Assembly: GCA_963784445.1 (NCBI GenBank)
Contig: CAWARO010000004.1
Span: 597,523-661,522 of the forward strand
DNA from: an uncultured Acidimicrobiia bacterium
Lineage (GTDB): Bacteria; Acidobacteriota; Vicinamibacteria; Vicinamibacterales; UBA2999
DNA length: 64,000 nt
Direction of reading: 5' to 3'
Position 1 is the stretch's first letter. The number at the start of each line of letters is the position of its first letter. The translations under genes were made by a program, and so were the position numbers. Under the pieces are notes generated by a model that did not search any database, was not told where the DNA came from, and saw only the letters and a list, made by a program, of their open reading frames with translations. Below, in pieces: positions 1 to 64,000 of the stretch.

Positions 1-1
1 C

Positions 2-1015
2 GGCCTCTACTGGCACAACCCGGGCGTCGGCATCGGTGGCACGGGCAACCCCAACATCGCCAACAAGAGCGCGACCTACGCGTGGAACGACGCCAACGGC
101 GACAAGCGCTGGCAGTCGGGTGAAGAAGGCGCGCTGCAGACGGCGTCGCTCGAGGGCGCGCTGACGGTGGATCCCAACATCAAGGCGCCGTACACGCACG
201 AAGTGAGCGCGTGGATCGAGCGCCAGATCACCGACACGATGGGCGCGCGGGCCGGCTTCGTCTACAAGACAGAGGACGACCTGTTCGAGCAGTACCAGCC
301 GGGGCGCGGCGTGGCGCCGTTTGCCGACGCGTTCACCGTGCCGTTCACGTTCGTCGACATCGGCGTCGACGGCGTTCGCGGCACTGGCGACGATCGCAAC
401 CTGACCTACCTCGGGATGCCGACGTCGGCATCTGCGCAGTTCCCGGTGAACACCGTTGTGATGACCACACCGCAATACGGACGCTTCAAGACGTTCGAAG
501 TGGCGACGACGAAGCGGTTCAGCAACAAGTGGTCGATGCAGGCCGGCGGCAGCTACACCTTGCTGACCAACTTCCCGACCGGCAGCTACCCGCAGAATCC
601 GAACCTGCCCGGCGTGGAGGATCGGACCACGTGGAACTTCAAGGCCACCGGCAGCTACGACGCGGGCTGGGGCATCCGCATCAACCCGGTCGTGCGCCAT
701 CAGTCGGGCGTCAACTTCGCGCGCACGCTGACCGTGTCGGTGCCCACGGGCTCGGGCCTGATCGCGAGCGGCCTGGCCTATGCCGACGCGGCGAATGCGA
801 ACCGTGAAGACAACATCTGGGTCTTCGATGTTCGCGCCGAGAAGACGTTCAACCTGAGCGGCCGCATCCGCGCGCGCGTGGCGCTCGATGCGTTCAACCT
901 GTCGAACTCGCACGCGTCGGAAACGATCGGCCGCGCCACCGGCACGGCGTTCCGCAAGCCGACCGCGATCCTGGCCCCGTTCACGACGCGCCTTGGATTC
1001 AGGTTGATCTTCTAG
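2..1015 (+). CDS. TonB-dependent (Oar-like) outer-membrane receptor, C-terminal part; begins before the window
   Basis: Frame open from base 2; beta-strand pattern, 'LDAFNLSN' motif and C-terminal aromatic residue (LGFRLIF) typical of acidobacterial TonB-dependent receptors. Confidence 0.85.
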   Translation, partial: GLYWHNPGVGIGGTGNPNIANKSATYAWNDANGDKRWQSGEEGALQTASLEGALTVDPNIKAPYTHEVSAWIERQITDTMGARAGFVYKTEDDLFEQYQPGRGVAPFADAFTVPFTFVDIGVDGVRGTGDDRNLTYLGMPTSASAQFPVNTVVMTTPQYGRFKTFEVATTKRFSNKWSMQAGGSYTLLTNFPTGSYPQNPNLPGVEDRTTWNFKATGSYDAGWGIRINPVVRHQSGVNFARTLTVSVPTGSGLIASGLAYADAANANREDNIWVFDVRAEKTFNLSGRIRARVALDAFNLSNSHASETIGRATGTAFRKPTAILAPFTTRLGFRLIF

Positions 1016-1022
1016 GGAAATG

Positions 1023-1088
1023 CGTTTGGAGAGCGACGGCTTTAACCGTCGCTGTTCGGCGGGGGCTAAAGCCCCCGCCCTCCAAACG
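1023..1088. repeat. Branched palindrome (REP-like / bidirectional terminator) between convergent genes
   Basis: cgtttggag...ctccaaacg outer stem enclosing hairpins agcgacgg-ctttaa-ccgtcgct and ggcgggggct-aa-agcccccgcc. Confidence 0.75.
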
Positions 1089-1089
1089 T

Positions 1090-4000
1090 CTAAGGCGCTT
1101 TCGCAGTTAGCTGTTTCACCATCGTCTGGTAAAAAGCCAATCGACTGAGTTGATCCTTCGTCGGTGCGCCGGTCCATCTGCCGACCGCGCCATACAACCC
1201 GCTGATTCGCGAGATCAGCTCGCGCGACTGGCGTTTGAGGTCCGTCACATCCGCGCCCGTGCCTGGCATCTTCTGAATGCGATCGTTGACCGGACCAAAC
1301 TCCCGCGCGAGGGCCGCGGCCTGCTGCACGGCATCCGTCCACTGCTTGCGTTCGGCAGGTGAGACGTCGATGCGCGGGTCCTCGCGCACTTCCACTTTCT
1401 GCTCGAGCGTGCGGCCGCCGGCCACAAGGCGAATCACGTACGTGCCGGGCGCAACGAGCGGTCCAGGCACGCCACCTCGTGGGGCGTCGTCGTCATCGTC
1501 GTCACCACCGCCGCCGGCGCGAATCGGCAAATCCGTTTCACGTAGATTCCAGACGATGCGATTGACGCCGCGGTTGCCGGTGGCGCGCAAGCGTGTTCAC
1601 CAGTTGGCCGTTCGAGGTGTGCACCGTGATTGCCGGCGCCACTCCAGGCGTGCCAATCCAGTAATCGACCAGCGCGCCATTCGCGGGGTTGTCGCCCCGG
1701 AACCACATATCGCCGGTGTGCGCCTTCAGATTGGCTTGCCGGATCTGGTACGCCGGCGCCACGGTGAATAGATGCGCCGCTGAGCCAATCACCTGCGGCG
1801 TCAGCTCCTGCAGCGCGTTAATCCGGTCGAGAATCCAGATGCCGCGGCCATGCGACGCCAGCACGAGGTCGTTGTCGCGCGGGTGGATCACGAGGTCGTT
1901 GAAGGGCAGCGTCGGCATGTTGTTCTTCAACTCGATCCAGTTGGTGCCGCCGTTCGGCGAGAAGAACAACCCGATTTCGGTGGCGGCAAACAACAGGTTC
2001 GGGTTCTTGACGTCCTCGCGGATCGTGCGAACCACGCGCCCGGCCGGCATGTCGCCCGCGATCGCGGTGAACGTCTTGCCACCGTCGCTCGACTTGTAGA
2101 TCCAGTTGCCGAGGTCGTTGCTGCGATGGTTGTCCATCGCCACATACACGGTGCCGGCGTTGTGACGCGACGCCTCGATGCCGCCAAACCACGACGACTT
2201 CGGCGCGCCGGGAAGGCGATCCTGGAGATCCGTCCACGTCTTGCCATCATCCACCGACATCCGCAACCGGCCATCATCGGTGCCGACGTAGATGAGACCC
2301 TTCTGCAGCGGTGACGGCGCAATCGCCACGAGGCCAGGGTAGAACGGCACGCCGTCATCGACGGACAGCACGTTCTCGTCCGGAATTCTCCCCATCACCG
2401 GCAGCTTCGATCGATCAACGCCGGTGGTCATGTCTCCGAGATCTTCCCAGGTGTTGCCGCGATCGCGCGAGCGGAACAGGTGCTTGCCGCCGGCGTAGAT
2501 CGTGGCCGGATCGAACGGCGAGAGCACCACCGGCGCGTCCCAGTTGGCGTAGTGCCATTCGTTGCCGAGCACCTGCTGCGGCACGTTCTTGCCCCACGTG
2601 TTCCAGTTGCGCCGATCGCCAATCGCACCCTGCGGATCGCCGGGCCGGATGTCCTGGCTGGTCCACGTCCGCGTGTCGTTGCGCGTCAGTCCAAGGAACT
2701 GGCTGGCCGAGAACACGTGACGCGCATTCGTCGGATCGGGCACCGAGAAGAATCCATCGCCGCCGCACAGTCGCGACCAGTGCTCGTTGAGAATGCCATT
2801 CGTCGTCCAGCTCGCGCTCGGTCCCTTCCAGCAGCCGTTGTCCTGCAAGCCGCCGTAGATGTTGTATGGCCGCTCGTTGTCCACGGCCACGCGGTAGTAC
2901 TGCGAGACCGGGATGTTCTGCACGTAGAGGAACTTCAAGCCGCGATCGAATGAGATGCCGATGCCGCCGTCATCAAGCTTGATGACGTGGCGGGAGTCCT
3001 TCGGATTGATCCACACGAACCGATCGTCGCCGTGCGTCGTCGTATTCGGCGTCGTGAAGGTTTCGCCGCCGTTGTCGGAGAACGAGTACGAGTTCATCAT
3101 GTAGACGCGGCGATCGTCCTGCGGATCGATGGTCGGCTGGCTCGCATACATCGGGCGCGGATTCCAGTTCGACATGAAGCGCCAGGTCTTGCCGGCGTCG
3201 TTGGTCCGATACAGCCCGCCGCGGCGCTCGGTGTATGCGGTCGACGCGTTGTATCGGAAGCCCTGCTCGATGCTCACGATCACGACGCGCGGATCCTTGC
3301 GATACACGGCGATACCGATACGCCCGTACTCGCCCTCCGGCAAGCCGTTGCCGGTCAACTTCGTCCACGTGGCGCCGGCATCGGTGCTCTTCCAGATCGC
3401 GCTCCCGGGGCCGCCGCCGTTGAAGCCGAAGGCGGTTCGCCGGCGCTGATAGGTTGCGGCATAGAGCACGTTCGGATCGAGCGTATCCATCGCCACATCG
3501 GTCGCGCCGGTATCGTCGTCCACGTGCAGCGTGCGTTGCCACGTCTTGCCGCCGTCCATCGTGCGATAGAGACCGCGTTCACCCCCGGGTCCCCACACCG
3601 ATCCCTGCGCGGCCACATATACGATGGCGGGGTTCGATGGATGCGTGACGATGCGGCCGATGTGCATCGAGGTTTTGAGGCCGACGTTGGTCCACGTCTT
3701 GCCGGCATCGGTGGACTTGTAGATGCCGTCGCCCCAGCTCACGCTCTGCCGGTTGGCGCGCTCGCCGGTGCCGACCCAGATGATGTTGGGATCGGGCTGA
3801 TAGATGGCGACGTCGCCGATCGAGTGCACCGCTTCGCGCTCGAACACCGGCGCCCACGTCACGCCGTTGTCGGTGGTGCGATACATCCCGCCCGTCGCCG
3901 ATGCCACATACATCGTGTACGGGTTCGATTCGACGACGTCCATGTCGACGAAGCGGCCCGACATCGTGGCGGGCCCGATGCCGCGCAAGCGCAAGCCGGC

Positions 4001-4135
4001 GAGATCCGACGCTCGGAGGGCGATGGCCTGCTTGTCCGCCGTAGCGCTTTGCGCGGAGGTGGACGATTCGATCGAGACGGTGAGAGTGAATGCGATGACA
4101 ACGAGTGACAGCAGGCGTCTGACCATGGACGCCAT
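1090..4135 (-). CDS. Secreted VPS10/BNR-repeat (sortilin-like) glycosyl hydrolase-type beta-propeller protein; frameshift near 1590
   Basis: Signal peptide, many SxDxGxTW Asp-box repeats, 'IGPATMSGR', 'GGLQDNG', 'SHGRGIW'; ORFs 1538..4135 and 1090..1590 join into the usual architecture. Confidence 0.85.
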
Positions 4136-4229
4136 AGTAATCGGATCTATCGTGCGACAGTAGCGGGTCAGTTCATGATCCCACTGGAGCCAGCGGCATG
4201 TTGAGTAGCGGACTTATACTGGCTGCTCC

Positions 4230-5354
4230 ATGAGACCCCTTCGTGCATCGATGATGCTCGTTGCCACAGTGATCCTCATCTCTGCGGGCGCCCGCGCACT
4301 TGAACGCACATCCCAGGTCGGAGCGGCGGCCGTTCCCGTGTTTCAGGTCGATCCCCTTTGGCCGAAGGTGCCGAAGCAGTGGATTCTCGGGCAGGTGTCA
4401 GGGGTGGCGGTGGATGCGCGCGATCACGTTTGGGTGCTGCAGCGCCCGTGGTCGCTCAACAGCGACGAGAAGTCGCGCAACCCGGAAGCGGAATGCTGCG
4501 AGGCGGCGCCGCCCGTGATGGAGTTCGATTCCGCCGGCAACTACGTTCGTGGGTGGGGCGGCCAGCCCGCAGACAACAGCTACGAGTGGCCGATGGACGA
4601 ACACGGCATCCATGTGGACTACAAGGGCAACGTCTGGGTGTCGTCGGCAGGGGGCCCGCGCATGGACGAGGGCAAGGAAAACTTCCTGCTGAAGCTCACG
4701 GCTGAAGGAAAGTTCCTGCTGCAGATCGGCCGTCGCGGCATGAGCAAGGGCAGCCTCGACACGCGCAACGTCAACAACGCCGCCGACATGTGGGTGCATC
4801 CGCCGACCAACGAAGTGTTTGTCGCCGACGGCTATCTGAACCGCCGCGTGATCGTGTTCGACGCCGACACCGGCGCGTTCAAGCGGATGTGGGGCGCCTA
4901 CGGCAATGCGCCGGACGATCAAGCGCCACAGGTCTTCGTTGGTGAGGGACCTGGCCCGCAGCAGTTCCGCACCGTGCACGGCATCAAGGTGTCGAACGAC
5001 GGTCTCGTTTACGTGAACGATCGATTGAACAACCGCATCCAGATCTTCACCGTCGATGGGAAGTTCCAGAGCGAGATCTTCATCGAGCGCAAGACGCGCT
5101 TGCTGGGAACGTCGTTCAACACCGCGTTCTCGCCGGACCGGGAGCAGCGCTGGCTCTACGTCGCAAACGCCGGCAACGGCCGCGTGCACATCGTCGATCG
5201 CAAGAGTTTGAAGGAAGTGGGCGCCTACGGCCGGATCGGCCGCTATGCGGGCCAGTTCATCTTCATGCACAATCTCGCCACCGACTCGCGAGGCAATCTC
5301 TACGTGAGCGAAGTCGGCACCGGCCGCCGCGTGCAGAAGCTCTTGCTCCAATAG
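4230..5354 (+). CDS. NHL-repeat beta-propeller protein (PAL-like)
   Basis: Signal peptide; NHL repeats (VFVADGYLNRRVIVFD, VYVNDRLNNRIQIF, LATDSRGNLYVSE). Confidence 0.8.
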   Translation: MRPLRASMMLVATVILISAGARALERTSQVGAAAVPVFQVDPLWPKVPKQWILGQVSGVAVDARDHVWVLQRPWSLNSDEKSRNPEAECCEAAPPVMEFDSAGNYVRGWGGQPADNSYEWPMDEHGIHVDYKGNVWVSSAGGPRMDEGKENFLLKLTAEGKFLLQIGRRGMSKGSLDTRNVNNAADMWVHPPTNEVFVADGYLNRRVIVFDADTGAFKRMWGAYGNAPDDQAPQVFVGEGPGPQQFRTVHGIKVSNDGLVYVNDRLNNRIQIFTVDGKFQSEIFIERKTRLLGTSFNTAFSPDREQRWLYVANAGNGRVHIVDRKSLKEVGAYGRIGRYAGQFIFMHNLATDSRGNLYVSEVGTGRRVQKLLLQ

Positions 5355-5390
5355 ATCGGCGACTTGCCGGGCTATGATCGCTCCACCTCG

Positions 5391-7401
5391 ATGAACCCAG
5401 CCACGCCGTCATTCCTCCATCAGATTCCGTTCTTTCGCGCCATTCCCGCTGAAGCGCTCGTGCACCTCGAGCGCCGCACACGACGCCGCGACTTTGTGCC
5501 GCAGTCGGTCATTGTTCGTGAGGGCAGCAGCGACGGCGCGGCGTACTTCATCCTGTCGGGCCGCGTCGCCGTGCGGCGCCGGGACCCTGACACCGGCGTG
5601 GACTTCGTCCTCGCCGAGCTTGGGGCAGGACAGATGTTCGGCGAGATGGCGATGCTGACCGGCCAGCCGCGTACCGCTTCGGTGCTGGCGCTCGAGGACA
5701 CCTCCTGCGCCGTGCTCGAGCACGCGGACTTCGAGCGGACGCTTGTGGCCCATCCCGAGCTGGCTACCGCGATGCTGCGCATGCTCGCCGAACGCCTGGT
5801 CGAGGCCAACCGCTCTACCGGCATTGATTTCGTCAACCTTGCCAAGGTCCAGATCGACCCGCGTGTGGTGACGCTTCTCCCGCAGGCGCTGATTAACGCC
5901 CACCATGTGGTGCCGATTTCGTTCGCCAACAACCGGCTGACGCTCGCCATGACCAACCCCGCCAACCTCGTGGCGTTTGACGATGTTCGGCGGGCGATCA
6001 AGGGCGTGATGATCGAGCCGGCGATCGTCACCGAAGACGACTTCAAGCGATTCATGTCCGGCACGTATCCACAACTGGTGGCGAAGACCGCCGCGCCGCC
6101 GCCACGGCCGCCAAAAGACGCAAAGCCGGCGGCGGAACCGGTGGTCGATTTGTTACAGGCGGATCTAATCCGCGAGTTGCAACTGGCGGCGGATTCCGAC
6201 GCGGTGGCCGCCGACACCAAGCAGGATCTGATGAGCGCTTCGGAAGACGCGCCGATCGTCCGGGTGGTGAATTCGATCCTGGGCCTGGCCATCAAGCAGG
6301 GCAGCAGCGACATTCACGTCGAGCCGATGGAAGGCGACGTCACCGTCCGTTTCCGCGTCGACGGTGTCCTGCAGGTGGTGCAGAAGCTGCCGAAGCGTGT
6401 GCAGCTTGGCGTCATCTCGCGGTTCAAGATCCTCAGCCGGCTCGACATCGCCGAAAAGCGCCTGCCCCAGGACGGCCGCATCAGCGTGACCATGGAGGGC
6501 AAGCCGATCGACTTCCGCGTGTCGACGGTGCCGGGCAAGTGGGGCGAGAAGGTCTGCATGCGCCTCCTCGACAAGTCGAACACCGCTCTCGGCCTCGACA
6601 CCTTGATCACCCACGCCCCGGTGCTGGCGATGGTGCGAGAGATGATCCAGCAGCCGTACGGCATCATCTACGTCACCGGGCCGACCGGATCCGGCAAGAC
6701 GACAACACTGTATTCGGCGCTGGCGGAGATCAACGATCCCGGGGTCAACATCTGCACGGCCGAAGATCCGGTGGAGTACAGACCTGCCAGGGGTCACGCA
6801 GATCCAGGTGGCGTCGGACATCGGCTTGACGTTCGCAAAAGTGCTGCGCGCGTTTCTGCGCCAGGACCCTGACGTGCTCCTGGTCGGCGAGACGCGCGAC
6901 AAGGAAACGGCGCACACCGCCGTGGAAGCCGCGCTGACCGGGCATCTCGTGTTCACCACCCTCCATACCAACAGTGCGGCGGTGGCGTTCACCCGGCTGC
7001 AGGAGATGGGGATCGAGCCCTTCCTCGTGTCCTCGTCAACCATTGGCGTGATCGCACAGCGGCTCGCCCGGCGTTTGTGTCAGCAGTGCAAGGCGCCCAT
7101 GCCCGCCGACGCCAACGCCACTCGCTACTTCGATCTCCCGCCAGGCAGCACTCTGTTCCGCGCGGTGGGATGCGCGATGTGCGGCGGCAAGGGCGTGAAG
7201 GGGAGAGTGGGCATCTACGAAGTGATGCGCATGAACGCACGACTGCGGGCGATGGTCGGTTCCGGCGCCCGGGCGGAGGAGATCCACGCCGTGGCAGTCG
7301 AACAGGGGATGATCGACCTGAAACGTTATGCAGCGTTGCTGCTGACCAATGGGCTCGCGACGGTCGAAGACGTGATGAGCGTCGTCAGTGTCGAAGCGTG
7401 A
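5391..7401 (+). CDS. GspE/PilB-family secretion ATPase with N-terminal cyclic-nucleotide-binding domain; frameshift near 6780
   Basis: cNMP motif [16 protein letters not shown]; SDIHVEP, RLPQDGR, Walker [24 protein letters not shown], CxxC..CxxC; removing one base near 6780 gives [12 protein letters not shown]. Confidence 0.9.
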
Positions 7402-7518
7402 TCGTGCCGCCGGCGCCTGACGTCGCCACAATTGATGGCCGGCGTCGCGGCACAGGAGCGAGCCTGAAACGCGCCGAATTATAGCCGCGGTCGAGTTGGC
7501 GCTATCATCCAGCCACAA

Positions 7519-10047
7519 GTGACAGCCGCACCACCGATCCAGGGCCTCGTGGCCTCGCGATACCGCGTGATCGACGCCATCGGCGAAGGCGGCATGGGTC
7601 AGGTCTACCTGGCGCTCGACGAAACGCTCAAGCGACAGGTGGCGCTCAAGGCGATTCGTGCCGACCAGCGCCTCGACCCCGACGCCAGGGCGCGGTTCGT
7701 CCGGGAAGCGCGCGTGCTGTCGCAGCTGGATCATCCGCACATCTGCCGCGTCTTCGATTACCTCGAAACACCCGAGAACGATTGGATCGTCCTCGAGCTC
7801 ATCGAGGGCCAGTCGCTGCGCGATGTCATGCGCCGAAACCTCTCCGCGCCGCAGCGGCTGGCGATCGCGCAGCAGATTGCCGATGTGTTAGTGGCCACGC
7901 ACGCCGCCGGCGTCGTCCATCGTGATCTCAAGCCAGGGAACGTGATGGTCACCCCATCAGGCGACATCAAGGTGCTCGATTTCGGATTGTCGGCCACGTT
8001 GCCCCGTGCTGGAGAAACCCCGGCCGGTCCTGCCGACCACCCCACGCCACCGGCTGGGTTGTTCGAGGCGGCGGCCCTTGACGAAACGCGAGCGGTCACC
8101 AACTCACAGCCGTCCCCGCGCGTGGTGAACGTGTCGCAGTACTCCAGCGAAGTCGGATCGGTCAAAGGAACCGTTGCCTACATGAGCCCCGAACAGGCAC
8201 GGGGCGAAGCAGTGACATCGGCCAGCGACATGTACTCGTATGGGCTCCTGATCCAGGAGCTCTTCAGCGGGCGGGCGCCGTACGGCGACACGAAGGATCA
8301 CCTGGAGGTGCTGGCCAGGGCGCAGCGCGGCGAATCGCTTCCGCCCACCGGTATGCCCGCCCCGATTCGATCGCTGATCGAGCGGCTCAAGTCGCTGGCG
8401 CCGAGTCAGCGTCCGACCGCCCTCGATACGCGCGAACGCCTGCTATGGATCGCCGATCGACCGCGCCGCGTGCGGCGCAATCTCCTCGTGGCGGCCCTCA
8501 TCGTTGCCGCGCTTGGCGGAGCCGTTCGCTACACCATCGACCTGTCGCGCGAGCGCAATGCCGCACTGGCGGCACGCGATGAGGCCGACCAGCGTCGCGG
8601 CCAGGCCGAGAGCCTGATCGGCTTCATGGTCGGCGACCTGCGCACGAAGCTGGCAGCGGTTGGACGTCTCGAGATTCTCGACGATGTCGGCAAGCAAGCG
8701 TTGGCGTACTTCGCCTCGGTACCGGCCGACGCCTTGAGCGACGAGGAACTGTACCGGCGCTCGCAAGCGTTGCACCAGCTCGGCCAGGTCCGTCAGGCAC
8801 GGGCGGATCTCGCCGGCGCGCTGAAGGCCTACGAAGATTCCCTGGCACAGGCGCAGGAAGTGGTCCGGCGCAATCCCGACAACGCCGACTGGCAGCTGGG
8901 CCTCGGCACCAGCCACTTCTACGTCGGCGAGCTCAAAATGCGTCGCGGTGAACTGGACGACGCGTTAAAACATTTCGAGGCGTACAAGGACATCGCCGAA
9001 CGGCTGGTGGCCCGCGACCCATCGCGTTTCGAGTGGAAACTCGAACAGTCATACGGGCACAGCAATGTGGCCGCCATCCACTCGCGTAAGGGCAACCTCG
9101 CCGCCGCTCGCGACCAACTGCAACGGACCATGGCACTGCAGCACGAGTTGGCCGCGCAGAAGCCGGACGACCTGACGCTGCAAAGCAGCCGCGCCAACAT
9201 CCACAATCGTCTCGGCATCGTCCAGGAAGGACTCGGCGATCTGTCGGGCGCCGCGGCGAGTTTTGCAAGCGAACTCGACCTCTACGCAAAGATCCTGGCG
9301 AAGAACCCGCGCGACACGCGTGTCCGCCGTCGTATGGAAGTCGGCCACATCTTCAGCGGCCACGTCCTGCGCGCCCTGGGTCGCACTAACGAGGCCGCGA
9401 TGCATTACAGCAATGCGGTCCGCGAAGCCCAGTCGCTGGTGGCGCTGGATCCGACCAACGCCAACTGGCAACGGGACCTGGGAGTGGCGCGCCTGGCGGC
9501 CGCTCGCATCGATCTCGAGCGCGGGCGCAGCCGCCAGGCGCTGGATCAATTCCGCGCCTCGATCGAGGTCCTTGAACCCCTCGCGCGGAAAAGTCCGACC
9601 CTACCCGAGGCGCAGCGTGACGTGGCCAAAGTACACGTCGGCATGGCCGAGGCGTTGCTCGCACTCGGCGATGTCCAATCGGCAGCGCGGCAGGCTGATG
9701 CAACGCGTGCCTCGCTCCAGGCATTGGCCGACGCGCAGCCCAAGGATGCCGACACCCGCCGGGACCTCGCATTGGCAGAGAATGTGTCGGGCCTGGTCTG
9801 GACGGCGCGCAAGGATCCGGCGCGTGCGACTACCGCCTGGGAGCACAGCGTGGAACTACTCGACGCGCTGGTACGAGACTCCACCGACCGCAACCTGCTC
9901 GACGCATGGGTAAGGGCGCATCTCTACCTGGGCCGCGTCGACGCGGCCCGTCGCGGCCACGAGAAACTCCTTTCGATCGGTTACCGCGACACGAGCTACC
10001 TGCGCGTGTGGCGAGAGGTGACCGGCACGGCGCCAACTCAGCCTTGA
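7519..10047 (+). CDS. Ser/Thr protein kinase with transmembrane helix and C-terminal TPR region
   Basis: GEGGMG, VALK, HRDLKPGN, DFG, YMSPE; hydrophobic helix LLVAALIVAALGG; TPR-like helical repeats. Confidence 0.92.
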   Translation: MTAAPPIQGLVASRYRVIDAIGEGGMGQVYLALDETLKRQVALKAIRADQRLDPDARARFVREARVLSQLDHPHICRVFDYLETPENDWIVLELIEGQSLRDVMRRNLSAPQRLAIAQQIADVLVATHAAGVVHRDLKPGNVMVTPSGDIKVLDFGLSATLPRAGETPAGPADHPTPPAGLFEAAALDETRAVTNSQPSPRVVNVSQYSSEVGSVKGTVAYMSPEQARGEAVTSASDMYSYGLLIQELFSGRAPYGDTKDHLEVLARAQRGESLPPTGMPAPIRSLIERLKSLAPSQRPTALDTRERLLWIADRPRRVRRNLLVAALIVAALGGAVRYTIDLSRERNAALAARDEADQRRGQAESLIGFMVGDLRTKLAAVGRLEILDDVGKQALAYFASVPADALSDEELYRRSQALHQLGQVRQARADLAGALKAYEDSLAQAQEVVRRNPDNADWQLGLGTSHFYVGELKMRRGELDDALKHFEAYKDIAERLVARDPSRFEWKLEQSYGHSNVAAIHSRKGNLAAARDQLQRTMALQHELAAQKPDDLTLQSSRANIHNRLGIVQEGLGDLSGAAASFASELDLYAKILAKNPRDTRVRRRMEVGHIFSGHVLRALGRTNEAAMHYSNAVREAQSLVALDPTNANWQRDLGVARLAAARIDLERGRSRQALDQFRASIEVLEPLARKSPTLPEAQRDVAKVHVGMAEALLALGDVQSAARQADATRASLQALADAQPKDADTRRDLALAENVSGLVWTARKDPARATTAWEHSVELLDALVRDSTDRNLLDAWVRAHLYLGRVDAARRGHEKLLSIGYRDTSYLRVWREVTGTAPTQP

Positions 10048-10121
10048 CGTCGCCCGGTCCGACCCCGTAGGCTTGCGGCCTTTGCCCGTCCGTCCACCCC
10101 GTCAGACAGAGGAGCCTCCCT

Positions 10122-10553
10122 GTGGCCAACATCAACATTACGATTTCCTATAACCCGTCGGCTGCTACCGGCAGCCAGTGGTCCCTTACCGCCACGGGCA
10201 CCACCGTGAACGGCAGCACCGTCGAGGTCAACGATCAGGGCGAGAACCCGATTCGATGGGGCATTGGCTTGGCATCGGATCAGTCCGGCACCATCAACTT
10301 CAGCACCTCGACGAGCGCCCCTGGAATCGACTTCACGGACCCCTGGCCGGGCGACCCGGTCACCGGCAACAGCAATAACTGGAACACGTCGCTCGACAAC
10401 AACCTTCAGCACGGCGGCCCGTCACAGAATTTCGAATACACGGTGAACGCCGTCTATACGCCGCCCGGGAAGGGCGCCAACCCGGCCAACATCAGCTGGG
10501 ATCCTGATGTTGAGGAGAACCCACCTGCGCAACTGGTGGTGAAGCGTCGATGA
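10122..10553 (+). CDS. Small beta-rich protein with C-terminal WDP motif (DP-EP/AidA-PixA-like)
   Basis: RBS gaggag upstream; 143 aa rich in N/T/S/G; 'FEYTVN...ISWDPDV' ending. Confidence 0.6.
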   Translation: MANINITISYNPSAATGSQWSLTATGTTVNGSTVEVNDQGENPIRWGIGLASDQSGTINFSTSTSAPGIDFTDPWPGDPVTGNSNNWNTSLDNNLQHGGPSQNFEYTVNAVYTPPGKGANPANISWDPDVEENPPAQLVVKRR

Positions 10554-10601
10554 ATGATCGCGCTCGCGCATAATAGGGCTTTGCTTTCGAGGAGAACCTG
10601 A

Positions 10602-11252
10602 ATGAATGTCCGCTCAATCCTTTCCGTGGTCGCGCTGTCTGCGGCCACCGCGGTACTGTCGGCCCAGGCTGTTCCCGACGTGAAGCTGGTGCCGTCGCCG
10701 CCCGGCCAGGCCGCAGCCCAGTTGGGTGGCCGCTGGGAGAAAACCGCCGAAGGCGGCCAGCGGTATGTCGACGGCAAGTGGGTGGTCGTTGACTACAGCC
10801 GCCCGCTGCTGCGCGGCCGAACCCCGATCTTCGGCACCGGCGCCGACTACGGCAAGATGGTGACCGGCGATGCGGCCATCTGGCGCGCGGGCGCGAACGA
10901 CACCACGCGGCTCACTACGCAGGCGCCGCTGCAGATTGGCGACAAGACCATCGCGCCGGGCGTCTACAACGTGTTCGTCGATCTCAAGGCGGGTCAGTGG
11001 ACCCTGGTACTGAACACGCAGCCGGTGCAGCCGAAGTTCGATCCCAACGACAAGGTCCGCCTGTCGGGCGCCACCAACTACGATTCGAAGTTCGACATAC
11101 TGCGCGTGCCCATGACCGTCGGCTCGCGCGCCGACTCGCTCGAGCAGTTCACCATCGCCTTCTCGAACGTGACCGCGAACAGCGCCAGGCTGATCATGGC
11201 GTGGGAGAAGACGGTGGCGACGATCGATCTGCGGCTGGCCGGCGCGAAGTAG
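10602..11252 (+). CDS. DUF2911 domain protein
   Basis: Signal peptide; VDYSRPLLRGR, WRAGAN, EQFTI, MAWEKT motifs. Confidence 0.85.
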   Translation: MNVRSILSVVALSAATAVLSAQAVPDVKLVPSPPGQAAAQLGGRWEKTAEGGQRYVDGKWVVVDYSRPLLRGRTPIFGTGADYGKMVTGDAAIWRAGANDTTRLTTQAPLQIGDKTIAPGVYNVFVDLKAGQWTLVLNTQPVQPKFDPNDKVRLSGATNYDSKFDILRVPMTVGSRADSLEQFTIAFSNVTANSARLIMAWEKTVATIDLRLAGAK

Positions 11253-11262
11253 AGGAGGCGCG

Positions 11263-12393
11263 ATGAGCCCTCGACGAACCACCATCACACGGCGAAAGTT
11301 TGCCGCCACGCTGGGCGCGGTGCCGGTACTGGCCGCGACCTCAGGACGCACCGCTGCCCAGCAGGACGATGTGGCGAGTTTGTATAGCCGATCGATCGTG
11401 ATCGATGCCCTCGCCAATCCGGGCTCGATGAACGTGTCGTGGCCGCCGCGCGGCCCGCTGTCGCCGAAACAGCGGGACGCAATTGCGGCGTCGGGGATCA
11501 CCGCGATCAACGTCACCGTCAGCTCCGACTTCGAAGGATCGGTTCGCAACATCGCACTCTGGCAAGGGGAAGTAGATCGCTATCCGACGCTTCTCTCCAT
11601 CGTCCGGCGCCACTCTGATATCGCGAAAGCGAAGCAGGACAAGACGCTTGGCTTGATGCTCGGGTTCCAGAACACCGACATGATCGACCGCGACATCACG
11701 CGGGTCGATCTGTTCCATCGCCTCGGCATCCGCATCATTCAGCTGACCTATAACGATCGCAACCTGGTCGGCGACGGTTGTCTTGAAGCGGGTAATGCCG
11801 GATTGAGCGCGTTCGGACGGCAGGTGGTCGAGCGGATGAACACGCTTGGCATCGCCGTGGACCTGAGCCACTGCGGCACGCAAACCACCGCTGACGGTAT
11901 CGCGGCCTCGACGAAACCGCCGCTGATTACGCACAGCGGCTGCCGTGAAGTGTTTCGCCACCCAAGAAGCAAGGAAGACCGCGAGCTCAAGGCCATGGCC
12001 GACAAGGGCGGCGTGGTTGGCATCTACTTCATGCCGTTCATCGGCCCCGGTCCTGGTGCGCCGACCATCGAGATGCTGATGCGCCAGATCGATCACGCCG
12101 TCAAGGTGTGCGGCGCCGATCACGTGGGGATCGGCAGCGACTTGAGCACCACGCCCATCGAGGAGACGCCCGAGTACCTGCGCGAGGCCAAGTCGTTCGT
12201 CGACATCCGGGCGAAGCGAGGTATTTCCGCACCCGAAGAATCACGGCCGCTCTTCATCCCCGAGCTCAATCACCCACGACGCCTCGAAGGCGTGGTGCGT
12301 GGCTTGCGCCAGCGCAAGTACTCGACGGACGTGATTGAAAAAGTGATTGGCGGAAACTTCCATCGCGTGTTCAAAGAGATCTGGACGCTGTGA
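11263..12393 (+). CDS. Membrane dipeptidase (peptidase M19), Tat-type signal
   Basis: TRRKF Tat motif; QLTYN, DLSH, ITHS, HVGIGSD, IGGNF. Confidence 0.9.
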   Translation: MSPRRTTITRRKFAATLGAVPVLAATSGRTAAQQDDVASLYSRSIVIDALANPGSMNVSWPPRGPLSPKQRDAIAASGITAINVTVSSDFEGSVRNIALWQGEVDRYPTLLSIVRRHSDIAKAKQDKTLGLMLGFQNTDMIDRDITRVDLFHRLGIRIIQLTYNDRNLVGDGCLEAGNAGLSAFGRQVVERMNTLGIAVDLSHCGTQTTADGIAASTKPPLITHSGCREVFRHPRSKEDRELKAMADKGGVVGIYFMPFIGPGPGAPTIEMLMRQIDHAVKVCGADHVGIGSDLSTTPIEETPEYLREAKSFVDIRAKRGISAPEESRPLFIPELNHPRRLEGVVRGLRQRKYSTDVIEKVIGGNFHRVFKEIWTL

Positions 12394-13962
12394 CGCTGGC
12401 TGGGCACGGACGGGCCGCGGCAGTCGTCGCCGTGACGGTCCTGCTCGCGATCGGCGTCGTGTCGCCGGTCCTGACACGCGGGCAACAGGCGCCGCAGTCC
12501 TTATGGGTTGACGCCACCGCCGGCGCCATCGGCGCCACGAAGCATTGGACCAACAAGGTCGAGATCGCCGACCTCAACGAAGATGGCCGGCCCGATCTGC
12601 TGTTTGCCAACGGCGGCGACTACTCGGCGCCCGGCGCGCCGGAGCCGAGCCAGGTGTTTTTCAACGGCGGCGCGGGCGCGCGCTTTGCGGAAGTCACCGA
12701 ACGAGTCCTCGGTCCCACGCCCGATCTTGCGCGCGTCATCAAGGCGCGCGATCTGAACGGCGACGGACTCACTGACATCGTCGTGGGCACGACCTACCAG
12801 AGGCAGAGCCGCTTGTACCTGGGTACTGGAAAGGGCTCGTTCACAGAAGTCACGCGCACGCACTTGCCGCAGCTGCCGCTGAGCGTCGGCGATCTCGAAG
12901 CCGGCGACGTGGATGGCGACGGCGACCTTGACCTCGTGCTGGCCGACTGGGGTGCTGGCAACAACATGACCAACGATGGCGGCCTGACCCGCCTGTGGCT
13001 CAACGACGGCACCGGCCGCTTCACCGACGCCACGGCCACGCGGCTGCCCGCCGTGACGATCCGTTTTTCGTGGGACCTCGAGCTGGCCGATGTCGACAAC
13101 GATGCCGACCTCGACGTGCTGGTGTCGTGCAAACGATGCCCGGGCGGTTCGCTGTTTCGCAACGACGGCACCGGCCAATTCACCGACGATCCGCGGGCGC
13201 TGCCGCAATACACCAACAACTACGAGTACGAGGCGATGGATCTCGACGGCGACGGCTTTCTCGACCTCGTCACGTTGAACGACGGCGAGATTGTTGCGGA
13301 AAACTCCTCGAGCCGGCGCGAGCACGTGTTCCGCAACGACGCCAAGGGCCGCTTTCGCGATGCCACGGCGGCGTGGTGGCCCGAGGCCGCCAACGTCGGT
13401 GAAGACGACAACATGGCGGCGTTTCTCGACGTTGATTCCGACGGGGATGCCGATTTCGTTGTTGGCTCGCTCAGTGGGCCCGATCGACTGCTCGTCAACG
13501 ATGGGAAGGGACGGCTGCAGGTCCGCCTCGATGTGTTCGACGGCGCGCCCACGCCAGGCACGCTCGGCCTGGCGCTCGCCGACCTTGATGCGGACGGCCG
13601 CATGGACGTGGTGCAGGGGCAAGGCGAGCACCCCAAGGCCATTGACGAACGTGTGTTTTTCGGCCGCGGCGTCGCGCCAGACACGGCCCCACCGTCGATC
13701 ACGATGGTTAGCGCGCGTGACGCTGGCGCAGGCCGGCGCATCGTGGTGGCCCGCGTCCACGATCGCAAGAGCCCGAACGCTGCCTTTCGAATGGAAGCGC
13801 GTGGTCGTGGAGTGGCCTGGCGCGGGATCGCGCGTTGTTCCGATGCGTTGGTATGGCGAGTACTTGTGGCGTGCCGACTGGCCCGCTGATGTTCCGGCCG
13901 CCGCGGCCTTCCGCGTGTGTGCTACGGATGCCGCCGGCAACAACGCGTGCGCCGCGCCTTGA
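12390..13962 (+). CDS. FG-GAP/VCBS repeat secreted protein; frameshift near 13780
   Basis: Repeated DxDGDGDLD motifs; the C-terminus continues in ORF 13291..13962 (PMRWYGEYLWRA...CATDAAGN). Confidence 0.85.
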
Positions 13963-13965
13963 TCA

Positions 13966-14184
13966 TCCACGGATTACGCGGATTTCACGGATTGAGTCGG
14001 TGAGCGCCGGGTCTTCATGCGGCCTTTGGCCGCAAGCGCGGACGAAAGCGGACCCAAAAATGAGTCCGCAGGCCGTGATGTCCGACTCATTTTTTGGTCC
14101 GCTTCCGGCCGCGCGTCGCGCCCGGCGGAGCCGGGCGCACGAGACCCGGCGCGGACCATCCGTGTAATCAGTGTAATCCGTGGA
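13966..14184. repeat. ~220 nt nested palindromic element (multi-way junction) between convergent genes
   Basis: tccacggattac.../...gtaatccgtgga termini; gcgccgggtct/agacccggcgc; aagcggacccaaaaatgagtc/gactcattttttggtccgctt; two short hairpins. Confidence 0.75.
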
Positions 14185-14188
14185 CGAC

Positions 14189-15640
14189 CTAAGACAGGAT
14201 GTCGTGGAGGACGGTGCCCGAAACGTCCGTTAAACGGAAATCTCGTCCACTGAAGTTGTAGGTGAGCTTCGTGTGGTCGATGCCCATCAGGTGCAGGATG
14301 GTGGCGTGCAGATCGTGCACATGTACCGGCTTTTCGATCGCCTTGAACCCGAAGTCGTCCGTCGCGCCGTAAGTGATCCCGCCTTTCACGCCTGCGCCGG
14401 CGAGCCACATGCTGAAGCCGAACGGGTTGTGATCGCGTCCACTCTGGGCGGTGGCCATGCCGCCGACTTCCACCACTGGCGTGCGACCGAATTCCGAACC
14501 GCACACCACCAAGGTGTCGTCGAAGAGCCCGCGTGATTTCAGATCCTTGATGACTGCCGCGAATGGTTTGTCGGAGTCCTTCGCGTTCTTGCGGTGCTGT
14601 TGGATGTCCGAGTGCGCGTCCCACGGATCGCCCTTGGCATAGTAAACCTGCACCATGCGCACGCCGCGCTCGACCAGGCGCACCGCCATCAGGCAGCCGC
14701 GCGCGGTGCTGCCGGGCCCGTACAACTCCAGCGTCGCCTTGCTCTCCTTGCGGATGTCGAACACGTCCGGCGCTTCCGTCTGCATGCGGTAAGCGGTTTC
14801 CATCGATCCGATCGCGGCTTCGAGTTGCGAATCGGCCGGCGCTGACCCGCGCTGGATCCGATCGAGCGCGGTCAGCAGGTCGATCTCGCGCCGCTGCTCG
14901 GGCAGCGTGAACGACTGGTTGTGAATGAAGGAGACGAGTTTCTTCGGATCGAAGTCCTTGCCGACAATTTGCTCGGGATGCTCCGTCTTGCTGGGAATGA
15001 AGGTGCCCTGGTGCACGGCGGGCAGGAAGGAACTGTTCCAGAGCGGCGGCCCCACCGTGGTCGGTACATCCGGGCACAGCACGACGTAGCCGGGCAGGTT
15101 CCTGTTCTCCGAGCCGAGCCCGTAAGTGAGCCATGACCCGAGCGATGGACGTCCGACCTGGATGTGGCCGGTATTCATCATCAGCATCGAGGGTTCGTGG
15201 TTCGGAATGTCGGTGGTCATCGAGCGGATCACGCAGATGTCGTCGGCGCACGCGCCGACATGCGGGAACAGCTCGCTCACTTCGAGGCCACTCTTGCCGT
15301 AGCGGGTGAACTCGAACGGCGACCTCATCAAGGTGCCCGTCTTACGCTCGGTGGCGACCGTGCCGCCCGGTAGCGGCTGGCCGTGATACTTGGTCAGCAT
15401 CGGTTTCGGGTCGAAGCTGTCAACTTGCGACAGCCCGCCGTTCATGAACAGGAAGATGACGTGCTTGGCGCGCGCGGGATGGTGCAGCCCGCCCGATTGG
15501 GTCACGGCTTTCGGACGCTGCTCCGCTGCCGCCGAGAGCGATTGCGACATCAGGCCGGCAAACGCCATCATGCCGAAGCCGCTGCCCATACGGCAGAGCG
15601 CTTCGCGGCGTGTCACGGGCGGGCGGGATCGATGCGACAT
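14189..15640 (-). CDS. DUF1501 domain protein (Tat-exported)
   Basis: TRREAL Tat motif; IFLFMNGGLSQVDSFDPKP, WDAH, SEFGRTP, GRDH, HDLHAT. Confidence 0.92.
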   Translation of the reverse strand: MSHRSRPPVTRREALCRMGSGFGMMAFAGLMSQSLSAAAEQRPKAVTQSGGLHHPARAKHVIFLFMNGGLSQVDSFDPKPMLTKYHGQPLPGGTVATERKTGTLMRSPFEFTRYGKSGLEVSELFPHVGACADDICVIRSMTTDIPNHEPSMLMMNTGHIQVGRPSLGSWLTYGLGSENRNLPGYVVLCPDVPTTVGPPLWNSSFLPAVHQGTFIPSKTEHPEQIVGKDFDPKKLVSFIHNQSFTLPEQRREIDLLTALDRIQRGSAPADSQLEAAIGSMETAYRMQTEAPDVFDIRKESKATLELYGPGSTARGCLMAVRLVERGVRMVQVYYAKGDPWDAHSDIQQHRKNAKDSDKPFAAVIKDLKSRGLFDDTLVVCGSEFGRTPVVEVGGMATAQSGRDHNPFGFSMWLAGAGVKGGITYGATDDFGFKAIEKPVHVHDLHATILHLMGIDHTKLTYNFSGRDFRLTDVSGTVLHDILS

Positions 15641-15641
15641 G

Positions 15642-18600
15642 TCAGCTCACAAACAGGAACTCGTTTGAGCTCAGCAACACTTTGATGTAGCGGCCGAACG
15701 TCGTCACCGGCAACATCTTCTTCTTCTCGTCCTCGGCGGTCTTCACGCCGGGTGAGACGCCGGCCATCATGCCGTCCGCGGGAGGCGCCTGTTCGTCCGC
15801 TGCGGTCGTGCCCGGCTCTTGCTTCGGTGCCGCCTCGGGCTTGGTCATCGCCGGCGCGGTCTTGGCTTCGGCCTTGCGATCGTCGTACTGCTTCAATGCC
15901 TCGGCCTGCAGGAACGCATTGGCGGCCTTCAATTCATCTGCGGTTGGTGCGCGCCCGAAGAGCAGGCGATACACCTTTTCGATTCGTGCCGTATCGTCCG
16001 GTAAGTCGGCCACCTTTTCCGCCAGGCGCTCGGCGTGCTGCTGGATGAAGTCGCTGTTCATGAAGAACAGGCGCTGCAACGGCACGGTGGTGGCGAAGCG
16101 TTGTTCGGCGGACTGGCTTGGACTGGGAAAGTCGAACAGCTGCAGGAACTCATCCAGCTTGTAGCGGCTCACCTTGCCGTAGATGGTTCGCCGATTCGCC
16201 AGCGGCGTCAGCGGCACCGACGGTCCGCCGAGGCGCGAATCGAGTGCGCCCGAGACCATCAGCACCGAATCACGAATCTGCTCGGCGCTGAGGCGCCGCC
16301 GCGTGGCGCGCCAGTACAAACGGTTGCCGGCATCTTTCGCGAAGGCGGCCGGCTGTTGATCGCCGCTCAACTGGTACACCGCGCTGCGCATGATCTCGCG
16401 GTGCAGGGCTTTGATCGACATGCCATTGGCGGCAAAGACGTTGGCGAGATGATCGAGCAGCTCGGGATGCGTCGGCCGCTCGCCGTTGATACCGAAGTTG
16501 CTCGGCGTGTTGACCAGGCCGGTGCCGAAGTGACCCTTCCACACGCGATTGACGATCACGCGCAGGGCTAGCGGATGCGCGGCGATGTTCCGCGCCAGGT
16601 CGAGACGGCCGCTCCCTTTCGAGAACGTCACACGGTCGGCGGGGCTGAGCACCGAGGGAAAACCGCGCGGCACCGTGTCGCCAAGCCTCAGCGGGTTGCC
16701 GCGCAGGTGGACCTGGAGATCGACCGGCTTCTCGAGGTCACGCACGCCGTGCACGTAGGCGTACTTAGGTTCGAGTGCCTTCGCTGCCGACTCGATGTCC
16801 TTGCGCAGGTTCTCGATCAGGGTGCGGCGATCGGCACCCAGCCGCTGTTCGAGGCCCCAGCCGCGGAAGCGGAGCAGGCCCGGCTTCGGCTCCCGGCCGG
16901 GCACGAACGTGTCGTCTTCGAGGTTCACGATGAAGACATCGCGATAGAGCGCCACGCGATCCTTCGTCATGCTGCGCAGCTCGAGGCCGCAGCCAGGGCA
17001 GAAGTCGTCGTTGGTCTTGAACTCGTTGGGCTTGTTGGCCGGCTTCTTCGGCTTGGTCGACGGCAGGGCCTGCGCCCTGATGATGTCGTTCTCTTTCTTG
17101 AGCTCGCGTTCTTCGAGCAGCACACTCACAATCAGCTGCTGGAACGCGGTGGCGAGCTTCTCGGCTTCCTTCGCCGTGCCGCCCGTCGCGATCATTGCCT
17201 GCCAATCCTTCAAGTACGGATAGTAGGTGGGCTTGCGCTGGAGAAACGCGAGCCAGCGATCGAACAGCTCGTAGTCGAGCTTGTCCTTCTCGATCACCTC
17301 GGCCTTGTCCTTCTTCGGCTCGCCCGTCACCTGCCACGCGGCCTGCATGTACTTCGCCGCCTGGAATGCGAGCGTGCCCGCAAGTTGCTGCCCTTCGGTG
17401 TTGGTGTATTCGCCCAGCATCTGGCGCTTCTGGGTGAGCGCCTCCTCGCGGGCCTTGTGATCCTCGACGATGGCCTTGGGCGCGAGCGGGTATTCGTGGT
17501 ACTCGGTGTTGAGGAACACGCCCGCCAGCGAGTAATAGTCCTTGGTTGGAATCGGGTCGTACTTGTGATCGTGGCAACGCGCGCAACCCACCGTGAGGCC
17601 GAGCATGCCGCGCGTGACGGCATCCACGCGGTCGTGCCGCTCGTCGGCGCGCATGATTTCCACCGCGCCGTTGTCGTAGTACCACGGGCCGAGGCCGAGG
17701 AACCCCAGTGCCGGCAGGTGGCGAAGGCGCGCCGGCTCGTCGAGCAGATCCGCCGCGAGCTGCGCGGTGACGAACTGGTCGTAGGGGAGATCGTCGTTGA
17801 ACGCGCGGATCACCCAATCACGATAAAGATGCGCGTTGGGGTAAGGATTGAACCCGCGGCCCATCGGATCGAGGCTGCGGTAATCGTCTTCTCCATACCG
17901 TGCCACGTCCAGCCAGATGCGACCCCACGCTTCGCCGTACTGCGGTGATGCGAGCAGGCGGTCGATTGCCTTTGCATACGCGTCGGGCGATTCGTCTTTC
18001 AGAAACGCATCGACGTCATCCGAAGAAGGCGGCAGGCCGGTGAGATCGAACGTGGCGCGGCGCAGCAGTGTGAGCTTGTCGGCCTGACCGACTGGCGACA
18101 GCCCGTCCTGTTCCAGCCGCGCGAGGATAAATCGATCGATGTCGGTTCGCGGCCAGTCGCCACGCCGTACAGCAGGCGGCGCGGGCTTAGCGAGCGGACG
18201 GAACGCCCAGAACGCGCGCTCCTCAGCGGTGATCACGCGCTCATGCGACACGGCCGGCGCCGGTTCGGCGGTGTTCGCCGAAGGCCAGACCGCGCCACCC
18301 TTGATCCACTCGGCCAGCGCGTCGATGTCGGCCGCCGACAACTTCCCGCGGCCGCGCGGCATTCGCGGAAAGCCTTCCGCGTGCTGCACGACCTTCAGCA
18401 GCGTGCTTTTCTCGGGATCGCCTGGAACGATCGCCGGTCCCGTTTCACCGCCGCGGAGCAATCCCTCCCGAGAATCCACGCGAAGGCCGGCCGTCGCCGT
18501 TTCACCATGACAGGCCTGGCAATTGGCGGCGAGCAGCGGTCTGATCCGGGTTTCGAAGAACGTCGCGGCCTCTTGTGGTGTTGCCGGGCGTGCGGCTTGA

Positions 18601-18701
18601 GGCGGTGCCTGGCCCGCGCGCAGGCCCGTGCCGGCCAGCAGGAGAGCGGACAACACCAAGAGAAGATGTGGAATGCGCGCGGCGCGCTGCCATGACCCCA
18701 T
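15642..18701 (-). CDS. Planctomycete cytochrome c / DUF1549 / DUF1553 (PSD1) protein
   Basis: CQACH and CARCHDHKYDPI haem motifs, FFETRIRPLL, DLTGLPP, VNRVW, PTHPELLD; canonical partner of DUF1501. Confidence 0.92.
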   Translation of the reverse strand: MGSWQRAARIPHLLLVLSALLLAGTGLRAGQAPPQAARPATPQEAATFFETRIRPLLAANCQACHGETATAGLRVDSREGLLRGGETGPAIVPGDPEKSTLLKVVQHAEGFPRMPRGRGKLSAADIDALAEWIKGGAVWPSANTAEPAPAVSHERVITAEERAFWAFRPLAKPAPPAVRRGDWPRTDIDRFILARLEQDGLSPVGQADKLTLLRRATFDLTGLPPSSDDVDAFLKDESPDAYAKAIDRLLASPQYGEAWGRIWLDVARYGEDDYRSLDPMGRGFNPYPNAHLYRDWVIRAFNDDLPYDQFVTAQLAADLLDEPARLRHLPALGFLGLGPWYYDNGAVEIMRADERHDRVDAVTRGMLGLTVGCARCHDHKYDPIPTKDYYSLAGVFLNTEYHEYPLAPKAIVEDHKAREEALTQKRQMLGEYTNTEGQQLAGTLAFQAAKYMQAAWQVTGEPKKDKAEVIEKDKLDYELFDRWLAFLQRKPTYYPYLKDWQAMIATGGTAKEAEKLATAFQQLIVSVLLEERELKKENDIIRAQALPSTKPKKPANKPNEFKTNDDFCPGCGLELRSMTKDRVALYRDVFIVNLEDDTFVPGREPKPGLLRFRGWGLEQRLGADRRTLIENLRKDIESAAKALEPKYAYVHGVRDLEKPVDLQVHLRGNPLRLGDTVPRGFPSVLSPADRVTFSKGSGRLDLARNIAAHPLALRVIVNRVWKGHFGTGLVNTPSNFGINGERPTHPELLDHLANVFAANGMSIKALHREIMRSAVYQLSGDQQPAAFAKDAGNRLYWRATRRRLSAEQIRDSVLMVSGALDSRLGGPSVPLTPLANRRTIYGKVSRYKLDEFLQLFDFPSPSQSAEQRFATTVPLQRLFFMNSDFIQQHAERLAEKVADLPDDTARIEKVYRLLFGRAPTADELKAANAFLQAEALKQYDDRKAEAKTAPAMTKPEAAPKQEPGTTAADEQAPPADGMMAGVSPGVKTAEDEKKKMLPVTTFGRYIKVLLSSNEFLFVS

Positions 18702-18726
18702 CGGCGATTAAGTATGATGCCATCGC

Positions 18727-19696
18727 ATGATTCGGCAAGGAGTTTTCGTGGTGTTCGGATTGGCGCAGGCCTTCACACCTGTCGTAGGGGCGGGACTTCA
18801 GTCCCGCCCAATTCCCATTTCCACTCTGAAAACCGACGCCATCCTGGCCATCGCGCTGGCGCCAGGCGCGGCCGCCTCGGACGACGCCATCTGGATCCCC
18901 GATCGGAACGCCGGCACGGTCGTCAGGGTCGAGGCGAAAGACAACCGCATCAGCGCGCCAATCGCGGTCGGCGCCACACCCTGTGCGTCGCTCGTGGTGG
19001 CCTTCACGAGCGTCTGGGTACCGTCGTGTGGTGATCGCGTCATTGCCCGCGTCACCACGTCCGATTTGAAGGTGTCGGCGAAAGCCGCGATTGGAGTGGC
19101 CGATCCGGATGGGCGCATCGCCGCCGGCGTCGGTAGTATCTGGGTGATCACCGACCGCAAAGGCATCGTGTCCCGTCTTGATCCCGACACCAACGCCGCC
19201 GTGGCCGAGATCCACGTCGCGAGCGGCGCAGCGTCCGTGGTGTTTGCAAGTGACGCACTCTGGGTGACGAGCGGCGGCCGCAATCACTTGACGCGCATCA
19301 ACCCGCACAACAACGAGATCGTGGAAACCATCGAGGTCGGGCCGAACCCCGGCAGAGTGGCTGCCGCCGACGGGGCGGTGTGGACGCTCAACCGAGGCCA
19401 ATGGCTCGGTGACTCGCGTCGATGCCGCCACGAACAAGGTCGTGGCCACGATTGACGTCGGCAAGAACGTGGCGGAGGGCGAGATCGCCGCGGGCGAAGG
19501 CTCGGTGTGGATCAGCGCGCCGGGCGTGCCGCTGGTGCGGATCGATCCAAGAACCAACAAAGTGGCGCAACGATTCAGCGGCGATGGCGGCGGCGCGGTG
19601 CTCGTCGCTCATGGGTCGCTCTGGCTCGCCGCCGGACCGCAGCTCACCTGGCGGCTCGACCCGAAACTTGTTGCGGGCATGCGGGCCACCGATTGA
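18727..19696 (+). CDS. YncE/Vgb-like beta-propeller protein; frameshift near 19400
   Basis: Repeats of 'G.VWV....V.RID..TN.V...I.VG'; joins ORFs 18727..19455 and 19409..19696. Confidence 0.75.
18784..18809 (+). repeat. GTAG-type REP palindrome inside coding sequence
   Basis: gtag-gggcgggact-tc-agtcccgccc; related copies at 35945-35969 and 36026-36049 on the opposite strand. Confidence 0.7.
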
Positions 19697-19744
19697 CACC
19701 GATTAGACGCCGATACACGGACACGCTGCTAGAGTGAAGGCGAC

Positions 19745-20866
19745 ATGAACATGAAGAGCAGATCCGCATTCGTGGCCGCCGCACTGCTGCTGTGGCTCTC
19801 GTCACCTTTCATTCGCGCGCAGGGCGTGCCGGAAGGTCCCGTCGGCCCGTCGCCGTACGATGTGGTCCGCGGCTGGCACAAGCCGTTTGCCGAGCCTGGC
19901 TTTGCCTTCGGCGGCAACTCCGGCGTGTTCGCCGAATCGCCCGATCGCATCTTCGTGGCGCAGCGCGGTGAGTTCCGCCTGCCCGATCCGATTCCGCCCG
20001 CCTTTACCGGCTTCGCCGGCTCCATCGGCATGAACGTGCTCACGCTCGCGGATCGGCGGGTCTGGAAAAACTGCCTCTACACGCTCGATCGCAACGGCAA
20101 GGTGAAAGAGCTCTGGACCCAATGGGATCATCTCTGCGAGGGCTCGAGCGGACCGGGCCCGCATCGCATTCGCATCAGCCCGTACGATCGCGATCGCCGC
20201 GTGTGGGTGATCAACGAGACCTTCCACCAGATCTATGTGTTCTCGAACGACGGCAAGCGCCTGCTGAAGACGCTCGGCGAGAAGAACGTCCCCGGCGCGG
20301 ACGCCACGCATTTCGCGCGGCCGCAGGATGTGGCCTTCCTTCCTGACGGGCGCATCCTGATCGCCGACGGCCTCGACAACCATCGCGTCATGATCTTCGA
20401 CCGCGACATCAACTATCTCGGTGAATTCGGCGGCTCGGGCAAGGGACCCGGCCAGTTCAGCGGCGTGCACGCGGTGGCGGTGGGACCCGAGGGCCGCATC
20501 TTCGCGCTCGATCGATCGGGCGGCCGCATCAACGTGTTCAAGACCACCACCGATCCGAAGAAGATGGAATTCGTCGATGCCTGGCCGGGCTTCTCGTTGC
20601 CGCTGGATCTCATCGTCAATGACGATGGGGTGTGGATGACCGACTTGAAGCCGCTGCGATTCGTGAAGCTGAACTTCAAGGGCGAGCGGCAGTACACGTG
20701 GCACGTGCCGCCCGATCTGCCAGATGGCTACCTCGAGGTGCACACCTTCTCGGTGGACTCGGCGGGCAATTTGTACGGCGGCGACAATCAATACGGCCGC
20801 ACGCAGAAGTTCGTGCCGAAGAAGGGCGCCGATCCGAAGTTGTTGATTCGCGCGCCGTGGCGATAG
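19745..20866 (+). CDS. NHL-repeat protein
   Basis: Signal peptide; FARPQDVAF, IADGLDNHRV, GPGQFSGVHAVAV. Confidence 0.8.
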   Translation: MNMKSRSAFVAAALLLWLSSPFIRAQGVPEGPVGPSPYDVVRGWHKPFAEPGFAFGGNSGVFAESPDRIFVAQRGEFRLPDPIPPAFTGFAGSIGMNVLTLADRRVWKNCLYTLDRNGKVKELWTQWDHLCEGSSGPGPHRIRISPYDRDRRVWVINETFHQIYVFSNDGKRLLKTLGEKNVPGADATHFARPQDVAFLPDGRILIADGLDNHRVMIFDRDINYLGEFGGSGKGPGQFSGVHAVAVGPEGRIFALDRSGGRINVFKTTTDPKKMEFVDAWPGFSLPLDLIVNDDGVWMTDLKPLRFVKLNFKGERQYTWHVPPDLPDGYLEVHTFSVDSAGNLYGGDNQYGRTQKFVPKKGADPKLLIRAPWR

Positions 20867-20905
20867 CTCGATAGCGAAAGTCCCATCGAATGTGTTACAA
20901 CGCCC

Positions 20906-22214
20906 ATGCTCCAGCCGCTTTACCGCTCCCTCGCGCTCATTCTCCTGACCGGCTTCACCGTCTACCGCGCAGCAGGGCTCCGCGCCGCAGAGAGCCGCCA
21001 CATCGCAGCCATCCCTCGCGCCGTCCGCGGTTGGCGTTTCCGCGCAGCGGTTGCAACGGCTGCACGACGGGATGAAAGGCTTCATCGATCGCAACGAAGC
21101 CGCCGGCATCGTCACGCTGATCATGCGCGAGGGGAAAATGGTGGACATCCACGCCACCGGCTTCCAGGACAAGGACAGCAAGACGCCGATGCGGACCACC
21201 ACCATGTTCCGTATCGCGTCGATGACCAAGCCGATCACCAGCGTGGCGGTGATGATGCTGTACGAGGAAGGCAAGTTGTTCCTCACGGATCCCGTGTCGA
21301 AATTCATTCCGGCATTCAAGGGGCAGCAGGTGCTCGAGCAGGGTGCAGACAAGCCCGTGCCCGCCCGCCGGCAGACGAACCTTCGCGATCTGCTGACGCA
21401 TCGCTCCGGCATTACCTATGGTTTCTTCAATGGCGGACCTGTCGGCAACAGCTATCGCAAGAACGGCGTGACCGACGGACTCACGACGACCACGATGACG
21501 CTGGCGGAAGCGATCGACAAGCTGGCGGCGGAACCGCTGGTGGCGCACCCGGGAACGGCTTTCAACTACTCGCTGTCCACCGACGTGCTCGGCCGCGTCG
21601 TGGAAGTGGCGTCAGGCCAGCCGTTCGAAGTGTTCTTGCGAGAGCGGATCTTCAAGCCGTTGAAGATGACCGACACCGATTTCGTGGTTCCGGAAGCGAA
21701 GTGGTCGCGAATGGCCACGGTCTATTCGCCGGATGGATCGTCCGGGATCAGGCCGATGAAAGATCCCGAAAGTTTTGCCAACACGCACATGTCGCCGGTG
21801 GCGTACTACAAGTCGAAGACGTATTTCTCCGGAGGCGCGGGGCTCGTGTCAACGGCGGCGGACTATGCGCGTTTCGGGCAGATGCTGCTGAACGGTGGAA
21901 CGTTGGACGGCGTGCAGATTCTCAGTCCGAAGACGATTGAGTTGATGAGCATGAGCCATACCGCCGACCTGCCGAGCATTCCGATCGCCGGTCCCGGGTA
22001 TGGCTTCGGTCTCGGCTTCAGCGTGCTCACGGATCTCGCCACCACGGCGGCCCTCGGCTCGGCCGGCAGTTACGGCTGGAGCGGCATCTACGGCACCACG
22101 TTCTGGGTCGATCCGAAGGAGAAGCTGGTGGCGATCATGCTGGTGCAGCGGTACCCGGGGTCAACGGTTGCCGCTGCATTCAGGCCGCTGGTCTATCAGG
22201 CGCTCACTCGATAG
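20906..22214 (+). CDS. Serine hydrolase, beta-lactamase/AmpC-like family; frameshift after the signal peptide (~20970)
   Basis: FRIASMTK (SxxK), LLTHRSG, FNYS, GGAGLVST, YGWSG. Confidence 0.88.
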
Positions 22215-22226
22215 ACAAAAGTCCCG

Positions 22227-23165
22227 TCACTCCTTGTAGAGATCGCCGGCCAGATACTTGAGGCCGGTGTCGACCGCAACGGTGGCGACCGTTTTTCCGG
22301 GCCCCAGCTCGCGCGCCACGTCCAGGGCGGCCTTGATGTTCAATCCGCTCGATGTACCCGCGAAGATCCCCTCTTCCCTGGCAGCGCGGCGCGCGACGGC
22401 GCGGCCTTCGTTCTCATCGATCGCGCGCGCTTCGTCGTACATGTCCTTGGTTAAGTGCGGCGGCCAGAATCCAGGTGCCGTGCCCTCGACGCGATGCGCG
22501 CCGCCCTTCCCGGTGGTGAGCAGCGGCGACGTGGCCGGCTCGAGCGCGATAATGCGGGCGCGGCTGCCCGCCGCCTTCAGGGCGCGCGACACGCCGGTGA
22601 GCATGCCCGCCGAACCGACGGCCCCGACGAAGGCGTCGACGCGATCGACCTGCTGCGCGAGCTCGTGGCCGATATTGGCGTAGCCGTCGAGCGCGTCGGC
22701 GTTGTTGAACTGATCGGTCCAGAACGTGTTCGGCTCTTTCATCAGCTCCGCGATGCGCGCCTTGAACTTGTCGAACAACGCCGGCGTGACCTTGCCGCCG
22801 TCACTGGGAATCAGTTCGAGGTCAGCGCCGAAGGCCCGCATCGTATTCAGCTTCTCCTCGGAGAACGCGTCGGACGACAGCGGATGAAAATCGTAGCCTT
22901 TCATGGCGCACACCATGGCCAGCGACGATCCGGTGCTGCCGCCGGTGTACTCGATCACCCGCATGCCCGGCTTCAGCGTGCCGCGCCGTTCCGCTCCCTC
23001 GATCATCGCGAGCGCCATGCGGTCTTTGTACGACCCGGTTGGGTTGAAGTATTCGAGCTTGACGACGACGTCGGCCGAGCCTGGTTGAACAAGGCGCTTA
23101 AGACGGACGACGGGCGTCGAACCGATGGTTTTGAGCACTGAGTCGACCGGAGCTGGTGGTGTCAT
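22227..23165 (-). CDS. Cysteine synthase family PLP enzyme
   Basis: KLEYFNPTGSYKDR (PLP lysine), GSAG loop, GTSSG, DTGLKYL. Confidence 0.88.
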   Translation of the reverse strand: MTPPAPVDSVLKTIGSTPVVRLKRLVQPGSADVVVKLEYFNPTGSYKDRMALAMIEGAERRGTLKPGMRVIEYTGGSTGSSLAMVCAMKGYDFHPLSSDAFSEEKLNTMRAFGADLELIPSDGGKVTPALFDKFKARIAELMKEPNTFWTDQFNNADALDGYANIGHELAQQVDRVDAFVGAVGSAGMLTGVSRALKAAGSRARIIALEPATSPLLTTGKGGAHRVEGTAPGFWPPHLTKDMYDEARAIDENEGRAVARRAAREEGIFAGTSSGLNIKAALDVARELGPGKTVATVAVDTGLKYLAGDLYKE

Positions 23166-23182
23166 TGGCGAAATCTCAACCC

Positions 23183-23212
23183 TGGAACATTGGAACCGTG
23201 GAACTCTGGAAC
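23183..23212. repeat. Four tggaac units at 8-bp period in a divergent intergenic region
   Basis: tggaac at 23183, 23191, 23199 and 23207. Confidence 0.7.
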
Positions 23213-23229
23213 GCTAGTAAGATTCGCGC

Positions 23230-24990
23230 GTGCAACTGACGACGCTCGACTGGTTCATTGTCATCGTCTCCCTCACGCTTTCGTTTGTTCCAGCAATCTA
23301 CTTGATGCGGCGCGCCGGATCGAGCACCACCGAGTTCTTCACCTCGGGCCGCGCGGCGCCGTGGTGGCTGATCGGTGGCTCCATGGTAGCCACCACGTTC
23401 AGTACCGACACCCCGAATCTTGTCACCAATCTCGTTCGCGAGAACGGCGTGGCCAACAACTGGGTGTGGTGGGCGTTCCTGCTCACCGGCATGAGTACAG
23501 TTTTCTTCTATGCCCGGATGTGGCGACGCTCGGGCGTCCTCACCGATCTCGAGTTCTACGAGATTCGCTATTCGGGCACGCCCGCCGCCACCGTGCGCGC
23601 GTTTCGCGCCGTCTATCTCGGGCTGTTCTTCAACATCGTGATCATGGCCACGGTGAATCTCGCCGCCGCCAAGATTGCCAACGTGCTGCTTGGCTGGCCG
23701 ATGTGGCAAACGCTGGCGGTGTGCGCGGTGATCAACGTGGCGTTTGCGTCCATCGCCGGCTTGTGGGGCGTGCTGATCACGGACGTCTTCCAGTTCGTGA
23801 TCGCGATGACGGCATCGATCGCGGCCGCCTACTACGCGCTGCAGCAGCCGCAGGTTGGTGGACTGTCCGGGTTGATGTCGCAGATCCCGCCGGGCACGCT
23901 GCAATTGCTGCCGGATTTCAGCAATTGGCCGTTGACGATGTCGGTGTTGATTCTGCCGCTCACTATCTCGTGGTGGTCGGTCTGGTATCCGGGGTCTGAA
24001 CCCGGCGGCGGCAGCTACATCGCGCAGCGTATTCTTGCCGCAAAGAGCGAGAAAGACGCGCTCGGCGGCACGCTGTTCTTCAACGTGGCGCATTACGCAC
24101 TGCGCCCGTGGCCCTGGATCCTGGTGGCGCTGGCGTCGATGCTCGTTTATCCGCAGCTCGACGACATCGCGCGCGCGTTTCCGTATGTCGATCGAGCGCT
24201 GATCGGCCACGACATGGCGTACCCCGCGATGCTGGTGTTCCTGCCGTCGGGCATGCTCGGCCTGATGGTGGCGGGCCTGCTCGCCGCTTACGTCTCGACG
24301 ATCTCGACGCATCTCAATTGGGGCACGTCGTATCTCGTCCACGACTTGTATCGCCGCTTCATTCGATCGGATGCCTCCGAGAAGCACTACGTGATGATGG
24401 GGCGCGTGGTGACGGCGCTCTTGATGGTGTTTGCGGCTGGCATGACGTTCCTGCTGGAGACCGCGCGCACCGGCTTCGAGTTGCTGCTGTCGATCGGCGC
24501 GGGATCGGGTTTGCTCTACCTGCTGCGCTGGTATTGGTGGCGCATCAACGCGTGGAGTGAGATTGCGGCGATGGCGGTTTCGTTCGTCGTGGCGATCGGC
24601 TTCTTCGTGGCCGGCAGGATGGGCAGCGTGTTTCCGCCGAACACGGCGCTGTTGGTGACGGTGTTCGCGACCACGTTCGCGTGGATTACGGTGACACTGA
24701 TGACGCGTCCCGAAAGCGACGAAACGCTCGTCAGTTTCTATCGCCTGATTCGTCCCGCCGGACCGGGCTGGGGCTCGATTGCCACCAAAGCAGGGGTAGG
24801 CCCCTCACCTGACAGTATCTCCATGCAGCTTCTCGGCTGGGTGCTCGGCTGCACTTTTGTGTACGCCACGCTCTTCGGTTTCGGGAGTGCGCTGTACGGC
24901 CACACGGCGCAGGCGATTGTCTGGGGTGTCGTGTGGATTGTCAGCGGCGCCGGCCTGCTGCGCGTGCTCTCCTCGGTGTGGCGGGGTTAG
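23230..24990 (+). CDS. Sodium:solute symporter (SSS) family protein
   Basis: FFTSGRAAPWW, SMVATTFSTDTP, GGSYIAQR, AAYVSTISTHLNWG; many transmembrane helices. Confidence 0.92.
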   Translation: MQLTTLDWFIVIVSLTLSFVPAIYLMRRAGSSTTEFFTSGRAAPWWLIGGSMVATTFSTDTPNLVTNLVRENGVANNWVWWAFLLTGMSTVFFYARMWRRSGVLTDLEFYEIRYSGTPAATVRAFRAVYLGLFFNIVIMATVNLAAAKIANVLLGWPMWQTLAVCAVINVAFASIAGLWGVLITDVFQFVIAMTASIAAAYYALQQPQVGGLSGLMSQIPPGTLQLLPDFSNWPLTMSVLILPLTISWWSVWYPGSEPGGGSYIAQRILAAKSEKDALGGTLFFNVAHYALRPWPWILVALASMLVYPQLDDIARAFPYVDRALIGHDMAYPAMLVFLPSGMLGLMVAGLLAAYVSTISTHLNWGTSYLVHDLYRRFIRSDASEKHYVMMGRVVTALLMVFAAGMTFLLETARTGFELLLSIGAGSGLLYLLRWYWWRINAWSEIAAMAVSFVVAIGFFVAGRMGSVFPPNTALLVTVFATTFAWITVTLMTRPESDETLVSFYRLIRPAGPGWGSIATKAGVGPSPDSISMQLLGWVLGCTFVYATLFGFGSALYGHTAQAIVWGVVWIVSGAGLLRVLSSVWRG

Positions 24991-25028
24991 AATAACTGAG
25001 CCAGCCCGCCATTCGATCGGAGACTCCC

Positions 25029-25586
25029 ATGACGAGACGTGCTCTCGCCCTCGCTGTTTGTTTGTTCGCATCCGCGCCGGCCTTCGCGCAAGCCATCGAC
25101 TACAGGGTGCTCGCCACGTCGAAGACCTCGACGATGGAAAGAGAAATGAATGACTTTGGCGCGCTCGGCTTCAAGTTCGCGTCGGTGATGGGCGGCGAGA
25201 CCGCCGGCGGCAGTGAAGTGGTGGTGTTGATGCAGAAGGGCGGCACCACGCCGGAGGGGAACTACCGCTACAAGCTGCTCGCCACTTCGAAGACCAGCAC
25301 CATGCAGCAGGAGATGTCCGACGCGGCGCTGGCGGGCTACGACTACGTCGGCCAGACCGTGTTCGCGAGCGCGTTTGGCGGCGACGAAGTGGTGTCGATC
25401 GTCGAGCGCGCCGCGGCGACCGGATCCCAATATGTCTATCGGCTGGTGGCAACGTCCAAGACATCAACGCTCCAGAAGGAGCTGAACGACCTCTCCCGCG
25501 ATGGTTTCTCGGCGCTGGGGATGACGGTGGGCCAGACCGCGCTCGGCGGCAGCGAGCTCGTGGTTATTGCGCGGAAGAAGAAGTAG
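25029..25586 (+). CDS. Secreted hypothetical protein with three internal repeats (DUF4177-like)
   Basis: Signal peptide; three Y(R/K)xxATSKTST(M/L)xxE repeats. Confidence 0.75.
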   Translation: MTRRALALAVCLFASAPAFAQAIDYRVLATSKTSTMEREMNDFGALGFKFASVMGGETAGGSEVVVLMQKGGTTPEGNYRYKLLATSKTSTMQQEMSDAALAGYDYVGQTVFASAFGGDEVVSIVERAAATGSQYVYRLVATSKTSTLQKELNDLSRDGFSALGMTVGQTALGGSELVVIARKKK

Positions 25587-25899
25587 CGCGATCCTCCAGC
25601 GACTGAATTCGGCGCTCGTGATTGAGAAGCGCCAGCTTCAGGATCTCGCGATCGGCGGCGCCCTCCTTTCGGATTGAATCCGTCGTGCGCCGCATTTCGT
25701 CGATGTGTGCCGTGAGGATCTCGACGACGGTCTTCAAGTCGCCGCGCAACGACTCGACACTGACATTGATCTTGTTGTCGAGTGCCTCGAGTTGCGCGAA
25801 GAGTCCGCGGTGTTCTTTGGTGTTGCCGTGGAAGCCCTCGGCCACTGTCTTTTCCAATTGCGCCAGGCGTTCAGCCACTTTCTCCACGGTGTCGGTCAT
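25564..25899 (-). CDS. Small coiled-coil hypothetical protein (paralogue of 37060..37500)
   Basis: Heptad pattern; C-terminal 'RKEGAAD...NHERRIQSLE' resembles the 37060..37500 product. Confidence 0.65.
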   Translation of the reverse strand: MTDTVEKVAERLAQLEKTVAEGFHGNTKEHRGLFAQLEALDNKINVSVESLRGDLKTVVEILTAHIDEMRRTTDSIRKEGAADREILKLALLNHERRIQSLEDRATSSSAQ

Positions 25900-25928
25900 C
25901 GTAGCATCGTCCTTTTGCGCAGTGATCC

Positions 25929-25944
25929 TGCGAATGCGATGCCG
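25929..25944 (-). promoter_or_regulatory. Putative sigma54-type -24/-12 promoter
   Basis: Minus strand cGG-catcgcattc-GCa (GG-N10-GC), inside a block shared with 37527-37598. Confidence 0.5.
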
Positions 25945-26054
25945 CTGCGAAATAGGGCGATTCACGAACGATCTGGCGTGAGCGGGTGGCACGCATCGCA
26001 GATGTTGCGTACGACTCCGCGCGGGAACGGCTCAGTTTGTGCGACACTTCGCCG

Positions 26055-26456
26055 ATGACACCGAAGGGGTTTCGCCGCATCGTGCTCGGCATGCCAGGCG
26101 CCGTCGAAGGCAGCCACATGAGCCATCCCGACTTCCGTGCCGCCAACGGAAAGATCTTCGCCACGCTCAATGAAGACGAAACGCGCGGCATGGCGTCGCT
26201 CACGCCGGACGAGCAGTTCGAGTTCATGAAGAGCGCGCCCGAGGTGTTCGTGCCGGCCGCCGGCGCGTGGGGTCGTCAGGGTGCGACCATGATCATCCTG
26301 GCGAAGGCCGACGAGGAAATGGTCGGCGAAGCGGTGACCCTGGCTTGGAAGCGTATTAGTGCCGGTCCCGGATCGCGATCGAAATCGGCGCCATCGAAGA
26401 CAACTCGGCGCACAGCCGCTGTGCCGCCGCGTCGGGGGAAAAAGCGCCCTTCATGA
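26055..26456 (+). CDS. MmcQ/YjbR family DNA-binding protein
   Basis: EGSHMSHPDFR..GKIFATL, GAWGRQG. Confidence 0.85.
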   Translation: MTPKGFRRIVLGMPGAVEGSHMSHPDFRAANGKIFATLNEDETRGMASLTPDEQFEFMKSAPEVFVPAAGAWGRQGATMIILAKADEEMVGEAVTLAWKRISAGPGSRSKSAPSKTTRRTAAVPPRRGKKRPS

Positions 26457-26460
26457 TGCG

Positions 26461-27150
26461 TCAGACGTCAAACAGTGTCGCCTTGTGAACGAGCTGATAG
26501 TGTTCGTCGACGACGCTGACGTTGAAGATTCTGGTGCCATTGTGCTCGAACTGCCCATGGCCTTCGTGAATGTGCCCGCAGATCAGCACCTTCGGCCTGA
26601 CGCGATCGATGGCCGCCAGCAACTCACGGCTTCCCAGATGATTCGCCCGGCCACTCCGAAAGTCCGGAACTTCGTCGCCGTAGCCGAACGCGGGCTGGTG
26701 CGACACCAGGATGTCGATGCCTTCCGGAATCTCGCGGTAGACCTCGGCGAGCGCTTCGGGCTGGCGCATGAACGACCAGTAGCCGAACTGGTTCGACCAC
26801 GGGCTCGCCCAGAGCGTGATCTTCTGATCGCCTACTGACACATCGGTTGTCTGATCGATCACGATCTGCAGCGCGGTGGTGCGCCCGGCCGGAGGCTCGT
26901 CCGCCGAGAAGTCGCAGGCTTCGCCGCACCAGTCGTGATTGCCCCAGGTCAGCACCTTGTGCGTGGCGGGCGACCGCGCCAGCCACGGCCGCACTAAGCG
27001 GTCGAACCAGTCCTGCTGAAGCGTCGGCGTCTCCGCCGCGACGTGCCGCCCGAATCCATCAGGGCACACATCGCCCGCGATGATCAGGAGATCGCACTGC
27101 GGGATGTCAGGAAGGAAACCGTGTTGATCGCTAATGGCCGCGATCCGCAT
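26461..27150 (-). CDS. Metallophosphoesterase (calcineurin-like)
   Basis: SDQHG, AGD, GNHD, SH, GHIH motifs. Confidence 0.9.
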   Translation of the reverse strand: MRIAAISDQHGFLPDIPQCDLLIIAGDVCPDGFGRHVAAETPTLQQDWFDRLVRPWLARSPATHKVLTWGNHDWCGEACDFSADEPPAGRTTALQIVIDQTTDVSVGDQKITLWASPWSNQFGYWSFMRQPEALAEVYREIPEGIDILVSHQPAFGYGDEVPDFRSGRANHLGSRELLAAIDRVRPKVLICGHIHEGHGQFEHNGTRIFNVSVVDEHYQLVHKATLFDV

Positions 27151-27162
27151 GTCAGTTGAACT

Positions 27163-27369
27163 TCAATCGACTATCTTCTCCAAACGATCGAGCGTTTGGT
27201 GAATCGACGCCACCGTTCTCGCATGACCCTCGGCGGCGAGCTTCAATTCAGCCTTCATTTCCTCCGCGTGGATCTTGTACTCGCCGACAAGGCGGCTTTC
27301 CGCCGCGGCGAACTGCTCGGCGAGTTCCCTCTTCAGGAGTTGGGCGAGTTCCTCGAATTGCGGATCCAT
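27163..27369 (-). CDS. Small helical hypothetical protein (possible short member of the coiled-coil family)
   Basis: 68 aa amphipathic helix; 'EEMKAELKLAAEG' weakly resembles the other coiled-coil genes. Confidence 0.45.
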   Translation of the reverse strand: MDPQFEELAQLLKRELAEQFAAAESRLVGEYKIHAEEMKAELKLAAEGHARTVASIHQTLDRLEKIVD

Positions 27370-27443
27370 GACTGGACGACGATCCTCGCATCGTCCGAAC
27401 GTCTACGCAAGACAGCAAAAGTTGCGTACTTGCAGGTCATAAA

Positions 27444-27720
27444 CGTTAACCAGAGGTCACGGAACGCGCCTTGTGTGGCCTTGGGCCGAGACGATATCTC
27501 CCTCCGTAAACTCTCGTCTCGCCGGAGAAATGTCGCTTGGCGCACCAATCACCCGGCCAACTCGGCCGGCAAGTCTTGGGCCTCAAACAGGGCCTGTCCC
27601 AGCCTCCGCTCCATTTCTCGGTAAGTGATCCGCGTCGGCTCGCTCGAACGTTTACTACGGGAGATATCGTCTCGTCCCGGCGGCCGCGTCGGGCGCGTTC
27701 TGTGACCTCCGTGGCTAACG
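27444..27720 (+). ncRNA. Structured intergenic repeat element, copy A
   Basis: Long nested stems (gaggtcacggaacgcgcc/ggcgcgttctgtgacctc; cgagacgatatctccc/gggagatatcgtctcg) around the core GGCC-AACTCG..CTCAAACAG-GGCC; homologous to copies B-D. Confidence 0.65.
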
Positions 27721-27730
27721 TACGGATGGG

Positions 27731-28966
27731 CTAAATCGAGCTGGTCTTGCCGCCTAACACGGCAATCACGCGATCGATGTCTTCATGCGTATTGAACACC
27801 GACACCGCAAGACGAATGCGATTCTCGTTGCCGATCACCGTTCCTGCAACCTTGCCCGCCTGCAGCATCTTCGACGTCGCCGGCGCGTCTTTCAGTTCGA
27901 ACGCCACGATCGGCGTCTCCGTCTCGCGAGGCGTGAGCGACTTGTAGCCGAGCGGCGGCAATTCGTTCTGCAGGCGATCGGTCAGCTGCTTGGCGTGCGT
28001 GCGAATGTTGGTGAGGCCGCACTTGTTGACGTAGTCGATGCCGGCGTTCACGCAGGCGGCGAGCACCACCGGGATGCCGCCGGTCTCGTATCGCGCCGCG
28101 CCGGGCATCGGCTCCCACGACAACTGCGCGCGGTTGAAGTTCGACACCTGGCGATGTCCGTAGCGCGTGGTCGGCAACACCGTGCCCTGCAGATCTTCAC
28201 GCACGTAAAGGAAGCCGATGCCGCGTTCGCCCATCAGCCACTTGTAGGTGCCAGACGAGGCGAAGTCGATCCCGAGCGCCTTGACGTCCACCGGCACCGC
28301 GCCCACCGCCTGGATGATGTCGGCAAACACCAGCGCGCCGCGCGCGTGCGCGATTGCGCTCACCGACTTGGCGTCGTGCATGAAGCCGTTGACGTTCGAC
28401 ACCAGCGCGATCGACACCAGCTTGGTGTTCTTGTCGATCGCCTTCGCCATGTCTTCCGGATCGATCTTCCAGTTCTTGTGCTTGACGATGCGAAGCTCGA
28501 CGCCTTTCTTCTCGATCTCCTTGTACATGTAGAGGGAGGTCGTGAAGTGGAGCTCGTCGATGACAATGTTAGAGCCCTTTTGTCTCGCGAGATCGAGGCC
28601 CAAGACGACGATGTTTTCGCCGTCGGAGGTGTTGGCGGTGTAGGCGATCTCGGTGGCCTTGGCGTTGATCATCGCGCCGAACTTCGCCTTCAGCGCGTCC
28701 TGCTGGCGGGCATTGAAGTCCGCGCGGCCCTCACCCGGCCCGAGCAGCCGATTGTCGATGACGCCCTTCATCGCATTGGCCGCGAACGTGCCAATCGGAT
28801 GCATCGCCGCTGAATTCAGGTACGTCTCACGCGAGACGGAAGGAAAGTCCGCTCGCACAGATGCTGGGAATATGCCGGGACGAGCGCTCGTTTGGGCAGC
28901 AGCAAACAGAGGCTTGGCCGCAATCGCGAGAGACCCGGCACCGATGAGAAATTCGCGACGATTCAT
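27731..28966 (-). CDS. Aminotransferase class V (cysteine desulfurase/selenocysteine lyase-like) with Tat signal
   Basis: MNRREF Tat motif; YLNSAA, DIIQAVG, SGTYKWLMG (PLP lysine), RYETG. Confidence 0.85.
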   Translation of the reverse strand: MNRREFLIGAGSLAIAAKPLFAAAQTSARPGIFPASVRADFPSVSRETYLNSAAMHPIGTFAANAMKGVIDNRLLGPGEGRADFNARQQDALKAKFGAMINAKATEIAYTANTSDGENIVVLGLDLARQKGSNIVIDELHFTTSLYMYKEIEKKGVELRIVKHKNWKIDPEDMAKAIDKNTKLVSIALVSNVNGFMHDAKSVSAIAHARGALVFADIIQAVGAVPVDVKALGIDFASSGTYKWLMGERGIGFLYVREDLQGTVLPTTRYGHRQVSNFNRAQLSWEPMPGAARYETGGIPVVLAACVNAGIDYVNKCGLTNIRTHAKQLTDRLQNELPPLGYKSLTPRETETPIVAFELKDAPATSKMLQAGKVAGTVIGNENRIRLAVSVFNTHEDIDRVIAVLGGKTSSI

Positions 28967-28978
28967 GACCGCTCCTTT

Positions 28979-29054
28979 GGCACCGGCACCCGGCACCCAC
29001 CCTTAGGCACCCCTACGCACCCGTACGCACCGTACGCACCTTGGCACCGGTGCC
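28979..29054. repeat. Degenerate short tandem repeat (gcacc / gtacgcacc)
   Basis: ggcaccggcacccggcaccc...tacgcacccgtacgcaccgtacgcacc; reverse-complement array at 46988-47038. Confidence 0.7.
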
Positions 29055-29058
29055 GTTC

Positions 29059-29961
29059 TTATGTGAGATCCCTAGTGGCCCACATGAAAGCTTGCACATC
29101 GATCATGTCTTTTGCCCCCAGCGGTGCAAGCTTTTCCAACAACTGGGCACCCATTCGTATCGTCTGGTCGTAGGTTTCCCAGTTCGGCGCCGAGTCATAT
29201 TTCAAGTCGTACGACATCCGCGCCGCCATCAATTCGGTATTCGTGGGCTTAAGTGCTATGTACCGCTTCGGGTCGGCGATGAAGGGCAGCAGCGTCACGA
29301 TCGGCCACGTGAACACTTTGCCGCCATCGGCCGGCAGTTTGCCCACGGCTTCTGCCATTGCCTTGAACGTCGGCAGGCCCGGGTTGGCGATGAACGCCAG
29401 CGTGTAGCCGAGCACCTGGGTGGCCGACTCGTCGCCCTTCACGAACGCCTTGTGCACGGCCTTCACTTCGAACGGCGACAGGATGTTGGTGGCGCGATAG
29501 ATGCCGTCGAGCGCGCTGGCGATCTCGGCGTGCTTGCCTTCATCCACCATCGCGGCGCCGCGGCCTTCGCCGAAGTTGGCGCTGAACACTTCCTGCGCGG
29601 CGCGCTTGTTGCGCAGATCGTTGTCGACGAACTTCTCGTCGGCGAACTTCGCGGGATAGGTTTCCTGGAACCACGCGATGGTTTCCTCGAGCGGATGTTG
29701 GATGTCCTTCACCTTCCGCTTCGAGACCTTGCGCGGCTTCGCGGGCCCGGTCTCAACCGCATCCAGCTCGGGATCGCTCTGCACGCTCGACTTGGTCAGC
29801 TGCGCCGCGTCTTCGCGCAGCTTGCGCTGCGGGCCCTGGGGTGAATTGCTCAGCGCAGGGAAGTGGATGATGGCGTAGGGGGAGGCGATCTCGATTACCT
29901 TGCCGCGCTTCCAAACGGTGTGCTCAACGAGCACACCGACATCATTCGGGGTCAAAACCAT
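29059..29961 (-). CDS. Hypothetical protein, DUF3553-like N-terminal SH3-type domain
   Basis: N-terminal 'VGVLVEHTVWKRGKV'; C-terminal 'TWPIVTLLPFIADP...DMIDVQAFMW'; good codon usage and a leaderless -10 box. Confidence 0.65.
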   Translation of the reverse strand: MVLTPNDVGVLVEHTVWKRGKVIEIASPYAIIHFPALSNSPQGPQRKLREDAAQLTKSSVQSDPELDAVETGPAKPRKVSKRKVKDIQHPLEETIAWFQETYPAKFADEKFVDNDLRNKRAAQEVFSANFGEGRGAAMVDEGKHAEIASALDGIYRATNILSPFEVKAVHKAFVKGDESATQVLGYTLAFIANPGLPTFKAMAEAVGKLPADGGKVFTWPIVTLLPFIADPKRYIALKPTNTELMAARMSYDLKYDSAPNWETYDQTIRMGAQLLEKLAPLGAKDMIDVQAFMWATRDLT

Positions 29962-29996
29962 CCGCGTATTCTACTTGCTTATAGAGGATCCGGTTC

Positions 29997-30224
29997 GTCA
30001 CATTGCGCCTTGGGCCGAGACGATGTCTCCCTCCGTAAACTCTCGTCTCGCCGGTCAAAGCTCACTCGGCGCATTGTGCTCTTGGGCCAACTCGCCGGCA
30101 CTCCTTGGGCTCAAACAGGGCCGACTCTGGCCTACGTTCGCTTTGTCGGTAAGTGATCTACGTCGGCTCGCTCGAACGTTTACTTCGGGAGGCATCGTCT
30201 CGTCCCGGCGGCCGCATGCGCGAC
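29997..30224 (+). ncRNA. Structured intergenic repeat element, copy B
   Basis: cgagacgatgtctccc/gggaggcatcgtctcg; gccggtcaaagc/gctttgtcggt; core GGCC-AACTCG..CTCAAACAG-GGCC. Confidence 0.65.
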
Positions 30225-30257
30225 ACCCGCGCGGACAGGACGCACACCATCAGCTGG

Positions 30258-30482
30258 AGCGTGAGCGAGCGCGCGTAGCGCGAGCGGGTATCTCGTGAAG
30301 CTCGCTTTCGACCGAGCCGATGCGCGTCTTTTGACCGACAAACGGAGCGTAGGCCAAGTCAGGCGCTGTTTGAGCCAAGGAGTGCGCGAGTTCGCCGGGC
30401 GCTTGGTGTGCCGAGCGACGTTTGACCGGCGAGAGGAGACGCGAGCGGAACGAGATACCCGATCGCGCGAAAGCGCGCGATC
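30258..30482 (-). ncRNA. Structured intergenic repeat element, copy C (inverted relative to B)
   Basis: Minus strand gggtatctcg/cgagataccc; gccggtcaaacg/cgtttgtcggt; core GGCG-AACTCG..CTCAAACAG-CGCC. Confidence 0.65.
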
Positions 30483-30558
30483 CATCGCAGGGTCAGTTAA
30501 CGAGAACTTGACAATTTCTTAGCATCTCGCCGCATCGCTCCGGATGTAGAACTGTGAG

Positions 30559-31946
30559 ATGAACTTCCTCTCAAAGATTCAATGGACTCTCGTGATCGTG
30601 TTTTTCAGTCACCGTCGCCGCGCCGGCGGCGCAAGAGGTGCGGCGTGGTGGGCCGCCGCCCGAGGTCCGCGCCGTGTTCGATGCGCTGCTCGAGGCGTTG
30701 AACGGCGGCAGCGAAGACGCCTGGGAGACGTTTGCGCAGGCGCGGTTCTCGCCGTCGTTCCTGCAGAAGCAGTCGCGCGCCGAGCGCGCGCAACTCTACC
30801 AGCAGCTGGTCACCAAGTTCGGCACCGTCGCCATCGAAGGGGTCAGACGCGAGGGACCGGACGCGCCGCTGCAGATGAACATCAAGGGCTCGAAGGCCGC
30901 CGGTGTGATTCTGCTGTCGCTCGATGCCGGCTCGCCGCCGCGCATCGACGACCTGCGATTGGGATCGGACGCGCCGCCAAGTGACGCCGTCGCCGGCGGC
31001 GTTTCGGCGCCGCCAATCGATCGCTCGATGACCTCCGCCGAAATCGATCGTCGTCTCGACGGCTATTTCACCAAGCTCGTGGCAGACGATGTGTTTTCGG
31101 GTGTGGCGCTGGTGGCGAGAAACGGCGTGCCGGTGTTCTTCAAGGGCTACGGCCTCGCCGACCGCGAGAAGAAGATCGCCAACACCATCCGCACCCGCTT
31201 CAATCTCGGCTCGATCAACAAGGCATTCACGCAGGTGGCGATTCACCAGCTGGTGGCCGCGGGCAAGCTGTCGTACTCAGACTCGCTCGGGAAATTCTTC
31301 CCCGACTATCCGCAGGCGGCCAGCCGTGCGGCCACGGTGGAGCAGTTGCTCGCTCATCGCGCCGGGTTGTCGGATTTCTTCGGTCCTGAGTTCAACCGCG
31401 CGCCCAAGTCGCAGTTCGCTTCAAACGCCGATTACTTCCGGTTCGTCGGCAGTCAGCCGCCGGCGTTCGCGCCAGGCGCGCGGGAGCAGTATTGCAACGG
31501 CTGCTACATCGCCCTCGGCGCCATCGTCGAACGCGTTTCGGGGATGCCGTATGAGAAATACGTCGCCGAGCAGGTGTTCGCGCGCGCCGAGATGACGAGC
31601 ACCGGGTATCCGCGCAGCGATCGCCCGGAGCCCGACATCGCGCAGGGCTACACTCGCCGCGGCGGCAGATGGCTCGTGGCAGAACAACCTTGCCATGCAC
31701 GGCGTCAGCGGCAGCGCCGCCGGCGGCGGCTATTCCACCGCGCTCGACTTGCTGACCTACGTGAAGGCGGTGAAAGCCGGCCGGTTCCCCAACGCCAATC
31801 CCGAGATGGGCATTGGCGGCGGCGCACCGGGCATCAATGCCATCATCGAAGCCCGCGGCGAGTGGACGGTGATCGTGCTGGCGAATCTCGACCCGCCGGC
31901 AGCCGGTCAGGTGGGCATCGCGATCGCAGATGCACTGGAGCGATGA
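30559..31946 (+). CDS. Serine hydrolase, beta-lactamase family; frameshifts near 30605 and 31670
   Basis: FNLGSINK (SxxK), LLAHRAG, QYCN, GGGYSTALDL, GGAPG across ORFs 30559/30638/31695. Confidence 0.82.
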
Positions 31947-32023
31947 TCAGACCCCGGCGCCAAGTGCGCGAAGCCCCGGCCGAAGTGCGCGAAGCCCCGG
32001 CACGGTCAGAGGCGGCGAGTTGC

Positions 32024-32527
32024 TTAACGCGAGCCCGTTGGCGGTGCATGCCTGGCGGAACGATAGCCTTCGAGCACAAAGATGCCGGCGCCGAGCATGA
32101 TGGCCATGTCCGCAACATTGAAAATGCCGGTCCGTAGTGGGCCGATCCCAACATTCATGAAGTCGATGACCATCCCATACGTGATCCGATCCAGGAGGTT
32201 GGACGCACCACCGGCTACGAAGAACGCGACGCCGACGAGAGACCGTCTGGGCCAGCGACTCCGCATGGCAACGACGGCCACGCCAAGTAAGAGCAACCCA
32301 TTTCCGACGCCGAAGACCGCTGTTCGGACCGGGAGCGGCCAATCTGCACCGAGACCCAGGAACGCGCCCGTATTCTCAACGTACTCGAGCCGAAAGGTGT
32401 CCGCCAGGAATGACCGGCTCGATGCTTCGGAGAGCGTGGTAGCGGCCACATGCTTGGTCACGCGGTCGCAGCCGATCGTGGCGCCGATCGCAATGAGCAG
32501 GACGAGCCGAAGGCCGATGCTGGTCAT
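32024..32527 (-). CDS. lspA: Lipoprotein signal peptidase II
   Basis: CDRVTK, ENTGAFLG, GGASNLLDRI, VIDF, FNVAD. Confidence 0.9.
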   Translation of the reverse strand: MTSIGLRLVLLIAIGATIGCDRVTKHVAATTLSEASSRSFLADTFRLEYVENTGAFLGLGADWPLPVRTAVFGVGNGLLLLGVAVVAMRSRWPRRSLVGVAFFVAGGASNLLDRITYGMVIDFMNVGIGPLRTGIFNVADMAIMLGAGIFVLEGYRSARHAPPTGSR

Positions 32528-32722
32528 CGTGGGGCTCCTCGACGCAGCCGAAACACCAGCGGTCTACGTCTCATCGAGCGTCGACGGCGTCGTCATCTAC
32601 ACCGCCAGCTCAAGAGCTGCGACGGTGCGCGAGGCCAATCATCAAGCTCCGTCTTCGTCATTCCCGTAGTCTAGCCCGATCCCCGATCCCCGATCCCGGC
32701 AAGTATCCATTAAAGTCTCCCC

Positions 32723-33748
32723 ATGGACGAATTCATCGAGGTCACTTTCCGCCGGAAGGACCGGCGGCTCCGGATCAAGCGCCAGGTGCCGGGCGGCGTC
32801 GAGTTCGACGAAACAGACCCGGTCGAGCGCACGGTCGGGATCCAGCTCGCCGCGAGGGGTGAAGCGACGCGTCAGCGGATGCGGCGGATCGGACAGGTGA
32901 AGGGGTGGGCGCCTGGTGAGTTCAAGCTGACCGTCTCGGTTGAAGACGGCAGCCTGGTGCTTCGCGGCGTCGACGCCGATTCACTGCCCGAAGGTCTCTA
33001 TGCGCTGACGATCGAAATTGAAGATGCGCGGTGCCGGCAGCGCAAGGTTGCCCTCGAGATCGAGCAGGACGGCAGCGCGCACGCGGCGTTCGATCTCGAC
33101 CAGGACGATCGCGAGGTCAGCGTCGACCTGGCCGAAGCAGACGAATCGATTCGTGCCGTGATTGAGGCCTCGCAGATCGATGGATTGCCCGGAACGGACT
33201 GGCTTGGCGCCCACAAGCGTCCCACGCGAAAAGCCTGTTTCCTGAACCTGCTCGCAAGCCTGCGGACCCGGCCGCTCGTTTCAGACGGCCTGATCAAACA
33301 CGTCGATAAAGCATTCGCCGTCTTCAACGATCGCGCGTTCATGCGGGTTGGTCTCGAGCTGCTGCCGGCGATTGAGGCCCTCGTGAAAGATCCGAAGCGC
33401 AGCTTTTACGCCGAGGGCGCCCCGACGGCGGACATTCACCAGCGCCTGCTCCGCGACCTGCCCGAGCCGACCGATGTGAAGGCGAAGTTCACCAAGGGCC
33501 TGCTGAGTTTTCGCGGTGAAGGAGGCCCGTCGCTGCAGATGGTGATTGCGGTGCCTCCCGTCGGTCTGCCCTACACCTACGCCGAGTTCGATCTCGATCT
33601 GGGCAATCCCTTGCAGGATGTGCTCGGCTTTGTCGTGCACATGGGCGAGCTGCTGGACGGCAAGCCGACCAATCATCTCGACCTGCGCCGCGAGCTCGCG
33701 AAGACGAGCGCGAAGCGATATCTCTACTACGACGTCGTGGCCGGCTAG
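32723..33748 (+). CDS. Hypothetical protein
   Basis: 341 aa ORF with genome-like codon usage and a TAAAGT box 6 nt upstream of the ATG; no recognised family. Confidence 0.7.
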   Translation: MDEFIEVTFRRKDRRLRIKRQVPGGVEFDETDPVERTVGIQLAARGEATRQRMRRIGQVKGWAPGEFKLTVSVEDGSLVLRGVDADSLPEGLYALTIEIEDARCRQRKVALEIEQDGSAHAAFDLDQDDREVSVDLAEADESIRAVIEASQIDGLPGTDWLGAHKRPTRKACFLNLLASLRTRPLVSDGLIKHVDKAFAVFNDRAFMRVGLELLPAIEALVKDPKRSFYAEGAPTADIHQRLLRDLPEPTDVKAKFTKGLLSFRGEGGPSLQMVIAVPPVGLPYTYAEFDLDLGNPLQDVLGFVVHMGELLDGKPTNHLDLRRELAKTSAKRYLYYDVVAG

Positions 33749-34320
33749 AAAGGGAGTGCGGGCAACTGAGTAGCGCGCTGAGGATGACCAGCTTAGAGAT
33801 TTCTTGAAGCGCGCCGAAAATCTATCAAATGGCGAGCATGTGTTGCTAGCCGTTCGGCTGGTTTAGGCCTTTCCAACATGGCCTTTCTGATGGCTCTTCG
33901 TTGCCTCGATTGCGACGACATCCCGCTCAAGGCTTCCGCAGTTCGTTCAGGGATCGGGCTGCCGAACAGACCAATTTCTGCGCACCAGTCGTTGAAGCTG
34001 CTCATGCACATGTCGTCAGGAAAGGACCGAATGGAGCGGAGATATCGTGCCAGATGCCTGAGGTGAACAATGGCAAAAGACGAACATACGTCAGTCAAAA
34101 TCGGTCAGCTGGCGCCGAAGTGTGCTCCGCGACACGCGGTCGACACCAACGGCGAAAAAACGGGCCGGCAGCGTCCTGACGCAGCGCCCCATAAGAGGAA
34201 GTAGGCTCGCGATTGTCGTACCGGGGTTGCCGATGACCCGGGGACGACCCCTTCATGCTGTAATTCTTGTCGAATTTCACGTTCCATCGGCGAATCGGTC
34301 TGTAATCTAGGACGCAGCCA

Positions 34321-34536
34321 GATCTGTCTGGTTTGCAGGAACCAACGCGACGAAGTGACGAACACGTCTTCGGCGCGCCATTCGGAGCCGTCGGCTTCAT
34401 CGTCCGATTTGTATGCAAGGCTTGCAACGACAAGCTCGGAATTCTGTCGATCACCTCGCAGATCGAGACCCACGTCTGTCCACGCACGGCAGACAGCGGG
34501 GCTGCCACCACGATGGCAGTCGATCAAGTCAGTTGA
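34321..34536 (+). pseudogene. HNH endonuclease remnant
   Basis: ICLVC (one frame) followed by SDEHVF....G......VCKACNDKLG (another frame) fits the CxxC..EH..CxxCN HNH pattern; lies in a lower-GC, gene-poor stretch. Confidence 0.55.
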
Positions 34537-34869
34537 CGACGCAATCAAGCGGACGGTAGTCCATTAAAGGCGAAGTTTGATGAACGCGAACTCGCATCCG
34601 TTGTCCAACCGCAGCGCGATCGAAATAAGCAACTGGTCGCCTACGCGAGTATATGCAGAAGACCATCGCAGACGGGTTCAAGGCCGAGTTCCGAAAACGG
34701 AAACAAGAGTTATCGAACGCGAATTGGCGGAAGTGGTCGAACAGTCGCTCGCTCTGTTCGACGCGGCGGATGTCACGTACCGACTTAGAAATTGGGCCTG
34801 CGAGACGACGACGCTCAAAGGATTTGGGTAATCGCACGTTGACTAAGCGTCGCCGGGCTTAGGAGCAGC

Positions 34870-36506
34870 TCACCATCGGAACGCAGTATTCGCTGCCGAC
34901 GCCGCCAAACGCCCGGCGAGCCCGCTGGCGACCTCTTGATCCAGATACGGAATATCAACCCGGTGCGAGAGTTCGCCCGCGCCGGCCGTGTCGACCCGCA
35001 CGCCGGACATCGCCGCGCGGCGATCGAAGGGCGACTCGTGCATCGTCACCGCCTGGATCTTGTTCACGCGCGCGAGGGTGGTCTGCTGCCAGATCCAGCC
35101 GCTGCGCATCATCACCACCTCATCGCCCTCCGCCCAGCCGAGATGCGCCACGTACTGCCGGGCGTTGATGATGGACCAGAGCAGCGTGATCATCGCCACG
35201 CCGATGGCGCCCCAGCCGATAAGCAGCGCCGCGATCAGCGTGACGAACCCGCTGAACACCAGCATCGGCTTCACCGCGCGCGCGAAGGCGCGGGGGTGCA
35301 GCGGTTGCCAGTTGACGGCGTCGAGCTCGAAGCCAGGCACGACCTGCTGAAGCAGGTGGGGCAGAGCCTCCCGCCGGATCAACGGCGCGAGCCATTCGCG
35401 CCCCCGTGCGGATGACGACTGTTTGCCCTTCCCCCCGCCGCCCGCGGTGGCCACGCGGACCGTGGCGCGATCGAGCCAGCGGTGGAAAGGACCGGCGCTA
35501 AACGTAATAGTCTGCACGCGCCTGATCGGGACGGTGGCGGCCACCTTCGTGAAGAGGCCGTACTCGCTGCGCAGGTCCTCGCCCACGCGCGTCAGGCGGA
35601 AATCATAGAGGCGCACGAACGCCCAGATCATCGAGATGACGCGCACCAGGAGCAGGAACGCAATGAACCCCGCCAGGCCGATACCGAGGCGTTCCCACGG
35701 GAACTGACCGTCTTCGAAGAAGCTTCGAAACAGGTTGCGAAAGAATCCGCGTCCCGACGTCACTCCGGCACGCTCGAACAGGATCCCCGACAACCTGTTC
35801 ATCAGGCCCGACTCCCACGCCAGGCCCATCCCGGCGCCGATCAGGACCATCCCTTTGTTTTCGAGAAGGCCACAGAGCAGCAGCTCGCGAAGCGACAGAT
35901 GGACGAGTGTCTCGCCGCGCGGGGTCTCTTCCGTCACGTCCGAAGGCGGGACTAAAGTCCCGCCTCTACGTACGGACTCATCGTCCGAAGGCGGGACTTC
36001 CACCTCCGCTCCTGGCGCGACTGAAGGCGGACTGAAGTCCCGCCTCTACGTGCGAAGACGCGCTGGCGCATCTCCTCGAACGCCGCCTTCGGCAGCACGC
36101 TCAACCGCGCTTCTTCCTCTTTGCCCCCGCCGGTTTCCACGCGCACTTCGACGACCCCGAAGAAACGATGGAACAGGTTCTGGACGGCGTCGACGTTCTG
36201 AATCCGCGAATACGGAATATGGCGCTCGTTGCGAAAGAGGATGCCTGACCGGATCACCAGCTCCTTGTCCTCGTAGCGAAGACGGAACGACAGGTAGCGC
36301 GTGATGGAGAGGACCACCGCGGGAACGAACGGCACGAGCAGCCACACTTCCCAGCCGCTCGGCAGGCGCCCGAAATTGCCGCCGGCCCCGCCCGTCGATC
36401 GCGACATCCCCACGAGCACGAGCAGCGCCGGCAGCGCGAACCGCTTGGCGTGCTTCGCCAGCTCGAACAGCAGCGTCGTGGGATGCAGCCGCAGCTCAGA
36501 CGGCAT
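34870..36506 (-). CDS. YdbT-like membrane protein with bacterial PH domains; frameshift near 36030 inside a REP insertion
   Basis: RLHP, IRSGILFRNERHIPYSRIQNV, RVQTI, RVDTAG repeats. Confidence 0.85.
35945..36049 (-). repeat. Cluster of 2-3 GTAG-type REP palindromes within ydbT-like gene
   Basis: ggcgggactaaagtcccgcctctac (35945), partial ggcgggacttc (35990), ggcggactgaagtcccgcctctac (36026). Confidence 0.75.
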
Positions 36507-37035
36507 CGCCGGCTCCAGAAGGCAGCAGATGCTCGCGGATGCGAAGCGCCCGGCCATGCTCGAGACCCTCGAGCTCGACCTTCGCATGGTCGGTGCCCGC
36601 GGTGTAGATCACGAGCGTGCCCAGTTCGTAGCGGCGCTCGATCGGCCCCTGCGAGACGTCGATGTGCTGCACGCGCGATCGCGGCACGTTGATCACCACG
36701 CGCCAGTACACGCCCTTGCGAATCTCGATGCCCTGGTCGTCAACGCGATAGGAGGTGTGTTTATACGCGCGCACCGGCCAACGAACCGCGTGCCACAAGC
36801 CAAGCAGCACGAGCACCAGCCAGACCCCCAGCTGCAGGGCGAACAGCCAGAAGGGTGTGCGCTCGGAGATGATGCGGATGGCGAGGAAGATCAGCGAGCC
36901 GAAGGCGAAGACGCTGACGAACAGACTGCCGCCGATTTGCTGGAGAGGAATCACACGCGGATCGAGCGGGTGATCCAGGCCGTCCGCCACGGGAACCGTC
37001 AGGACAGCCTCGGCCACGGGCGCGGCATCGCTCAC
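36496..37035 (-). CDS. YdbS-like membrane protein with bacterial PH domain
   Basis: Two transmembrane helices, then VPRSRVQHIDVSQGPIERRYELGTLVIYTAG; overlaps the ydbT-like start. Confidence 0.88.
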   Translation of the reverse strand: MSDAAPVAEAVLTVPVADGLDHPLDPRVIPLQQIGGSLFVSVFAFGSLIFLAIRIISERTPFWLFALQLGVWLVLVLLGLWHAVRWPVRAYKHTSYRVDDQGIEIRKGVYWRVVINVPRSRVQHIDVSQGPIERRYELGTLVIYTAGTDHAKVELEGLEHGRALRIREHLLPSGAGDAV

Positions 37036-37059
37036 GGCGTGAATTCTACGCTCAACCGG

Positions 37060-37500
37060 CTAGATCCGCCGTTCACGTTCCCGCCGGCTTTCGAGGCGCT
37101 CAATCGCGCGAAGCCGGCGATTGTGATCCCGCACCAGGGCGAACAGCATGGCCTTGTCGGCAGCCCGCTCGCGACGGTCATCGTCGTGCGAACGGTCGAT
37201 GTGCTCGCGCAGGCCATCGACACGTTCCAGTGTCAGCTTGATATCGTTGCGAACGGCATCGAAGCCCACGTCGACCCGCGTCGTAAGGGTATCAATGCGA
37301 TCCTCTACGCCGTAAACCCGGTCCGACAGGCGACCCACAGTTTCATCAAGCGCGCTGACCTTCTGTTCAAGCCCGCTGACTCTCTGGTCCAACCCACTGA
37401 CTCTCTGGTCCAGCCCACTGACTCTCTGGTCCAGGCCGGCAACTTTCTGTTCCAGCCCGTGCAATCGCTCTTCGATCATCTCAGTCTTCGGATTCGCCAT
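37060..37500 (-). CDS. Coiled-coil protein with tandem heptad repeats (GLDQRVS)
   Basis: 21-bp tandem DNA repeats at ~37360-37460; paralogue of 25564..25899. Confidence 0.75.
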   Translation of the reverse strand: MANPKTEMIEERLHGLEQKVAGLDQRVSGLDQRVSGLDQRVSGLEQKVSALDETVGRLSDRVYGVEDRIDTLTTRVDVGFDAVRNDIKLTLERVDGLREHIDRSHDDDRRERAADKAMLFALVRDHNRRLRAIERLESRRERERRI

Positions 37501-37553
37501 CGCCTGCCCTGAGCGATAGTCGAAGGGTAGCATCGTCCTCCGAGGCCAGATCC

Positions 37554-37569
37554 TGCGAACGACGCGCCA
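37554..37569 (-). promoter_or_regulatory. Putative sigma54-type -24/-12 promoter
   Basis: Minus strand tGG-cgcgtcgttc-GCa (GG-N10-GC), inside a block shared with 25901-25975. Confidence 0.55.
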
Positions 37570-37706
37570 TGTGAAATAGGGCAGAATCCCGAGCGATCCG
37601 GACGGCGACTGCTTTGCGATTGGCTAATCATGCGTACGCGCCAGTCGAGCGATGTGGCAGATTTGGCACTGATGGCCGAGAGCTGAAACCGCCTCAATTC
37701 GATGTT

Positions 37707-38583
37707 TTAGAACCGTCGCGCCAACACCAGCCGATGATCGCGTGACTCGCACTGCGAGGACGGCATCGTCTGGCCGACGTGCTCAATCGATCCGTCAAAT
37801 GCGAGCGTGATACTGCTCGTACTCACTCGACTGACGGTTCCCGCCGCAGATCCGATGAACCGCACCGACCGATCGCTTTCCAGGATACTCGACGAGACCG
37901 GGCTCGTCGCCATGGCCAGTTCGCAGGCTGATGCTCGCATAGTCGCCCGCCACGCCCACTCCGAAACTGCGGAACAATTCCGGGACGTCAGGGCTGTGCA
38001 GCCGCCCGTTGAACCCAACCACGTCACTGGTGCCCTCGCGTGTCCGCGCCGTCAGCGTCACGGCATAACTGCGCGAGCGCGATTCCACCGGCAACGCGGA
38101 ACACGTCGCGGCCGCGGTGATGGTCAGCGTGTAGTCGCCGGCGAGCTCGAGCGCCGGCGCCAGCGGACGCACGTAGAACCCCAACCACGGCCGCGCGTTG
38201 TTCTGGCACTGTGCCACACTGCAGGTCCACGTCTGCGTCAGCGTCTCGTAACCATCTTTCGTTACGCGAAAGCGCGTCGCGCTGTCGAAAAATCCAGTGA
38301 GGTTCACAGCGCCGTCGCTATCCACGACGGCGGAGGCACCGGCGGAAGCGCCATCGAGCACCTCGACGCGGGCATCAACGAGAGGACGGTATGCCGTGTC
38401 TGTCACGAATCCCCAGATCCCTGTCACGGACGTCGTCTGATTACTCCCGGGCGTTGGCGCGGTGATGACGGATGGGCCCGTGGGGGCTGTGGGCGACATC
38501 GAGGGCGAGGTTCCCGAGCAACCCGCCGCCAGCACGCTCAAACACACACTCGCTACGAGTATCAGCGCGGCTTTCTTCAACAT
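37707..38583 (-). CDS. Lipoprotein with carboxypeptidase-regulatory-like domain; frameshift near 37880
   Basis: Lipobox LAAGC; 'G.VTD...RPL..ARVEV'; paralogue of 38603..39511. Confidence 0.7.
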
Positions 38584-38602
38584 GGCAGCTCCATTCGAAA
38601 CA

Positions 38603-39511
38603 TCACCGGCGCGTCAATACGAGTTCGTGTTTGCGCCACGAACAGATGGCGCTCGAGACCGCGCGGCTCGCTGGGCACTCAAATCGGCCATTCGCGTCGA
38701 GCGGCGCCAGGCCCGGCTTGAGCTCGCAATGCACGATCTCCGCTTCAAATGCCATTGTGATTGTCGACACACCGCTCGGTCCCAGAGTGGCAGTCCCGAG
38801 ACCGCCGATCGCCAAATAGGCATTCGCATCCGTTTGCTCGACGAAACCCGGCTGGCCATGCAGGTCGCCGGTCACCATCTCCATGTAGTCTCCGGCGACG
38901 TTGAACCACATCCCCTTCCACGAGACCTCGCTCACGAGATTTGCGCCACTGGCGGTACCGAGGAAACTTGTGGTGGCCGGCGTTGGCTGGTTCGGTAGCG
39001 CCTCGATCCTCGCCGAGTAAGTCCGCCGGCGCGCATGCTCGGGCAACATCGTGCACGATGCGGCCGCGGTAATCGTGAACATGTAGTCGCCGGCAATGTT
39101 TGCGGGCGGCACCGGCGATCCCAGAGCGAAGTAGACCCAATGGTGCGGGTTGCACCGCTCGCAGTACGGCGTCAGGGTCTTCACCTCCGCGTGGTGCCCA
39201 TCCTTCGTCGCACGAAACTGTGTGGAGGAGTCGAACTGTCCGAAGATGTTGTATTGCCCGTCAGCCACCGTCGTGACCTTCAGCCCCGCGCTTGGACCGC
39301 TCATCACTTCAACCGTAGCTCCGGCGAGGGGACGGTTTCCCGTGTCGTAGACCTTGCCGCTGACGGCAATGCCCACGGGCGCAACCACGGGCGCGACCAC
39401 GGTGGTGGGTGTTGGTGCCGTGGGATTGAGATTGCCGTTCGCGGCGTCATTACAGGCGGCGCTCCCGAATGCGCCAAGGATCAGCAATAGAACCGCGTGA
39501 TGTGGTCGCAT
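38603..39511 (-). CDS. Lipoprotein with carboxypeptidase-regulatory-like domain
   Basis: Lipobox SAAC; SGKVYDTGNRPLAGATVEV, FRATKDG, AGDY.FTITAAASC..LP shared with its neighbour. Confidence 0.75.
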   Translation of the reverse strand: MRPHHAVLLLILGAFGSAACNDAANGNLNPTAPTPTTVVAPVVAPVGIAVSGKVYDTGNRPLAGATVEVMSGPSAGLKVTTVADGQYNIFGQFDSSTQFRATKDGHHAEVKTLTPYCERCNPHHWVYFALGSPVPPANIAGDYMFTITAAASCTMLPEHARRRTYSARIEALPNQPTPATTSFLGTASGANLVSEVSWKGMWFNVAGDYMEMVTGDLHGQPGFVEQTDANAYLAIGGLGTATLGPSGVSTITMAFEAEIVHCELKPGLAPLDANGRFECPASRAVSSAICSWRKHELVLTRR

Positions 39512-39564
39512 GGTGGAAGCAGCATATGGGTACGAAACAGGGAAAGCATCACCTAAAGGAGTCG

Positions 39565-40473
39565 CTACACGCCTAGCGCTGACTTCGGGTTGATCGCGTC
39601 CGGATCCTTCACTGCAAACGACTCCGGCTTCGGCCTGGCGCCGTGCCGCGCTGCCCACACGCGCGTGAACTCGGCGCCAAAGAGCAGGATCTGGCACGAG
39701 TAATAGACCCATAGCAGCAGGATCATCATCGACCCCGCCGCGCCGTAACTCGAGGCAATGGCGCTCTGGCCGAGATACAAGCCAATCACCTGCTGGCCAA
39801 TGGTGAACAGCACCGCCGTCACCACCGCGCCCATCGTCACGTCGCGCCACCGCAGCCGCACGTCGGGCAGGAAACGAAACAACAACGCGAACAGGCCCGT
39901 CGTCACAACGATTGAGACCAGCGTGTTGAAGATGCTCCACAGGAGCGCGTTGGCGGGGGACAAGTTGAAGAGCCAGGTGTTGAGTGCGGCCAGTGCGGCG
40001 GTGACCGTGAGTGAGACCAGCAGCAGAAAGCCAATCGCCACCACCAGGCCAAACGAGCGGACGCGATCCATCACGAAGGCGTAGAAGTGACCCTTCGGAT
40101 TCGGCTTCACCCGCCAGATAGTGTTGAGCGCGACTTGCAACTCGAGGAAGGCGCCGGTGGCCGCGATCAGAAAGGCGATGCCGCCGATGAGGGTAGCCAA
40201 GATCCCGGCTCGACGCTGGCTGGCGCCTTCGAGAAGGCTTTGCACGGCGAGCGCGCCCTCGCGTCCGACGAGGCGCTCGAGCTGGCCGACGATCTCGCCG
40301 CGCACGGCCTCCGCGCCGAACACCAGCCCGGCGATCGCGGTCGCCACCAGCAGGATCGGCGCGATCGCGAATAGCGTGTAGTAGGAGAGCGACGCGCCCA
40401 TTCGCGTGCAGTCATCGTCCCACCAGGCACGCCCCGCGGACCCGAGCATTCGCAGGATCACCGGCGTGCGCAT
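39565..40473 (-). CDS. YihY/virulence factor BrkB family membrane protein
   Basis: GASLSYYTLFAIAP, ALNTIW, YGAAGS..LLLWVYYS.QILLFGAE. Confidence 0.92.
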   Translation of the reverse strand: MRTPVILRMLGSAGRAWWDDDCTRMGASLSYYTLFAIAPILLVATAIAGLVFGAEAVRGEIVGQLERLVGREGALAVQSLLEGASQRRAGILATLIGGIAFLIAATGAFLELQVALNTIWRVKPNPKGHFYAFVMDRVRSFGLVVAIGFLLLVSLTVTAALAALNTWLFNLSPANALLWSIFNTLVSIVVTTGLFALLFRFLPDVRLRWRDVTMGAVVTAVLFTIGQQVIGLYLGQSAIASSYGAAGSMMILLLWVYYSCQILLFGAEFTRVWAARHGARPKPESFAVKDPDAINPKSALGV

Positions 40474-40568
40474 CACTCCAACTATGGCGAACGCGTCTCG
40501 CCGCAGACTGTGCACTTGTGCACACCTGCGCCCCGGTCGCGGGCACTACAGTCGAGGGGTGTGTATGA

Positions 40569-42383
40569 ATGGATGACTCGTCCAATCACTTAAAGCACTG
40601 GGTGGCGTTCGCCGGCGCAGTCCTGGTGATCGTCGTGTTGTATTGGGCGCAGGCGGTGTTCGTGCCCATTGCGCTCGCGGCGCTGCTGTCGTTCGTGTTG
40701 TCGACGCCGGTCAGCTGGCTCGAACGGTGGCTGGGCCGCGTCCCGGCCGTGCTCATCGTGGTCACGCTGGTGTTCGTCGTGCTCGGTCTCGGCGGCTGGG
40801 GCCTGGCGCGGCAGATGAACCACCTTGCCGACGACTTGCCCCGCTACCGCGTCAACATCCGGGCGAAGATTGCCGACGTCCGCGGCGCCGGCAAGGGCGG
40901 CACCGTCGAGAAGCTGCAAGAGACGATCGACGAGATCAAGACGGACCTCGAGAAGACCGGTGCGGTGCAGGGGAAAACGCCACAGGAGGTGATCGTCGCC
41001 CCCGAGTCCGCGTCCGGCATCCCTGGTTTTACGTGGCTGGGTCCGCTGATGGGACCGCTGGGAACCGCGGCCCTCGTGTTGGCGCTCGTGATCTTCATGC
41101 TGCTCGAACGCCGCGACTTGCGCGATCGACTGATCGGGCTGGTGGGGCACGGCCGCCTGACCGTCACGACGAAGGCGTTCGATGAAGCGAGCAGCCGCGT
41201 CAGCCGCCAGCTGTTGATGCAATCGCTCGTCAATGCCGTGTATGGCACCATCGCCGGACTCGGGCTGTACTATCTCGGGGTGCCGTACCCGCTGGTGTGG
41301 GGCGTGCTCGGCGCGGCACTTCGCTTCATCCCATACCTCGGTCCCGTCCTCGGCGCCGGCGCGCCAATCATCGTCAGCCTCGCCGCCCTGCCAGGGTGGG
41401 TCGATTCGTTCTGGGTCATCGCCATGTTCGCCGTCCTCGAGGTGTTCACGAACATGGTGCTCGAGACCTGGCTCTACGCGGGGGCAGCCGGCATCTCGCA
41501 AGTGGCGCTGCTCATGTCGGTGGCCTTTTGGACATGGTTGTGGGGACCACTTGGCCTGTTGATGGCGACACCGCTGACCGTGTGCTTCGTGGTGCTCGGC
41601 AAGCACGTGCCTGGACTCTCCTTTGTGGGGACGCTGATGGCCGACACGCCGGCGCTTGCGCCCGAGTACGGTTATTACCAGCGCCTGCTGGCCCGCGATC
41701 CGGGCGAGGCGGCCGATTTGATCGATCGGCATGTCAAGAACGAACCATGGGGAACCGTCTACGACGCGCTGTTGCTGCCGGCCCTCAACTACGCCGAGCG
41801 CGATCGCCTGGAACAGAGACTCTCGGTGGATGAAGAGAACGCCGTGATCGAGGCGACGCGCGAATTGTTGACCGATGCGGCGGACTCGATCCGCCGCCAA
41901 CAATCGCCATCCGCCGAGCCGATCGAGCCGGCCACGCTGGCCGGGCCCCGCGAGCCGTTACGTGTGCTCGGCTATGCGGCCAATGGCGCCGCCGACGAGC
42001 TCGCGCTGACGATGCTCGCGCATTCGGTGGAGGATCTGCCGATCAGCATTGAGATGACCAAGACGCGCGTGCTCGCTTCCGAGTTGGTGTCGATCGTGCG
42101 CGAGCAAGGCGTTTCGATTGTCTGCCTCGCCGACCTGCCGCCGAGCCCCCCGTCCAAGACGCGGTATCTCGTCATGCGCTTGCACGCCGCGTTGCCTGAC
42201 GTGCGCATCCTGGTGGGGCGGTGGGCGCCACCGGCGCTCGCGGATGAGAGCACGCAGGCGTTGCGGGACGCCGGCGCCACGCTGGTAGCGTCGACACTGG
42301 CCGAAACGCGGGAGTATCTCAGTGGACTGGTCGAGATTCCGCGGATCCCCGCGCCAGAGCCCGAACTAGCGGCCGTCGAGTAG
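40569..42383 (+). CDS. AI-2E family transporter with C-terminal extension
   Basis: PIALAALLSFVL, LRFIPYLGP, FWTWLWGPLGLLMATPLTVC. Confidence 0.9.
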   Translation: MDDSSNHLKHWVAFAGAVLVIVVLYWAQAVFVPIALAALLSFVLSTPVSWLERWLGRVPAVLIVVTLVFVVLGLGGWGLARQMNHLADDLPRYRVNIRAKIADVRGAGKGGTVEKLQETIDEIKTDLEKTGAVQGKTPQEVIVAPESASGIPGFTWLGPLMGPLGTAALVLALVIFMLLERRDLRDRLIGLVGHGRLTVTTKAFDEASSRVSRQLLMQSLVNAVYGTIAGLGLYYLGVPYPLVWGVLGAALRFIPYLGPVLGAGAPIIVSLAALPGWVDSFWVIAMFAVLEVFTNMVLETWLYAGAAGISQVALLMSVAFWTWLWGPLGLLMATPLTVCFVVLGKHVPGLSFVGTLMADTPALAPEYGYYQRLLARDPGEAADLIDRHVKNEPWGTVYDALLLPALNYAERDRLEQRLSVDEENAVIEATRELLTDAADSIRRQQSPSAEPIEPATLAGPREPLRVLGYAANGAADELALTMLAHSVEDLPISIEMTKTRVLASELVSIVREQGVSIVCLADLPPSPPSKTRYLVMRLHAALPDVRILVGRWAPPALADESTQALRDAGATLVASTLAETREYLSGLVEIPRIPAPEPELAAVE

Positions 42384-42393
42384 AATCACGCAC

Positions 42394-44800
42394 ATGTCCG
42401 ATTGGACCGCCGCCTTCACCTACGCGTTCCGCTCGCTCCGCCGGCAGCCGACCTTCGTAATCGTCGCTGTGCTGACTCTGGCGCTGGGCATTGGCGCGAA
42501 TACCGCGATCTTCAGCGTCATCAAGACCGTGATCCTGAACCCCCTGCCCTACGAGGACCCCGAGAAGATTGCCATCCTGTGGGAGGTCAATCCCGAAGGC
42601 AACCAGGGGCCGGTGTCGACCCCGACGTTCGACGACTGGAAGCGCGACGCGAAGACCTTCGAATCGATGGCCGCGTATCGGCACGTGGACTTCTCGTTCA
42701 AGGGGACGGGCGATCCGCAGAACGTGCCTGGGCTGCGCGCCACGCCGGATCTCTTCACCGTGCTCAAGAGCAACGCCGCGCTCGGGCGCACGTTTACGCG
42801 CGACGAGATGGTGTTCGGCGCCGATCGCGTGGTCGTGCTCAGCCACGGCTTCTGGTCCCGCGCGCTGGGGGCGGATGCGTCGGTAGTTGGCCGCACCATT
42901 CAACTCGACTCGGTGCCGTACACGGTGGTCGGCGTGATGCCGTCAAACTTCGAATTTCCCACCAGCACCAAGGTGGAAGTGTGGACGCCACTGGCGTTCA
43001 ATCCGAAAGACATGCACGGTGCATCGCGGCGGGCGCGGATGAATACCGTGGTGGGCCGGATTGCGCAGGGCGCCGCTGCGCCGGAGGCGCAGCAAGAGAT
43101 AGCTGTGCTCGCGGCCCGCATCGCAAGCGAATACAAAGACAGCAACGCCGGCTGGACGGCGCGCGTGATTCCAGCGCACGAGCAGCTGGTGGGCGCGTCG
43201 CGGCCGGCGCTGATGGTGCTTGATGGGGGCAGTGGGATTCCTGCTGCTGATTGTCTGCGCCAACATGGCCAACCTGCTGCTGGCGCGGCTGGCGAGCCGG
43301 CGGCGCGAGATGGCCGTGCGCGCGGCGTTGGGTGCGAGCCGTTGGGAAGTGGCGCGGCCGATCGTCGCGGAGAGCTTGATCCTTTCGGCCGCCGGTGGCG
43401 TGCTCGGACTCGTGGCCGCGTTTGGCGTGCTGCGATTGATCGCGAGCCTTCCGGAAGCGCGACTGCCACGCATCGAGGCCATGCAGCTCGATGGCGGCGT
43501 GCTGCTGTTCACGAGCGTCATCTCAATCGGCGTTGCGCTCGCGTTTGGGTTGCTGCCGGCACTGCACGCATCGCGACAGGACCTGCGCGACAACATGCAG
43601 GAGTCATCGGGATCGACCGCTAGCCCGTATGCGCGGAGGCTCTTGAGCGGACTCGTGGTGATCGAAGTCGCGCTCGCGCTCGTGCTGCTCGTGGGCGCGG
43701 GACTGATGACGCGCAGCTTCACCAAGCTGCTGCAGGTGAATCCCGGCTTCGACTCGTCGAACCTCATCGCCGCGCGCGTGCTGTTGCCGTCCACGAAGTA
43801 TCAGCGACCGACGATCGTGCGCTTCTATGAGGATGTGATCGAACGCCTGCGCCGCGCCCCGGGCGTGGTGAACGCCTCGGCCGTGTCGGCGATGCCGTTG
43901 CACGACGTGGGCGTCGCCGGCTCTTTGCCGTTCAACGTCGAAGGACAACAGCCGCCCAAGACCGAAGACCCGATGGCCGACGTCCGCATGGTGGCGCCGG
44001 GCTACTTCGAGACGATGAAGATCGAGCTGCTCGAGGGACGCTTCCTCGACGAACGCGACGACATGCCGGCGCCGAGAACCGCGCTGATCAACCAGACGAT
44101 GGCGCGGCGGTACTTCCCGGATCGGAGCCCGCTGGGACAGATCATCCAGAACCCGCACGGCAAGGCCGAGGTGGTGGGCATCGTTGCCGACGTTCATAAC
44201 CAGGGCTTGGATAGGGAGCCGAGGAAGCAGGTTTACCTGCCGCTTCGTCAGAGCCCGACCGCCGGAATGGCCGTGGTGGCGCGCACGAATCAGGACCCAG
44301 CGGCGATGGCCAACACGCTCCAGCGGGTGATCTGGGAAGTCGATCCGGGTCAGCCGATCTACGAGCTGTCGACGATGGATCAGATTCTGGCGCGGGCGGT
44401 GTTCCTGCCGCGGCTATCGACGACGTTGCTCGCGACGTTTGCGCTGGCGGCGCTGCTGCTGGCCGCGCTTGGCATCTACGGAGTGCTGTCGTATTCGGTG
44501 TCGCAGCGGACCAGGGAGATAGGTCTGCGCATGGCGCTCGGCGCATCGGGCGGCAACACCATCGCGATGATCGTGCGGAACAGCGTGATCATGGTCGCCA
44601 TTGGCGGTGTCATCGGTCTCATTGCCGCGACGCTGCTGGCGCGGTCGATGGAAGGCATCCTGTTCGGCGTGGAGCCGTTCGACGTCCCGTCATTCACGAT
44701 GGCGGCGGTCACACTGTTGATTGCAGGAGTGCTCGCGAGCCTGCTGCCGGCGCTGCGCACGACACGCGTTGATCCGGTAGTCGCGTTACGTGAACAGTAA
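42394..44800 (+). CDS. ADOP-type duplicated MacB/FtsX ABC permease; frameshift near 43222
   Basis: LALGIGANTAIFS, LLLIVCANMANLLLAR, GIYGVLSYSVSQRTREIGLRMALGA, RVDPVVALR. Confidence 0.92.
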
Positions 44801-45014
44801 GCGCGCGTAACGCGAGCAGGTGTCTCGCGCAGCGAGCTTTCGACCGAGCCGACACACGTCTTTTGACCGACAAAGCGAACGGAGGCCAAGACAGGCGCTG
44901 TTTGAGCGCGGCAGTGCGCGAGTTCGCCGAGTGCTTGGTGTGCCGAGTGAGCTTTGACCGGCGAGAGGAGACGCTCGCGGAGCGAGACACCTGATCGCGC
45001 TTAAGCGCGCTTAC
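44797..45014 (-). ncRNA. Structured intergenic repeat element, copy D
   Basis: Minus strand caggtgtctcgc/gcgagacacctg; gccggtcaaagc/gctttgtcggt; core GGCG-AACTCG..CTCAAACAG-CGCC; termini gtaagcgcgc/gcgcgcttac. Confidence 0.65.
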
Positions 45015-46517
45015 GCTATCCGCGACTGAGTCTTGTCTGCTTCAGCAGCGGCAGTCAACGGGACGCCGCTGATGCCGAGCGACTCACACTTCGCCTTCCA
45101 CTCATCGACCTTCATCGAGCCATCAGCGAGCTGGTTGAGCGGCACATGCGGCTCGAAGCGGGCGTCGCCCCTGCACACCGTGAGCGGACGGCCCGGAGCG
45201 GTGTCGATGGTCCAACCTGCTCGCAACGCTGCCGCGCCGATGGCGCACAGCAGCACGTGCTTGGTGTATTCAATCTGTTGTTCCGCGCCGGCGTCCGGGC
45301 TGTTGTGCATCTTCGCGAGCTCGGCGCCCTTCTTGATGAACCACTTCTTGTCCGACGGAATCTGATCCGCGGTCAGCGTGCCGAGCCACTTGGCGTGCTC
45401 CTGGACCATCGACGTCCACATGCTGGCGTAGACCTTGACGCCAACCTCCTCCCACTTGATCGGCTTCAGCTTCACCACCTGCTCTTTGCCGTACATGTAC
45501 TCCATCAACGCGCGGATGTGGCGTTCAGGCTCCTTGAGCATCACGGCCTTGGCGTCTCTGGGATTCTCCGATGGCTTCTGCTTGATGCGCTGCAGCGCCG
45601 CGACGCGCTCCGCAGTCGGAGGATGTGAATCGGTACTCGCCGGTGTCGACGCCGAGCGACGATTGCTTGACGTAATCCTGGAATACCTTCGCCATGTCGG
45701 GATCGGCGAGGTAGCGATCGAAACCGTCGCCCACCGGCGGCAGGAAGCCGGCGCGCATCACGGGCATCACTTCGTTATTCAGGTAACTGCCGTACGCCGG
45801 CGCGATCAGCTCGACGCGCTGCAAGGCGCTAATCGCCGGCGCCACGCCCGCCACGCGTGCGGCCGTGGCATCCGCGGCAAACTCCTGCTCACGCGACACC
45901 TGCATCGTCATGCGCATGAACATCCGGCCGTACCAGTTGAACAGCCATTGCAGGATGTTGCCGCTCAGACCCTCGAGCGCGCGGAAGATCGCGGCGCGTG
46001 TCTTGTAAATCCACGGACCAAGCGCCACGTCGCCGGCCACGAAGTGGCCGAACTCGTGCGCGATGACCGAGCGCAGCTCCGCGGGGGACAGCGCCTTGAG
46101 CAGCGGCAGACCGACGCCCATCACGCGGCGGCTGCCGAAGCCCATGAACCCGCCGCGATGGGTGACGAAGGCGTTGACCTCGCCAAGCAGGTAGACCTCT
46201 TCGGGACGCGGCTGCGAGGTGGCCTTCGCCACCTCCTCGATGATGGTGAACACGTATGGCGCGTTGGCCGGCGTCAGGCGCGGGCCGGGCGCCTCGAACT
46301 TATCGATGCGCGGCACGAGCGCCCAGAAAATGGTGCCGGCGCCAATGACGCAGAAGATGGCGAGGCGGACATGGACCCGATCGAGATGGACGTATTCGGC
46401 GTATGGAATCCAGAGCAGGCCGAAGGCAATGGCCAGCGAAAAGACATAAAAGCCGACCATCAGGAACAGCGCCATCACCGCGCGTGTGCGTAACGACCGC
46501 GACGTCTCCATGTGCAT
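45011..46517 (-). CDS. M48 family zinc metalloprotease; frameshift near 45630
   Basis: VNAFV, IAHEFGH (HExxH), SREQEFAAD, then SHP motif after the frame correction. Confidence 0.85.
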
Positions 46518-46592
46518 GCCCTCGCCTGGGGGGGCCGGTATATTTCTTTTCGGCTGTAAGCAGGGCGACCACCAGAGCCGTATGCAGCTGAT

Positions 46593-46976
46593 ATGGAACG
46601 GTTGCTAGGTCGTTATTCCCCTTACCTTTACGCACTCCTCCGAATTGTTGCCGGTTTGCTCTTCATGCAGCACGGTGTGCAGAAGCTCTTTGGCGAGCTT
46701 GGGGCGAAGGCGCCGGTCGAATTGATGTCGCAAATGGGCCTCGCGGGCATCATCGAGCTGGTCGGCGGCGCCCTGATTGCGATCGGGCTCTTTACCAGCC
46801 CGGTGGCGTTCATCGCCAGCGGTGAGATGGCGTTCGCCTATTTTCAGGCCCACGCGCCAAGAGGGTTCTGGCCCATCATGAACGGCGGCGAATTGGCGGC
46901 CCTGTACTGTTTCATCTTCCTGTACTTCGCAGCGGTTGGATCGGGTCGATGGAGCGTAGACGCGCTCAGGAAATGA
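46593..46976 (+). CDS. DoxX family membrane protein
   Basis: LRIVAGLLFMQHGVQKLFG, IELVGG, NGGELA. Confidence 0.92.
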   Translation: MERLLGRYSPYLYALLRIVAGLLFMQHGVQKLFGELGAKAPVELMSQMGLAGIIELVGGALIAIGLFTSPVAFIASGEMAFAYFQAHAPRGFWPIMNGGELAALYCFIFLYFAAVGSGRWSVDALRK

Positions 46977-47068
46977 CCTTCGCGCGTCGGTGCGTACGGG
47001 TGCGTACAGTGCGTACGGTGCCTATGGGTTAGTGCGTATACTTCGTGGCACACGTTTCGGGGGTCAAT

Positions 47069-50000
47069 ATGCCACGCCGCCTTGCCCTGGTTAGTCTTCT
47101 CCTTCTCTCCATCCTCGCCCTTAGCTCTACCGCTTTCGCACAAATCGACACTGCGACCATCGTCGGTCGCGTCGTTGACGCGAGTGGCGGGGTGCTGCCG
47201 GGCGTCACGGTGACGGCCACGCAGCAGGGATCCGGCATCGCCGCCACCTCGGTCACCAACGCCAGCGGCGAATTCATCTTTCCGGGTTTGCGCGTCGGAA
47301 CCTACGACGTGGCCGCGGAGCTGCAAGGCTTCCGGCGCACCGTCCGGGAGAACGTGCAGCTCAACGTGCAGACGCGCGCGCAGGTGGATCTGCAGTTGAG
47401 CGTTGGCGCGGTGACGGAAGTGGTGACGGTGACGGGACGCAGCGAGCTGCTCCAAACCCAAACCGCCGACATCGGCACCATCGTCGATCAGAGGCAGGTG
47501 CAGGATCTGCCGCTGCTCGGCCGCCGATATTCGGAGCTCGCCTTCCTGACTCCAGGTGTGGTGGCGGCGCCGGCGGGCATCTCGAGCCGCGGCGAAGATA
47601 CGTTCTTCAACGCCAACGGCAACTACGCGACGTGGAACAACTACACGCTCGACGGCGCGGACAACAACTCGTTCTCGACCAACCTGCAGGAGCGCAGCCC
47701 GCAAGTGGTGGCGCCGCCAGTTGATGCGCTGCAGGAATTCAAGGTGCAGACGCGCACCTATTCCGCGGAGTTCGGCAAAGCCGCGGGTGCGGTGATCAAC
47801 GCGTCTGTGAAGCAGGGCACGAACAAGTACAGCGGGTCGCTGTTCGCGTTTTTCCGAGACGAGGCGCTGAATGCGAATACGTGGGACAACAACCGCGCCG
47901 GACGTCCCAAAGGTCCTTTCAATCAGCTGATCGCCGGCGGCACGTTTGGCGGACCGATTGTCCGCGGCCGGACGTTTTTCTTCGGCGATTACCAGTCCTC
48001 GCGGACTGAGCGCTCGCTGTCGCAAACGGCGACCGTGCCGACGGCCCGCATGAAGGCCGGCGATCTGTCTGAATTGACCGGCAACATGGTGGCCAGCAAC
48101 CCGTTTGTGCCGGCGGGATGTGTCGACGCGGTGAACAAGACCGTCAACCGCTCATGTTTCGATTCGTCGGCGGCGCGGCTGCTCGACCTTTTCCCGGCGC
48201 CGAACGTGCCGGGCACGGGCTTCTTCAACAACAACTTCATCTCGAACGGCATCCTGAACAACACCGTCGATCAATTTGACGTGCGCGTCGATCATCGCAT
48301 GGGCGCCGGCAGCGACTCGCTGTTTGCGCGCTACAGCTTCCAGAACACCGATCGCCTCGAGCCGCCGGTGTTGGAGGATGCGGTGGCGTCCGGGGACTTT
48401 TCGAGCGACATCCTGAATCGTGGGCAGAGCGGAGTGGCGGGCTGGTCACGCATCTTCGGCGCCAACGTTTATAACGAGCTGCGCGGGTCGTTCAACAAAG
48501 TGCGATCCGACGTGATTCACCCGGCGTTCGGCATCGATGCGAACCCCCAGTACGGGATCAAAGGTGTGCCAACCGATCCGCGCTTCTATGGCGGCCTGCC
48601 CCACATCGCCGTCGCCCGCGTGCAGCGCATCGGCGGACCGTTCTTCCGTCCGCAGTTCCAGGATTCGCAGGTGTTCCAGCTCGCCAACAACCTGACGTGG
48701 CAGAAGGGCAGCCACGCCATGAAGTTCGGCGCCGAGTTCCGCCGCGACAACCTGAACTACATCGACCTGCGATCGCTCAACGGCGAGTTGAGCTTCACCG
48801 ACGGCCGCTACACCGGTTTCGGCTTCGGCGATTTCCTGCTGGGCCTGGCGAGCGCACAGCGGCTGACGCTGTTCCACGAGCCCGATCTCTACGCGAACGG
48901 CTGGCAGTTCTACGCGCAAGACAGCTGGCGGGCGCGCTCGAACCTGACCATCACGGCCGGCATCCGCTACGAGATGTTCACGCCGCTGCTCGATCGCAAC
49001 AACCTGCTGACCAACATCGATCCGGCCACCGGGCGCACCTTCACGGCGAAAGACGGCAGCATTTTCGACCGTGCGCTGATCCATCCCGATCGCGACGACA
49101 TCGCACCGCGCTTCGGCGTGACCTGGAGTGCGACCGACCGCGTCGTGATCCGCGGCGGCTACGGCATCTTCTACCAGCAGTTCGACCGCTACGGCAGCGA
49201 GAGCCAGCTTGGACTGAACCTGCCGCAGCTGGTGGACGCGTCGATCACCGCCAACAGCGGCACTGATGTGCCGGCCTTCACGTTCACGCAGGGCTTCACG
49301 CCGCTCAATCCCGCCACGGTGAATCCCGCGATCGTGCAGTGGCGCATCCAGGATCCCGAGCAGGACACGCCGATCGTTCAGCAATTCAGTTTCGGTCCCG
49401 AGTTCCAGTTCGCGGAGAGCATGGTGGCCGCGGTGGAATACGTCGGCAACCGCACGCGCAACGGGCGCCGGCTGCGCAACCTCAACGAAGGCATCATCAG
49501 CGGCAACACCGTGACGTTCCCGTACGCGCAGTACGGGTACGGCAACGCCTACCTCGAACAGATCGTCACCAACGGCCGCGCCGATTACGATGCGCTGCAG
49601 ATGCGCATGCAGCGGCGCATGAGCGGCGGCCTTGCGTACACGGTGGCCTACACCTGGAGCAAGGCGCTCGGCGATTTCCTCGATCACTTGAGCGCGGGCG
49701 GCGGCGCGGTTGGCAACAATCCCAGCTCCGCATACGCCATGGAGCAGGACTACGGCCTGCTCGCCTTCGACATCAAGCATCGTCTCGTGACGAGCTTCAT
49801 CTACGAGCTGCCGTTCGGTCCCGGACGCGCCTTCGATCCAGGCGGCGCGCTCGGCGCGATTGCACGAGACTGGTCGGTGAACGGCATTTTGACGCTGAGC
49901 GGCGGACGGCCGTTCACGGTCACGACCACCGACCAGGCGCAAACCGGACCGGGACGCCTGGCCCGGGCCAACTGCGTGGGAGATGCGGTGCCGGACGGCT

Positions 50001-50311
50001 TCGACCAGACGATCGATTCATGGATGGACCCGGCGGCCTTCGCCACCACCACCGTGCGGACCTACGGCAACTGCGCGAACAACACCGTACGCGGTCCGGG
50101 ATCGAAGTCGATGAACCTGTCGCTGTTCCGCTCGTTCCGTCTCGGTGCCGAGCGGCGCGCCGAGCTCCGCGTCGAGACGTTCAACCTGTTCAACTGGGTG
50201 AACTATGGATTCCCGGCGTCCAACATTTCGAACCTGGGCACCTTCGGACGCATTACCAGCAGCATCGGTGATCAGCGTGAAGTCCAGTTGGCAGTTAAGT
50301 TTTATTTCTGA
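47069..50311 (+). CDS. TonB-dependent (Oar-like) receptor with carboxypeptidase-regulatory N-domain
   Basis: GRVVDASGGVLPGVTVT, LPLLGR, QEFKVQT..YSAEFG, FNLFN, C-terminal QLAVKFYF. Confidence 0.93.
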   Translation: MPRRLALVSLLLLSILALSSTAFAQIDTATIVGRVVDASGGVLPGVTVTATQQGSGIAATSVTNASGEFIFPGLRVGTYDVAAELQGFRRTVRENVQLNVQTRAQVDLQLSVGAVTEVVTVTGRSELLQTQTADIGTIVDQRQVQDLPLLGRRYSELAFLTPGVVAAPAGISSRGEDTFFNANGNYATWNNYTLDGADNNSFSTNLQERSPQVVAPPVDALQEFKVQTRTYSAEFGKAAGAVINASVKQGTNKYSGSLFAFFRDEALNANTWDNNRAGRPKGPFNQLIAGGTFGGPIVRGRTFFFGDYQSSRTERSLSQTATVPTARMKAGDLSELTGNMVASNPFVPAGCVDAVNKTVNRSCFDSSAARLLDLFPAPNVPGTGFFNNNFISNGILNNTVDQFDVRVDHRMGAGSDSLFARYSFQNTDRLEPPVLEDAVASGDFSSDILNRGQSGVAGWSRIFGANVYNELRGSFNKVRSDVIHPAFGIDANPQYGIKGVPTDPRFYGGLPHIAVARVQRIGGPFFRPQFQDSQVFQLANNLTWQKGSHAMKFGAEFRRDNLNYIDLRSLNGELSFTDGRYTGFGFGDFLLGLASAQRLTLFHEPDLYANGWQFYAQDSWRARSNLTITAGIRYEMFTPLLDRNNLLTNIDPATGRTFTAKDGSIFDRALIHPDRDDIAPRFGVTWSATDRVVIRGGYGIFYQQFDRYGSESQLGLNLPQLVDASITANSGTDVPAFTFTQGFTPLNPATVNPAIVQWRIQDPEQDTPIVQQFSFGPEFQFAESMVAAVEYVGNRTRNGRRLRNLNEGIISGNTVTFPYAQYGYGNAYLEQIVTNGRADYDALQMRMQRRMSGGLAYTVAYTWSKALGDFLDHLSAGGGAVGNNPSSAYAMEQDYGLLAFDIKHRLVTSFIYELPFGPGRAFDPGGALGAIARDWSVNGILTLSGGRPFTVTTTDQAQTGPGRLARANCVGDAVPDGFDQTIDSWMDPAAFATTTVRTYGNCANNTVRGPGSKSMNLSLFRSFRLGAERRAELRVETFNLFNWVNYGFPASNISNLGTFGRITSSIGDQREVQLAVKFYF

Positions 50312-50336
50312 TCACGTCCGTGACAGCAACTTCCTT

Positions 50337-53002
50337 ATGGCAAAGATCCTATTAATCGCCACTATCTTGCTTGCCACCGTCGCGTTGCCACGTACAGCAA
50401 TCTGTCCCGCGTTACGAAGGGGCCGCTGAGGTGTGGCAGAAGATGCTGAAGCTGCGGACCACCGTGAGCGTGATGCACATCACCGCGCATCCCGATGACG
50501 AGCATGGCGGCGTGCTGACGAAGTTAAGCCGCGGCGATGGGGCGCGGGTGACGCTGCTGACGCTCAATCGCGGCGAATCGGGCGACAACGCCATCGGGCC
50601 GCAATTGTTCGACGCACTCGGGCTGATTCGCACCGAGGAACTGCTCGTGTCGAATCGTTATTACGGCGTCGATCAGCAGTACTTCACCACTGTGGTGGAC
50701 TACGGGTTCTCGAAGCTGCTCGAAGAAGCCCTCGGCAAGTGGGGCAGGGAGACCGTGCTTCGTGATGTCGTTCGCATCGTCCGGATGGAGCGGCCAACGA
50801 TCATCTTGTCGCGGTTCCAGGGGAGCGATCGCGACGGTCACGGCAATCACCAGGCGGCAGGACTCATGGCGCAGGAGGCGTTCCTGGCCGCCGGCGATCC
50901 ATCTCGATATCCCGAGCAGATTCGTGAGGGCCTGAGGCCGTGGTCGCCGGCGAAGGTGTATGTCGGCGGCGTTCGCGCGGACGAGGACTGGACCGTGCGC
51001 GTTGATGCTGGCGAGTACAACGCCATCCTGGGAGACTCGTACGACAACTTCGCGCGGCGTGGGCTGAGCTTCCAGCGCTCGCAGACGAGCGGCCGCTTCA
51101 CGCCGACCACCGGGCCGAATTACGGCTACTACAAACTTGCCGCCGCCGCGAGCGGCGCCTCGGTGAAGGCGGGCCGCGGCGTGAAGGAACAGTCGCTCCT
51201 GGATTCGCTGCCGCAAAACATCGAGGGCGCCATCGGCAGCTCCGGCAAACCGCTGGACGAGGCAGTGACGAGGGCCTTCGCGGAGTTTCGTGCCAACGAT
51301 CCATCCGCCAGCGTGCCCGCCCTGGTGCTGGGCCTCAAACTGACGCGCGACGTGATGGCCGCGGCCGTCGACCCACAGGTGCGGCACCTGCTCCAGATCA
51401 AGGAACAGCAATTCCAGGACGCGATCAACGCGGCGATGGGCATGGAGCTGACCGCGATGGCGCAGCCGGCCGGCATACCCGAGCCAACCGGCCCCGGGGC
51501 CGCGTTCGCGCCGCCGGCGTTGATGGCGGCGCCAGTGCCGGGACAGACGTTCGAAGTGCGGGCGCGGCTGGCGAATCGCGGCGGCGTGACCGCAGCGAGC
51601 GCGGCGATCACGATTGAGGGCGATCGCGGATGGAACGTGAGTCCGGCACCAATCACAGGCGGCCCGAACCTGGATCGTCACCAGCAGGCCACGCTGCGCG
51701 CCAGCGTCGGGCTGGCCGCCGACGCGCCGATGAGCACGCGGCCGTATTTTTTCCGCAACGGGCTGCAGGAGAGTCGCTACACACTGAACGATCCGACGCA
51801 GTTCGGTAAGCCGGTGTCGGCAGCGCCGTTACGGGCGGTGGGCCGCTACCTGATTGACGGCGTGCCAATCGAGATTCGACAAACGGTGAAGCGGCGCGAA
51901 GCGAAGTTGCCGTACGGCGACGTGCTGCGCGACGTGCGGAGCGTTCCGAGGATCGCAGTGACGGTAACGCCCGCGAATGCCATCGTGCCACTGGCGGGCG
52001 GGACTAAAGCCAGCACCCTGCATACGGTTGACGTGGAGGTGACCCTTCTTCACAACGCGGAGGAACCTTCCAACGGCCAGGTCACCTTGCGTGTTCCTGA
52101 CGGATGGACCGCGAAACCTGCGTCGCAGGCGTTCTCGTTCGTGCGATCGGGAGAGCGGACGTCCTTCCGGTTCGCCGTCCGTCCCGGCACGATGAGCGCG
52201 CAGGCCTACGAAATCAGTGCGTTGGCGATCGACGGGCTCGGCGAATATCGCGAAGGCTACGAGCTGATCGATCACCGCGACCTCGAAGTCCGTTATCTCT
52301 ATCGTGACGCGACCACGACGGTGCGGGGCGTGAATGTGACCACGGTGGCGGGATTGAAGGTGGGCTACGTGATGGGCGTCGGCGACCAGGTGCCGCAGGG
52401 ATTGCAGCAACTCGGCGCCCAGGTAACGCTGCTTGCCGAGCGCGAGCTGGCGTCGGCTGATTTGTCCCAGTACGACACGATCATGACCGGCACGCGCGCC
52501 TATGCAGTGCGTGACGATCTCAAGACCTACAATGCCCGCTTGCTCGAGTACGTGCGCAACGGCGGCAACATGGTGGTGCTCTACAACACGCAGGAGCTGG
52601 TGCCGAACACGTTTGCGCCGTTTGCCGGGCGAGTTGCCGCGCAGCGCCGAGGAAGTGTCGGAAGAAGATTCGCCGGTGACCATCCTCGCGCCCACCCATC
52701 AATCGTTCACCTGGCCGAACCGGATCACGAGCGCCGATTTCGACGGCTGGGTCGAGCAGCGCGGATCGAAGTTCTTCACCAAGTGGGACGCGTCGTATAC
52801 GCCGATGATCGCGACGTTCGACAAAGGACAGGCGCCGCAAAGCGGCGGATGGTTGACCGCGCGAGTCGGTAAAGGAACGTGGACCTACTTTGCTTACGCG
52901 CTACATCGGCAGCTGCCGTATGGCGTGTCAGGCGCCTACCGCATTACCGCCAACCTGCTTGCGCTGAACAAACAGCCGGTAGGCAACAACCCCCGCCAGT
53001 AG
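50337..53002 (+). CDS. Secreted PIG-L/LmbE family deacetylase with NEW3/Ig-like and glutamine-amidotransferase-like domains; frameshifts near 50370 and 52630
   Basis: TAHPDDE, RGESG, RTEEL, DGHGNH; C-terminal GWVEQRG...RQLPYGV.GAYR..ANL. Confidence 0.88.
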
Positions 53003-54280
53003 AAACGCGAAAGAAAAGACGATGCCTTCCCAGGGCCCGGTGAAGAAGATAAAGAGCCACAGCGCGCCCGACAGGATGGCCGGCCACGGATAGAGCCACA
53101 TCGTGAACGGCTGCGCGATGTCGGGACGGTAGCGGCGCAGCAACACCACCGCCGCGCACTGCCAGATGAAGCGCAACAGGACCTGCACCTGGATCAGCCA
53201 GCTCACCAGCTGGCCGAGCGTAAAGAAGCAAAACGGGATCGAGACCACGGCAATGGTGATGAGCGAGACGTCTGGAAACTGTTTCGTGGGATGGACGTGC
53301 GCGAAGGCCTTGAAAAAATCGCCATCCTTCGCCGCGGCGTAAGGAATGCGGGAGTAGCCGAGAATGGTGGCGTAGAGCGATGCGGCGGCCACGAACAGGA
53401 TCAGGGCGGTCATCACGATGCCGGCGATGCGGCCGGTGGCCGGATCCGAGAACGTCCGCGCGATGAACTCCGACGCGATGGTCCGGGATTCCCTCACCTC
53501 CTGCCACGGGATCATGCCGAGAATCACGATGGTCATCAGCATGTAGAGGGCGGCGACCAGGAAGATGGAAAAAAAGATCGAGCGAGGGATGGTCTTGCCC
53601 GGATCCGTAATCTCCCCGCCAATGTTGCAGACCTGGTTGTAGCCGCCATAGCTGTACATCGCCAGCACCGAGGCGGCGCCGACACTGAGCCACAGGCCGC
53701 CGCTGCCGAAGTCGTAGGCCTCCGGAGGAAAGTCGAACGCTTGTGCCGGAGAGAAGCGAAAGAGGCCGGCGACGATCACCCAGCCGACGGTGATCAGGAC
53801 CACCACCAGCATGACCACGGCGAGACGGCCAATCTCCTCGATGTTGCGCCAGAGCAGTGCCGTGGACACCACGCACACCGCGGCGGCAATCAGGTGATGC
53901 GTCAGCGGCGGCATGGTCCAGACAAACTGCAGGTAATCCGCAAACCCAACGGCGCCGCCGGCCACGGAGAGCGGCGCGATCAGGATCGTCTGGAAGATGA
54001 AGAGGAAGGCCATCAGTCCGCCCAGGCCAAACGGCTTGAACGCTTCGCGCAGATAGAGATAACCGCCGCCACTGCCGGGCAGCGCCGCACCGAGTTGCGC
54101 ATACACGAGGCCGTCGGCGAGCGCGAGCACGAGGCCGGCGATCCAGGCGTAGATCACGTGAGGTCCGTTCATGGCAGCGACCATGAACGGAATGGTCAGA
54201 AAGGGACCCACTCCCACCATGGAGATCACGTTCGTCGCCGTGGCCTCCAACAGGCCCATCGCCCGTTTCAGCTCGGTCAC
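52928..54280 (-). CDS. APC family (amino acid/polyamine/organocation) permease
   Basis: MVGVGPF, YAQLGAALPGSGGGY, YGGY....GGE..DP.KTIP; ~12 transmembrane helices. Confidence 0.9.
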   Translation of the reverse strand: MTELKRAMGLLEATATNVISMVGVGPFLTIPFMVAAMNGPHVIYAWIAGLVLALADGLVYAQLGAALPGSGGGYLYLREAFKPFGLGGLMAFLFIFQTILIAPLSVAGGAVGFADYLQFVWTMPPLTHHLIAAAVCVVSTALLWRNIEEIGRLAVVMLVVVLITVGWVIVAGLFRFSPAQAFDFPPEAYDFGSGGLWLSVGAASVLAMYSYGGYNQVCNIGGEITDPGKTIPRSIFFSIFLVAALYMLMTIVILGMIPWQEVRESRTIASEFIARTFSDPATGRIAGIVMTALILFVAAASLYATILGYSRIPYAAAKDGDFFKAFAHVHPTKQFPDVSLITIAVVSIPFCFFTLGQLVSWLIQVQVLLRFIWQCAAVVLLRRYRPDIAQPFTMWLYPWPAILSGALWLFIFFTGPWEGIVFSFAFLLAGVVAYRLFVQRKQVGGNAVGA

Positions 54281-55576
54281 AACAAGGCACCCACGAGTTG
54301 AGCGGCTTTATCGCGAGATGGGACGAGTGGGTTCAACGCGAGTGCCTCGATGGCGTCGTTGCGATCGCCCGACAGCGCGGCGGTCACCGTGGCGCGCTCG
54401 TAGATCTTGACGCGTTCGATCAGTTCACGGGGACCAGCGGGAATCGGGCCGACGATCTGCGGGCGGGGCCCGTCTTTGTCGACGCGGCACGGCACCTCGA
54501 CGATGTCGTCGTTGTCGAGGAAGGGGAGTGTGCCGTAGTTGGCAACATCGAGCGGGATGATGGCGCCCTGGTTGTGGACGATGGCGCGCATGGTCATCAG
54601 CGCGATGCGATCGTAGCCGGACAATTCAGCCCATTGGGGCTTGGTTCTCGGCTCGTTGGTGCCGGTTTCTAAAGACATGTAACTGCCATCACGAGCCGAC
54701 AGATACTGCTCGTACCGGTGCACAGGGTGCACATCGTGCGCAGGGTGCGCAAACAAATCGGCAAAAAATTTCTCCGTCAATTGCGCGACGTGCTGGCCGC
54801 GGCTGGAGCCGGCGCGTTTCATGTTCGCGAGGGCGACGTCGGGACGGTAGTAGTAATAGAGATACTCGGTCGGCAGCAGCTTGAGCGCTCGCAGGCGCTC
54901 GGGTTCGAATAGCGGCGACCGATACGCCGACAGCAACTTCGCATCGTCGTTCCAGATGCGATGCAGCTCGCCCTTGCCTTCGAACAGCACGTCGCGCAGC
55001 CAGCCGAGATGATTGAGGCCGAAGTAATCGTACGAGCACACGCTGTGCTGGCAGGCCGAGGGCGTGGGCGGCGTCCTCGAACATCTCCATCGGCGTATCG
55101 CAAATGCCAATCAGACGCGCGTCGGTCTCTTGGTGCACGGCCTGCGTGATGATGCTGACTGGATTGGAGAAGTTGATCAGCCAGGCGCGAGGGGCGAGGC
55201 GCGCCACCATGCGGCCGTATTCGACCATGGCCGGGATGGTGCGCACCGCCATGGCAAAGCCGGCGGGCCCGACCGTCTCCTGTCCGACCACGTCGAGCGC
55301 GATCGCCGCGGCTTCATCCTTCGCGCGCTGGGCCGCGCCGCCCACCCGAATGCTGGTGATGACGAAATCGGCGCCGGCGATCGCCGACTCCGCCGTCAAT
55401 TCACTCGAGACGCGAACGCCCGGCGCCATTTGTTGCGCCAGGCCGGCGATCACGCGTTGCCGGTCGCGATCAAGGTCGAACAGGGCAACATCGGTGATGC
55501 GCAGGTCAGACCGGGCGAGACCGCCCACCAATAGTGGCACTCTCACGCCGGCCCCGCCGATGATGGCGACCTTCAG
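54277..55576 (-). CDS. Family 4 glycoside hydrolase (6-phospho-beta-glucosidase-like); frameshift near 55050, start codon uncertain
   Basis: KVAIIGGAG, GQETVGPAG, NFSNP, IGICD, GLNH, VEVPC, AL..NPLV. Confidence 0.88.
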
Positions 55577-56415
55577 ATGCCACCTGCTTTGCGGGTCGAG
55601 TCGGCACCGGCGCGATTGCCGGCCTTGAGGCATTCCTCTGGGGACTTGCCTTTCATCCAGGCCACCAGGAAGCCGGCGTTGAACGAATCACCAGCGCCGG
55701 TGGTGTCCACGGCCCTTACCTTCGGCGCCTCGACGTGGATGTCGCGGTCCGGGGCCACCCACACTGCACCGGCTTCGCCGATCTTGATGATGGTGATGGC
55801 GCGGCGCGTCCGCCAGTGGGGAAGGGTGGCCTCGAGCGTCTGCTCGCGCGTGTAGAGGCGCGCTTCGGATTCGTTGACGAAGACGAAATCAAGGGCGTCG
55901 ATGAGCTCGTAGAGCCCGCGGTCGTTGGAGAGCGGCTCGTTCCAGCCAAAGTCCCAGGAGGTTGTGATCCCTCTGGAGCGCAACTTCGTCACAATTCGCG
56001 TCCATTGGCCGCAGTCATGCGGATAAAAACAGAGATGAATGTGAGTGGCGGTTGCTTTCGGGATCACTCGCGCCAATCGGCCGTCGAGCTGCGAGTTGAC
56101 GCCGTTGTAGGTCACAAATGCGCGGTCGGCGCCGGTCGACAAGGCGGCGGTGATCGCGTGGGGTTCGCGCGGGCGTTTGAGATTGGTCACCGCAACGCGC
56201 TCCCGCTTCAATCGCGCGCAGGCGGCATCGCTGAGCGCGCTGACAAGCGTGGTCTTCATGCCGAGGCGCGCGGCCTTGACGGCGGTGATCACCGAGCCGC
56301 CGCCGATCGTCGAGGTGAAGCGATCGGTCCGCACCTCCTCGCCGAGCTCCGGCAGCCGCTCGAGGCCGACGAAGATCAGGTCTTCAAAGGCTTCGCCGGC
56401 GCAGACGAGCTTCAC
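55573..56415 (-). CDS. PfkB family carbohydrate kinase
   Basis: GGGS, VNESEA, VDTTGAGDSFNAGF. Confidence 0.92.
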   Translation of the reverse strand: MKLVCAGEAFEDLIFVGLERLPELGEEVRTDRFTSTIGGGSVITAVKAARLGMKTTLVSALSDAACARLKRERVAVTNLKRPREPHAITAALSTGADRAFVTYNGVNSQLDGRLARVIPKATATHIHLCFYPHDCGQWTRIVTKLRSRGITTSWDFGWNEPLSNDRGLYELIDALDFVFVNESEARLYTREQTLEATLPHWRTRRAITIIKIGEAGAVWVAPDRDIHVEAPKVRAVDTTGAGDSFNAGFLVAWMKGKSPEECLKAGNRAGADSTRKAGGI

Positions 56416-56431
56416 GATGCCCAGGCCACAC

Positions 56432-56983
56432 TCACGTGCTTATTCTAAGTGCGGCACCACTCAGTAACGCGATGCCGATTCCGATTCGCACGCGTTCGCC
56501 CCACGGCGTCACTTGCTCGGCGAACGTCGCGGCCGCCAGCGCCGCCATCCACCAGAGGCTCATCACGCCCACCGCCAGCGTGGTGGCCATCAGCGCCCAG
56601 CAGCAGGCGACGCAGAACAAGCCGTGGTGCAGGCCCATGCCGAAACTGCCCGCGGCGCCGTTGCGCCAGTGCACCAGGAAGTAGGTGAGCGGATTCCGGC
56701 AGTGCATCAGGCAGGCACGCTTGAGCGGCGCGAACTGGAACGCGCCGGCGGCGAGAAGGATCGCTGCGGTCGCACCTCTCGAGAGCTCGTGCGGCAGCAA
56801 TACCTGAATGCTTGCCGCGGCGAGTGAGTAGAACAGCCAGGCGGCGGCATAGCCGCCGGAAAACAGGGCAGTGTTTCCGCCCAGCCGATTGAACGCTGTC
56901 ACCCATGGCCACACGGTCGGCACCATCATCGCCGTCATCATGACGAACCACATTCCTGCCAGGGGAAGAAAGGCGTGAGTCAT
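56432..56983 (-). CDS. DUF2182 predicted metal-binding membrane protein
   Basis: MW.VMM.AMM.P, FQFAPLKRACL.HCRNP, GLFCVACCWALM. Confidence 0.88.
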   Translation of the reverse strand: MTHAFLPLAGMWFVMMTAMMVPTVWPWVTAFNRLGGNTALFSGGYAAAWLFYSLAAASIQVLLPHELSRGATAAILLAAGAFQFAPLKRACLMHCRNPLTYFLVHWRNGAAGSFGMGLHHGLFCVACCWALMATTLAVGVMSLWWMAALAAATFAEQVTPWGERVRIGIGIALLSGAALRIST

Positions 56984-57016
56984 GTAGGGATCGGGGATCA
57001 GGGATCGGGAAGTGCC

Positions 57017-57628
57017 TCAGTTTACGCGCCACTCGAAGTTCGAGAAGAGGCCGTGCGTTTGTGTGGTGTTGATCACGATCGCTTCGTCCTGGTATTCAGT
57101 GTCGCCGAGCGCGATTACCTGCGACGTGGCGTGAATCTGATTGAAGATGTTTTCGAACAACACCGGCTTCGATTTGTCGCGACCGCGGATCTGCGCGACG
57201 ACCGTTTTCAACCGATCGGCGATCGACGCGCGCTTGGTTGCGCCGTCATCGGTCATCTCGATGGTTCGATACTCGGTGGGTAGGTCCGTCGAGACGAAGC
57301 CGTGCAGCTTTTCCCACGGACCGCCGGCGCGGCCGAGCAGGATGGTCTCGAGCGCGGTCCGCTGGCCGGCGTCGGCCATAGGGTCGACGATCAGCCGCTG
57401 AGTCCAGTTGCCGTCGATCATCCGCTGCGGGGAATCAAAGACGATGAAGGCGCGCAGCCCGCGAAGCGAGACGGCGCCAAATGCGCCGTCATCGAATCGC
57501 AGCGCCCAGTAGCCCTTACAGCGCTCGTGCGTGCAGAGCTGGCTGAAGTGCATGTGCCCCGGGCAGACCAGGGTGCACATGCAGTTCTCGAAGATGAGCC
57601 CTTTGGCCCACCAGCCACGCACATCCAT
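57017..57628 (-). CDS. DUF1326 domain protein
   Basis: ENCMC..VCP....C motif, G.AGGP; usual partner of DUF2182. Confidence 0.85.
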   Translation of the reverse strand: MDVRGWWAKGLIFENCMCTLVCPGHMHFSQLCTHERCKGYWALRFDDGAFGAVSLRGLRAFIVFDSPQRMIDGNWTQRLIVDPMADAGQRTALETILLGRAGGPWEKLHGFVSTDLPTEYRTIEMTDDGATKRASIADRLKTVVAQIRGRDKSKPVLFENIFNQIHATSQVIALGDTEYQDEAIVINTTQTHGLFSNFEWRVN

Positions 57629-58155
57629 TACCGCGCGGGCGCAGCGGCCATCCGCTGCTGGCGGGCGCGGGTCAGGTGCGGGACGATGCCGATCATGCGC
57701 TCGATCAGGAAGAGCTGCGCGCGATGGTGCATCTCGTGTTCCTTCACGCCCTGCAACATCTCGAACCGCGACTTCGACGCGTTCGGCGCGGTGCACATTT
57801 CGCCAAGTTGGGCGTCGGTCATGGCGTCGAGCTGCCTGGCGAAGTTGTCGCCGTCCTTCTTCAAGGTGTCGACGATGGCGGCCTTTGAGGTCAGCGTCTT
57901 GGACTTGGCATCAATCTCACCCATCCACTTGCCGAAGTCGTCCATCCCGACCTCTGTCTTCTTCTCCACGAAGTGACACTGCTCCGCCCAGTGCGGCGAA
58001 CACGCCAGGTGCGCGAGCATCTCGCCGACGCTCATGGTGTCGGGCGCAGCGCGGAAGGAATACTTTTCCTCAGGGATGTCTTCGGCCACTTGAATCGTGT
58101 TCTTTCTTACAGTCCGAAAGCTTTCAGCGAGTTCCTTGGCGCCGTAGTAATTCAT
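57628..58155 (-). CDS. DinB/YfiT family protein
   Basis: SVGEMLAH, EHEMHHRAQL...RMIGIVP. Confidence 0.88.
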   Translation of the reverse strand: MNYYGAKELAESFRTVRKNTIQVAEDIPEEKYSFRAAPDTMSVGEMLAHLACSPHWAEQCHFVEKKTEVGMDDFGKWMGEIDAKSKTLTSKAAIVDTLKKDGDNFARQLDAMTDAQLGEMCTAPNASKSRFEMLQGVKEHEMHHRAQLFLIERMIGIVPHLTRARQQRMAAAPAR

Positions 58156-58244
58156 GAAAAACCTCGTTAGTTGAAACTTCAAGAGTTTACAGTTGAAAGT
58201 TAAGTTGCTTAGTTTCGAGTTGGAAGTTTCGGTTTCAGTTCCTT

Positions 58245-59018
58245 TTATAAGGCTAGCAATGGCCGGCCGTTGAGGGCCATCACCAACAGGCCGCCAGTCA
58301 GGGCCAGCCATAGGATGCCGACCGCGACGACCACGTTTCGGGCGGCGGCGACCCGCGTGCGGTCGAGCATGAAGCCTAGCAGAGGAAGGGCCTGCATGGC
58401 GTGCAATCCGAAGAAGTGCGCCACGCGCAAATCGCCCCGATCGGTGGACCAGTTGACGAACGGCAAACCCGGGCCGCCGTCGGGACCGGGAACCGTGTGC
58501 GCGTCGTTGCCGACGATCAGCGTCCCTTGCAGGCTGGCCAGCACGAACATCGCCACGCCGAAACGAACACCCCATAAGTAACCGGCCCGGCTGGGCGGCG
58601 TGTCGCGGCGGATGATGAAGAGGAACAGCGTCATGGCCAGGGTGTTGAACACCACGCCCATCCCCATGATGCCGAACACCATATCGTCGAAGGCGGTGTC
58701 GTGGTTGAAGTGCGAGGTGACGCCGCGCGCGGATTGCATGATGATGCAGACGATCTCGACCATCATCGCCGTGGCGATCGTCCATCGCACGACAGCGCGG
58801 GCGAGAGGTTTTGGCGCGGTGTCGGGCATGAACCACGCCACGGTCCAGAGGAAGACGGCGATCGAGGTCATGAACTTCATCGGCTTGATCCACGGGTTGA
58901 TGCCGAGAATCTGGCGCGTGTCGCCGATTGAGATCAAGGTCACGACCAGCAGCATGAGGAGCATCGCGGCTCCCGCCCAGAACAGCAGCGCGTCGCGGTG
59001 ACGAAGCTCCGAAATCAC
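58245..59018 (-). CDS. Conserved membrane protein (partner of ABA4-like gene)
   Basis: PWIKPMKF, QSARGVTSHFN, GDLRVAHFFGLHAMQ. Confidence 0.75.
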   Translation of the reverse strand: MISELRHRDALLFWAGAAMLLMLLVVTLISIGDTRQILGINPWIKPMKFMTSIAVFLWTVAWFMPDTAPKPLARAVVRWTIATAMMVEIVCIIMQSARGVTSHFNHDTAFDDMVFGIMGMGVVFNTLAMTLFLFIIRRDTPPSRAGYLWGVRFGVAMFVLASLQGTLIVGNDAHTVPGPDGGPGLPFVNWSTDRGDLRVAHFFGLHAMQALPLLGFMLDRTRVAAARNVVVAVGILWLALTGGLLVMALNGRPLLAL

Positions 59019-59446
59019 GCTCCCTCCACGATGAGCGCGCGGGTCTTGGCGGTGCGGATCGCGAAGTAGAACAGCAGGCCAATCGGGCCGAGCATGAAGG
59101 TCATCAGCAGGGATGGAATCATCAGAAGGTGCGCGATGCCGTGCCGCTGGGAATCACGGATCTCCCAGCCGCCGATGAACAGATCGAACGCGAGGTAATG
59201 GATCCAGCCGGCCAGCAGCAGCTCCGGTTTCTGGAACAGCTTGGCGACATCAGCCAGTGAGCCAAAGCCGCCTTCGGCGCCTTGCAGGTGCAGCGCGATA
59301 AGAATGAGATAACCGGCGGAGAGCAGCAGCGGAATGACGACGCCGGAGACGAGCCTGGCGATGTTGTGGCGAGGAAGAATCACGAGCAGCAGCCAGCCCG
59401 CCATGGCGAGCAACCCCGCCATGGAAAAGAGTTGCTCTATATCCAT
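59015..59446 (-). CDS. ABA4-like (DUF4281) membrane protein
   Basis: GGFGSL, GWIHYLAFDLFIG, LMTFMLGPIGLL. Confidence 0.88.
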   Translation of the reverse strand: MDIEQLFSMAGLLAMAGWLLLVILPRHNIARLVSGVVIPLLLSAGYLILIALHLQGAEGGFGSLADVAKLFQKPELLLAGWIHYLAFDLFIGGWEIRDSQRHGIAHLLMIPSLLMTFMLGPIGLLFYFAIRTAKTRALIVEGA

Positions 59447-59520
59447 GGCGGGAAGTGTAACGGGAGCCGGGAGCCGGGAGCCGGGAATCGGAAAAGCTCT
59501 TACTGATCCCTGATCCCCGA

Positions 59521-62355
59521 TTACCGTTGCGCGCTTGTCGTGGTCGTCATGCCCGTTCCGGCGGGAGCCGCGGTTCCGTAGTAGATCCCGTTGAACAGGA
59601 ACTTGAACGTGCCGTGCGGTTGCGCGCGGAAGGTGATCTCGGGTCCGAGCAGGAAGACCTTGCCCTTGCCGATCTTGGCTTCTGCTACCGCAACGCCATC
59701 TTCGAGGTAATGCTGGCCCCACGCCCATCCGGAGCGCAGGCTATCCTTGCCGGCAAACCAGGCGACCGGCCGCACGCCGTTCATCGCCGCGCTCGGCGAG
59801 AGGTGCATCACCGGGCTGTTGTCGAACATCACGTCGACCTGCTTCTCGAAGCCGTAGGCCAGCGGACTGGTGTTGTCGACCGCCACCTTCAAGAGCGATC
59901 CCGGGATGTAGTACTTGTCGCGCGGGAGCGCGCGCTCGGCGCCGGCGCTCGTCATCTCGACGAGGTGATCACCGATCGGCAATCCAAGGTGATGACCGAG
60001 CACCGCGGAGCCGCCGTAAGCGACGATGGCACCGCCTTCTTCAGCGAATTTCTTCAGCTGGGGCACGGTCTTGTCGATGGTGACGCGGCCGAGATGACCG
60101 CGGAATTCAGCCGGGAGATCTTCCGGATTCGGCGGGCGACCGCCGCCGCCGAAGCCGCCGCCACCGCCCGCAGTTTCGGGAATGCCGCCGTCGGGAAAGA
60201 TCAGCACGTCGAACTTCGCCTTGAGGTTGCCGGCATCGAGCGTCTGCGGGAACACGCGCTCGAAGTCGAACTGGTACTGCTCGAGCAGCCAGCGCGTCCA
60301 CCCTGACGGCATCGAGCCGCCATACATGTCCCACAGGCCAATGCGCGGCTTGGTGAGGCGCTGCGTGGCGCCTGAGGGACGCTGCGTGACGGCGGTGAAG
60401 TTCAAGCCGAGATCAGCAGCGGCCTTGGTGAGCACCGCGCTCGTGCTCGGCTTGGCGGTGATGAAGATCACGCCCGTGCCGTCGGTGCTCTGATAGCTGC
60501 GATCGGCCACGAAGAACACTTCCTCGTTCGCCTTCAGCAACCGGTTGACGGCAATGAACGCGTCGTTCTGGTTGTGCGGGACGACGTAGCCGACGGCGCC
60601 GGCGGCTTCGGTGACCTTGCCTGGCGCCGGCTTCTGCAAGCCGGCGACCTTCTCGAACGGACCATCGAAGCCGTCGAGCACGCGATCGAACTTCACGCCC
60701 ATCTGGTACGCGAGCGTCCAGCCGGCGTTGTCGTACGGCGGAATCGGCGGGCCACCGGGGAACTGGAAGTCGTTCGGGTGATCCTGCGGCTCGAACATGT
60801 CGAGCACCTGCGGGCGGAACGCCTGCGCCGTCTTCACCACCCACGAACCGGCGGGATACTGCTTGCCGCCGGCGCTGAACGCCGCGGTGGCGCGGTGAAT
60901 CGTGACCCCGTTCTTGATCAGCGCGTTGACGAACTTCGTGGCGGTCAGGAAGTCCGCCTGATTCGCCGGAATGATGTAGCCGCGCGGATCGCGCCACTCG
61001 GGCTTCTTCGCGAGCTTCTCGTACTGCGCCAGCGGCACGGTGTTCTGGGCGCGGCCGCCGGCGATCATCCGCGGATCGCCCGCATCCACCTTCTGGCTCT
61101 TCGCGATCTCGTCCTTGATAGCCTGCAGACGCCGCGGATACATCGTCCAGGTGTCTTTCGAGCCCCTGTCGATGCTGTCCTTGCCCATCTTGTAGATGTT
61201 GTAGAGGAAGATCTCGCGGTTGCGCGACGCCACGTCGAGCACCGCCCAGTTCGCGGTGATCGAGTACTCGATGGACTGGCGGAAGTGCCACTTCTGCGGC
61301 TCGATCGGGAACGGCAGATCGGCGCTCGCCATCTGGCGATCCGGAACGAAGGCCACTTCCATGGGCGTCGGATGGCCGATCGATTCGGTGAGCAGGCCGA
61401 TCATGTTGTGGAAGTACGGCGACGTGCGCAGTCCGCCGTTCCACCACGTCGAGTAATTCGCGCCGCGGCGCATCGTGGCCCCGGGCTTGTTCTCGGCGAC
61501 GAATCGGTTGTGCATCGCCGAGCCCACCACGTCGAGGCCGGTGATGATCAGCGGGTGATAGACGTAGTTGGCCGGATCGCGGAAGGGCGGCGCGAAGAGG
61601 ATCGTGCCCGTGGGTCCGGTCTGGTGATGGTTGTAAATAATCTGCGGGAACCACTCGTGATAGAGCTGCTGGTTGATGTTGATCGACTCGGCCTGCGCGG
61701 ACATGTAGAAGTCGCGGTTGTTGTCGTGGCCGATGTACTTCTGATAGAGCCGCGGCAGATTCGAGGTCTCGCGCTTCAGCCGATCCTCGTGACGCATGTA
61801 CCAGTTCGACACCAGCTCCATGCCATCCGGGTTGACGTGCACGGCGAGGATGATCACATCGCGGAGGAACCGCATCGTTTCGGGATCGGTCTTGCTCACC
61901 AGCTGATAGATGGTCTCGGTGAGCTGCTGCGCGCCGAGCACTTCGGTGGCGTGCAGGCCGCCGTCGATCCAGACCACGGCCTTGCCGTCGCGGGCGAGGG
62001 CGCGCGCCTGGTCTTCGGTGAGGCCCTCAGCCAGCGCGAGGCGGCGTGAGATGTCCTTGTACTTCTGCAGGTTCTTGTGGTTCTCGGGCGAGGTGATGAT
62101 CGCCATCAGCTGATCGCGGCCCTCGGCGGTCTTGCCGATCGACTGGGTGGTCATACGATCGGATTCGGCGTCGAGCTTCTTCACGAACTCGGTGAACTTC
62201 GTGTAATTCGGCAGCACGTAATCGGCGCCGATCTCGTGACCGAAGAACTGTTGCGGAGTGGTGACCTTTGGAGCGGGCGCCTGCGCAGACGGCGCGGCGA
62301 GCGCAACGGTCAATGCCAGGACGATAACGGTGAAACGGCGGAGCTTCAGGTGCAT
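59521..62355 (-). CDS. M14 zinc carboxypeptidase-family secreted protein
   Basis: IGKTAEGR, GGLHATE, NPDG, GHDNNRD, YNHHQ. Confidence 0.88.
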   Translation of the reverse strand: MHLKLRRFTVIVLALTVALAAPSAQAPAPKVTTPQQFFGHEIGADYVLPNYTKFTEFVKKLDAESDRMTTQSIGKTAEGRDQLMAIITSPENHKNLQKYKDISRRLALAEGLTEDQARALARDGKAVVWIDGGLHATEVLGAQQLTETIYQLVSKTDPETMRFLRDVIILAVHVNPDGMELVSNWYMRHEDRLKRETSNLPRLYQKYIGHDNNRDFYMSAQAESININQQLYHEWFPQIIYNHHQTGPTGTILFAPPFRDPANYVYHPLIITGLDVVGSAMHNRFVAENKPGATMRRGANYSTWWNGGLRTSPYFHNMIGLLTESIGHPTPMEVAFVPDRQMASADLPFPIEPQKWHFRQSIEYSITANWAVLDVASRNREIFLYNIYKMGKDSIDRGSKDTWTMYPRRLQAIKDEIAKSQKVDAGDPRMIAGGRAQNTVPLAQYEKLAKKPEWRDPRGYIIPANQADFLTATKFVNALIKNGVTIHRATAAFSAGGKQYPAGSWVVKTAQAFRPQVLDMFEPQDHPNDFQFPGGPPIPPYDNAGWTLAYQMGVKFDRVLDGFDGPFEKVAGLQKPAPGKVTEAAGAVGYVVPHNQNDAFIAVNRLLKANEEVFFVADRSYQSTDGTGVIFITAKPSTSAVLTKAAADLGLNFTAVTQRPSGATQRLTKPRIGLWDMYGGSMPSGWTRWLLEQYQFDFERVFPQTLDAGNLKAKFDVLIFPDGGIPETAGGGGGFGGGGRPPNPEDLPAEFRGHLGRVTIDKTVPQLKKFAEEGGAIVAYGGSAVLGHHLGLPIGDHLVEMTSAGAERALPRDKYYIPGSLLKVAVDNTSPLAYGFEKQVDVMFDNSPVMHLSPSAAMNGVRPVAWFAGKDSLRSGWAWGQHYLEDGVAVAEAKIGKGKVFLLGPEITFRAQPHGTFKFLFNGIYYGTAAPAGTGMTTTTSAQR

Positions 62356-62371
62356 CCGCCGAGTATAAGTG

Positions 62372-62427
62372 AACCTGCTTCCGTTTTACGGTTTGCGTAA
62401 GACGGAAGCAAAAGGGAAGCAGGTTCC
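62372..62427. terminator. Stem-loop between amidase and M14 genes
   Basis: gaacctgcttcc...ggaagcaggttc 12-bp inverted repeat with an alternative inner ggaagca arm. Confidence 0.45.
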
Positions 62428-62459
62428 CTTTTACGGCGAACGTAAGCTCGTGATGAGAG

Positions 62460-63917
62460 TTAGAAGAAACTGCGTACTATTCGTAAAAGTTTGTCGTCTT
62501 CACCGCGGCGAGCGATTAACTGAAGCCCGACCGGGAGGCCCGCCTTCGCGCCTCCGCCTTCGCCTTGGGGCTTCGGCGAGACAGGTTGCGCTACGGCGGA
62601 TCGCACGGGAATCGAGATTGCGGGTGTTCCGGCGGCGTTGAATGGCCAGGTATTCCGCAGGATCTTCATGCCGTCGATGCGATCGGCAATAAGCGGCGCG
62701 GTGACCGGGACGGTTGGCGTCACGATCACATCGACCGAATCGAAGAGCTTGTCGACGGACGCCTGGTACTCCTTCAGCGCTGCGAGACCAGACTCGTATT
62801 CGATCACGCTGGGACGTTCGATCGAGAAGACATCGGAAAACTGTTTCGAAAACGAGCCCGGATTCGTACGCCAGTCGGCGCCGAAACGGCCCCACAGCTC
62901 GAATAGAAAGACGGGGTCGAAAACCTGCGCCATGGTTTTCGAGGTGACGGGGAGGCTGACGTCCGAGATCGTGGCGCCGCGCTTTTTCATTCCTTCGATC
63001 GCGAAATTAACCGCATCAGCCACAGCAGGCTCGAGGTCCTCGAAGAAATACCCGCGCGCTACTCCGACACGCACGCTTGACGGGAAGGCACTGCTTGACG
63101 GGGCGGCACTACTTGACGCTGAAAAAATGATCCGGGCGTCCTCGACTGTTCTTGTCAAGAAACCCACGTGATCAAATGACGGCGAAGCGGCGATCAACCC
63201 CTGCGTCGAGATGCGGCCGAAGGTCGGCTTGAAACCGACGCAGCCGCAGAACGCAGCCGGGATGCGGACGCTGCCGCCGGTATCGCTACCGGTGGCGGCC
63301 AGACACATGCGCGCGGCTACCGCCGCAGCGGAGCCGCCGCTCGATCCTCCGGGAACGCGCGTGCGGTCGACGGGATTGCGCGTGGTGCCGAAGAACGGAT
63401 TGATGGTCGTCACGCCGCCGCCGAGCTCGTGGGTGTTGGTCTTGCCGAGCAGCACGGCGCCGGCGCTTTCGAGCTGCTGGACGATGGCGGCGTTGTTCTC
63501 CGGAACGTAGTCCTCGAACAGCAGCGAGCCGGCCGTGGTCCGGACGCCAAGGGTTTCAAACAGATCCTTGTGCGCGATGGGAATGCCGTACATCGCCAAA
63601 GCGTCCGCCTTCGCGCTGCCCGCCTCCGGGAGCGTGCGCGCTTCGCGGAGCGCGAGATCGCGCGTCACCGTGACGAAGGCGTTGAGATCCTTGTTGAGTT
63701 TGGCGATGCGCGAAAGATACGCCTCGGCAAGCTGCACGGGCCGAATCTCGCGCGTCAGCAGCCGCGCGGACGCTTGCGCGATCGTGAGCGCCGTGAGATC
63801 TGCTGTCTGTGCTCCTTGGACTCGGCCAAGGCGTCGCGCCGCCTTGGTCTCGCTCAGGGCAGGCAGGGCAAACAGGGCCGCGATTGCTTCACGCCGATTC
63901 ATGCGCTCACGAATCAT
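62460..63917 (-). CDS. Amidase signature family protein with Tat-like signal; start uncertain
   Basis: AHKD, GKTNTHE, GGSSGGS, GSDTGGSVRIPA; NRREA near the N-terminus. Confidence 0.9.
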   Translation of the reverse strand: MIRERMNRREAIAALFALPALSETKAARRLGRVQGAQTADLTALTIAQASARLLTREIRPVQLAEAYLSRIAKLNKDLNAFVTVTRDLALREARTLPEAGSAKADALAMYGIPIAHKDLFETLGVRTTAGSLLFEDYVPENNAAIVQQLESAGAVLLGKTNTHELGGGVTTINPFFGTTRNPVDRTRVPGGSSGGSAAAVAARMCLAATGSDTGGSVRIPAAFCGCVGFKPTFGRISTQGLIAASPSFDHVGFLTRTVEDARIIFSASSSAAPSSSAFPSSVRVGVARGYFFEDLEPAVADAVNFAIEGMKKRGATISDVSLPVTSKTMAQVFDPVFLFELWGRFGADWRTNPGSFSKQFSDVFSIERPSVIEYESGLAALKEYQASVDKLFDSVDVIVTPTVPVTAPLIADRIDGMKILRNTWPFNAAGTPAISIPVRSAVAQPVSPKPQGEGGGAKAGLPVGLQLIARRGEDDKLLRIVRSFF

Positions 63918-64000
63918 AAAGGACAATAGGACCGGATGACACCCTACGGCTCCTGGCCTTCGCCCCTGACCGCCGCGCGCGTCACCGCCGGCGCGCTGCG

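What the first reader, a model, noticed from the sequence alone, without database searches (positions are those of the whole stretch)
27444..45014. Dispersed family of ~210-280 nt structured elements with covarying stems, an invariant internal loop and a possible pseudoknot (4 copies)
Seen: copies at 27444-27720(+), 29997-30224(+), 30258-30482(-) and 44797-45014(-) are diverged in sequence but keep the same pairings. The inner stem reads gccg-g-agaaatg/catttct-cggt (A), gccggtcaaagc/gctttgtcggt (B, D) and gccggtcaaacg/cgtttgtcggt (C). The closing stem is GGCC/GGCC (A, B) or GGCG/CGCC (C, D) around invariant AACUCG...CUCAAACAG. Outer stems are gcgagc/gctcgc (D) versus gctcgc/gcgagc (C), and gatatctccc/gggagatatc (A) versus gatgtctccc/gggaggcatc (B). 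A segment inside the inner stem (tcggcacac in D, tcggcg in B, ttggcgc in A) is complementary to a segment 3' of that stem (gtgtgtcgg, cgtcgg, gcgtcgg), i.e. a pseudoknot with an A-U/G-C swap; it is weak in C. G-U pairs favour the stated strands. Inference: selection acts on a folded single strand, so this is a multicopy ncRNA, a ribozyme-like element or a MITE/REPIN moved in trans, with two subfamilies (A/B and C/D). No transposase or reverse transcriptase lies nearby, and I do not recognise the family.
Basis: partly seen in the sequence, partly recalled or inferred. Interest (0 to 1): 0.85.

Follow-up and report, generated by a model that had tools for sequence, protein, structure and literature searches.

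The report
Rod-shaped structured repeat family in Acidobacteriota
The four copies belong to a family of about 210-base intergenic repeats, restricted to one bacterial family, that fold into a long hairpin kept intact by many compensatory changes; they resemble REPIN-type mobile repeats but match no described family and have no identified enzyme.

Summary
The four copies are real. They are 4 of 16 full copies in this 6.4-Mb genome. Related copies occur in 28 of 36 congeners and in two further genera of the same family. None was found in 137 genomes of 18 other families of the class.

On 125 distinct copies, a nested 40-pair fold is 95.8% paired against 77.7% in shuffles. Both sides changed in 33 pairs.

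- The pseudoknot scores no better than shuffles.
- The "invariant" internal loop belongs to only one subfamily.
- The folded strand is most likely the opposite one. It shows 350 G·U against 75 A·C. Two near-invariant mismatch pairs read as tandem G·A only on that strand.

The family shows no Rfam match, no target-site duplication, no conserved termini and no linked transposase.

Copies tend to form polar inverted doublets, 13 against 1. They show presence/absence between species and a 92–96% identical burst in one relative.

My best reading is a REPIN-like structured repeat selected as a folded single strand. Whether that strand is RNA or ssDNA is unresolved.

The parts
27473..27688 (-). Copy A, 216-nt core.
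   Evidence: Model R1 scores 196 bits. The copy is included in alignments A2, A5 and A8.
27432..27731 (.). The 300-nt block containing copy A and its outer arms. It is absent at the orthologous site of relative G013.
   Evidence: G013:C161 joins query positions 732 and 1033 at a single coordinate; I read the boundaries by eye. The outer arms (about 27444-27472 and 27689-27720) resemble the ends of another repeat family, F3.
30002..30216 (-). Copy B, the left member of an inverted doublet.
   Evidence: Model R1 scores 205 bits. The doublet is also present at the same site in G013.
30228..30267 (+). Linker between copies B and C. It equals the first ~40 nt of F2, a distantly related ~228-nt repeat.
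   Evidence: blastn gives 97.5% identity over 40 nt to the start of the F2 copy at C4:742466.
30267..30479 (+). Copy C, the right member of the doublet.
   Evidence: Model R1 scores 228 bits.
44799..45011 (+). Copy D. It starts at the stop codon of the upstream permease-like gene and ends at the stop codon of a convergent gene.
   Evidence: Model R1 scores 225 bits. As RNA, this strand folds at -111 kcal/mol (z -4.9) and the other strand at -103.6 (z -5.3).
44840..44851 (+). 5' arm of the conserved double tandem-G.A helix in copy D (TCGACCGAGCCG). The same arm lies at 27636-27647 in A, 30164-30175 in B and 30308-30319 in C.
   Evidence: Coordinates are. The mismatches are G.A in 115-119 and A.G in 119-122 of 125 copies, flanked by covarying Watson-Crick pairs.
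44959..44971 (+). 3' arm of the same helix in copy D (CGGCGAGAGGAGA). The same arm lies at 27512-27524 in A, 30041-30053 in B and 30427-30439 in C.

Best explanation
This is a REPIN-like structured intergenic repeat. The unit is a rod-shaped hairpin of about 210 nt, in effect a very large REP.

Anatomy:
- The closing stem is free to vary in sequence as long as it pairs.
- A strongly conserved middle helix carries two tandem G.A mismatches and a one-base bulge.
- Next comes a short A/U-rich helix.
- The apical domain differs between subfamilies.

How it most likely works:
- The form under selection is one folded single strand.
- The conserved tandem-G.A helix is most likely the docking site of a protein (inferred).
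- Copies have multiplied and moved within the genomes of one acidobacterial family. They leave no target-site duplication (shown for four young copies and for copy A's site).
- They often travel joined at one particular end to a second hairpin module, forming polar inverted doublets (shown).
- The mechanism of spread is inferred. I favour a single-stranded DNA intermediate handled in trans, as proposed for REPINs and IS200/IS605 elements. No enzyme has been identified.
- Resident copies are not decaying relics. At shared sites their stems change less than their loops (shown on two close pairs).
- The fold therefore probably also matters where it sits, for instance as RNA in neighbouring transcripts (inferred).
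For: Family and fold:
- There are 16 full copies in the genome.
- The fold on 125 copies is 95.8% paired against 77.7% in shuffles. Of 40 pairs, 33 changed on both sides, and the covariation score is 0.494 against at most 0.057 for slid partners.

Strand:
- Consensus energy is -50.8 against -37.7 kcal/mol.
- One pair reads GC55/GU37/AU27 only on the inferred strand.
- The tandem mismatches are G.A/A.G in 115-122 of 125 copies. On the other strand they would be U.C/C.U.
- The inferred strand is purine-rich in all four window copies.

Mobility:
- 28 of 36 congeners carry the family, with very different numbers of matches.
- Copy A is missing at the orthologous site in G013.
- At copy D's site, G013 carries a different, internally deleted copy in the other orientation.
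- At the C5:204495 site, three relatives carry an F3 repeat instead.
- The dus/neuB spacer holds the element in opposite orientations in different species.
- In G003 a 353-nt composite (the element plus a second hairpin) sits at 4 loci. The copies are 92-93% identical, with sharp ends and no direct repeat at the flanks.
- G031 has a tandem array with a 417-nt period.

Doublets: 13 tail-to-tail against 1 head-to-head, binomial p 0.002.

Constraint in place: in two close same-site pairs, 4 of 160 paired columns differ against 26 of 258 unpaired columns, Fisher p 0.003.

Precedent: the REPIN paper reports common compensatory changes on the two sides of the hairpin, and tandem clusters (PMC3116915; I read passages only).
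Against: - No enzyme is linked to the family. The three RAYT-like Y1 genes of this genome are flanked by another repeat.
- Y1 genes occur in 35 of 37 genomes of the genus with no relation to the number of copies. For example, G003 has one Y1 gene and the most copies, while G008 has copies but no Y1 hit.
- In the listed hits, no Y1 gene shares a contig neighbourhood with a copy.
- The termini are the most variable part, unlike REP or TIR elements, where the ends are the conserved recognition sites.
- Within this genome the closest copies are only 88% identical, so there is no sign of recent movement here.
- Stems evolving more slowly than loops at fixed sites fits a host function as well as, or better than, a selfish element.
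- The strand asymmetry cannot tell RNA from single-stranded DNA.
That is not significant, and it is not the direction an IS608-like model would predict for the folding strand.
Confidence: 0.5

Rival explanations
1. This is a family of structured RNAs: stand-alone small RNA genes, or leader/trailer elements of neighbouring mRNAs. The inferred strand is the RNA and the tandem-G.A helix binds a protein. On this reading the dispersal is only how the genes were duplicated.
For: - G.U is tolerated and A.C avoided on one strand.
- Tandem sheared G.A pairs flanked by covarying pairs are typical of folded RNA. That they are typical is established knowledge; the counts are.
- Stems are conserved at fixed sites.
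- When a copy lies within 150 nt upstream of a gene start, the inferred strand is co-directional in 40 cases against 19.
- Several copies lie 18-45 nt from the called start codon, leaving no room for a promoter in between.
- The closing stem varies freely while still pairing, as in many ncRNAs.
Against: - There is no shared upstream sequence, no sigma-70-like box inside the GC-rich element, and no U-tract after it (read by eye).
- Between co-directional genes the orientation is 23 against 20.
- Next to gene ends the inferred strand is antisense in 66 cases against 30. Doublet polarity explains this better than transcription does.
- The same spacer holds the element in both orientations in different species.
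- Copy number runs from none to dozens among congeners.
- My gene calls are crude (GC3-based ORFs), so distances to starts are uncertain.
Confidence: 0.3
2. This is an ordinary MITE, a deletion derivative of a DDE-transposase insertion sequence. The hairpin would be a by-product of long terminal inverted repeats, and the 'covariation' would reflect both ends tracking one transposase.
For: The overall inverted-repeat shape, a size within the MITE range, the intergenic location with convergent gene pairs preferred 20 to 2, and chimeras with the ends of other repeat families.
Against: - No target-site duplication is seen at four young copies or at copy A's filled/empty site.
- The termini are the least conserved part.
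- Covariation runs through the whole arm, not only the ends.
- Both arms carry GA on the same strand, which two inverted copies of one double-stranded site cannot produce.
- Mismatches and a bulge are conserved in 92-98% of copies.
- No longer element with the same ends was found. The wide pairs enclose unrelated orphan ORFs without Pfam hits.
Confidence: 0.08
3. There is no selection on structure. Templated correction within quasi-palindromes (strand switching during replication) keeps the arms complementary.
For: Such correction is known in bacteria (established knowledge, recalled). It would generate paired double changes and slow apparent stem divergence.
Against: It would erase mismatches and bulges. 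Yet the two tandem mismatches are kept in 115-122 of 125 copies, and the asymmetric loops are conserved. It also predicts no G.U against A.C asymmetry, but the observed ratio is 350:75.
Confidence: 0.03

Closest known systems
REPINs (REP doublets forming hairpins) with RAYT transposases
   Same: Both are non-coding intergenic repeats that persist vertically in a lineage. Both fold as a hairpin in single-stranded DNA or RNA, and compensatory changes across the hairpin are common. Inverted doublets are the favoured arrangement, with singlets and tandem clusters also present. Neither leaves a target-site duplication. The REPIN features are from PMC3116915 (passages read); the features here are.
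   Different: Here the unit is about 210 nt, whereas a REP is 20-40 nt and a REPIN about 100 nt. The conserved part lies in the middle of the arms, not at the ends. There is no GTAG/CGTC-type tag that holds across copies. The RAYT-like genes of this genome are flanked by another repeat, and their number does not track copy number. The apical domain is elaborate and specific to each subfamily.
ERIC/IRU and similar transcribed palindromic repeats of enterobacteria (recalled, not looked up here)
   Same: Both are imperfect palindromes of more than 100 nt in intergenic regions, thought to act as RNA hairpins within neighbouring transcripts. Both have patchy copy numbers among related species.
   Different: There is no sequence relationship. 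ERIC-type elements are reported with TA duplications in some species (recalled), and none is seen here. The conserved tandem-G.A helix and the doublet polarity seen here are not features I know from ERIC.
IS200/IS605-derived palindrome-associated elements and their single-strand transposition
   Same: Neither has terminal inverted repeats in the strict sense or a target-site duplication. Both have folded ends on one strand. In both, two different hairpin modules can travel together, which here means the element plus F2 or F4.
   Different: No IS200-type TnpA/TnpB pair is present (no TnpB hit). The flanks of four young copies show no conserved target tetranucleotide. The hairpins are ten times longer.
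Integron attC sites
   Same: In both, structure is conserved more than sequence. Both are recognised as a folded single strand, with unpaired bases marking the strand. Some pairs here enclose orphan low-GC ORFs.
   Different: attC sites are 57-141 nt with R/L boxes (GTTRRRY) and lie as direct repeats next to an integrase (recalled). Here the size, motifs and inverted arrangement do not fit.

Membership tests
Any Rfam family (including Acido-1, Acido-Lenti-1, Flavo-1, HEARO and ribozymes) | A match to the family's covariance model at its gathering score | tested here: not met
   There were 0 matches in the 64-kb window and 0 in 9 loci holding other subfamilies, F2 and F4. At E up to 10 over 27000-31000 there were only chance matches. 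The best was MIR918 at 41 bits against a 268-bit cut-off, caused by the inverted B/C pair.
REPIN/RAYT system | The repeat unit is a short REP palindrome (20-40 nt) with a conserved end tag | tested here: not met
   The unit is about 210 nt. Its ends vary (GCGC-, GGCC- and copy-specific closing stems), and no tetranucleotide is kept across copies.
REPIN/RAYT system | Inverted doublets that fold into a hairpin, with compensatory changes | tested here: met
   There are 13 tail-to-tail against 1 head-to-head pairs. Both sides changed in 33 of 40 pairs.
REPIN/RAYT system | A RAYT gene flanked by the same repeats, usually single-copy per repeat family | tested here: not met
   The three Y1_Tnp loci are flanked by a different repeat. 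In the listed hits, no Y1 gene lies next to a copy. The nearest case is 17 kb away in G031.
Classical MITE (DDE transposon derivative) | Conserved terminal inverted repeats shared with an autonomous element | tested here: not met
   The termini are the most variable part. A search for solitary ends found only fragments fused to other repeats. No longer element with a transposase was found.
Classical MITE (DDE transposon derivative) | Target-site duplication | tested here: not met
   The flanks of four 92-93% identical copies in G003 show no direct repeat. Copy A's filled/empty comparison shows none that is unambiguous.
IS200/IS605-type single-strand elements | A Y1 TnpA (with or without TnpB) and insertion next to a fixed short target | tested here: inconclusive
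   Y1 genes exist but look RAYT-like (about 300 aa, each with its own REPs). There is no TnpB. The flanks of four young copies share no motif.
Retron ncRNA | An adjacent reverse transcriptase | tested here: not met
   No RVT_1 match in a genome scored 100% complete.
IS110 bridge/seek RNA | An adjacent DEDD recombinase | tested here: not met
   No DEDD_Tnp_IS110 match in the genome.

The most novel reading that the evidence does not exclude
The element is the folded single-strand substrate of an enzyme system not yet described. In this reading the double tandem-G.A helix is the recognition site. The polar inverted doublet is the mobile unit and moves without a target duplication. It can take up about 1 kb of foreign DNA between its two halves, as in the three wide doublets that enclose unrelated low-GC orphan genes. 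Alternatively, the same fold is a new class of protein-binding RNA that has been copied around the genome.
Probability: 0.2. Interest if true: 0.8.

Novelty: new variant of a known kind. Interest (0 to 1): 0.55.

Why it matters
Structured intergenic repeats are well studied in proteobacteria (REP, REPIN, ERIC) but barely at all in soil Acidobacteriota. This family offers an unusually clean case:
- More than 100 diverged copies show covariation in 33 of 40 pairs.
- A conserved non-canonical motif and a clear strand preference both say that a single strand is the working form.
- The family combines features that current classes keep apart. It has variable ends, a conserved internal motif, polar doublets, no duplication and no linked enzyme.

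If the partner protein were found, it could reveal either a new way of moving DNA through folded single strands or a new RNA-protein system in a major soil phylum.

For annotation, the covariance model would also mark these elements and prevent false ORF calls over them. Spurious ORFs of about 100 aa overlap all four window copies.

Tried and rejected
- **Expression.** `look-up of sequencing runs` listed no RNA holder. Two soil runs of uncertain kind were laid. They gave only short contigs, 90-99% alike, from relatives, over genes and elements alike, so they say nothing on transcription or strand.
- **Whole-collection scan of genome contigs.** It served only to show that records of relatives are titled as Acidobacteriota/Bryobacterales MAGs, some with discordant labels.
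- **Plasmids and phages.** The search was blank in plasmids and phages. It was also blank in 2.9 million viral contigs, using a two-arm pattern that does find 122 of my 368 loci. The first version of that pattern had too short a gap for this genome's subfamily. One malformed pattern was rejected as a syntax slip and corrected.
- **Recurrent neighbour gene.** I found none among 30 loci beyond a few orthologous sites.
- **RAYT link.** Rejected.
- **Reverse transcriptase, TnpB and IS110.** Absent.
- **Replication-strand bias.** 11-12 of 16, not significant, and the skew is weak.
- **Orientation against neighbouring genes.** The biases at gene starts and gene ends point in opposite senses, and doublet polarity explains them best. 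Between tandem genes the count is 23 against 20. Gene calls were crude GC3-based ORFs, and 75 of 140 copies were unclear.
- **Apical-domain consensus.** `RNAalifold` on the subfamily failed to give a structure. I fell back on direct counts of the closing stem.
- **Cargo ORFs in wide doublets.** They have no Pfam family and no similarity to each other. I did not pursue them.
- **Literature.** Four searches listed no paper on such repeats in Acidobacteriota. I saw only listings, plus passages of PMC3116915. Supplements were not consulted.

**Rows dropped.**
- Of 138 `nhmmer` hits, 130 covered at least 150 model positions.
- I left out five of these before alignment as atypical or partial: L082, L044, L136, L063:151-376 and L014.
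- The locus from the unpublished genome G035 (L043) was kept out of all alignments.
- G035 is still counted in the tallies.
- Match counts per genome are capped at 39 scored candidates and include opposite-strand echoes, so they are not copy numbers.

Full report
**The observation.**
There are no others.
- The copies are only 67% identical per column, yet they align end to end.
- The window lies in a genome of 6.42 Mb in 6 contigs with 64% G+C. That genome holds 16 full copies. It also holds five copies of F2, a distantly related repeat of about 228 nt.
- Rfam has nothing at its gathering scores, either in the window or in nine loci with other subfamilies. At E up to 10 there is only noise.

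**Distribution.**
- A model built from the 16 copies finds the family in 28 of 36 other genomes of the genus. It finds none in 24 genomes of other families of the order.
- A broader model built from 125 copies finds the family in 4 of 13 other genomes of the same taxonomic family, covering three genera. It finds none in 137 genomes of 18 other families of the class.
- Record titles of relatives name Acidobacteriota/Bryobacterales MAGs.
- Nothing similar turned up in plasmids, phages or viral contigs.

**The fold.**
- I collected 125 distinct copies: the 16 from this genome plus copies from 27 congeners. Five atypical rows and the locus from the unpublished genome were left out.
- MAFFT aligned them on sequence alone.
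- A nested structure of 40 pairs is paired in 95.8% of 4985 cells, against 77.7% when partners are shuffled (0 of 500 shuffles reach it).
- Both sides changed in 33 pairs, giving 838 such cells against 207 in shuffles.
- Sliding the partners by 1-3 columns drops pairing to 32-43% and the covariation score from 0.494 to at most 0.057.
- The proposed pseudoknot does not hold. It pairs at 68.9% against 69.0% in shuffles. Where its columns vary, they follow other partners.

**Which strand.**
The complement has 350 G.U and 75 A.C.
- The best-conserved helix contains two 2x2 internal loops. Pairs that covary freely sit on either side of them (CG59/GC53/AU5, CG99/UA22, CG88/GC28).
- Tandem G.A pairs closed by C-G are a stable, common motif of folded nucleic acids, whereas tandem pyrimidine mismatches are not. 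That is established knowledge.
- Both arms carry GA on the same strand, so this is not a pair of inverted double-stranded binding sites.
- I therefore take the complement as the folding strand: minus for A and B, plus for C and D.
- None of this tells RNA from single-stranded DNA.

**Anatomy.**
- Running from the ends inward, the closing stem has a sequence that differs from copy to copy and even extends with copy-specific complementary bases.
- A second helix follows, then the tandem-G.A helix with a one-base bulge, then an A/U-rich helix (GACAAAnn/nnUUUGUC).
- The apical domain comes in at least three unrelated versions.
- Copy A is longer only because it carries outer arms like the ends of F3, a third repeat family.

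**Signs of movement.**
- Copy A, with its arms (window 27432-27731), is absent from the orthologous spacer of the closest relative, G013. The flanking genes there are 91-93% identical.
- The B/C doublet is present in G013 at the same site.
- After the same stop codon where D sits, G013 has a different, internally deleted copy in the other orientation, followed by F2.
- Where this genome has a copy at C5:204495, three relatives have an F3 element.
- The dus/neuB spacer holds the element in opposite orientations in different species.
- Within this genome the closest copies are 88% identical. In G003, by contrast, a group of dispersed copies is 94-96% identical.
- Those G003 copies are part of a 353-nt composite: the element plus a second 150-nt hairpin. 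It is found at four loci at 92-93% identity, with sharp boundaries and no flanking direct repeat.
- G031 has a tandem array with a period of 417 nt.

**Doublets.**
- Among neighbouring copies within 1.6 kb there are 13 tail-to-tail pairs, 1 head-to-head pair and 7 direct pairs. One of the 13 is the G013 ortholog of B/C.
F2 and the G003 partner hairpin also attach at that end.
- Nine of the 13 pairs are 2-71 nt apart.
- The other four enclose 0.5-1.1 kb. For three of these I found 56-61% G+C and unrelated ORFs of 172-218 aa without Pfam hits.
- This polarity explains the orientation statistics of 140 copies.
  - Upstream of gene starts: 40 against 19.
  - Downstream of gene ends: 66 against 30.
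  - Between co-directional genes there is no preference: 23 against 20.
- Convergent spacers are preferred to divergent ones, 20 to 2. Gene calls here were crude.

**Enzymes.**
- The genome has no reverse transcriptase, TnpB or IS110 recombinase hit.
- It has three RAYT-like Y1 genes, each flanked by its own, different repeat.
- Y1 genes are in 35 of 37 genomes of the genus and do not track the element.
- No gene family recurs next to copies.

**Constraint in place.**
- For two close pairs of copies at the same site in two species, paired columns differ at 4 of 160 positions and unpaired columns at 26 of 258 (Fisher p 0.003).
- More distant same-site pairs show 5-11 pairs changed on both sides and still paired.
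- Resident copies therefore look constrained, not decaying.

**Reading.**
- The family behaves like a REPIN writ large. It is a hairpin-forming, vertically persistent repeat with compensatory changes, doublets and tandem clusters. The REPIN paper reports these features (PMC3116915; passages read).
- It fails the defining REPIN features of a short tagged REP and a RAYT flanked by the same repeat.
- It fails the MITE features of conserved terminal repeats and a target duplication.
- I put 0.5 on a REPIN-like structured repeat selected as a folded single strand, spread by an unidentified trans-acting enzyme and probably also useful where it sits.
- I put 0.3 on a family of structured RNAs, 0.08 on an ordinary MITE, and 0.03 on templated palindrome correction without selection.
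- The remainder is unassigned.

**What is new.**
- The kind of object is known. This variant is not described in Rfam or in the papers that four searches listed.
- It combines variable ends, a conserved internal non-canonical motif, a strand preference, polar doublets and the absence of any linked enzyme.

**Limits.**
- There are no expression data.
- Relatives are different species, so empty sites are few.
- Shuffle controls do not correct for phylogeny.
- The tallies include one unpublished genome (G035). No alignment or specific claim rests on it.

Noticed in passing
Own genome, e.g. C6:61467 and C4:850570; upstream of several copies: A REP-like hairpin, GGGCGGGAC-N4-GTCCCGCC, occurs 71 times in the genome. 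It lies within 40-220 nt of two copies of the element.
   Followed up: partly
L046, L047, L048 (G000:C4:415278, C4:311478, C6:867556): There are three RAYT-like Y1 transposase genes of about 240-300 aa. Each is flanked by 59-71-nt inverted arrays of its own repeat (CGCTAAGTTGGGGGCAGGCCGCG type for two of them). This is a separate REP/RAYT system.
   Followed up: partly
Own genome, e.g. C1:421912/422013, C3:601148/601249, C6:821468/821558; outer arms of copy A at window 27444-27472 and 27689-27720: F3 is a third repeat family, with ends ...CTCCGTGGTTAACGTACGTG in inverted pairs about 100 nt apart and an A/T-rich centre (TTTAGAAAA). I counted 22 ends. The same family occupies the C5:204495 spacer in three relatives.
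   Followed up: partly
G000:C4:742466-742693, C6:58453-58681, C6:481209-481458, C3:396-636 of L013 (C3:663396), C5:336063; window 30228-30267: F2 is a hairpin repeat of about 228 nt with ends GGACGCACACCATCAGCT/AGCTGATGGTGTGTGTCC. It is a distant inverted relative of the element and usually sits directly after a copy.
   Followed up: partly
G000:C1:135730-136806; L073:366-1258; L040:1710-2666: Wide inverted doublets enclose 0.9-1.1 kb of lower-GC DNA (56-61%). Each encloses one orphan ORF (214, 172 and 218 aa). The ORFs are unrelated to each other and have no Pfam hit. The 214-aa one looks like a membrane protein.
   Followed up: partly
L135 (G031:C4:740513-742495): A tandem array of five 417-nt units, each holding a short (about 170-nt) version of the element. 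The inner units are 99% identical.
   Followed up: no
window 27196-27624, 29863-30298, 30180-30485, 44709-44990: Open reading frames of 93-142 aa overlap all four copies. Given the indels and the covariation they are almost certainly spurious, but automatic annotation could call them as genes.
   Followed up: no
L040:909-1616(-): An ORF next to one doublet in G008 has a weak Gp49-like (DUF891) match, E 8e-5, just under the Pfam cut-off. This family is often the toxin half of a phage-derived toxin-antitoxin pair (the family's role is recalled).
   Followed up: no
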